20,000 nucleotides of DNA. Source: an uncultured virus (IMG/VR IMGVR_UViG_3300008113_011532) (Duplodnaviria > Heunggongvirae > Uroviricota > Caudoviricetes). The notes under the pieces are model-generated. The model worked only from the letters and a program-made list of their open reading frames with translations. It was not told the origin of the DNA and did no database searches. The position numbers and the translations under genes were made by a program. Location of the stretch: the IMG/VR virus record IMGVR_UViG_3300008113_011532; one strand, given 5' to 3'. Shown here in pieces: positions 1 to 20,000 of this stretch (its first letter is position 1; every line of letters starts with the position of its first letter).

Positions 1-1
1 C

Positions 2-1018
2 GCCTACGTACTGATAGACAATGTGCAAGTGACCGCTTGTCCAGTTGTGGTGCCATCGGTTTCTATCGTCACAAGTTCTAGCACCATATGCCTCGGAAAT
101 TCGGTGACATTCACCGCGACACCGACGAACGGTGGTGCCGCGCCAAGCTACCAATGGAGATTGAATGGCGCAAACGTTGGAACGAATTCGAGTACATATA
201 CTAACTCCGGGTTGGCAAACAACGACGTCGTTTCGTGTGTCCTTACATCAAATGCCGATTGTGCTAGCCCAACCATCGCGACAAGCAACTCGGTCACGAC
301 GCAAGTAGACCAACCATCGGCCGGCGGAACGGCCGCCAGCGACCAGACGGTCTACTCGGGACAGAACCCGGCCGACGTCTCGGTATCGGGCACAACAGGC
401 TCGGTCACGAAATGGCAGAGCTCCCTCGACAACCTGTTCACCACGTACTCCGACATCGCGGTGTCGAACTCTACGCTACTCGGGACGCAGATAGGCGTAC
501 TGACGCAGACAACCTACCTCAGGGCAGTGGTACAGAACGGCACTTGCCCAAGCGCGAACTCGGCCTACCTCACGCTGACCGTGGCACAGCCGCTGCCAAT
601 CGAGCTACTGTACCTAAAGGGCAAGGCGGTCGAAAAAGGAAACCTGATCGAATGGGCCACGGCGACGGAGCAGAACAACGACTACTTCACTCTGCTCTGG
701 TCCGACAACGGCCACAACTTCGCGGCAATAACCAGGATCCCAGGCGCAGGAAACTCTGTCAGGACACTTGAGTACCAGTACGTCGACGAGACGCCAAGCA
801 AGGGAGTGAACTACTACAAGCTCAGGCAGACAGACTACGACGGGAAATTCGAGGACAGCGAGATAATCTCAGTATTCTCGGACAAAGACTCGACACCGAC
901 AATCGTTGACTGCAGGAACGTGCTAGGCCAGAAGGTCAGCCCTGACGAGACAGGCGTCGTCATACTCACACTAAGCAAGGGAAATACCGTCTACGTAGTC
1001 AAAAAGGTCAACTATTAA
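2..1018 (+). CDS. 5'-truncated Bacteroidota-type secreted/surface protein (Ig/PKD-like repeats, 'LPIEL' domain, short T9SS C-terminal-domain-like tail)
   Basis: Frame is open from the window edge (AYVLIDNVQVTACP...). Ig-like repeat 'ICLGNSVTFTATPTNGGAAPSYQW'. The segment 'PLPIELLYLKG...WATATEQNNDYF...GAGNS...NYYKLRQTDYDG' is the domain typically found before T9SS sorting domains. Tail is 'RNVLGQKV...VVKKVNY'. Confidence 0.75.
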   Translation, partial: AYVLIDNVQVTACPVVVPSVSIVTSSSTICLGNSVTFTATPTNGGAAPSYQWRLNGANVGTNSSTYTNSGLANNDVVSCVLTSNADCASPTIATSNSVTTQVDQPSAGGTAASDQTVYSGQNPADVSVSGTTGSVTKWQSSLDNLFTTYSDIAVSNSTLLGTQIGVLTQTTYLRAVVQNGTCPSANSAYLTLTVAQPLPIELLYLKGKAVEKGNLIEWATATEQNNDYFTLLWSDNGHNFAAITRIPGAGNSVRTLEYQYVDETPSKGVNYYKLRQTDYDGKFEDSEIISVFSDKDSTPTIVDCRNVLGQKVSPDETGVVILTLSKGNTVYVVKKVNY

Positions 1019-1032
1019 CCGTACATTGCGAT

Positions 1033-1218
1033 ATGACGGTAGAGGTATACACATCGGAGGAATGGGAATCGATCAGCGCGGTCGTAAAAGGCGAGTACGA
1101 ACACCTCGAGAAGGACGCGGTCCTGCTCAGGACAATCGAAGGCGAGGACTGGAACGACTGCATGAGGCAGCACCACGAGCTTATGGGCTGGGAGCCCTAC
1201 AAGCCCTGGACCGATTAG
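1033..1218 (+). CDS. small hypothetical protein (61 aa)
   Basis: Codon usage matches the neighbours; TACATTGC (possible promoter variant) lies 3 nt upstream. Confidence 0.7.
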   Translation: MTVEVYTSEEWESISAVVKGEYEHLEKDAVLLRTIEGEDWNDCMRQHHELMGWEPYKPWTD

Positions 1219-1238
1219 GATAACCGGGTTTTTCTCCT

Positions 1239-1246
1239 TATATTAG
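1239..1246 (+). promoter_or_regulatory. Bacteroidota-type -7 promoter element variant (TATATTAG)
   Basis: Resembles TAnnTTTG; 4 nt before ATG 1251, the same spacing as other copies. Confidence 0.55.
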
Positions 1247-1250
1247 CCTT

Positions 1251-1658
1251 ATGGAACTTAAGGAACTCGCAAGGAGAATAGAATACGTGAACATCAGGGT
1301 TAAGAACATCAACCTCGGAGGCTGCGGCATATTCGCGCTCGAGCTCTACCGAATAATGAGGTTCGAGTTCGGGATGGAGACCGAAATCGTCTTCACCGGC
1401 TGGAGAGCCGGAAGGTCAATCGACTTCGAGCACATCATGCTAAGATACAAAGACACCTGGATAGACAGCAGGGGACTACACAACGACGGCCCTACCAAGA
1501 CCATGGACGTACACGAGCTGACCGAACTGGTCGAGGACAAAAGACGCTGGAACCACGCGTTCCACTTCTACTTCGAGAACCCTTACGGTGTCGTTACAAG
1601 CAACGCAAACCACCTGGTAAGGCAGATGAGGAACTACATCAGCGACAGGGTAAACTGA
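1251..1658 (+). CDS. hypothetical protein, possible Cys-His-Asp (papain/transglutaminase-like) fold
   Basis: 'INLGGCGIFALEL ... EHIML ... WIDSRG'. Confidence 0.6.
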   Translation: MELKELARRIEYVNIRVKNINLGGCGIFALELYRIMRFEFGMETEIVFTGWRAGRSIDFEHIMLRYKDTWIDSRGLHNDGPTKTMDVHELTELVEDKRRWNHAFHFYFENPYGVVTSNANHLVRQMRNYISDRVN

Positions 1659-1663
1659 ACATT

Positions 1664-2023
1664 ATGGACTCGAAACAAAGAATAGAAAGATGGGACTGCG
1701 TGGCGGTCGTATGCACGGCACCTTTCGAGGGCCTTCAAAAAGGATACACATACAGGGTAAACGGATCCGGCTGGCTCGACAACAACTCGGCCACCGAAAA
1801 GAAGGGCTGGGGAGTATGCCTGGAGGACGAATGGGTGGGCCTGATTGACGAAGACGGCAAATTCATAAAAGGTGGCTGGAAGAAGATGAGAAACAAGCCT
1901 TACTCCGAAAGGGTGAGATGGGTCTACGCGACTCTGCAAGAGCTAGAAGAGCACTTCATAACAGACCAAGAGAACTACGAGATACACGTGAGAGACGAAA
2001 GGCTAAAATCGCTGGGCATATGA
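1664..2023 (+). CDS. hypothetical protein with C-terminal RDERLKSLGI tag
   Basis: ORF track; ends ATA TGA overlapping the next ATG; 'VVC...LQKGYTYRV' resembles the next two ORFs. Confidence 0.8.
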   Translation: MDSKQRIERWDCVAVVCTAPFEGLQKGYTYRVNGSGWLDNNSATEKKGWGVCLEDEWVGLIDEDGKFIKGGWKKMRNKPYSERVRWVYATLQELEEHFITDQENYEIHVRDERLKSLGI

Positions 2024-2283
2024 AAGTGGTCTGCGCGAACCTGGGAGAGGATTTGGGATACGAAACCCACAACGAGGCGATTACAATCGGAAAGACGTAC
2101 CATGTCCATTCACAATGGCAGACATACGATTTAATTCGTTTGAAGGATGGACGTGCAACCGTAGAGAACGTCATATTGTATTCGATAATCAACGACGAAG
2201 GCAAAAGCGTAAAATACAACAAGAGGCTCTTCGTTAACCGCGATGAATGGAGGAATAAAAGAATAAACGAGCTAGGAATATGA
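2020..2283 (+). CDS. small beta-rich hypothetical protein (87 aa) with C-terminal RNKRINELGI tag
   Basis: ATG 2020 overlaps TGA 2021-2023; MKVVC...ITIGKTYHV...YSIINDEGKSVKY. Confidence 0.8.
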   Translation: MKVVCANLGEDLGYETHNEAITIGKTYHVHSQWQTYDLIRLKDGRATVENVILYSIINDEGKSVKYNKRLFVNRDEWRNKRINELGI

Positions 2284-2534
2284 GAGTGATGTGCATAAAG
2301 AACGAGGACGTAATGCGCATCTTCGGCACCCTTCCGCTCACACCAGGAAAGGTGTAAGAGGTAATCGCCTTTATGGAAATACCGTTCTCCGCGAACAGAC
2401 CACTCGACTCCAGAGACACCGTTTACACCGTGATCAACGACGAGGGCGAGGCGAGAATCTACTCTGCCGACATACTCAGAAGGCTCAGCAAGCAAGAGGA
2501 AAGAGAGCTAAGGCTTAAAAAGATAGGGATATAA
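2280..2534 (+). pseudogene. paralog of 2020-2283 with in-frame TAA at 2355-2357; C-terminal RELRLKKIGI tag
   Basis: Translation from ATG 2280: MRVMCIKNEDVMRIFGTLPLTPGKV*EVIAF...YTVINDEGEARIY...EERELRLKKIGI*. The stop sits where the paralog has Tyr (GKTYHV). Confidence 0.8.
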
Positions 2535-2538
2535 TCAC

Positions 2539-2546
2539 TATATTTA
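2539..2546 (+). promoter_or_regulatory. possible Bacteroidota-type -7 element (TATATTTA)
   Basis: Intergenic, upstream of an A-rich leader and ATG 2568. Confidence 0.4.
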
Positions 2547-2567
2547 GAACAACCAAAACCAAACGAC

Positions 2568-2999
2568 ATGAAGATTGACGGACAAAGACTACTATCGTCG
2601 CAAGACGCGCACCCGCTGAAGATGCAGACATGGATTGTCTCATTCTCGACAGACGAGGCAGAGGACCAAGCAGACGTGTTCGGCGTCAGGCTAGCGGACA
2701 TACCGAAAAGGCCAAACGCAATAAAAGGCGAGCCGGATCTCGTCTCGTGCAAGATCACCTTCATACTCGATATGAAAAAAGAAGCGATAACGTTCGAGAG
2801 GCTACAGTTCGGATGCGACGTATACGGCGAGAACCCGGTCGCGGAGGCGGACGATGAGAAGATAGGCCAATGGCTACCGATGAAGAAGATAGCGTTCAGG
2901 AAATACGAGATAAACGAGGAGCTGGTCGAGGGCACATACCCGAGGAACGCCATCGTCGACGCGCTCAAGCAGACAATGTTCAAATCTGGCAGACTATGA
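2568..2999 (+). CDS. hypothetical protein (143 aa)
   Basis: ORF track; A-rich leader; ATGA overlap with the next gene. Confidence 0.75.
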   Translation: MKIDGQRLLSSQDAHPLKMQTWIVSFSTDEAEDQADVFGVRLADIPKRPNAIKGEPDLVSCKITFILDMKKEAITFERLQFGCDVYGENPVAEADDEKIGQWLPMKKIAFRKYEINEELVEGTYPRNAIVDALKQTMFKSGRL

Positions 3000-3373
3000 G
3001 ATACAACGACAGGAACTTCTCAAAGTTCCAGGAAAGGCAGAGGAACGGAGACGAACTGGAAAACTGGTTAAGAGTAAGCGAGAGAAAGATACGAAGGGAA
3101 AGAGACCACAGGCACGCCACCTTCTACATGCAGTGCCTCACCAAATTCTTCGAGAAGGAATGGTGGCTGGCGCTCGAGACGAGGGACAAAGAGCAAGTGT
3201 ACACATCTTACTACAACCAGGAGGAGATGCGGAAGGAGGAAGACGATGCACATATGTGGTCAAACTTCGAGTGGTTCGACACATGGGACGAGTGGAGGCA
3301 GCACATCCTCGACACGGTAAAGCCAAACAAGGCAAAGCTAAGAGAGCTCAGGGTCAAGAAGCTGGGACTTTAA
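2996..3373 (+). CDS. hypothetical protein (125 aa) with C-terminal RELRVKKLGL tag
   Basis: ATG 2996 overlaps TGA 2997-2999; MRYNDRNF... Confidence 0.8.
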   Translation: MRYNDRNFSKFQERQRNGDELENWLRVSERKIRRERDHRHATFYMQCLTKFFEKEWWLALETRDKEQVYTSYYNQEEMRKEEDDAHMWSNFEWFDTWDEWRQHILDTVKPNKAKLRELRVKKLGL

Positions 3374-3403
3374 ACTTCGTTCGAAACCTGCCGTATAAAA
3401 AGC

Positions 3404-4138
3404 ATGAACACAGAAGACAAACTCAAGGCGATCTGTAACTATAGTCACAAAGATATGGCTACACCGTCAGCGCAGATGATAAGTTACATAGACTTCGAGA
3501 CATACGACACACAGAAGAAGAAACAAGCCAAGCGAAACCTGCTCATAAACGAGCTACTGGACATCGAGGAGGAGAGTAACTACTCCGATTCAGAAATAAA
3601 TCTGGACTCGAAGTATGATGTTACTGCACCGAAGGTGATGCAAACAGCCGTACAAGGTAACAGACACACATCAGTAGACTACGGAAAGGATCTACTACTC
3701 AATGACGTAATAACAAAGTTGGTCACGGACACCACAACGCCGGACCCGATGTTACCGAAACTCACGCTTAGCACCGACGACACAAAGCCACACTTCGAGA
3801 ACATGCAGACTATGGCTAGACGGATTATTACACGAATAATGCACGCCAACAACAAGATTGCAATAGAAGGAAGAATAGGTCCAGGTAATGCAATACTACT
3901 ATCACCAAAGACCGAATTCGATTTACAAAATGTGGACATCGACCAGTATATGACCGGATTTACGATAACCAGAGTAGTAGACCAAAGGATACCAGACGGA
4001 AGGATAATAGTTTGCCGTGGCGGAAATCCGACAGATGCAGGCCTTATAGCTATGACAACACAGACTTACTCATATATGCACGCAACAGACAAATACCTGT
4101 CACAGTATGCTTGGTTCGAAATAGATTTACAATACTGA
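3404..4138 (+). CDS. hypothetical protein with a C-terminal region resembling part of T4-like major capsid protein gp23
   Basis: 'IITRIMHANNKIAIEGRIGPGNAILLSP' and 'VVDQRIPDGRIIVCRGGNPTDAGLIAM' recall the gp23 segments 'AN.IA..TRRG.GN.II.S' and 'V..D......VGYKG....DAGL'. Internal KRNLLINELL is tag-like. Confidence 0.55.
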   Translation: MNTEDKLKAICNYSHKDMATPSAQMISYIDFETYDTQKKKQAKRNLLINELLDIEEESNYSDSEINLDSKYDVTAPKVMQTAVQGNRHTSVDYGKDLLLNDVITKLVTDTTTPDPMLPKLTLSTDDTKPHFENMQTMARRIITRIMHANNKIAIEGRIGPGNAILLSPKTEFDLQNVDIDQYMTGFTITRVVDQRIPDGRIIVCRGGNPTDAGLIAMTTQTYSYMHATDKYLSQYAWFEIDLQY

Positions 4139-4161
4139 CAAACAAATAAACAAAATATTAG

Positions 4162-5031
4162 ATGGAACAAAGTAGACCAATCAACGTACTTTCACTATTC
4201 GACGGAATGTCGTGTGGACAGATTGCAATCAACAAACTCGGAATAAAATACGACAACTACTTCGCGTCAGAGATTGACAAATGGGCAATGCAGATAACGA
4301 AGAAGAACTACCCGAACACGATCCACATCGGAGACGTAAGGGACGTCAAAGGAGAAGACCTTCCCCAGATAGACCTTCTGATTGGTGGAAGTCCGTGTCA
4401 ATCTTTCTCGAACGCCGGTAACGGAAAAGGATTCGAGGGTAAGAGTGGAATCTTCTGGGAGTACGTCAGGCTGCTCAAAGAGGTCAAGCCTAAGTACTTC
4501 ATGCTCGAGAACGTCAGGATGAAGAAGGAGTGGCAGGACGTCATCACGGAGGCGCTCGGCGTCGAGCCCATCATGATAAACTCTAGCCTCGTGAGCGCGC
4601 AGAACCGCCCGAGGTTCTACTGGACCAACATACCGGGCATAACGCAGCCTGAGGACAAAGGGCTCGTTACGCGCGACGTTCTCGAGAAGGACGAGGACGT
4701 AGACCCGGCTTACCAGCTCACGCCAACGGCGTACGCGTACATGGACCGCGAGAGGAACGGCAAGTCGAGGTGGAACTACCACAAGAACCCGCTCGACGGA
4801 AAGGCGGCGTGCGTCGTCGCAGGATACGCAAAGATGGCGGGCTTCGCTGTACTCGACTACAGAAACCTCGGAAAGCCGTGCAGAAGACTGACGCCGAGGG
4901 AATGCGAGAGACTTCAGACCGTGCCAGACGACTACACGGAAGGCGTGTCAAAGACGCAACGCTATTTGATGATCGGCAACGGATGGACCGTCGACGTCAT
5001 CGCGCACATTCTATCACATATGGAACTATGA
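4162..5031 (+). CDS. DNA (cytosine-5)-methyltransferase
   Basis: Motif I 'VLSLFDGMSCG', catalytic 'GGSPCQ', 'ENV', 'QNRPR', 'LTPRECERLQ', motif X 'IGNGW'. Confidence 0.95.
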   Translation: MEQSRPINVLSLFDGMSCGQIAINKLGIKYDNYFASEIDKWAMQITKKNYPNTIHIGDVRDVKGEDLPQIDLLIGGSPCQSFSNAGNGKGFEGKSGIFWEYVRLLKEVKPKYFMLENVRMKKEWQDVITEALGVEPIMINSSLVSAQNRPRFYWTNIPGITQPEDKGLVTRDVLEKDEDVDPAYQLTPTAYAYMDRERNGKSRWNYHKNPLDGKAACVVAGYAKMAGFAVLDYRNLGKPCRRLTPRECERLQTVPDDYTEGVSKTQRYLMIGNGWTVDVIAHILSHMEL

Positions 5032-5204
5032 CAGAAGACGACGAAAACATGAGAGAGGCCGAGAAGTGGTTCGAAGACTATATGGAACTCGCGGGCCACA
5101 CAAACCCTACGATAAGAGACGCCTTCATAACCGGTTGGAACCAACACAGAGCGAAGTGCAAGAACCTTTACTCGATGGAGGATATAAAGAATATAATAAA
5201 CTAA
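5028..5204 (+). CDS. small hypothetical protein (58 aa)
   Basis: ATG 5028 overlaps the methyltransferase stop; MTEDDENMREAEKWF...AFITGWN. Confidence 0.65.
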   Translation: MTEDDENMREAEKWFEDYMELAGHTNPTIRDAFITGWNQHRAKCKNLYSMEDIKNIIN

Positions 5205-5214
5205 AAAGAACAAC

Positions 5215-5754
5215 ATGGCAAATTACTGTTCATTCAGCACAGACATCAGCGGCGCGCCAGAAAAGCTGGCAGAGCTCTACAAAAGACTAGGCGAAGACGG
5301 AAGGATCGGATACGACGACTACAACAAGATCTTCGACGAGGCCGCACCTGAGGGATTCGAGTGGGGAACCAAATGGGTCGAGTACAGCGTAAGCTACGAC
5401 GAAGGCCACGATTGGATGTCAATCACCGGAGACACGGCATGGTATCCGGCGTCAGGACTTTGGCAGAGGATATCCGAGAAGTACGAAACATCGGTCGAAA
5501 CTACTTACTCCGAGCCTGGAGGAGACTTCGCTGGTAGAGACGAGTGGGAAAACGGCGAGAAGACGTTCAGCGAGGAGACAACCTACAACGAGCACCTCTA
5601 CTACAACGACAACGAGTACTTCTGGGACAACATCACCAACGACTGCGCAGACCTAGAGCTTGACGAGGTGATTGACGGTCTCGGCGAGCTCTACGAAAAG
5701 ATGAGCGACAACGAGAAGCAAAGACTCGCAGAGATACACGAAAGAGAGAACTAG
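5215..5754 (+). CDS. YubB/DUF1281-like ferredoxin-fold phage protein
   Basis: 'MANYC', 'WGTKW', 'DTAWYP', 'YSEPGGDFAG' signature. Confidence 0.75.
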   Translation: MANYCSFSTDISGAPEKLAELYKRLGEDGRIGYDDYNKIFDEAAPEGFEWGTKWVEYSVSYDEGHDWMSITGDTAWYPASGLWQRISEKYETSVETTYSEPGGDFAGRDEWENGEKTFSEETTYNEHLYYNDNEYFWDNITNDCADLELDEVIDGLGELYEKMSDNEKQRLAEIHEREN

Positions 5755-5783
5755 AAAAGGCAGTCGAAAGACTGCCTTTTTTT
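5755..5783 (+). terminator. intrinsic terminator (potentially bidirectional)
   Basis: AAAAGGCAGTC-GAAA-GACTGCCTTTT-TTT immediately after stop 5754. Confidence 0.9.
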
Positions 5784-5843
5784 GTTCAACTGAACTGAGT
5801 GTTCATTGTCACTGAACGCCTTCGTAAACTGAACGCGAGGAGT

Positions 5844-5852
5844 TAATATATA
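5844..5852 (+). promoter_or_regulatory. putative phage late promoter TAATATATA
   Basis: Recurs 5 times, each directly before a gene carrying the N-terminal tag; 4 nt before ATG 5857. Confidence 0.6.
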
Positions 5853-5856
5853 AGTG

Positions 5857-6474
5857 ATGAGATACGTATTGACCTTCGAGAAGTTCGACAAAGTCGCCTT
5901 CCACGGATACCAGATGACGCCGCAGGACATGCGCCTGCCCGACTGCGAAGTGGAATGGAAAGGGCCCGACCAAGAGACCGGGTGTCCGATGTTCTCGAAC
6001 GAGAAGAGGATAACACAGGAGGATCTCGAGAAGGCAATCACTTTCCTTAACGAGGAAGACGTAAGGACAATCATAGGATACTCAAGAGGCGGCGCGATAC
6101 TTCTGAGCGCACTCGCCAGCGGCGCGAGGATACCAGAAGAGATTTATCTCGTAGCACCGGCGTGGGCAAGGCAGTGGGCCGACATAAAGCCGATGCCTAT
6201 AAGAAAGAAGGGCTGCATAATACACGGCGGGCTTGACGACAAGGTTCCGTTGAGGCACTCCGCCATCCTGGCCAAGTCGACAGGGCTGCCGCTGTACGTA
6301 TTTCCTGACCGCAACCACGTCAACATACTCAAGCACAAAGACGACACGACCGGCGGAATAATGGTGAACCACCTAGACGAGGCAATCTCTAGCCTTCCCG
6401 ACTGGGGCAAGTCCGACACCGGAAGCAAGGAGCAGATCAAGCAGCAACGAGACTGGTGCTCGCGGCTGGGCTAG
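5857..6474 (+). CDS. alpha/beta hydrolase with N-terminal MRYVLTFEKF tag
   Basis: Nucleophile elbow 'IIGYSRGGA', acid 'IIHGGLDDKVP', His in 'RNHV'. Confidence 0.85.
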   Translation: MRYVLTFEKFDKVAFHGYQMTPQDMRLPDCEVEWKGPDQETGCPMFSNEKRITQEDLEKAITFLNEEDVRTIIGYSRGGAILLSALASGARIPEEIYLVAPAWARQWADIKPMPIRKKGCIIHGGLDDKVPLRHSAILAKSTGLPLYVFPDRNHVNILKHKDDTTGGIMVNHLDEAISSLPDWGKSDTGSKEQIKQQRDWCSRLG

Positions 6475-6509
6475 ATCCCGAGCTCTTCCAGCTTGCCTTT
6501 CCTGTTCAT
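6471..6509 (-). CDS. 12-aa tag-only mini-ORF or gene remnant MNRKGKLEELGI
   Basis: Minus strand reads ATG AAC AGG AAA GGC AAG CTG GAA GAG CTC GGG ATC TAG; frame is open 5 more codons upstream (LKTKS), then TAA. Confidence 0.5.
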   Translation of the reverse strand: MNRKGKLEELGI

Positions 6510-6520
6510 GGACTTTGTCT

Positions 6521-6766
6521 TCAGTTATTCATTTCAGATTCTATTGTGTTTGCCCCACCATGAGAATAACAAGCCAATGTTTCTTCACGTTCAAAATCCT
6601 TTGCAGTTACTTGCTCACATTCTTCTAATGATTTGCAAAGTTTTGAATCTCCATTAATAGTAACTACAAACCCTCTTTTAGTTTGTGTTCCATTTGAGTT
6701 TAAAAACATCATGCCAGCCCCAAGTTGCTTAGAGTTGTATTCTTTTACTGTTTGGATAGTTTTCAT
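6521..6766 (-). CDS. AT-rich hypothetical protein (81 aa, MKTIQTVKEYN...)
   Basis: ATG 6766 follows an A-rich leader and TATATTCG promoter; composition is distinctly AT-rich. Confidence 0.7.
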   Translation of the reverse strand: MKTIQTVKEYNSKQLGAGMMFLNSNGTQTKRGFVVTINGDSKLCKSLEECEQVTAKDFEREETLACYSHGGANTIESEMNN

Positions 6767-6791
6767 AACCTTTATTTTTGTTTTTTTTCGA

Positions 6792-6799
6792 CGAATATA
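6792..6799 (-). promoter_or_regulatory. Bacteroidota-type -7 element (TATATTCG)
   Basis: Reverse complement of cgaatata; upstream of ORF 6766-6521. Confidence 0.55.
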
Positions 6800-6838
6800 A
6801 CAAAAATACCGCAGAAACATATAAAGAACAAAGCTAAT

Positions 6839-7072
6839 ATGGCAAAAAACATGGCGAACACCTTCATTCCACCCGGACAGGCAACCATTGGTAATATCCA
6901 ACCCGACGCGATAGTAGCCAACGGCAAGTGCGTCCTCGGAAACCTCGTGCTCCACGACAGGAAGACCGGCAAGGAGTGGGAGATATTCATAGAGGACGGC
7001 GTCATCTACGCCGAGCCATGGGACAAGGAAGAGCGCCGCGACCACCGCATCGGTAAAGTGCTTGGTGAATAG
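6839..7072 (+). CDS. hypothetical protein (77 aa) with variant C-terminal tag RRDHRIGKVLGE
   Basis: ATG 6839 after an A-rich leader. Confidence 0.7.
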   Translation: MAKNMANTFIPPGQATIGNIQPDAIVANGKCVLGNLVLHDRKTGKEWEIFIEDGVIYAEPWDKEERRDHRIGKVLGE

Positions 7073-7084
7073 GATTTCTTTCGC

Positions 7085-7092
7085 TACCTTCG
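7085..7092 (+). promoter_or_regulatory. Bacteroidota-type -7 element (TACCTTCG)
   Basis: Intergenic; identical octamer at 12630-12637. Confidence 0.6.
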
Positions 7093-7108
7093 TAGAAAAT
7101 ATACTATT

Positions 7109-7582
7109 ATGAACGACGTCGAAGAAATCTACCAGTGCCTTCTCGAGAAGACATACCAGGACGCTATCCAGCTTGACATACTAATATCGAAAGTCTCCGA
7201 CAGAGACCTCATACTCGGCTTCTTGGTCGACCTGGCGATCAGGCACGAGGAGTACGAGTCGGACGAGGAGACAATAAAAGCCGCGATCGCGAACCTCACC
7301 GACAGCGACGGATTGGATCCCGTCTACGCCACCGAGTGCCACACGAGGTACATAGATCTTCTAAAGACGAAGAACGAGGAGAGCTTGGAGATAAACAAAT
7401 TCTCAATCGACACGCTATTCCTACTACTCGCGGAGGACACAGAAGGATACGAGACGACCGTCAACGCCTGCAACAACACCAAGGCACTTGATAAGCTCAA
7501 GGAGCAGCTGCTGGACGCCGAGGTCTACGAGAACATCGCGATAATCGACAAAAGAATAAAAGAGATAGAAGATGGACGATAA
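7109..7582 (+). CDS. acidic helical protein with C-terminal UVR (UvrB/UvrC)-like motif
   Basis: 'LKEQLLDAEVYENIAIIDKRIKEIE'. Confidence 0.65.
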   Translation: MNDVEEIYQCLLEKTYQDAIQLDILISKVSDRDLILGFLVDLAIRHEEYESDEETIKAAIANLTDSDGLDPVYATECHTRYIDLLKTKNEESLEINKFSIDTLFLLLAEDTEGYETTVNACNNTKALDKLKEQLLDAEVYENIAIIDKRIKEIEDGR

Positions 7583-7778
7583 GAAGTTCAGGCAGGCGCT
7601 AGACGAGATATCGGCGGGCCTGCTCACCGTAAAGTACACAGGCGACGCGTCGGACATCGGCAACGAGTTCGGCATACTAATCGGAAAGTTCCTCGACGGC
7701 GAGATGGGCTGGGACAAAGACGCGGTCATATCCGGCGTCAAGCACGGCATCTCACTAACCGACGGTACTCATGGATAG
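7572..7778 (+). CDS. small hypothetical protein (68 aa)
   Basis: Short overlaps with both neighbours; typical codon usage. Confidence 0.7.
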   Translation: MDDKKFRQALDEISAGLLTVKYTGDASDIGNEFGILIGKFLDGEMGWDKDAVISGVKHGISLTDGTHG

Positions 7779-8052
7779 CCTTCAGAAGGAGGCGCTGATG
7801 CGCAGCGCACAACAGATAATCGACGAGAATACAGCATTCGGTGGCAGCATCGTGACCGACGCCACGCCACAAGGGAATCACGAAAAGGCTTTCGACAAAA
7901 TGGGAAAGACCGACATAGTATGGGCGAACGTCTGGATCAATAACGAGGCACAACCCCACGATTATGCCATAACCGGCTGGAGATACCTGAAGAACCTGAA
8001 CGAATTGATTAAAGAGCACCGCGAGGAAAGAATGAAAGAGCTAGGGATATGA
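7771..8052 (+). CDS. hypothetical protein with C-terminal REERMKELGI tag
   Basis: ORF track; ATATGA coupling. Confidence 0.8.
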   Translation: MDSLQKEALMRSAQQIIDENTAFGGSIVTDATPQGNHEKAFDKMGKTDIVWANVWINNEAQPHDYAITGWRYLKNLNELIKEHREERMKELGI

Positions 8053-8390
8053 TGGAAATCATGGAAGTACTTAAAGTAAAGTTTTTAAAGCCTGGTGATT
8101 ATATATCAACTGCCGGCGAAGAAATTATAGAGCGAGATATTGATTTTGAATATTTATTGAAAATAATCAGTGATATAGAAACTCAAAAAGCTGGCTTTGG
8201 CAAAAGCCTACACAAGGAAGCTTTTACAGGAGTAGACTATCTTGGCAATTTAGTTAAGTTTTCTTCTTATGTTATTTGGACAGATAATAATAAAATCTAT
8301 AAGTATAACTTTGATGAAAATTGGATGCCCTTTGATGATGAGTTACTAAGAAGAAATAGAGAAGAACGGCTTAAAGTGCTAGGGATATGA
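8049..8390 (+). CDS. AT-rich hypothetical protein with C-terminal REERLKVLGI tag
   Basis: ORF track; ATATGA at both ends. Confidence 0.8.
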   Translation: MMEIMEVLKVKFLKPGDYISTAGEEIIERDIDFEYLLKIISDIETQKAGFGKSLHKEAFTGVDYLGNLVKFSSYVIWTDNNKIYKYNFDENWMPFDDELLRRNREERLKVLGI

Positions 8391-8626
8391 ACGAGACGAT
8401 GATATCGAAGCACGACATGATTGACGTCGACGGGGTCTGGCTGCTTAAGGCCGGAAGGACATACGAGACATCGGACTGCCCGACAACACACACACCCAAC
8501 CTTGAGATAGGACCAAAACTCGTCATCGTCACCTGCGAGGACGGCAAAGACAGGATACGACAAAAATCGGACTTCAAGCACATTTACGAGCACAGAGAAG
8601 AAAGGCTTAAGGAGATTGGAATATGA
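8387..8626 (+). CDS. hypothetical protein with C-terminal REERLKEIGI tag
   Basis: 'LKAGRTYE...IVTCEDGK' weakly resembles the 2020/2280 family. Confidence 0.8.
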   Translation: MNETMISKHDMIDVDGVWLLKAGRTYETSDCPTTHTPNLEIGPKLVIVTCEDGKDRIRQKSDFKHIYEHREERLKEIGI

Positions 8627-8910
8627 TTAAAAAGAGGGAACAAGGTTCGTATTATCATAGTCTGATGACAAAAGATATGCAAGAGGAATGGCTACAGGAA
8701 TTCAATAGGTCATATCATGTGAAACAGGGAACAAGTTTAGAAACATTTTTTACTTGGTGGCGTCATGACTTCCAAGATTTCATTTCGGGCTCGTTTAACT
8801 GGAATGAGAAGAAGAGAGGAATCGAATGGTGGGAAGACTATGCCAATACCGACGAATCTACAATATTGGCATGGAAGAGAGATGAAACGTTAAAAAATCT
8901 CGGAATATGA
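8623..8910 (+). CDS. Trp-rich hypothetical protein with C-terminal RDETLKNLGI tag
   Basis: ORF track; ATATGA coupling. Confidence 0.8.
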   Translation: MIKKREQGSYYHSLMTKDMQEEWLQEFNRSYHVKQGTSLETFFTWWRHDFQDFISGSFNWNEKKRGIEWWEDYANTDESTILAWKRDETLKNLGI

Positions 8911-8945
8911 GAAAAGAACAAACAATCGATGTACTAGGAATATGA
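8907..8945 (+). CDS. 12-aa tag-only mini-ORF MRKEQTIDVLGI
   Basis: ATG AGA AAA GAA CAA ACA ATC GAT GTA CTA GGA ATA TGA; coupled by ATGA overlaps on both sides. Confidence 0.6.
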   Translation: MRKEQTIDVLGI

Positions 8946-9226
8946 AACACATACTTAACCTCATACGAAACAGCGCCATCTACATCACAATCACGAACCT
9001 GGTGGATGTATACCGAGCAGCGACACACAGGCACGACTGGGTGTACTCGAGCCAAGAAGAGGAAATAGCCTTTGGAAACCAGAGACACCGTATAAAGCTG
9101 AACTTCAAAACAAGATACTGTAATAAGTGCGGCACAAAGGAAAGAAAAATACGCGAGACTTGGGCTCCGTGCTCACTCACAAAAGAAGAGCAAAGAGACA
9201 AGAAACTTAGTGACCTGGGCATATGA
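8942..9226 (+). CDS. putative Zn-binding small protein with C-terminal RDKKLSDLGI tag
   Basis: 'HRHDW ... RYCNKCG'. Confidence 0.8.
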   Translation: MKHILNLIRNSAIYITITNLVDVYRAATHRHDWVYSSQEEEIAFGNQRHRIKLNFKTRYCNKCGTKERKIRETWAPCSLTKEEQRDKKLSDLGI

Positions 9227-9242
9227 CCAGGTTTTTTTGTGG

Positions 9243-9563
9243 CTAGATGCCGAGCTCGTCGAGCTTCCTGTCCCTCTCCTCGGTCAAGACCCACAGCATA
9301 GACTCGTGACCGGCCTCTGCCTCCTCCCAGGTGCAGTACCTCTGCTGAAGACCGTCGCGCGGACCGCCGAAGACCATCGTCTCGAAAAGTATAGGCCTGC
9401 CAAGCTCGTCACTGCCGTGCTCCATCGCGAGGAAGACCGTAGACAACTCCACGCCGTTGTGCTTAGCACGGCCTACGCTCAATCCCATATATTTGGAAAG
9501 GACCGCAAAGTCATCGCACGGCACTGCCCGCCTTTCATCGTCCAGTTTGTAGTAGCCAATCAT
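9243..9563 (-). CDS. conserved-looking phage hypothetical protein with C-terminal RDRKLDELGI tag
   Basis: 'STVFL...H...P.LFETMVFGG...RY.TWEEAEAGH'; TACATTTG 4 nt upstream. Confidence 0.85.
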   Translation of the reverse strand: MIGYYKLDDERRAVPCDDFAVLSKYMGLSVGRAKHNGVELSTVFLAMEHGSDELGRPILFETMVFGGPRDGLQQRYCTWEEAEAGHESMLWVLTEERDRKLDELGI

Positions 9564-9567
9564 AATG

Positions 9568-9575
9568 CAAATGTA
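9568..9575 (-). promoter_or_regulatory. Bacteroidota consensus -7 element (TACATTTG)
   Basis: Exact TAnnTTTG, 4 nt before ATG 9563. Confidence 0.7.
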
Positions 9576-9581
9576 GTTATT

Positions 9582-9590
9582 TTATATATA
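9582..9590 (+). promoter_or_regulatory. putative phage late promoter TTATATATA
   Basis: 4 nt before ATG 9595 (MKRIKSYALFES). Confidence 0.6.
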
Positions 9591-9594
9591 CGGA

Positions 9595-10047
9595 ATGAAG
9601 AGAATAAAGTCCTACGCACTTTTCGAGTCAAATCACGAAAGGCTTGAGAAGATGGAGAGCGACCTGAGGGCGCTCACCAGGCAGGTGTTCGAGCTCAGCC
9701 TGGAGCACATAGACGAGGGCGGGTACCTCGGCTACGCGATGACGATACCATCGCCCCAAGAGGGCGGGCTATACCACGAGGACACACTGAGTGTGAAAAT
9801 CGCCAGCGGGATGATCGACAGCGAGAACCAGGAGATAAACTTCGAGTACGACAGCGTCGACTGGGTCGAGCAGTCGCTGGCGGAGGGAATGAAGCCCGCC
9901 GTGTGGTTCTACCTGCTGACGGAGAACACGAACTCCAGGTTCGGCAAGGATATAAACTTCGACCAAGAGAAGACTGAGGAGCTGCAGCAGAGGGCGCTGG
10001 ACGAGCTCAAAGAGCAATGGAAAGGAATAACGATATGGATAGGATAA
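9595..10047 (+). CDS. acidic hypothetical protein with N-terminal MKRIKSYALFES tag
   Basis: ORF track; paralog of the next gene. Confidence 0.8.
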   Translation: MKRIKSYALFESNHERLEKMESDLRALTRQVFELSLEHIDEGGYLGYAMTIPSPQEGGLYHEDTLSVKIASGMIDSENQEINFEYDSVDWVEQSLAEGMKPAVWFYLLTENTNSRFGKDINFDQEKTEELQQRALDELKEQWKGITIWIG

Positions 10048-10511
10048 GGAGGATAAAGAGCTGGAAGGCATTCGAGTCCGCACAATCTAAGAGCGCGGCC
10101 GACGTGCTGGCCGACATACTAGCCGTGGCACAGGACGTATACGACCTGTCGCTCGACAACATAGACAAGGAAGGATCGCTTAAGGTAATGGCTACGGTAG
10201 ACAACCCGGCGAGCCAGAGCGGTGGCGGCGAGTACATATTCAGCGCGTCGTTCGACAGTTCATCCAGGCCGGAGGACTACACGTTCAGCCTGAACAACCT
10301 TGACGTTATACAGCAGGCAATAGACGCGGGCGGCGAGCCTGAGGTCGGCGTGTGCCTAAGCATGATCGACGAGGACGGCACTGAGCTGATGGACATAGAG
10401 GCCACGTACCTTCTCGAGGAGAGCCTCGACGAGCTCAACAGGCTCTGGCCCGGACTACACGGAAAGGCGCTTGGCCCGTACGACTACCAAGAAAACTTCG
10501 ACTACTTTTAG
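10035..10511 (+). CDS. acidic hypothetical protein with N-terminal RRIKSWKAFES tag; tandem paralog of 9595-10047
   Basis: DLRALTRQVFELSLEHIDEGGYL vs DILAVAQDVYDLSLDNIDKEGSL; ALDELKEQWKG vs SLDELNRLWPG. Confidence 0.8.
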   Translation: MDRIRRIKSWKAFESAQSKSAADVLADILAVAQDVYDLSLDNIDKEGSLKVMATVDNPASQSGGGEYIFSASFDSSSRPEDYTFSLNNLDVIQQAIDAGGEPEVGVCLSMIDEDGTELMDIEATYLLEESLDELNRLWPGLHGKALGPYDYQENFDYF

Positions 10512-10513
10512 AT

Positions 10514-11206
10514 ATGGCATCAGCATTAGGACCGAACGGCACCACAGAAGGGCTTGCGATGATGTACGACGCAGGAAACACAAAGAGCTACCCCGGTGGC
10601 ACACTGGTCTGGACCGACCTAATCAACGGATACAAAAAGACAAACGGCGACGACACACGGCTGTTTCTAAACAACGGCGCGCAGCTGGACAATGAAAGCG
10701 GAGGAAACCTCGTCTTCAACGGATCCGACATGTGGGCAAACCACGGTGCAGGCCTCGGAAACGTTGTAAACCTAGGAAGCGCCGGGACGATAAACGTTTG
10801 GTTCAAGCAGACGGCGGCAACGCTCAACAAAGGACTGGTATCGATAGGCAACACTGTTTTCTACATAGGAGGAACCACAACAACACTATTGGCTATCTGG
10901 GATGGTAATGTAGGCTACTTCAACGGGCAGATTATACCGGACGACAGAAAGACGTTATGGAACATGGCGACCTACACCTGGTACGGACAAAACGTGGCCA
11001 CCTACCTGAACGGAGCGGGGCCAGATAACGGAACACTACCAAACATAACGACCAGCGGTTTAGTTTACGTAGGCGTCTACGGAAACCTGAGCTTCTCATC
11101 CTACTTCAACGGAAAGATTACAAACATATCGGTGTACAACAGGGTTCTTAGCTCGCAGGAGGTGGCAGCCAACTACACGGCGATGAGGAAAAGGCACAAC
11201 GTATAA
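10514..11206 (+). CDS. LamG/concanavalin A-like jellyroll protein (probable virion/tail-associated)
   Basis: 'GP....EGLAMMYDAGNTKSYPG...WTDL', 'FNGKITNISVYNRVLSSQEVAANY'. Confidence 0.85.
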   Translation: MASALGPNGTTEGLAMMYDAGNTKSYPGGTLVWTDLINGYKKTNGDDTRLFLNNGAQLDNESGGNLVFNGSDMWANHGAGLGNVVNLGSAGTINVWFKQTAATLNKGLVSIGNTVFYIGGTTTTLLAIWDGNVGYFNGQIIPDDRKTLWNMATYTWYGQNVATYLNGAGPDNGTLPNITTSGLVYVGVYGNLSFSSYFNGKITNISVYNRVLSSQEVAANYTAMRKRHNV

Positions 11207-11213
11207 ATAGTAT

Positions 11214-12620
11214 ATGGGAGCATACGAAGGACCAAACATAGTGACAGCGAGCATGTCATTTTACGTAGACGCGGCCAACACGAAGTCGTACACCGAAATC
11301 GCAAACGGCTGGAAGGACCTCACAGGCAACGTACAGACGCCACTTTCAATGACCGGTACAAAATTCGTCCCGGTAAACGAAGGCATAGTCAACTTCGACG
11401 GCAACCAAGGAAGCTCGGCATCGAACGGTGAGAGCTTCTTCTCAACAAGCTCGAGGACCTTCGACGTCTGGGTAAGGAGGGAACAGGACGTAAGCACCTA
11501 CAACATGGTCTGGGGTCTCTGGTTACCTTACCTGGCGATGATGAACACCGAAAAGTTCCTATTCTCATATAACATGAACCAAGGATCCGGAAACAATCAA
11601 GCGACGCACAACTCTATCCAAAGCTTCGTGGACAACAGGTGGTACCACGTGACCTGTACTGTCGAATACAACATAGGCGTTTCCACCGTATCGAATATGT
11701 ACATAGACGGTGAGTTAGACTCCACGATTACAACAGCAAATGTATTAACCACGACAATAACACCTACGGATGTTCCTGCAGCACACAACCTCATACTCGG
11801 AAACTGGCACCCATCAAACACAAACACGAGGTTCAATGGCTCGATATCCAACTTCAAAATATACGAAAGAGTTTTGAGTGCAGAAGAAGTAAGAAGAAAC
11901 TACCAGGCACACGTGACCAGGTTCTTGCAAGATATTCCATGGAAGGATATGATATTCTTCGTAGATGCTGGAAGGAGTAGATCATTCACCAAAATCGAGA
12001 ACGGCTGGACGGACCTAACACAGAACCAATCAACGCTGCCAATATCAGGTGCATACTACGACTCAAGCGGCGGCGGCTCGATCGCGTTCAACGGAATTGC
12101 CGGATCGGCATCCACATCGGTAGCCTTCGTCCAGTACGCGGAAATGACCTTCGACGTATGGTTTAATAGGACTTCCAGCGTTTCACTGAATTGCATCTGG
12201 AGCATCGGCAACACCCTACTGCAGTTCGAGGGAACTGGCCAATTCAGGTTCACCTGGGTCACGAGATTGGGTGCGGCGTCTACAGGTGCAGGAAGAGAGG
12301 TGCTCTCACCTCTGTTCACCTACGTCGACGGGGTTTGGTACAACGTCACAACTACCCTGGTCCAGAACCTTGTGACCGGACTCTCGACGGCCAAGATGTA
12401 CGTCAACGGAGAGTTGGTGGCAACAAACACTCCGACGTCGCCTTTGCTTGACCAGGTATGGCAGTCCACCTCCGGGATAAAAATAGGTTTATTAGGCGTT
12501 AACGCGTTCAGGCCCTTCAACGGTAAAGTTTCAAACTTCAAAATTTTCAGGCGCGTTCTAACCGACGCCGAAGTCCTTAAGAACTACTTAGCAATGAAGG
12601 ACCGATTTGGTCATCCATAG
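11214..12620 (+). CDS. protein with two tandem LamG/concanavalin A-like domains
   Basis: Two repeats of 'F.VDA...SYT.I.NGW.DLT ... FNG.ISNFKI..RVL...EV..NY'. Confidence 0.85.
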   Translation: MGAYEGPNIVTASMSFYVDAANTKSYTEIANGWKDLTGNVQTPLSMTGTKFVPVNEGIVNFDGNQGSSASNGESFFSTSSRTFDVWVRREQDVSTYNMVWGLWLPYLAMMNTEKFLFSYNMNQGSGNNQATHNSIQSFVDNRWYHVTCTVEYNIGVSTVSNMYIDGELDSTITTANVLTTTITPTDVPAAHNLILGNWHPSNTNTRFNGSISNFKIYERVLSAEEVRRNYQAHVTRFLQDIPWKDMIFFVDAGRSRSFTKIENGWTDLTQNQSTLPISGAYYDSSGGGSIAFNGIAGSASTSVAFVQYAEMTFDVWFNRTSSVSLNCIWSIGNTLLQFEGTGQFRFTWVTRLGAASTGAGREVLSPLFTYVDGVWYNVTTTLVQNLVTGLSTAKMYVNGELVATNTPTSPLLDQVWQSTSGIKIGLLGVNAFRPFNGKVSNFKIFRRVLTDAEVLKNYLAMKDRFGHP

Positions 12621-12629
12621 AATTCTCCT

Positions 12630-12637
12630 TACCTTCG
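12630..12637 (+). promoter_or_regulatory. Bacteroidota-type -7 element (TACCTTCG)
   Basis: 4 nt before ATG 12642. Confidence 0.6.
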
Positions 12638-12641
12638 TCCT

Positions 12642-13058
12642 ATGGACAAGGAAAGACTAGAACAGATGATGCTCAGGCTGCAGATGGCAGTGATTGAGAT
12701 TGGAAGAGGCGAAGGCTTCGACATAAGACTATCGGAACCCGATCAACTATTCTCGGGAAGCCAGAACACACTCATCGCCAAGATGACAATCACCGAGACA
12801 AAACCGGAAGACCACATAGCCAACGAAGCGCTTTGCAGGAAGGTCGGCTTCACACAGAACGTAATCGGCCAGTCGTTCACGCAGAACGGATCGCTCTACC
12901 GTATCGTCAACATAAAGACCAGGAACAGAAAGTACCCCGTGATCGCCTCTTCCAGACTGGGAGGGCTGTACAAGTTCTCCGTCGCGACCGTGAAGAGGAA
13001 CCTCGGCGGCGACCAGCTCATAAACAGAAACGCGAACCTAGACAAACTCATATCATGA
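12642..13058 (+). CDS. hypothetical protein with variant C-terminal tag RNANLDKLIS
   Basis: ORF track; 'GQSF...YRIVNIKTRNRKYPV...YKF'. Confidence 0.8.
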   Translation: MDKERLEQMMLRLQMAVIEIGRGEGFDIRLSEPDQLFSGSQNTLIAKMTITETKPEDHIANEALCRKVGFTQNVIGQSFTQNGSLYRIVNIKTRNRKYPVIASSRLGGLYKFSVATVKRNLGGDQLINRNANLDKLIS

Positions 13059-13501
13059 CAATAGCAATAGTGGCGCTCGCGCTGACGACGCTCATATTCG
13101 GTATCTACATCATACACCTACACTCGAAGCTGTCGGACGCGATAGCGGACAAGAACAACGCAGAGACGCTCACGGCAGCGATGAAGAAAAAGACGACCGT
13201 CGAGGTGTCGCCAGGCGACACGGGACTAATACACAACTACGAACTTCAACACAATGGGAAGGATGGAGAAAAGTATGTATTTAGTGTAGACTTCGAGGTG
13301 AGCATAATCGAGATATCCGAGAAGCGACTCAAGGTGAGCGCCATCGACTACACGACCAACGACGCATGGGCGAAGGACTCTACAAAGAGGCAGGGGATAA
13401 TCAACTTCTTCCAGAACCAATGGGTTAAAAGAGACGAGGTAGAGATAATCTTCGACGACAGGAAGCGCAGGAACGACAAACTAAACGAACTTGGAATATG
13501 A
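13055..13501 (+). CDS. membrane-anchored hypothetical protein with C-terminal RNDKLNELGI tag
   Basis: ATG 13055 in ATGA overlap; hydrophobic N-terminus MTIAIVALALTTLIFGIYII. Confidence 0.8.
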   Translation: MTIAIVALALTTLIFGIYIIHLHSKLSDAIADKNNAETLTAAMKKKTTVEVSPGDTGLIHNYELQHNGKDGEKYVFSVDFEVSIIEISEKRLKVSAIDYTTNDAWAKDSTKRQGIINFFQNQWVKRDEVEIIFDDRKRRNDKLNELGI

Positions 13502-13871
13502 TAGTTCCAACGTTCGAGGAGTTCGCACGCGACATCGGGATGCACCGCAAGGATGCGATAAAGCGCGAAATCCGCGAGATGAAGATAAACATACTCGAGG
13601 GCAAGTACATGTGCACCGACGCTTACTCTATACCCGAAAAGCCGATGATGTGGGAACCCTGCCCCACGGCAGGTCCACGGCGTGCGGGTGCGGCGACAGC
13701 CGGTACGACCACCACTCGATACACGCTGAGAGTGTCATGTCCGTAGTCGAGAGGTGCGGCGGCTCCGCGATGGAATACGAAACCGACGAGCTCAGGAAGA
13801 ACTGGAACGAGTGGACGAAGACCAGAAAGGCCGTGACACACCAGTCGCTAAGGCAACAAGGAAAGTGGTAG
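13498..13871 (+). pseudogene. probable frameshifted Cys-rich gene (junction near 13665-13667)
   Basis: Frame from ATG 13498 looks coding to 'MMWEPCP'; coding-like sequence resumes in another frame 'GRSTACGCGDSRYDHHSIHAES...NWNEW...GKW*'. Confidence 0.55.
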
Positions 13872-13879
13872 AACAAAAA

Positions 13880-13888
13880 TAATATATA
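13880..13888 (+). promoter_or_regulatory. putative phage late promoter TAATATATA
   Basis: Abuts ATG 13888; tagged Met at 13909 (MRYLKFYEDF). Confidence 0.6.
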
Positions 13889-14418
13889 TGGAAAACCAAC
13901 AAGAAAAAATGAGATACCTGAAATTCTACGAAGACTTCTCGGACAACAAGCTGGTCTTCGAAGCAGCGCTTCTCCTGAAACTGGAAGACTCGATGAAAGC
14001 CAAAATACTGGAACTTCTAAAGTCCGAAACAGGAGCAGAGGGACTTTTCCCGCTTCCTGACGAGAAGCTGCACATCACGCTTACGAGCATAAAGAACTGC
14101 AAGGCGAACAAGGACACACTTAAGTCGAGCCTTCCGCAAGTCCCGTCGCCTGAGATCGAGTACCCGGCAATAGAGCTCGGAAGGACCACAATCGCCGAGA
14201 GAGCCGAAACAGGAAAGAAAAGCTTCGTGGTCGAGATAGCGAACCAGGAAGATCTGAAGTCGTTCGTCGACAAGGTTTACGCCGCGATGGGCGTCGAGAA
14301 CCCTGAGCCGGAGAGACACTTCCACATAACGATTGCAAACAACGTCGAGAACAAGAAGGCGCCAGGGATGGCTGACCCGTTCGGCTCGATCGGAGACATA
14401 ACAAAAGAAGATTTCTAA
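13888..14418 (+). CDS. 2H phosphoesterase (2'-5' RNA ligase/phosphodiesterase-like) with N-terminal MRYLKFYEDF tag
   Basis: Two HxT motifs about 83 aa apart: 'LHITL' and 'FHITI'. Alternative start at 13909. Confidence 0.8.
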   Translation: MENQQEKMRYLKFYEDFSDNKLVFEAALLLKLEDSMKAKILELLKSETGAEGLFPLPDEKLHITLTSIKNCKANKDTLKSSLPQVPSPEIEYPAIELGRTTIAERAETGKKSFVVEIANQEDLKSFVDKVYAAMGVENPEPERHFHITIANNVENKKAPGMADPFGSIGDITKEDF

Positions 14419-15095
14419 TGAACGAAGTAAGAATATTTTTCGACCTAGACGGCGTGCTCGCCGACATGGAGGGAGGGCTGAGACAGAACCCAATCATACT
14501 AGAGCTCAGGGCGGTCGTGGACGAGCTGATCGACACGAAGTTCAACGACTACAAAGGCCTCGTGGACGACGACATCAAGACGAAGTTCAAGGCAGAGCTC
14601 GAAGCAAACCCGGAAAGCCCGGTGAAGGAACTCAAGAAAGCGTTCCAGAAGTACACATCGAAGGTGTTCAGCATCGCGGCCAAGCCAGGCTTCTACAGGA
14701 ACCTGCCACTAATGCCGGGCGCACAGGAGATGGTGAAGAAGGCGGCCGAGCTGACCGGCAAGCTACCTAACATACTCTCTGCGCCGGTAGGCGACGAGAA
14801 CGACGCAAACAACCCTTCAGTAATAGAGAAGAGAGAGTGGGTCGAGGAGCACTTCGGCGGAATGGTCGGTGATGTAATCATCACAATCGACAAAGGCAGC
14901 GTCGTTGAGAGCAAGAACGACATCCTTATAGACGACAGGCCAAAGTACGTCGAGAAGTTCACGAGCGCCGGAGGAACCGCGATACTGCACACCGACTACA
15001 GGAAGAGCATCGCAGAGCTGGAGAGCATACTGTCAGGAATGCAGACCAACGAGAGAAGGTTCGTGAAGACATACGAAAGCTTCACCAAGAAATAA
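14418..15095 (+). CDS. HAD-family 5'(3')-deoxyribonucleotidase-like protein
   Basis: Motif I 'FFDLDGVLAD', 'FYRNLPLMPGA', 'ILSAP', 'K..WV..HF', 'ILIDDRPK'. Ends RFVKTYESFTKK. Confidence 0.9.
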   Translation: MNEVRIFFDLDGVLADMEGGLRQNPIILELRAVVDELIDTKFNDYKGLVDDDIKTKFKAELEANPESPVKELKKAFQKYTSKVFSIAAKPGFYRNLPLMPGAQEMVKKAAELTGKLPNILSAPVGDENDANNPSVIEKREWVEEHFGGMVGDVIITIDKGSVVESKNDILIDDRPKYVEKFTSAGGTAILHTDYRKSIAELESILSGMQTNERRFVKTYESFTKK

Positions 15096-15096
15096 G

Positions 15097-15122
15097 AAAA
15101 GCACTCGAAAGAGTGCTTTTTT
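15097..15122. terminator. bidirectional intrinsic terminator
   Basis: AAAAGCACTC-GAAA-GAGTGCTTTT-TT between convergent stops at 15095 and 15124. Confidence 0.9.
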
Positions 15123-15123
15123 G

Positions 15124-16767
15124 TTATCTCTCGACGACCCTAACGTACCTCGGAGAGGTGAAGTTAGGGTTCTTGATAGAAAGCGCGTACAGAAGCATGT
15201 TTGACACTATGTCGTCAATCGCGCGATCCTTACCGGAGTCGTGCGAGTCGATGACAGCCAGGGCCCTTATGACCTGCATGGACTGAACCTTCGAGATAAG
15301 CTTTCTCTTTCGGCTCTCGCCCTCGGTGGACCTGCCCCTGGTGTCCGGTATAACCTCGACCGTCATGTCCCTCTCCATCGACTTCACGTCGGCGTTGAGC
15401 GTAGCGAGAAGCTCCTCGAGATCTTCCTCGTCCAGCATTCCAAGCTCGGCGTAGGTGTTTATCGGCTCGTCCTCTACGTAGTCGCGCACCTTTCCGTAAA
15501 GCGGCGACTCCTCTATGAACCTCTTCATCCAAGCCAGAGAAATCTTGCCCTGCCTTGCCCACTTGCCGTCAATCTCTCCGTCGACGTTCACGTTCTGGTT
15601 CGTGTTGGGCGAGTCGATCGAAAGGTTGCGAGGCGTCTCTATAACCTCACCGTCGTGCAACCACGTGGACATCGTCACAATCTTCGTGCCTATTCCCCTG
15701 CCGAGCTCGCCGGAAACCCTAAGCTTCCTGACCTCGAACTCCGGCAGCTCCATATCCTCGACAGCGTTGACGACGATGAACGTGTCCTCGTCCGCCGGTC
15801 CGGACCTCTTCAGCGAGATAGGTATCAGCACACGCTCGTCGAACATCGAGTTCAGCGCGGTGTTGAACTCCAGTATGTCGCCGCAAGAGTCAATCGACGC
15901 AACGACGTCGGCAATCCTTTCACGCTCGACCATGTAGACGTCGGCAGGGTTGAACTTCGACATGTCGACCGAGAAACCGGCCTCCCTGTTTATCTGGTTG
16001 TACTTCGATATGACCTTCGCAGGTATCGAGTCGGTACCCTTTGATGATATGTGGTAAATCACGTACGACCTGCCAGAGGCTATAAGAGGTAGTCTCTGGT
16101 CCTTCAGCCTCACGCTGAACTTGGCAAGCAGGTTGGGAACCTTCGCGAACGTAGCGACCCACGCAGGATCGGAAACGTAGTAGTCTATGATCTCGTCGTC
16201 CATCAAGAAGTTCGGCGAGACGTTGACCTCGCATGTCTCGACGCCAGTCGCCACGAACCTCTTGTTTTGGCCCATCTCCTTCGATATGTACTGCATCACC
16301 TTCTTTATCACATCGGCGTCATTCGGCAGGTCGACGCCATCGGCTATCCTCTTTGCGAGGAAAAGTGCCTGTATTGACTCGTGCTCCCTGATTCTCCTTC
16401 CGGAACCCGACGAACCGAAGTCCGTGGTCTTCTTGAAGTCTGTAAGCTTATAGACGCTGCCGTCGTCCTCGTCCTTGAAGACCTTGGTCGCCCGGCTGTT
16501 CTTCCTGAGGTAGTCGCTGGCCTTCTCTACGTCGAACTTCCCCTCGTCGTCCGTGATGTTACCGATAGCGGTGTCGACGTCAGTCCAATCCCCGTCGACG
16601 TCCGGATCTTTCATCTTCTCGATGTCGACCTTGCGACCGTTGTTTAGCTCTATGTCGTCGTTGGCCCTCAGCTTGGCGACGAGAACATCACCCCTTTTCC
16701 TTGTACCAAGGTCGTCGACCTTCAGGTTGTTCTCGAAGAACCTCGCCCATCCCTTAATCCTGTTCAT
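15124..16767 (-). CDS. 547-aa protein, putative PD-(D/E)xK restriction-endonuclease-like, with N-terminal MNRIKGWARFFE tag
   Basis: 'HESIQALF ... FNPADVYM ... LIPISLK' fits an E...PxD...SLK nuclease-like core. Confidence 0.6.
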   Translation of the reverse strand: MNRIKGWARFFENNLKVDDLGTRKRGDVLVAKLRANDDIELNNGRKVDIEKMKDPDVDGDWTDVDTAIGNITDDEGKFDVEKASDYLRKNSRATKVFKDEDDGSVYKLTDFKKTTDFGSSGSGRRIREHESIQALFLAKRIADGVDLPNDADVIKKVMQYISKEMGQNKRFVATGVETCEVNVSPNFLMDDEIIDYYVSDPAWVATFAKVPNLLAKFSVRLKDQRLPLIASGRSYVIYHISSKGTDSIPAKVISKYNQINREAGFSVDMSKFNPADVYMVERERIADVVASIDSCGDILEFNTALNSMFDERVLIPISLKRSGPADEDTFIVVNAVEDMELPEFEVRKLRVSGELGRGIGTKIVTMSTWLHDGEVIETPRNLSIDSPNTNQNVNVDGEIDGKWARQGKISLAWMKRFIEESPLYGKVRDYVEDEPINTYAELGMLDEEDLEELLATLNADVKSMERDMTVEVIPDTRGRSTEGESRKRKLISKVQSMQVIRALAVIDSHDSGKDRAIDDIVSNMLLYALSIKNPNFTSPRYVRVVER

Positions 16768-16773
16768 AGAACA

Positions 16774-16782
16774 TATATATTA
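16774..16782 (-). promoter_or_regulatory. putative phage late promoter TAATATATA
   Basis: 6 nt before ATG 16767. Confidence 0.6.
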
Positions 16783-16813
16783 CCAAAACGAAACCGCAAA
16801 ACGTTTTTATTGC

Positions 16814-16821
16814 TATATTAG
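16814..16821 (+). promoter_or_regulatory. Bacteroidota-type -7 element variant (TATATTAG)
   Basis: Same octamer as 1239-1246; 4 nt before the first helix of the putative ncRNA. Confidence 0.55.
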
Positions 16822-16825
16822 CTGT

Positions 16826-17070
16826 CGGGCCTGGGAACCCGCCGTCTTTGTGCGAGACGGGTTAAAGCGCACACGGTAAGTCTGGACATCGGAATGCCAG
16901 GCCCGGGGCCAAAGGGCACAGACACAACCCCTCCCGGTAGTGTTGACTTTTTTAATAGGGGTAAGCCCGGCAGGTTTTTTGAAAGGAAAAAACAGATGAG
17001 ACCACCCACTACCCGAGTGGGGAAAGACGGAAACAGCAAGCAAGCGGGTTCGAGCCCCGCGGCCGTCTCT
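16826..17070 (+). ncRNA. putative structured ncRNA with pseudoknots and a 3' tRNA-like T-arm
   Basis: Helix 16826-16834/16897-16905; H-type pseudoknot 16842-16873; hairpins at 16921-16944, 16974-16993 and 17005-17021; T-arm GCGGG-TTCGAGC-CCCGC at 17044-17060 enclosed by AGACGG/CCGTCT. Confidence 0.6.
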
Positions 17071-17082
17071 AAAACTTATAAA

Positions 17083-18009
17083 ATGGGAAGCTTTTACCTT
17101 ACGTGCTCCATATCGCACATGACATTAGATCGCCAAAAGACGAGCGTACAAATCCTAATACCGAAGATGAAGTACGACGGCTGCACCGACATGAAAGAGC
17201 ACAGGAACCTTATCTGCACCAACGACGGCGCGCAGGCGTTCTTCGCACCGTTCGGGTTTCCAATCCACGGCGAATACTACGACTACGGATACATCGACGA
17301 AATCCAGAGAGACAGGAACGTGGAGCAAATCGAGGAGTTCTTCGGCGCGAAGATCGATGACATAATAAAACACATCGGCAGAACACGCGACTGGACACCT
17401 CCAAAGAACGCGGAGCTCTACGAAGAGATTTACATGACGTTCTTCCGCACAGAGGTCCTCGAGTTCCTGCAGAGGGGATGGGACACAGTAAACCTGACCG
17501 ACCCGTATGATTACTCGGGCGACGCCTGGCTGAAGAAGTTCATAGACCTCGCCACAAAAGCGCCGTCCAGAGAGCAGATAGCGGAGGTGAACGAGAAGAG
17601 TTCAAGAGGCGAGGAGCTGACCGAGGACGAGTACGAAATCATGTTCCACTCGGATTACCAAGTCTTCGGATCGAGCAACTGCTACATAAAGTCCTCAATG
17701 GACAGGAACTTCCTGAGGCTGCTCGGAGTGGACTTCGAGGCGCAGCTGAACGACGTTCTTAAGCAGTCGACCTTCCTTACAAGGTTCGGATGGGGGCTAG
17801 ACAGGGTACTACTGCCTTCGGTCTACGGATCGCAGGAAACCAACTTCCAGGAGACCTACCTGCTCAACGACCTCGTGAACGACCTGCTCATCAAGGACAT
17901 GGAAAACGAGTACGACGACTACGACGAGGAAGAAGGCGAAAACTCGCAGAAAGCGAGGATCATTAAGGCTCACAACAGAAACAAGGCGATAAGAGAACTC
18001 GGGGTTTAG
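17083..18009 (+). CDS. hypothetical phage protein (308 aa) with C-terminal RNKAIRELGV tag
   Basis: ATG 17083 after an A-rich leader; 'MGSFYLTCSIS...PIHGEYYDYG'. The upstream extension to 16894 overlaps the structured RNA. Confidence 0.8.
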   Translation: MGSFYLTCSISHMTLDRQKTSVQILIPKMKYDGCTDMKEHRNLICTNDGAQAFFAPFGFPIHGEYYDYGYIDEIQRDRNVEQIEEFFGAKIDDIIKHIGRTRDWTPPKNAELYEEIYMTFFRTEVLEFLQRGWDTVNLTDPYDYSGDAWLKKFIDLATKAPSREQIAEVNEKSSRGEELTEDEYEIMFHSDYQVFGSSNCYIKSSMDRNFLRLLGVDFEAQLNDVLKQSTFLTRFGWGLDRVLLPSVYGSQETNFQETYLLNDLVNDLLIKDMENEYDDYDEEEGENSQKARIIKAHNRNKAIRELGV

Positions 18010-18497
18010 CCGATCTGCGACGGATCGAAGTTGTCGCGCATGTCCAGGAAGGTGAACTGGTCGACCGCGACACGAATTCCGTCGAACCGGTTGAGGAAGG
18101 CGACGAACTCATTCAGGCATTCGTCCTCCAACGCAAAGACCGTGTTGGAAGGATCGGTCTTTGATCCGTAGGACGTGTACTCGATGACGCCGACCTTGGA
18201 TGGCGCCTCTATGTAGAACTCGCAGGCCATCGCATCACCCCACGTGACGTCGATGTCCATTCTCATATTCGGATTCTGCGAGAAGTAAAAGTCGAACTCG
18301 AGCGTCTCAGGAACGCCGAACTCATCATTCGAGTTCTCATAGGTGACCTGCACCATGTCGGAGTGCATCATCACGTTTCCAATCGTGAACTCGTGAACGC
18401 CGTCCTTCAGCACGGTCATTTTTTTCGGCATAAGCGTCCGCCAGTCAACATCATAAATCAGACTCTCAAAAAGACGCCAAGAATAAATCCTTCTCAT
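18006..18497 (-). CDS. hypothetical protein with N-terminal MRRIYSWRLFES tag
   Basis: ORF track; TTATATATA 4 nt upstream. Confidence 0.8.
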   Translation of the reverse strand: MRRIYSWRLFESLIYDVDWRTLMPKKMTVLKDGVHEFTIGNVMMHSDMVQVTYENSNDEFGVPETLEFDFYFSQNPNMRMDIDVTWGDAMACEFYIEAPSKVGVIEYTSYGSKTDPSNTVFALEDECLNEFVAFLNRFDGIRVAVDQFTFLDMRDNFDPSQIG

Positions 18498-18501
18498 TAA
18501 C

Positions 18502-18510
18502 TATATATAA
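18502..18510 (-). promoter_or_regulatory. putative phage late promoter TTATATATA
   Basis: 4 nt before ATG 18497. Confidence 0.6.
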
Positions 18511-18521
18511 ACATTTCTCAC

Positions 18522-18529
18522 TATATTCG
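18522..18529 (+). promoter_or_regulatory. Bacteroidota-type -7 element (TATATTCG)
   Basis: 4 nt before ATG 18534. Confidence 0.6.
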
Positions 18530-18533
18530 CGTT

Positions 18534-19256
18534 ATGGACATAAAGAAAAGGCTAGACGAATACCTCGGCTTCGACTCAAACGAGCTCCTGAGGCCGAGAA
18601 ACATAATAGTGGACGGAATACTCAGGCCAGTGGCGAAGTTCCGCCAGGCGGTCGGAGAACCGCTAATACGCGTCTTCGGCGGCGCCGTCAGAGACTCGAT
18701 CGCGGACCAGAAGATACACGACATCGACCTGCTAATCGGATCAAAGATGCTGAACACCGTAGAGGCGGTGCTACACAAGCACGGGTACGTATACATGGAG
18801 AGCCTGACACCGAAGGACATCGGCGCGATGTACAAAGACCTGAGGATAATAAACGAGCCAAGGACGTGGCTGAACACCAAGAACATGGCCATCGTACAGA
18901 TAATAAGACCGGTCGGTTTCACGGCGTCGAACCCAATCGCAGCAGTCGTACAGAACGTGGACATCTCCTGCTGCGGCGTCAGCTGGGACGGTGAGAAGCT
19001 CTACGAGAACTTCCCAGACGCGGTCATGCACTGCCAGACCATGAGGTACAGCACGAACTACTCCGGCAAGATGCGGACCGACAGGACGACCAACAGGACC
19101 TGGAAGCTCGAACAGCGCGGTTGGAAACTAATCAGGGGACCCCACGAGGTGCGTGACCTAAGGATTGAGGCGGTGCTCTGCATGCCGTCTATCGAGTTCG
19201 TGGAGGAGCACGGCAAGGAGCACATAATAATGGACAACGACGAACTACCGTTTTAA
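18534..19256 (+). CDS. nucleotidyltransferase (poly(A) polymerase/CCA-adding enzyme head-like)
   Basis: 'VFGGAVRDSI...DIDLLI' and 'VDISCC'; acidic tail DNDELPF. Confidence 0.8.
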   Translation: MDIKKRLDEYLGFDSNELLRPRNIIVDGILRPVAKFRQAVGEPLIRVFGGAVRDSIADQKIHDIDLLIGSKMLNTVEAVLHKHGYVYMESLTPKDIGAMYKDLRIINEPRTWLNTKNMAIVQIIRPVGFTASNPIAAVVQNVDISCCGVSWDGEKLYENFPDAVMHCQTMRYSTNYSGKMRTDRTTNRTWKLEQRGWKLIRGPHEVRDLRIEAVLCMPSIEFVEEHGKEHIIMDNDELPF

Positions 19257-19261
19257 ATAAC

Positions 19262-19269
19262 TATATTTG
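19262..19269 (+). promoter_or_regulatory. Bacteroidota consensus -7 element (TATATTTG)
   Basis: Exact TAnnTTTG, 3 nt before ATG 19273. Confidence 0.65.
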
Positions 19270-19272
19270 AGA

Positions 19273-19923
19273 ATGACATCGCACGACCTATACTACCCGA
19301 ACGTCGGACAAAGGCTGACCATCACAGACGAGCAGCTCGCCGAGATACGCGCAGCGGCTTCAACGGTGGTGCCGAGCGCCTACTACCGACACATGGTCAT
19401 ATGGGAAACTCCGCTGTGGAAGGAGATACAGATGCTGGCCATCACTGCAAGGCCGAAGCAGTGGGTAATCGACAAATACGCGGATAACATAGACCTTCAC
19501 CTGAAGCTTCTTTCAACCATGTACATCGACGAGGACGAGGACGAAGACCGCTGCATGATGGGAAGGAAAAGGCCGTTCGGCAACTCCGACGTACTCGGCG
19601 ACGTGCTGGAGGCTATGTACGAGGCCGGAACCATACCAACGCCAATCGACGAGGACGGCAACCAAATCGACATAATAGACGAGGACGCCGCAGACAGTAT
19701 GTTGGAGGAGTTCACAAACTTCGTACGCGACTTCTTCAGCGACGGCTTCGTACCGACCACGAACGTGTTCATCGGCGTCGGCCACGTAGACATAACCAAC
19801 TCAGGAAAGTCAATGATGGAATGGGAGAGCATCGGGGTAAAGCCCGAGCACGCCTATCTGATGTCGTGGATGCCTGACAAGGCAGCATTCAGGGACCTCA
19901 AGCTAAAAGAACTAGGGATATGA
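19273..19923 (+). CDS. acidic hypothetical protein (216 aa) with C-terminal RDLKLKELGI tag
   Basis: ORF track (ATG 19273 preferred over TTG 19267). Confidence 0.8.
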   Translation: MTSHDLYYPNVGQRLTITDEQLAEIRAAASTVVPSAYYRHMVIWETPLWKEIQMLAITARPKQWVIDKYADNIDLHLKLLSTMYIDEDEDEDRCMMGRKRPFGNSDVLGDVLEAMYEAGTIPTPIDEDGNQIDIIDEDAADSMLEEFTNFVRDFFSDGFVPTTNVFIGVGHVDITNSGKSMMEWESIGVKPEHAYLMSWMPDKAAFRDLKLKELGI

Positions 19924-20000
19924 GACCGGAGGACTGGCCGGTAGGGGCGACATTCACCTACAACTCACCGTACGGGCCATCGCGGTGGATCGGAATCGTG
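19920..20000 (+). CDS. 3'-truncated hypothetical protein (MRPEDWPVGATFTY...)
   Basis: ATG in ATATGA overlap; open to the window end. Confidence 0.6.
   Translation, partial: MRPEDWPVGATFTYNSPYGPSRWIGIV

What the first reader, a model, noticed from the sequence alone, without database searches (positions are those of the whole stretch)
1664..19923. A shared C-terminal peptide tag (R-[DEN]-x-[KR]-[LI]-x-x-[LI]-G-I-stop) on about 17 unrelated proteins
Seen: ORFs ending at 2023 (RDERLKSLGI), 2283 (RNKRINELGI), 2534 (RELRLKKIGI), 3373 (RELRVKKLGL), 6471- (RKGKLEELGI), 8052 (REERMKELGI), 8390 (REERLKVLGI), 8626 (REERLKEIGI), 8910 (RDETLKNLGI), 8945 (KEQTIDVLGI), 9226 (RDKKLSDLGI), 9243- (RDRKLDELGI), 13501 (RNDKLNELGI), 18009 (RNKAIRELGV) and 19923 (RDLKLKELGI), plus variants at 7072 and 13058. 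Tag-like internal copies occur in ORFs 3404, 13498 and 18534. The protein bodies are mostly unrelated (12-308 aa; soluble, membrane-anchored, Zn-binding). Synonymous codons vary freely (Arg AGA/AGG/CGC, Leu CTA/CTG/CTC/CTT, Gly GGA/GGC/GGG), so selection appears to act on the peptide rather than on a DNA repeat. Inference: an amphipathic helical docking signal read by one common partner, such as a protease or adaptor (degron), a phage hub or compartment protein, or a host machine. I do not know of a described function for it.
Basis: partly seen in the sequence, partly recalled or inferred. Interest (0 to 1): 0.92.

Follow-up and report, generated by a model that had tools for sequence, protein, structure and literature searches.

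The report
Shared tail tag on phage proteins
Many small, otherwise unrelated proteins of this giant freshwater phage end in the same ten-residue helix, a portable label kept by selection on the protein, whose reader is still unknown.

Summary
In the six-frame translation, 15 stop-adjacent matches to R-[DENK]-x-[KRTA]-[LIMV]-x-x-[LIV]-G-[ILV] occur, none internal, and none in 200 shuffles. Fourteen of 35 window genes carry the tag.

Selection acts on the peptide. Against orthologues in the closest relative (a 344-kb IMG/VR contig, G007), synonymous divergence is the same in tag and body (0.52 vs 0.54). Non-synonymous divergence is halved in the tag (0.078 vs 0.150).

The tag is portable. It sits on 83 BLAST-unrelated bodies. 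It is added to a widespread domain in only 12 of its 120 best homologues. AlphaFold2 predicts a terminal helix in two different folds.

Giant phages and unrelated 29-32-kb phages use it, and I found no shared candidate reader gene. It is almost absent from 596 Gb of bacterial genomes.

New here: the tag plus an ATGA stop/start overlap forms a standard cassette junction.

Best reading: a docking label for one common partner, possibly a Clp-type protease. The partner is unidentified. The scan met this tag before on other DNA. I found no paper on it.

The parts
1991..2023 (+). tag RDERLKSLGI + stop of gene 1664-2023; ATGA overlap with gene 2020-2283
2251..2283 (+). tag RNKRINELGI + stop of gene 2020-2283
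2502..2534 (+). tag RELRLKKIGI + stop (TAA) of ORF 2373-2534, possibly the end of a frameshifted paralogue that starts at 2280
3341..3373 (+). tag RELRVKKLGL + stop of gene 2996-3373
6471..6509 (-). 12-residue tag-only ORF MNRKGKLEELGI, 11 nt after the stop of minus-strand gene 6521-6763
6751..6832 (.). two divergent Bacteroidota-type promoter-like matches (TTTG-N17-23-TAnnTTTG) ahead of the array 6842-9226
   Evidence: 2 matches, 0.32 expected, 4 of 200 shuffles reach 2; the consensus itself is recalled, not from a call
7040..7072 (+). variant tag RDHRIGKVLGE + stop of gene 6842-7072
   Evidence: orthologue in G007
8020..8052 (+). tag REERMKELGI + stop of gene 7771-8052; left junction of the inserted cassette
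8053..8390 (+). cassette B (rest of gene 8049-8390 with its tag REERLKVLGI). It is present here between genes that are adjacent in G007, and its orthologue lies 27 kb away in G007
8594..8626 (+). tag REERLKEIGI + stop of gene 8387-8626
8878..8910 (+). tag RDETLKNLGI + stop of gene 8623-8910
8907..8945 (+). 12-residue tag-only ORF MRKEQTIDVLGI with an ATGA overlap on both sides; identical in G007
9194..9226 (+). tag RDKKLSDLGI + stop of gene 8942-9226; its last codons are part of a hairpin plus T-run (9212-9233)
9243..9275 (-). tag RDRKLDELGI + stop of gene 9243-9563(-); no downstream gene; codons G/C-ending like the bulk
13026..13058 (+). variant tag RNANLDKLIS + stop of gene 12642-13058; ATGA overlap with the next gene
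13469..13501 (+). tag RNDKLNELGI + stop of gene 13055-13501 (N-terminal hydrophobic stretch)
17977..18009 (+). tag RNKAIRELGV + stop of gene 17083-18009 (308 aa, the largest carrier)
19891..19923 (+). tag RDLKLKELGI + stop of gene 19267-19923; all 26 homologues found keep it

Best explanation
The tag is a portable C-terminal label made of a short amphipathic helix that ends in a Gly cap. Its consensus is R-[DEN]-x-[KR]-[LI]-x-[EKD]-[LI]-G-[ILV]-COOH. This phage lineage attaches it to its small accessory proteins. Those proteins are probably made early.

Shown:
- The peptide, not the DNA, is what selection keeps.
- The tag is added to otherwise unrelated bodies.
- It is confined to phages.
- Its coding sequence plus the ATGA stop/start overlap forms a standard junction between gene cassettes.

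Inferred:
- The exposed helix docks all carriers onto one common partner acting in trans.
- That partner is probably encoded by the host, or belongs to a machine found in both host and giant phage.
- My favoured sub-reading, at about 0.2 on its own, is a common lifetime label: an AAA+ protease of the Clp type removes the tagged proteins. The giant tag users encode their own ClpP, and four of them an N-domain-less ClpA/C-like unfoldase.

For: 1. Non-random and strictly terminal.
- The window has 15 terminal and 0 internal matches, with 0 terminal in 200 shuffles.
- In G007 the core motif occurs 21.8 times per 1000 positions in the last 16 residues, against 0.114 internally.
- Across the window, G007, G001, G002, G004 and G006, no protein has it in its first 16 residues. 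It occurs in 3 of 4360 random internal 16-mers.

2. Selection on the peptide.
- Nine window/G007 orthologue pairs give tag pS 0.52 and pN 0.078, against body pS 0.54 and pN 0.150.
- Fisher tests give p = 0.79 for pS and p = 0.002 for pN.
- Paralogous tags have pS 0.72.
- Tags with no downstream gene keep the peptide while using bulk-type G/C-ending codons.

3. Portable.
- 103 carriers fall into 83 BLAST clusters once the tail is removed.
- The family of 9243-9563 has 1115 homologues. Only 12 of the best 120 carry the tag, and 2 of those 12 have a different linker.
- All 26 homologues of 19267-19923, down to 50% identity, keep it at the exact end.

4. Structure. AlphaFold2 predicts a terminal helix followed by G-I in a beta-rich 106-residue fold (pLDDT 93, tag about 84) and in an alpha/beta 216-residue fold (pLDDT 82.6).

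5. Used by unrelated phages with no shared reader gene.
- G007 has 89 carriers among 511 genes.
- T4-type giants G001, G009, W02 and W03 use it.
- Three 29-32-kb phages that are 93-100% complete carry 4-6 tags each.
- BLAST finds nothing common to all of them except fibre-like and methylase proteins.

6. Not a host tail. One strict DNA pattern gives 83 matches in IMG/VR, and 78 of them end frames that are open for the full 70 codons examined. The same pattern gives 28 stretches in 596 Gb of bacterial genomes. Only 3 of those both start with Arg and end a frame of 70 codons or more, and 2 of the 3 lie on one 4.2-kb phage-like contig.

7. Carriers look like accessory proteins.
- Their median length is 97 aa, against 182 aa for other genes.
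- 55 of the 89 lie in the last 64 kb of G007.
- 1 of 86 has a Pfam hit, and 10 of 86 have a PHROG hit, mostly of unknown function.

8. Clp lead.
- ClpP is present in all 6 giant tag users tested.
- G007, G009, W02 and W03 encode a 706-719-residue two-ring unfoldase. In the G007 copy, the only one whose sequence I read, there is a VGF loop and no N-domain.
Against: - No partner was found, and nothing shows binding.
- The Clp link is not specific. Lak-B1 has ClpP and a ClpX-sized ATPase, and the 735-kb phage has an unfoldase, yet both have no tags or a single one. The small tag users that were checked lack these genes (G002 has no ClpP, G004 no unfoldase; G006 was not checked). No unfoldase was found in G001.
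- The giants share ancestry, so their co-occurrence with ClpP counts for little.
- 26 of 89 G007 tags have 0 or 2-6 residues after the core instead of 1, and G001 tails end in charged residues. A degron that is read through a free hydrophobic carboxyl end therefore fits poorly.
- The tag is tied to ATGA overlap: 32 of 89 tagged genes against 20 of 170 other small genes (odds ratio 4.2, p = 8e-6). A reader in trans does not predict this.
- Timing rests on two promoter-like matches in the window. The same motif is not enriched in G007.
Confidence: 0.45

Rival explanations
1. The tag is a cis-acting junction element. The tag codons plus ATGA form a standard connector that couples translation of the next gene in a host that lacks Shine-Dalgarno initiation. 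The peptide is constrained because the nascent chain acts in the ribosome at termination.
For: - ATGA overlap is 4.2-fold enriched among tagged genes.
- 59 of 83 IMG/VR matches end in ATATGA, although these genomes are AT-rich.
- Third-position A is 35 of 72 in tags followed by an overlapping gene, against 14 of 54 in those without one (p = 0.011).
- 63 of 89 G007 tags sit at one fixed distance from the stop.
- Selection on the peptide fits a nascent-chain role as well as it fits a docking role.
Against: - 19 of 89 tagged G007 genes are followed by a gene on the other strand, and 3 more by a gap over 60 nt.
- In the window, 9226, 9243(-), 18009 and 6471(-) have no downstream cistron yet keep the peptide.
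- 26 of 89 tags are out of register with the stop.
- About ninety stalling peptides in one genome would be costly (inference).
Confidence: 0.15
2. There is no external reader. The helix either makes carriers associate with themselves or with each other, as a half of a SHOCT/DUF6576-like bihelical C-terminal module, or it simply caps and stabilises fast-evolving small proteins.
For: - The same phages carry DUF6576 C-terminal modules: 3 proteins in G001 and 1 look-alike in G007 found by a motif pattern.
- hhalign places the tag in register on the first helix and Gly turn of that module (10 columns).
- L-x-x-L-G-I is the pattern of a Gly-capped helix end (textbook knowledge, recalled).
- No reader gene is shared between the phage groups.
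Against: - The hhalign probability is only 5%.
- hmmscan of 13 window tails against Pfam at E up to 10 gives no DUF6576 or SHOCT hit.
- An invariant Arg and a near-invariant acid/base pattern are more than a cap needs.
- A two-turn helix is short for a stable interface (inference).
Confidence: 0.15
3. The tag is a cargo-loading peptide. It loads carriers into the capsid for delivery into the next cell, like the encapsulin cargo peptide or the T4 capsid-targeting sequence.
For: - It is one short terminal tag on many unrelated proteins.
- Encapsulin cargo peptides are C-terminal and Gly- and Leu-rich (recalled).
Against: - Carriers sit in arrays of small accessory genes, away from the head genes, and in the window behind a host-type promoter.
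- The small phages and the T4-type giants share no detectable capsid protein, yet they use one tag.
- No protease site follows or precedes the tag.
- No virion proteome exists for any tag user: no tags were found in the cultured PTm1 or Nonlabens phage P12024L.
Confidence: 0.08
4. The carriers are one old paralogous family in which only the C-terminus is still recognisable, so the tag is not a portable label.
For: - Some carriers form tandem paralogue groups. The largest G007 cluster has 5 members.
- Several small carriers share a loose 'DEG-x-x-x-Y ... F' pattern before the tag (by eye).
Against: - The carriers form 83 clusters.
- Two different predicted folds carry the tag.
- 108 of the 120 best homologues of one carrier have no tag.
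- Carriers range from 12 to 308 residues.
Confidence: 0.05
5. The conserved unit is a DNA or RNA repeat, such as a recombination site or a regulatory RNA, and the peptide is a by-product.
For: - Cassette B is inserted exactly at the junction GGN-ATA-TGA relative to G007.
- Contigs from other samples join different neighbours at 8040 and 8053.
Against: - Synonymous divergence in the tag equals that of the body and is saturated among paralogous tags.
- Leu, Arg and Gly codons vary freely.
- The tag is kept across genomes of 24-51% G+C.
Confidence: 0.02

Closest known systems
ssrA-type and other C-terminal degrons of ClpXP/ClpAP, and the SspB XB tether (recalled knowledge)
   Same: A tag of about ten residues at the very C-terminus. 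It works whatever the body is, and one AAA+ machine reads it. The giant tag users encode ClpP and, in four cases, a ClpA/C-like unfoldase.
   Different: The tag is encoded in the genes, not added by tmRNA. It is a charged helix with an invariant Arg rather than a non-polar end. It does not always sit at the extreme end. Degradation was not tested.
Capsid-targeting sequence of T4 internal proteins (recalled; named by earlier scan notes)
   Same: A short shared terminal peptide on unrelated phage proteins that is read by one phage structure.
   Different: The T4 sequence is N-terminal, is cut off by the prohead protease, and sits on late virion proteins. Here the tag is C-terminal, has no cleavage motif, and sits on accessory-gene arrays.
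Encapsulin cargo-loading peptides (recalled)
   Same: A C-terminal, short, Gly/Leu-containing tag on unrelated cargo that is read by an HK97-fold shell.
   Different: The encapsulin peptide is extended, not helical. Cargo genes lie next to the shell gene. Here nothing shows that carriers are in the virion.
Sliding-clamp-binding C-terminal tails (T4/RB69 gp43, gp55, gp33; bacterial QLxLF; recalled)
   Same: A hydrophobic x-x-L-hydrophobic core at the extreme C-terminus of several proteins. One G001 tail (…KIDDLFDGFDFD) resembles the RB69 polymerase tail as I recall it.
   Different: The clamp motif has no invariant Arg. The number of carriers (89 in one genome) is far beyond any known set of clamp clients. 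The small tag users share no detectable protein family with the giants beyond fibre-like and methylase proteins, so a phage clamp common to both groups is unlikely.
DUF6576 / SHOCT short C-terminal bihelical modules (Pfam PF20216, PF09851)
   Same: A portable C-terminal module on unrelated proteins, present in the same phages. The stretch K-I-x-x-hydrophobic-G-I aligns in register with the tag.
   Different: The tag would be only the first helix. No Pfam hit was found. hhalign probability is 5%.
Conserved gene-boundary sequences of mosaic phages (lambdoid boundary sequences, T4-type PeSL cassettes; recalled)
   Same: Accessory genes move as cassettes, and the breakpoints fall at a conserved junction.
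   Different: Those junctions are non-coding DNA motifs. Here the junction is coding and is conserved as a peptide.

Membership tests
C-terminal degron of a Clp-type AAA+ protease | The tag is sufficient to make an unrelated protein unstable, and this depends on the protease | not testable with these tools
   Needs reporter fusions in wild-type and clp mutant hosts
C-terminal degron of a Clp-type AAA+ protease | The tag lies at the free C-terminus with a non-polar end | tested here: inconclusive
   The window's 13 carriers of the strict tag, and both tag-only ORFs, end in G-[ILV]. In G007, 63 of 89 tags have one residue after the core; across all 89, 51 tails are a single I, L or V, and 26 tags are in another register. 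G001 tails often end in charged residues
C-terminal degron of a Clp-type AAA+ protease | A cognate protease is present wherever the tag is used | tested here: inconclusive
   ClpP is in 6 of 6 giant tag users. It is also in Lak-B1, which has no tags, and it is absent from the small tag user G002. Host genomes are unknown
T4-type capsid-targeting sequence | An N-terminal leader that ends in a prohead-protease site | tested here: not met
   The tag is C-terminal. Across the six genomes and the window, no protein has it in the first 16 residues
Encapsulin-type cargo peptide | The carrier is encoded next to the shell gene and is found inside the particle | tested here: inconclusive
   Carriers cluster in accessory arrays, not by the head genes. 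No particle proteome is available
Clamp-binding tail | A match to QLxLF or to the T4-type (S/T)LDFL(F/Y) consensus (recalled) | tested here: not met
   The consensus of 89 G007 tags is R-[EDN]-x-[KR]-[LI]-x-[EK]-[LI]-[GL]. It has no Gln and no aromatic pair
DUF6576 / SHOCT | A significant profile match to the Pfam model | tested here: not met
   0 of 13 window tails hit at E up to 10. hhalign probability is 5%
DNA/RNA repeat element | Nucleotide conservation beyond what the peptide requires | tested here: not met
   Tag pS is 0.52 against 0.54 in the body. Paralogous tags have pS 0.72
Portable short linear label (general kind) | The same peptide on unrelated bodies, gained independently of the body, under purifying selection | tested here: met

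The most novel reading that the evidence does not exclude
The tag plus ATGA is a standard plug-and-play connector for phage accessory genes, and it works on three levels. As DNA, it lets whole cassettes be inserted, lost and exchanged in frame, even between unrelated phages of the same hosts. As mRNA, it is the A-rich start region of the next gene. As protein, it gives every cassette product the same address: a Clp-type machine, in giant phages their own N-domain-less ClpC-like/ClpP pair, which clears about one sixth of the proteome on a common schedule.
Probability: 0.12. Interest if true: 0.9.

Novelty: new variant of a known kind. Interest (0 to 1): 0.78.

Why it matters
Up to one in six proteins of some of the largest known phages carries this label, and almost all of them are of unknown function.

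It would also show how a phage gives a whole class of proteins a common fate. That fate could be removal, placement or recruitment.

The cassette junction offers a concrete mechanism for how phages shuffle accessory genes without breaking reading frames or translation. The tag is also a ready-made candidate tool, as a portable label, for Bacteroidota genetics.

Tried and rejected
- Co-fold of two unrelated carriers, 9243-9563 and 8387-8626, to test tag-tag pairing: 'no answer', score 0.00 against a mark of 0.32. This is no evidence either way.
- RNA evidence: no RNA holder is listed for window 6800-9300. Only contigs could be laid, so nothing can be said on expression.
- Pfam on 13 window tails at E up to 10: one irrelevant weak hit.
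- ESM Atlas on one tail: no usable hit.
- Foldseek of the 9243-9563 model against the PDB: no match at E up to 0.001.
- Megablast of the window against 50,697 phage records: no match.
- No whole genome is held for the window.
- Looking for a reader as a gene shared by small and giant tag users: none found by BLAST. Remote homologues would be missed.
- Host mimicry: rejected for this exact motif. Looser host motifs were not scanned.
- Link between ClpP or unfoldase and tags: not clean.
- Bacteroidota promoter motif upstream of the tagged arrays of G007: 32 matches against 13-26 in block shuffles, with no enrichment ahead of tagged genes.
- An N-terminal motif as the tag's partner was considered. 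It is rare (9 of 511 in G007), never sits on a tag carrier, and I did not see it among the N-termini of the small phages (read by eye). It was not tested further.
- A suspected frameshift between 2568-2999 and 2870-3373 was rejected. The second gene starts at 2996 with an ATGA overlap (read).
- Literature: 'ELGI' + phage, 0 papers. 'conserved C-terminal motif' / phage / small proteins / Bacteroidetes, 75 papers with the 15 listed titles and abstract openings read, none relevant. 'jumbo phage' / 'C-terminal motif' / 'early proteins' / 'targeting signal', 226 papers with the 12 listed titles and abstract openings read, none relevant. 'Mahaphage', 11 papers. In PMC7162821 I read four passages, and 'C-terminal' occurs 0 times in its main text. 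Its supplements were not seen and could hold protein-family tables that bear on this.

Full report
**What is there.** The window is densely packed with small genes, mostly on the + strand.
- In the six-frame translation the pattern R-[DENK]-x-[KRTA]-[LIMV]-x-x-[LIV]-G-[ILV] occurs 15 times directly before a stop and never elsewhere. 200 Markov-2 shuffles give no terminal match.
- With a slightly wider core (R-x-x-x-hydrophobic-x-x-hydrophobic-[GL] in the last 16 residues), 14 of the 35 genes I accepted carry the tag.
- Two further 'carriers' are 12-residue ORFs that consist of little more than the tag: 8907-8945 and 6471-6509(-).
- One strict match (end 18164, + strand) lies antisense inside another gene and is unexplained.

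**Where the window belongs.**
- No whole genome is held for the window, and no GenBank phage matches it by megablast.
- A scan of IMG/VR with a strict back-translated tag pattern found 83 matches in 72 loci (two matches are listed twice because two loci overlap). 78 of them end frames that are open for the full 70 codons examined.
- One contig, here G007 (344,083 bp, 36.6% G+C, CheckV 91%), is the closest relative. Thirteen blastn segments of 67-89% identity are scattered over it in a different order from the window.
- G007 has 511 genes by my simple greedy caller. 89 of them (17%) carry the core tag and 48 carry the strict LG[ILVM] end.
- G007 carriers have a median length of 97 residues, against 182 for the rest. 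55 of the 89 lie among the 143 genes of the last 64 kb.
- I found no full T4-type capsid gene in G007, so I do not call the window's phage T4-like.
- The window's DNA recurs in freshwater and lake metagenomes of 12 studies.

**Peptide or nucleotides?** Nine orthologous carrier pairs (window against G007) were aligned by codon.

| Region | pS | pN |
|---|---|---|
| Last ten codons (tag) | 0.52 | 0.078 |
| Body | 0.54 | 0.150 |

- The pS values do not differ (p = 0.79), and the pN values do (p = 0.002).
- Among the 14 tags within the window, pS is 0.72, which is saturated. pN is 0.06 at the Arg column, 0.00 at the Gly column and 0.12-0.16 at the last two hydrophobic positions.
- One overlay exists. 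Tags followed by an overlapping gene use A at third positions in 35 of 72 codons, against 14 of 54 for tags with no such gene (p = 0.011). This fits the A-rich start regions reported for Bacteroidota. I saw only the title and abstract opening of PMC6847099, in the listing.

**Portable, not one family.**
- After removal of the last 14 residues, 103 carriers (89 from G007, 14 from the window) fall into 83 BLAST clusters. The window's 14 are all singletons.
- Gene 9243-9563(-) belongs to a family with 1115 homologues. Of the best 120, only the 10 close orthologues and two distant members with a different linker end in the tag. The other 108 stop after the last domain helix.
- All 26 homologues of 19267-19923, down to 50% identity, keep the tag at the exact end.
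- AlphaFold2 predicts the tag as a terminal helix followed by G-I in both proteins. One is a beta-rich 106-residue fold (pLDDT 93; helix 92-103), the other an alpha/beta 216-residue fold (pLDDT 82.6; helix 203-213).
- L-x-x-L-G-I is the pattern of a Gly-capped helix end (textbook knowledge, recalled).
- I could not inspect contacts in the models, so whether the helix is free or packed is not known.

**Who uses it.**

| Phage | Size | Tags found |
|---|---|---|
| G007 | 344 kb | 89 of 511 genes (core) |
| G008 | 172 kb | 41 pattern matches |
| G009 | 476 kb | 21 pattern matches |
| W02 (LR756502.1) | 642 kb | 18 pattern matches |
| W03 (LR745206.1) | 635 kb | 9 pattern matches |
| G001 | 249 kb | 11 of 259 genes, looser tails (…KINELLD, …KIDELLNGK) |
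| G002, G004, G006 | 29-32 kb | 4-6 each |
| Tenacibaculum phage PTm1, Lak-B1 | 225 kb, 548 kb | 0 |
| LR756501.1 | 735 kb | 0-1 |
| Nonlabens phage P12024L | 36 kb | 0 |

- In the pattern scans the reversed-pattern control gave 0-1 matches per genome.
- W02 and W03 are published genomes. The capsid protein of G001 is 72-73% identical to theirs.
- PMC7162821 (four passages read) predicts Bacteroidetes hosts for the genomes above 634 kb.
- The three small phages are 93-100% complete and carry both tail variants, …KLxELG[IL] and …KINEILK. Their terminase is nearest to those of Nonlabens (49%) and Riemerella (43%) phages.
- BLAST finds no protein family common to the small phages and G001 or G007 apart from fibre-like and methylase proteins.
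- The same strict pattern finds only 28 stretches in 596 Gb of bacterial and archaeal genomes. Most of these are short frames or lack a stop. Seven end a frame of 70 codons or more, and three of those start with Arg. Two of the three lie on one 4.2-kb phage-like contig.
- The tag is therefore a phage feature. It does not copy a common host protein tail of this sequence.

**The junction.**
- In G007, 32 of 89 tagged genes overlap the next called gene by ATGA, against 20 of 170 other genes of 150 residues or fewer (odds ratio 4.2, p = 8e-6).
- In IMG/VR, 59 of 83 matches end in ATATGA.
- Relative to G007, window gene B (8049-8390) is an exact one-cassette insertion. Genes A (7771-8052) and C (8387-8626) are adjacent in G007 (A's tag, ATGA, C's start), and B's orthologue lies 27 kb away behind another tagged gene. 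Both window junctions fall at GGN-ATA-TGA.
- Contigs from other samples show different neighbours at the same points. One stops fitting at 8053. Another joins a different tag to B at 8040.
- So each unit, from ATG through body and tag to ATGA, can be gained or lost without disturbing frames or coupling.
- Coupling cannot be the whole story. 19 of 89 tagged G007 genes are followed by a gene on the other strand.
- In the window, the convergent pair 9226(+)/9243(-), and also 18009 and 6471(-), keep the peptide with no cistron downstream.

**Timing and function of carriers.**
- The array 6842-9226 follows two divergent matches to the Bacteroidota promoter consensus (2 found, 0.32 expected, 4 of 200 shuffles reach 2; the consensus is recalled). 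It ends in a hairpin plus T-run.
- This hints at transcription by the host polymerase, that is, early expression. The hint is weak: the motif is not enriched before tagged genes in AT-rich G007.
- Carriers are almost all of unknown function. 0 of 13 window carriers and 1 of 86 G007 carriers have a Pfam hit. 10 of 86 have a PHROG hit, two of them to an acyl-carrier-protein family.

**How it most likely works.**
- Shown: a peptide-level, terminal, helical, portable, phage-specific label that rides on cassette junctions.
- Inferred: a label of this kind, kept on about ninety unrelated proteins in one genome and shared by unrelated phages, is most simply explained by one common partner acting in trans.
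- Because no phage gene is shared by all users, that partner is probably a host machine or a machine found in both host and giant phage.
- The lead I favour is a Clp-type protease, which would make the tag a common lifetime label.
- All six giant tag users encode ClpP.
- G007, G009, W02 and W03 also encode a 706-719-residue two-ring unfoldase. The G007 copy has a VGF ClpP-docking loop and lacks the usual N-domain.
- ClpS is present in G001, G009, W02 and W03.
- The link is not specific. Lak-B1 and the 735-kb phage have Clp parts but no tags or a single one. G002 carries tags without ClpP and G004 without an unfoldase.
- I put 0.45 on 'docking label with a common partner', and about 0.2 of that on the protease version.

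**Rivals.**
- A cis-acting junction or nascent-chain element: 0.15.
- A helix that associates with itself or simply caps, with no reader: 0.15.
- A cargo-loading peptide: 0.08.
- One old paralogous family: 0.05.
- A DNA or RNA repeat: 0.02.

**Known or new.**
- Shared terminal labels are a known kind. Examples are degrons, the T4 capsid-targeting sequence and encapsulin cargo peptides.
- This one fails the defining features of the T4 sequence (wrong end), clamp-binding tails (wrong consensus), DUF6576/SHOCT (no profile match) and DNA repeats.
- I found no paper that describes it.
- Earlier notes of this scan describe the same tag on other giant Bacteroidota phage DNA, and mention its use by 32-kb phages. 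I re-derived these points independently here.

Noticed in passing
window 9595-10047(+), 10017-10511(+), 15124-16767(-), 18006-18497(-), 13888-14418(+), 5854-6474(+); C-terminus of 14418-15095: A second shared peptide, [KR]-[IFY]-[KYLV]-x-[WYF]-x-x-[FY]-E-x-[FN], sits at or near the N-terminus of several unrelated proteins, and once at a C-terminus. With a loose pattern it is about 9-fold enriched in the first 22 residues in G007 (9 of 511 genes) and G001 (6 of 259). It never occurs on a tag carrier.
   Followed up: partly
window 3404-4138(+): A 244-residue protein holds a fragment that resembles a T4-type major capsid protein (Pfam Gp23 E 8.8e-4; 27% identity over 102 residues to the G001 capsid protein, E 5e-6). 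It also has a tag-like R-N-L-L-I-N-E-L-L stretch near its N-terminus. G009 and W02 hold further small ORFs with Gp23-fragment hits.
   Followed up: partly
G007 93802-95922(+) and 243344-244093(-); also G009, W02, W03, G001: The giant relatives encode their own Clp parts: ClpP, a 706-719-residue two-ring ClpA/C-like unfoldase that in G007 has a VGF loop and no N-domain, and in some genomes ClpS.
   Followed up: partly
window 2280-2534(+): ORF 2280-2357 starts like gene 2020-2283 (MRVMCIKNED against MKVVCANLGED), and ORF 2373-2534 ends like it. This looks like a paralogue broken by a frameshift, or a sequencing error.
   Followed up: no
window 18132-18164(+): A strict tag match (RKDRVGRIGL + stop) lies antisense inside gene 18006-18497(-) with no usable start codon. 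It could be chance (rough estimate 0.005 per window) or a relic.
   Followed up: no
window 13498-13746(+), place 13665: This ORF is 82 residues here but 134 in G007. Contigs of two runs carry 37 extra letters at 13665, so the window copy may be a deletion variant.
   Followed up: partly
G001 158498-159124, 164391-164876(-), 218979-219617; G007 113547-114101: DUF6576, a short bihelical C-terminal module, ends three otherwise different G001 proteins. One G007 protein ends in a look-alike found only by a motif pattern, not scanned against Pfam. This is a second portable C-terminal module in these phages.
   Followed up: partly
G007 whole contig: No full T4-type capsid, portal or terminase homologue of G001 was found in this 344-kb, 91%-complete contig by tblastn, and no full capsid by the Gp23 profile. 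Its particle type is open.
   Followed up: partly
window 2-1018(+): The first, 5'-truncated ORF encodes Ig-like repeats and a C-terminal beta-rich domain that reminds me of Bacteroidota surface-protein domains. Only a weak Ig_3 Pfam hit was found.
   Followed up: no

What the first reader, a model, noticed from the sequence alone, without database searches (positions are those of the whole stretch)
16826..17070. Unclassified ~245-nt structured RNA with pseudoknots and a tRNA-like 3' domain
Seen: the largest non-coding gap in the window starts 4 nt after a promoter octamer. It contains a 9-bp helix CGGGCCTGG/CCAGGCCCG (16826-34/16897-905) enclosing an H-type pseudoknot (CCGTCT 16842-47/AGACGG 16855-60; loop TGTGCG 16849-54/CGCACA 16868-73). 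A GACAC/GTGTT hairpin follows, whose ACCCCT (16927-32) can pair with AGGGGT (16957-62). Further hairpins are GTTTTTT/AAAAAAC and CCCACT/AGTGGG. A canonical T-arm (17044-60) sits inside AGACGG/CCGTCT with no D or anticodon arm. AGACGG and CCGTCT each occur twice, allowing alternative pairings. Inference: a tmRNA-like or Y-RNA-like tRNA mimic, a new phage ncRNA class, or a switchable leader for the 17083 gene.
Basis: partly seen in the sequence, partly recalled or inferred. Interest (0 to 1): 0.78.

Follow-up and report, generated by a model that had tools for sequence, protein, structure and literature searches.

The report
Folded phage RNA with tRNA-mimic tail
This stretch encodes a real, tightly folded RNA of unknown function that many uncultured lake phages keep among their tRNA genes; here it sits outside any tRNA cluster, followed by a miniature tRNA look-alike that probably serves as its cutting signal.

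Summary
Window 16826-17025 (+) is a full-length member of an uncatalogued, roughly 210-nt structured RNA family. I found the family on 37 IMG/VR phage contigs and 2 metagenome contigs.

- **Membership:** a covariance model built without the window's lineage still matches it end to end (76.9 bits, E 1e-21).
- **Structure:** across 29 sequences, 96.5% of cells pair, and 13 of 38 pairs show compensatory changes.
the H-type pseudoknot, the U/A hairpin, the CCCACT/AGTGGG hairpin and the T-arm.
the 9-bp long-range helix and ACCCCT/AGGGGT.
- **New feature:** a covarying loop-loop contact joins the first and last hairpins.
- **Context:** in 18 of 27 other members a tRNA gene starts 2-4 nt after the RNA. 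Here a 44-nt acceptor-plus-T-arm minihelix (17025-17068) occupies that place, most likely as an RNase P/Z processing handle. This role is inferred, not shown.
- **Excluded:** tmRNA, Y RNA, a leader for gene 17083, and a protein-coding frame.
- **Catalogues:** Rfam 15 has no match.
- **Closest analogues:** T4 RNAC/RNAD and GOLLD/ROOL, by context only.
- **Expression:** RNA-library contigs from 3 studies cover only this RNA.

This scan had already noted the family on other DNA (e1-5390630, e1-5365685).

The parts
16814..16821 (+). TATATTAG motif 4 nt before the RNA; possible promoter, not shown
   Evidence: TATATTA has 5 matches in the window against 1.02 expected. Similar TATA-rich motifs lie 0-13 nt before many start codons. 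In L006 the motif reads TATCTTAG and is 21 nt further from the RNA.
16826..17025 (+). Body of the structured RNA, a full-length member of the uncatalogued family
   Evidence: Model R2, built from 27 IMG/VR sequences without the window lineage, matches 16825-17025 on the + strand: 76.9 bits, E 1.2e-21, model positions 1-212 of 212.
16826..16841 (+). P1 hairpin CGGG[CCTGGGAA]CCCG (16826-29 / 16838-41)
   Evidence: L006 has CGGA/TCCG, both sides changed. Family P1: 95.2% paired, 3 of 6 pairs with compensatory change.
16842..16873 (+). P2 hairpin (16842-47 / 16855-60) and pseudoknot PK1 (loop 16849-54 with 16868-73)
   Evidence: PK1: 4 of 4 pairs with compensatory change, 98.3% paired. P2: 93.7% paired. 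L006 has TGTGTG/CACACA.
16880..16902 (+). P3 hairpin GTCTGG[ACATCGGAATG]CCAGGC (16880-85 / 16897-902)
   Evidence: Read from sequence. The same position in other members holds hairpins of unrelated sequence, such as GACTGG/CCAGTC, ATGTC/GACAT and ACTGCA/TGCAGT (rows). Not counted formally.
16903..16937 (+). P4 two-tier hairpin: outer CCGGG/CCCGG (16903-07 / 16933-37), inner AGGG/CCCT (16913-16 / 16929-32)
   Evidence: Outer helix in the family (A2 columns 142-145 / 177-180): 3 of 4 pairs with compensatory change, 94.0% paired. In that alignment the window row is off by one. The inner helix varies as AGGAG/CTCCT, AGGGAT/ATCTCT, AGAGA/TCTCT, AGAAAA/TTTTCT in the nearest subgroup (sequences; folds).
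16921..16944 (+). Probable second pseudoknot: P4 loop GACAC (16921-25) with GTGTT (16940-44)
   Evidence: Other subgroups show other complementary pairs at this place, including AAUCGU/ACGGUU, GGUUC/GAACU, AAUCCU/AGGAUU and AUCGU/ACGAU. The own-versus-cross control is weak: 5.00 against 4.46 bp.
16959..16968 (+). P5 GGG[GTAA]CCC, within the most conserved block of the family
   Evidence: 29 of 29 G-C at all 3 pairs. Invariant, so there is no covariation for or against.
16973..16994 (+). P6 hairpin GGTTTTTT[GAAAGG]AAAAAACA
   Evidence: 98.6% paired in the family. The window has a G.A mismatch at the closing pair.
17005..17021 (+). P7 hairpin CCCACT[ACCCG]AGTGGG
   Evidence: 95.4% paired. L007 has CTCACG/CGTGGG and many members CTCACC/GGTGGG.
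16832..16835 (+). P1-loop half (TGGG) of a loop-loop contact with the P7 loop CCCG at 17012-15
   Evidence: Most members have GAGA with UCUC; the window lineage has GGG with CCC. 99.1% of cells pair, and column pair 10/270 reads AU:23 GU:4 GC:2.
17025..17068 (+). tRNA-mimic minihelix: AGACGG (17025-30) / CCGTCT (17063-68) enclosing the T-arm GCGGG-TTCGAGC-CCCGC (17044-60); no D or anticodon arm
   Evidence: This fold is the MFE in the window and L006. It is conserved in the window, L006 and L007, with a G-C to A-T change in the T stem. It stands where 18 of 27 other members have a tRNA gene. ARAGORN and Rfam do not call it a tRNA.
17083..18009 (+). Downstream gene (308 aa, no Pfam or PHROG family); true start at 17083
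   Evidence: Homologues in L002 and L006-L009 start with MGSFY at the matching ATG. No family was found.

Best explanation
Positions 16826-17025 (+ strand) encode a compact, stable, non-coding RNA of about 200 nt. It belongs to an uncatalogued family carried by large T4-like phages of fresh water.

Shown:
- The fold has seven hairpins (P1-P7).
- The P2 loop forms an H-type pseudoknot.
- The P1 loop pairs with the P7 loop, which brings the two ends together.

In most phages the gene is wedged between tRNA genes, so the RNA would be released by the enzymes that mature tRNAs. In this lineage the RNA has left the tRNA array.

Inferred:
- The RNA is transcribed from a start near 16826.
- It keeps a 44-nt acceptor-plus-T-arm mimic (17025-17068) in place of the downstream tRNA.
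- RNase P cuts at about 17024/17025 and RNase Z cuts after 17069. This frees the RNA from the mRNA of gene 17083, as MALAT1 is freed from mascRNA.
- The mature RNA acts in trans, probably on tRNA or translation or as a self-assembling particle. Its biochemical role is unknown.
For: **Family membership**
- Model R2, built without the window lineage, hits 16825-17025: 76.9 bits, E 1.2e-21, full model length. L006 scores 88.9 bits and L007 71.7 bits.

**Structure**
- 38 pairs in 8 helices: 96.5% paired against 36-51% when partners are slid.
- Covariation score 0.241 against 0.03-0.08; 13 pairs with compensatory change; 0 of 500 shuffles reach the observed value.

**Context**
- 37 of the 39 loci from the IMG/VR scan are real (read).
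- ARAGORN finds a tRNA gene starting 2-4 nt after the RNA in 18 of 27 distinct members.
- A T-loop motif lies within 45 nt upstream in 21 of 27.
- One member, L032, ends in a hairpin plus T-run instead, which fixes the same 3' boundary.

**Minihelix**
- It is the MFE fold in the window and L006.
- The T-loop is invariant and the T stem covaries in L007.
- It is the only such T-arm in 20 kb.
- L010 has a similarly reduced tRNA upstream of its copy.

**Not protein**
- L006 has stops in the window's frame, L007 has a 1-nt deletion, and L012 has only 15 codons between two TAG stops.

**Expression**
- Contigs from 4 RNA libraries of 3 studies cover 16852-17047 or 16864-17002 and nothing of either flanking gene.

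**Carriers are T4-like**
- Gp23 capsid genes are present in G001 and G003-G005.

**Precedent**
- RNase P processes tRNA-like structures at non-tRNA 3' ends (PMC4919922, section 5.4, passages read).
Against: - No cleavage or transcript end has been mapped.
- The RNA contig of run X17 runs 22 nt into the minihelix, to 17047. At least some molecules therefore extend past the proposed RNase P site. These are assembled contigs, which cannot show ends.
- The acceptor stem has 6 bp, not 7. Two unpaired bases separate it from the T stem in the window, and no CCA follows.
- The minihelix is known from only 3 sequences.
- Gene 17083 has its own TTATAAA motif right before the ATG, so co-transcription is not required.
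- The thermodynamic z-score is only -0.24.
- The function of the mature RNA is a guess.
Confidence: 0.6

Rival explanations
1. The RNA body is the same real family member, but the minihelix is only the decaying remnant of a tRNA gene that once followed it. It has no role in processing, and the 3' end forms some other way.
For: - It lacks D and anticodon arms and is not called a tRNA.
- It has a 6-bp acceptor stem with a 2-nt bulge and no CCA.
- The X17 RNA contig crosses the proposed cut site.
- L010 also carries a decayed tRNA.
Against: - The T-loop is invariant, and stem pairing is kept through a compensatory change across three relatives.
- Over the same comparison the 13-nt linker changes freely.
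- What survives is exactly acceptor plus T-arm, the part that RNase P reads (recalled knowledge of RNase P model substrates).
Confidence: 0.25
2. The whole 245 nt, minihelix included, is one mature RNA with a tRNA-like 3' domain. This is the reader's tmRNA-like or Y-RNA-like tRNA mimic, comparable to T4 RNAC, which ends in a T-arm.
For: - T4 rnaC ends in CCGGG-TTCGAAT-CCCGG plus 11 nt and gives a weak tRNA-Sec-like Rfam hit of 17.5 bits.
- The X17 contig reaches 17047.
Against: - In 18 of 27 members the element at this place is a full decoding tRNA that must be cut off.
- One member ends in a terminator-like hairpin with no tRNA-like part.
- ARAGORN finds no tmRNA, and there is no Rfam tmRNA or Y RNA hit at E up to 10.
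- The tRNA-like part is closed locally, not by the RNA's 5' and 3' ends.
Confidence: 0.08
3. It is a cis-acting leader, riboswitch or switch that controls gene 17083 through alternative pairings of the duplicated AGACGG and CCGTCT.
For: - The RNA lies upstream of this gene in all 3 members of the window lineage.
- AGACGG and CCGTCT each occur twice, in swapped order.
Against: - Gene homologues in L002 (82% aa), L008 and L009 have no such element upstream.
- The 27 other members precede tRNAs or a terminator-like hairpin, not this gene.
- L006 changes one copy to TCGTCT.
- RNA-library contigs cover the RNA but not the gene.
Confidence: 0.04
4. It is protein-coding: an N-terminal extension of gene 17083 starting at the ATG at 16894, or a small ORF.
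For: The frame from 16894 is open into the gene in the window.
Against: - L006 has stops in that frame after 1-nt indels, and L007 has a 1-nt deletion before the ATG.
- Family members carry indels that are not multiples of three, and stops.
- Homologues start at MGSFY.
Confidence: 0.01
5. The T-arm plus 3' acceptor strand is an attP core copied from a host tRNA gene, used for integration.
For: Phage attachment sites often hold the 3' end of a tRNA gene (recalled knowledge).
Against: - No integrase family was found among the 12 ORFs scanned against Pfam or the 17 scanned against PHROGs.
- The carriers are T4-like.
- A matching 5' acceptor strand is present and conserved.
- The T-arm plus 3' strand has no exact match in IMG/VR.
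Confidence: 0.02

Closest known systems
Phage T4 small stable RNAs RNAC (species 1, 139 nt) and RNAD (species 2, 119 nt)
   Same: - They are encoded in the tRNA region of a Gp23-type phage, directly beside tRNA-Arg.
[quoted passage not shown]
- rnaC ends in a T-arm.
- Neither is in Rfam.
   Different: - There is no detectable similarity. The best model R1 score on the T4 region is 6.6 bits and lies elsewhere.
- Local alignment is no better than shuffles: 94 and 127 of 200 shuffles score as high.
- They are about half the size.
GOLLD and ROOL RNAs
   Same: They are phage and prophage RNAs of unknown function, often near tRNA islands, with multiple pseudoknots; ROOL is reported as abundant as 16S rRNA (PMC12286853, passages read).
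   Different: - They are about 580-800 nt, against 200 nt here.
- There is no Rfam hit to either family.
- Assembly into cages has not been tested for this RNA.
MALAT1/mascRNA and MEN-beta tRNA-like 3'-end processing
   Same: A tRNA-like structure directly after a non-coding RNA is cut by RNase P and RNase Z, which makes the 3' end of the upstream RNA (PMC4919922, section 5.4). The layout here is the same.
   Different: - That case involves eukaryotic nuclear RNAs.
- mascRNA keeps a cloverleaf (recalled, not from a call); here only the acceptor and T-arm remain.
- Cleavage is not shown here.
tmRNA
   Same: It has a T-arm, an acceptor-like stem and pseudoknots.
   Different: - ARAGORN finds none and Rfam has no match.
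- The tRNA-like part is not formed by the 5' and 3' ends.
- There is no conserved tag frame.
Bacterial Y RNA (YrlA)
   Same: It is a non-coding RNA with a tRNA-like module, also seen in phages (recalled).
   Different: - There is no Rfam hit at E up to 10.
- In most members the tRNA beside the RNA is a separate decoding tRNA.

Membership tests
   R2: 76.9 bits, E 1.2e-21, model positions 1-212 of 212, window 16825-17025 +.
   All are present in the window. The loop-loop contact is kept with other letters, GGG/CCC in place of GAGA/UCUC.
   There are 0 tRNA genes in the 20-kb window. A 44-nt minihelix stands in that place. This is a feature of context (18 of 27 members), not of the RNA itself.
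tRNA (RF00005) | Cloverleaf with D arm and anticodon arm | tested here: not met
   ARAGORN finds none. There is no Rfam tRNA hit at E up to 10 in 16700-17200. Only 13 nt lie between the acceptor strand and the T stem.
tRNA (RF00005) | T-arm with a TTCRANN loop on a 5-bp stem, next to an acceptor stem | tested here: met
   The T-arm is at 17044-60 and the acceptor stem is 6 bp at 17025-30 / 17063-68, with a 2-nt bulge.
tmRNA | tRNA-like domain made by the 5' and 3' ends, plus a tag reading frame | tested here: not met
   ARAGORN finds no tmRNA, Rfam has none, and no frame is conserved.
Y RNA / YrlA | Match to the family model; Ro-binding stem | tested here: not met
   No Rfam hit at E up to 10. 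Ro binding is not testable with these tools.
GOLLD / ROOL | Match to the family models | tested here: not met
   No hits in the window, L006, L007, L010 or L037.
T4 RNAC / RNAD | Sequence or structure similarity | tested here: not met
   Context is shared.
Riboswitch or cis leader of gene 17083 | Conserved association with the regulated gene | tested here: not met
   3 of the 5 homologous gene loci fetched with upstream sequence (L002, L008, L009) lack it. The 27 other members lie elsewhere.
RNase P / RNase Z substrate of the tRNA-like (mascRNA) type | Cleavage at the 5' end of the tRNA-like acceptor stem | not testable with these tools
   Only the substrate-like shape is shown. RNA contigs cannot show ends.

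The most novel reading that the evidence does not exclude
The 200-nt RNA is a new class of 'ornate' phage RNA that acts on the host's tRNA or translation machinery. It could be an RNA-only assembly that uses its covarying loop-loop contact between molecules, as ROOL and GOLLD cages use theirs, or it could be a ribozyme. Phages that moved it out of the tRNA array evolved a 44-nt tRNA mimic solely to recruit RNase P and RNase Z. That would be the first bacterial-virus counterpart of MALAT1/mascRNA 3'-end formation.
Probability: 0.25. Interest if true: 0.85.

Novelty: new variant of a known kind. Interest (0 to 1): 0.7.

Why it matters
Phage tRNA islands repeatedly hold highly structured RNAs whose purpose is unknown: T4 RNAC and RNAD for fifty years, then GOLLD and ROOL. 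This family adds several things.

- It is small enough (about 200 nt) for structure work.
- It has a well-supported fold and is widespread in lake phages.
- It is visible in metatranscriptomes.

The window's copy is the informative one. It has left the tRNA array, yet it keeps a stripped-down tRNA mimic at its 3' side. That separates the RNA's own function from tRNA production, and it points to tRNA-processing enzymes as the way its ends are made. That idea can be tested directly with RNase P in vitro.

Tried and rejected
**Searches that found nothing**
- Rfam at gathering threshold on the window gave 0 hits.
- Rfam at E up to 10 on 16700-17200 gave only chance hits below 16 bits.
- Rfam gave only tRNAs on L010, L006 and L007 and on L037.
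- ARAGORN found 0 genes in the window.
- No whole genome is held for this window.
- GenBank phages gave no match by blastn with the region, megablast with 6 kb, blastn with a typical member, or tblastn with the 308-aa protein.
- Exact T-arm plus acceptor pattern in IMG/VR: 0 matches. CCCCTCCCGGTAGTGTTGAC: 0 matches.

**Searches whose hits I rejected**
- The genome contigs pattern scan gave 8 loci. I read all of them as chance, because they show no similarity downstream of the pattern.
- L011, L034 and L041 were rejected as chance matches in coding sequence.

**Relatives without the RNA**
- The protein relatives G001 and G002 (90-91% complete) hold no copy at E up to 0.01.

**Ideas considered by eye and dropped**
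- Hammerhead reading of CAGATGAG...GAAAG: U4 is not conserved, stem I is absent, and Rfam has no hit.
- RNase P RNA reading: the conserved regions are absent and Rfam has no hit.
- T4 rnaD shares short strings such as AATGAG, GATGCCC and CAGCAG, but alignment is no better than shuffles.

**My own errors**
- In (helix 2; helix 3) I placed GTGTT at the wrong coordinates. Those rows say nothing about that pairing.
- My alternative P4 strings also scored poorly on A2, because MAFFT does not align the variable middle well.
- Sub-alignment A4 had register shifts and was not counted.

**Weak control**
- Own-versus-cross control for the second pseudoknot: 5.00 against 4.46 bp.

**Literature and earlier notes**
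- Four literature searches returned no description of this family. Two searches failed on term syntax, and the T4 genome review PMC150520 is not held.
- Earlier-findings look-ups with the window's own sequence and with L006 returned nothing.

**RNA runs**
- Parts of the stretch without RNA-contig cover are not evidence of absence.
Full report
**1. What is in the window**

The flagged stretch lies between two divergent genes.
- Upstream is a 547-aa gene on the minus strand (15124-16767), which matches phrog_1462 of unknown function.
- Downstream is a 308-aa gene on the plus strand.
- The downstream gene truly starts at 17083, because homologues in five other loci begin with MGSFY at the matching ATG.

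No known family explains the stretch.
- Rfam 15 has no match at gathering threshold. At E up to 10 it has no match above 16 bits.
- ARAGORN finds no tRNA or tmRNA anywhere in the 20 kb.

Folding energy is not special. The MFE is -84.6 kcal/mol against -83.5 +/- 4.6 for shuffles, z = -0.24. Any case for an RNA therefore has to come from comparison with relatives.

**2. Relatives**

No whole genome is held for this window.

The nearest protein relatives are two large IMG/VR contigs (L001 at 249 kb, L002 at 344 kb).
- They carry the flanking genes at 67% and 82% identity.
- They do not carry the element, either at those loci or anywhere else in the contigs.

A metagenome scan with the 308-aa protein gave four loci.
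- L006 (92% aa identity) has the whole element.
- L007 (87%) has its 3' half, cut by the contig end.
- L008 and L009 (47% and 58%) lack it.

These close relatives already show paired changes.
- TGTGCG/CGCACA becomes TGTGTG/CACACA.
- CCCACT/AGTGGG becomes CTCACG/CGTGGG.
- The T stem GCGGG/CCCGC becomes ACGGG/CCCGT.

Exact-pattern scans of IMG/VR then opened up the family.
- A conserved hairpin string found L010. There the homologous RNA lies directly upstream of tRNA-Asp in a tRNA array.
- A pattern from the 5' part of the conserved block found 9 loci. One was a chance match (L011) and one was the L010 contig again (L014).
- A pattern from the 3' part found 39 loci. I read 37 as real and 2 (L034, L041) as chance matches in coding sequence.
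- These loci hold 27 distinct RNA sequences of 205-271 nt.

The same 5'-block pattern gave only chance-looking hits in 185,579 species' genomes. Blast against GenBank phages found nothing.

**3. Is it a structured RNA?**

A MAFFT alignment of 29 sequences (the window, L006 and the 27 others) was scored for 38 pairs in 8 helices.

| Measure | This structure | Control |
|---|---|---|
| Cells forming a standard pair | 96.5% | 36-51% with partners slid 1-3 columns |
| Covariation score | 0.241 | 0.03-0.08 with partners slid |
| Pairs with change on both sides | 13 of 38 | - |
| Shuffles reaching the observed score | 0 of 500 | - |

The best-supported elements are these:
- The pseudoknot between the P2 loop and the strand downstream: 4 of 4 pairs compensatory.
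- P1: 3 of 6 pairs compensatory.
- Outer P4: 3 of 4 pairs compensatory.

RNAalifold also proposed a contact between the P1 loop and the P7 loop.
- Most members have GAGA pairing with UCUC.
- The window lineage has GGG pairing with CCC.
- 99.1% of cells pair.

The middle of the molecule (P3, inner P4) varies too much for MAFFT. Hairpins of unrelated sequence stand at the same places in every member (rows; sequences; folds).

**4. Is the window's copy a member?**

To avoid circularity I built model R2 from the 27 IMG/VR sequences only.

| Sequence | Match | Score |
|---|---|---|
| Window | 16825-17025 +, model positions 1-212 of 212 | 76.9 bits, E 1.2e-21 |
| L006 | full length | 88.9 bits |
| L007 | 3' half | 71.7 bits |

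The strand and boundaries are therefore fixed: the RNA body is 16826-17025 on the plus strand.

**5.

Confirmed:
- The H-type pseudoknot.
- The U/A hairpin (P6).
- CCCACT/AGTGGG (P7).
- The T-arm.

Not conserved:
- *The 9-bp helix CGGGCCTGG/CCAGGCCCG.* L006 has an A.C mismatch in it. The two changes in L006 instead preserve the local hairpin CGGA/TCCG. Family-wide only 45.7% of cells pair. Its 3' strand is taken up by P3 and outer P4.
- *ACCCCT/AGGGGT.* It scores about 52%. CCCT fits better with AGGG at 16913-16, which covaries in the nearest subgroup.

Unsettled:
- *GACAC/GTGTT (16921-25 / 16940-44).* It is plausible as a second pseudoknot between the P4 loop and the strand before TGAC. Other subgroups have other complementary strings at that place. 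My control was weak, at 5.00 against 4.46 bp.
- My first two tests of this pairing used wrong coordinates and must be ignored (helix 2, helix 3).

**6. Not a protein**

- The frame from 16894 is open in the window.
- In L006 the same frame has stops, after a 1-nt insertion and a 1-nt deletion.
- L007 has a 1-nt deletion before the ATG.
- L012 has 15 codons between two TAG stops.
- Other members carry stops and indels that are not multiples of three.

**7. Context and the minihelix**

- In 18 of 27 members ARAGORN places a tRNA gene 2-4 nt after the end of the RNA model. Identities vary: Asp, Arg, Ser, Ala, Gly, Met, Leu, His.
- In 21 of 27 a T-loop motif lies within 45 nt upstream, so the RNA starts 2-3 nt after a tRNA's 3' end. 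In L037 Rfam scores that upstream element as a tRNA at 36.8 bits.
- One member (L032) has a hairpin plus T-run instead of the downstream tRNA, at the same boundary.

The window has no tRNA gene at all. At the place of the downstream tRNA it has AGACGG (17025-30), then 13 nt, then the T-arm (17044-60), then GG, then CCGTCT (17063-68).
- This fold is the MFE in the window and in L006.
- The T-loop is invariant and the stems are kept in the window, L006 and L007, while the 13-nt linker varies.
- Such a T-arm occurs once in the window, against 0.047 expected.
- L010 has a similarly reduced tRNA (acceptor plus T-arm) on the other side of its copy.

**8. Mechanism**

Shown:
- The fold.
- Family membership.
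- The tRNA-flanked context.

Inferred:
- In tRNA arrays the RNA is released by tRNA-maturing enzymes.
- In this lineage the minihelix keeps that route open. RNase P would cut at about 17024/25 and RNase Z after the discriminator.
- This would separate the RNA from the mRNA of gene 17083.

RNase P is known to process non-tRNA substrates at tRNA-like structures. MALAT1/mascRNA is the textbook case (PMC4919922, section 5.4; passages read).

Points against:
- The acceptor stem has 6 bp with a 2-nt bulge, and no CCA follows.
- One RNA contig runs to 17047, past the proposed cut.

The promoter claim is open.
- TATATTA is enriched, 5 matches against 1.02 expected, and similar motifs sit just before many start codons.
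- In L006 the motif is changed and lies 21 nt further away.

**9. Expression and habitat**

- The stretch is held by DNA runs of 16 studies, mostly labelled lake or freshwater metagenomes.
- Four RNA libraries of 3 studies each give one contig. These cover 16852-17047 or 16864-17002, at 95-99% identity.
- They cover nothing of either flanking gene.
- Contigs cannot show ends or levels, and DNA can contaminate RNA libraries. This is a hint of a stable RNA, not proof.

**10. Who carries it**

Gp23-type capsid genes are present in G001 (the window's protein relative) and in three carriers, G003-G005. G003 and G004 hold one copy of the RNA each.

**11. Comparison with what is known**

- *T4 RNAC and RNAD.* They lie beside tRNA-Arg in the T4 tRNA region. 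Two papers say their roles are unknown (passages). They share context with this family but no detectable similarity, and they are not in Rfam.
- *GOLLD and ROOL.* They are larger phage RNAs 'often near tRNA islands', with pseudoknots and unknown function, and they form cages (PMC12286853, passages). Their Rfam models do not match here.
- *tmRNA and Y RNA.* Both fail their membership tests.

Four literature searches found no description of this family. I cannot exclude one in papers that are not held.

This scan's earlier notes e1-5390630 and e1-5365685 describe the same family on other DNA: between tRNA genes, uncatalogued, with T4 rnaC/rnaD as nearest. I saw them only after reaching the same reading.

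**12. Verdict**

This is a real, new RNA family of unknown function. The window holds an unusual member that has left the tRNA array and carries a minimal tRNA mimic at its 3' side.

Noticed in passing
L037 about 1130-1358 (- strand); also L056 and L063: A second conserved spacer of about 230 nt lies between tRNA-like elements. It contains ...GACTACTAAGGTCGGTAAAACCCATCACGAAGGGGAGCAAGACAG... and looks like another uncatalogued RNA.
   Followed up: no
L012 about 1206-1380, L013, L015/L017 (after tRNA-Ala): A conserved element of about 95 nt (GGTGGGAGTAATTAGCCCAACC...TTCTTGATT) is followed by an odd tRNA. ARAGORN calls it tRNA-Pyl (cta) in L015, L017 and L057, so it may be a suppressor or a tRNA-like RNA.
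   Followed up: no
L037, L028, L046, L056, L063 around the RNA: tRNA-like units with the same acceptor stem (AGTCAGG/CCTGACT) recur as boundaries around different cargo. The cargo includes a 37-codon ORF and a bare acceptor hairpin without a T-arm in L037. ARAGORN misses most of these units, while Rfam scores one as a tRNA at 36.8 bits.
   Followed up: partly
window 16842-60 and 17025-68: The P2 stem (CCGTCT/AGACGG) and the minihelix acceptor stem (AGACGG/CCGTCT) use the same two hexamers in swapped order. L006 changes one copy to TCGTCT. I have no explanation: it could be chance, shared origin or alternative pairing in the precursor.
   Followed up: partly
window, before the starts at 1251, 3404, 4162, 5854, 7109, 9595, 11214, 13888, 16767(-), 17083, 18497(-), 19267: TATA-rich motifs, including an exact TATAAATA before 11214, lie 0-13 nt before start codons, and no Shine-Dalgarno sequence is visible. 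They could be T4-type late promoters with near-leaderless mRNAs or an AT-rich initiation signal.
   Followed up: no
window 13888-14418 and 14418-15095: A LigT-like 2H phosphoesterase sits next to an NT5C/HAD protein that has a weak polynucleotide-kinase PHROG hit. This may be an RNA-repair pair, about 1.7 kb from the RNA.
   Followed up: no
window 7771-8910, 8942-9226 and 13498-13746: A run of small genes has start codons that overlap or follow very similar upstream ends (...CTAGGGATATG...TTGGAATATG). This suggests a tandem paralogous family.
   Followed up: no
L002 3500-3812 (- strand): The 344-kb relative encodes a DnaK/Hsp70-like protein next to its copy of the 308-aa gene. This is read from the DNA sequence by eye only.
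   Followed up: no
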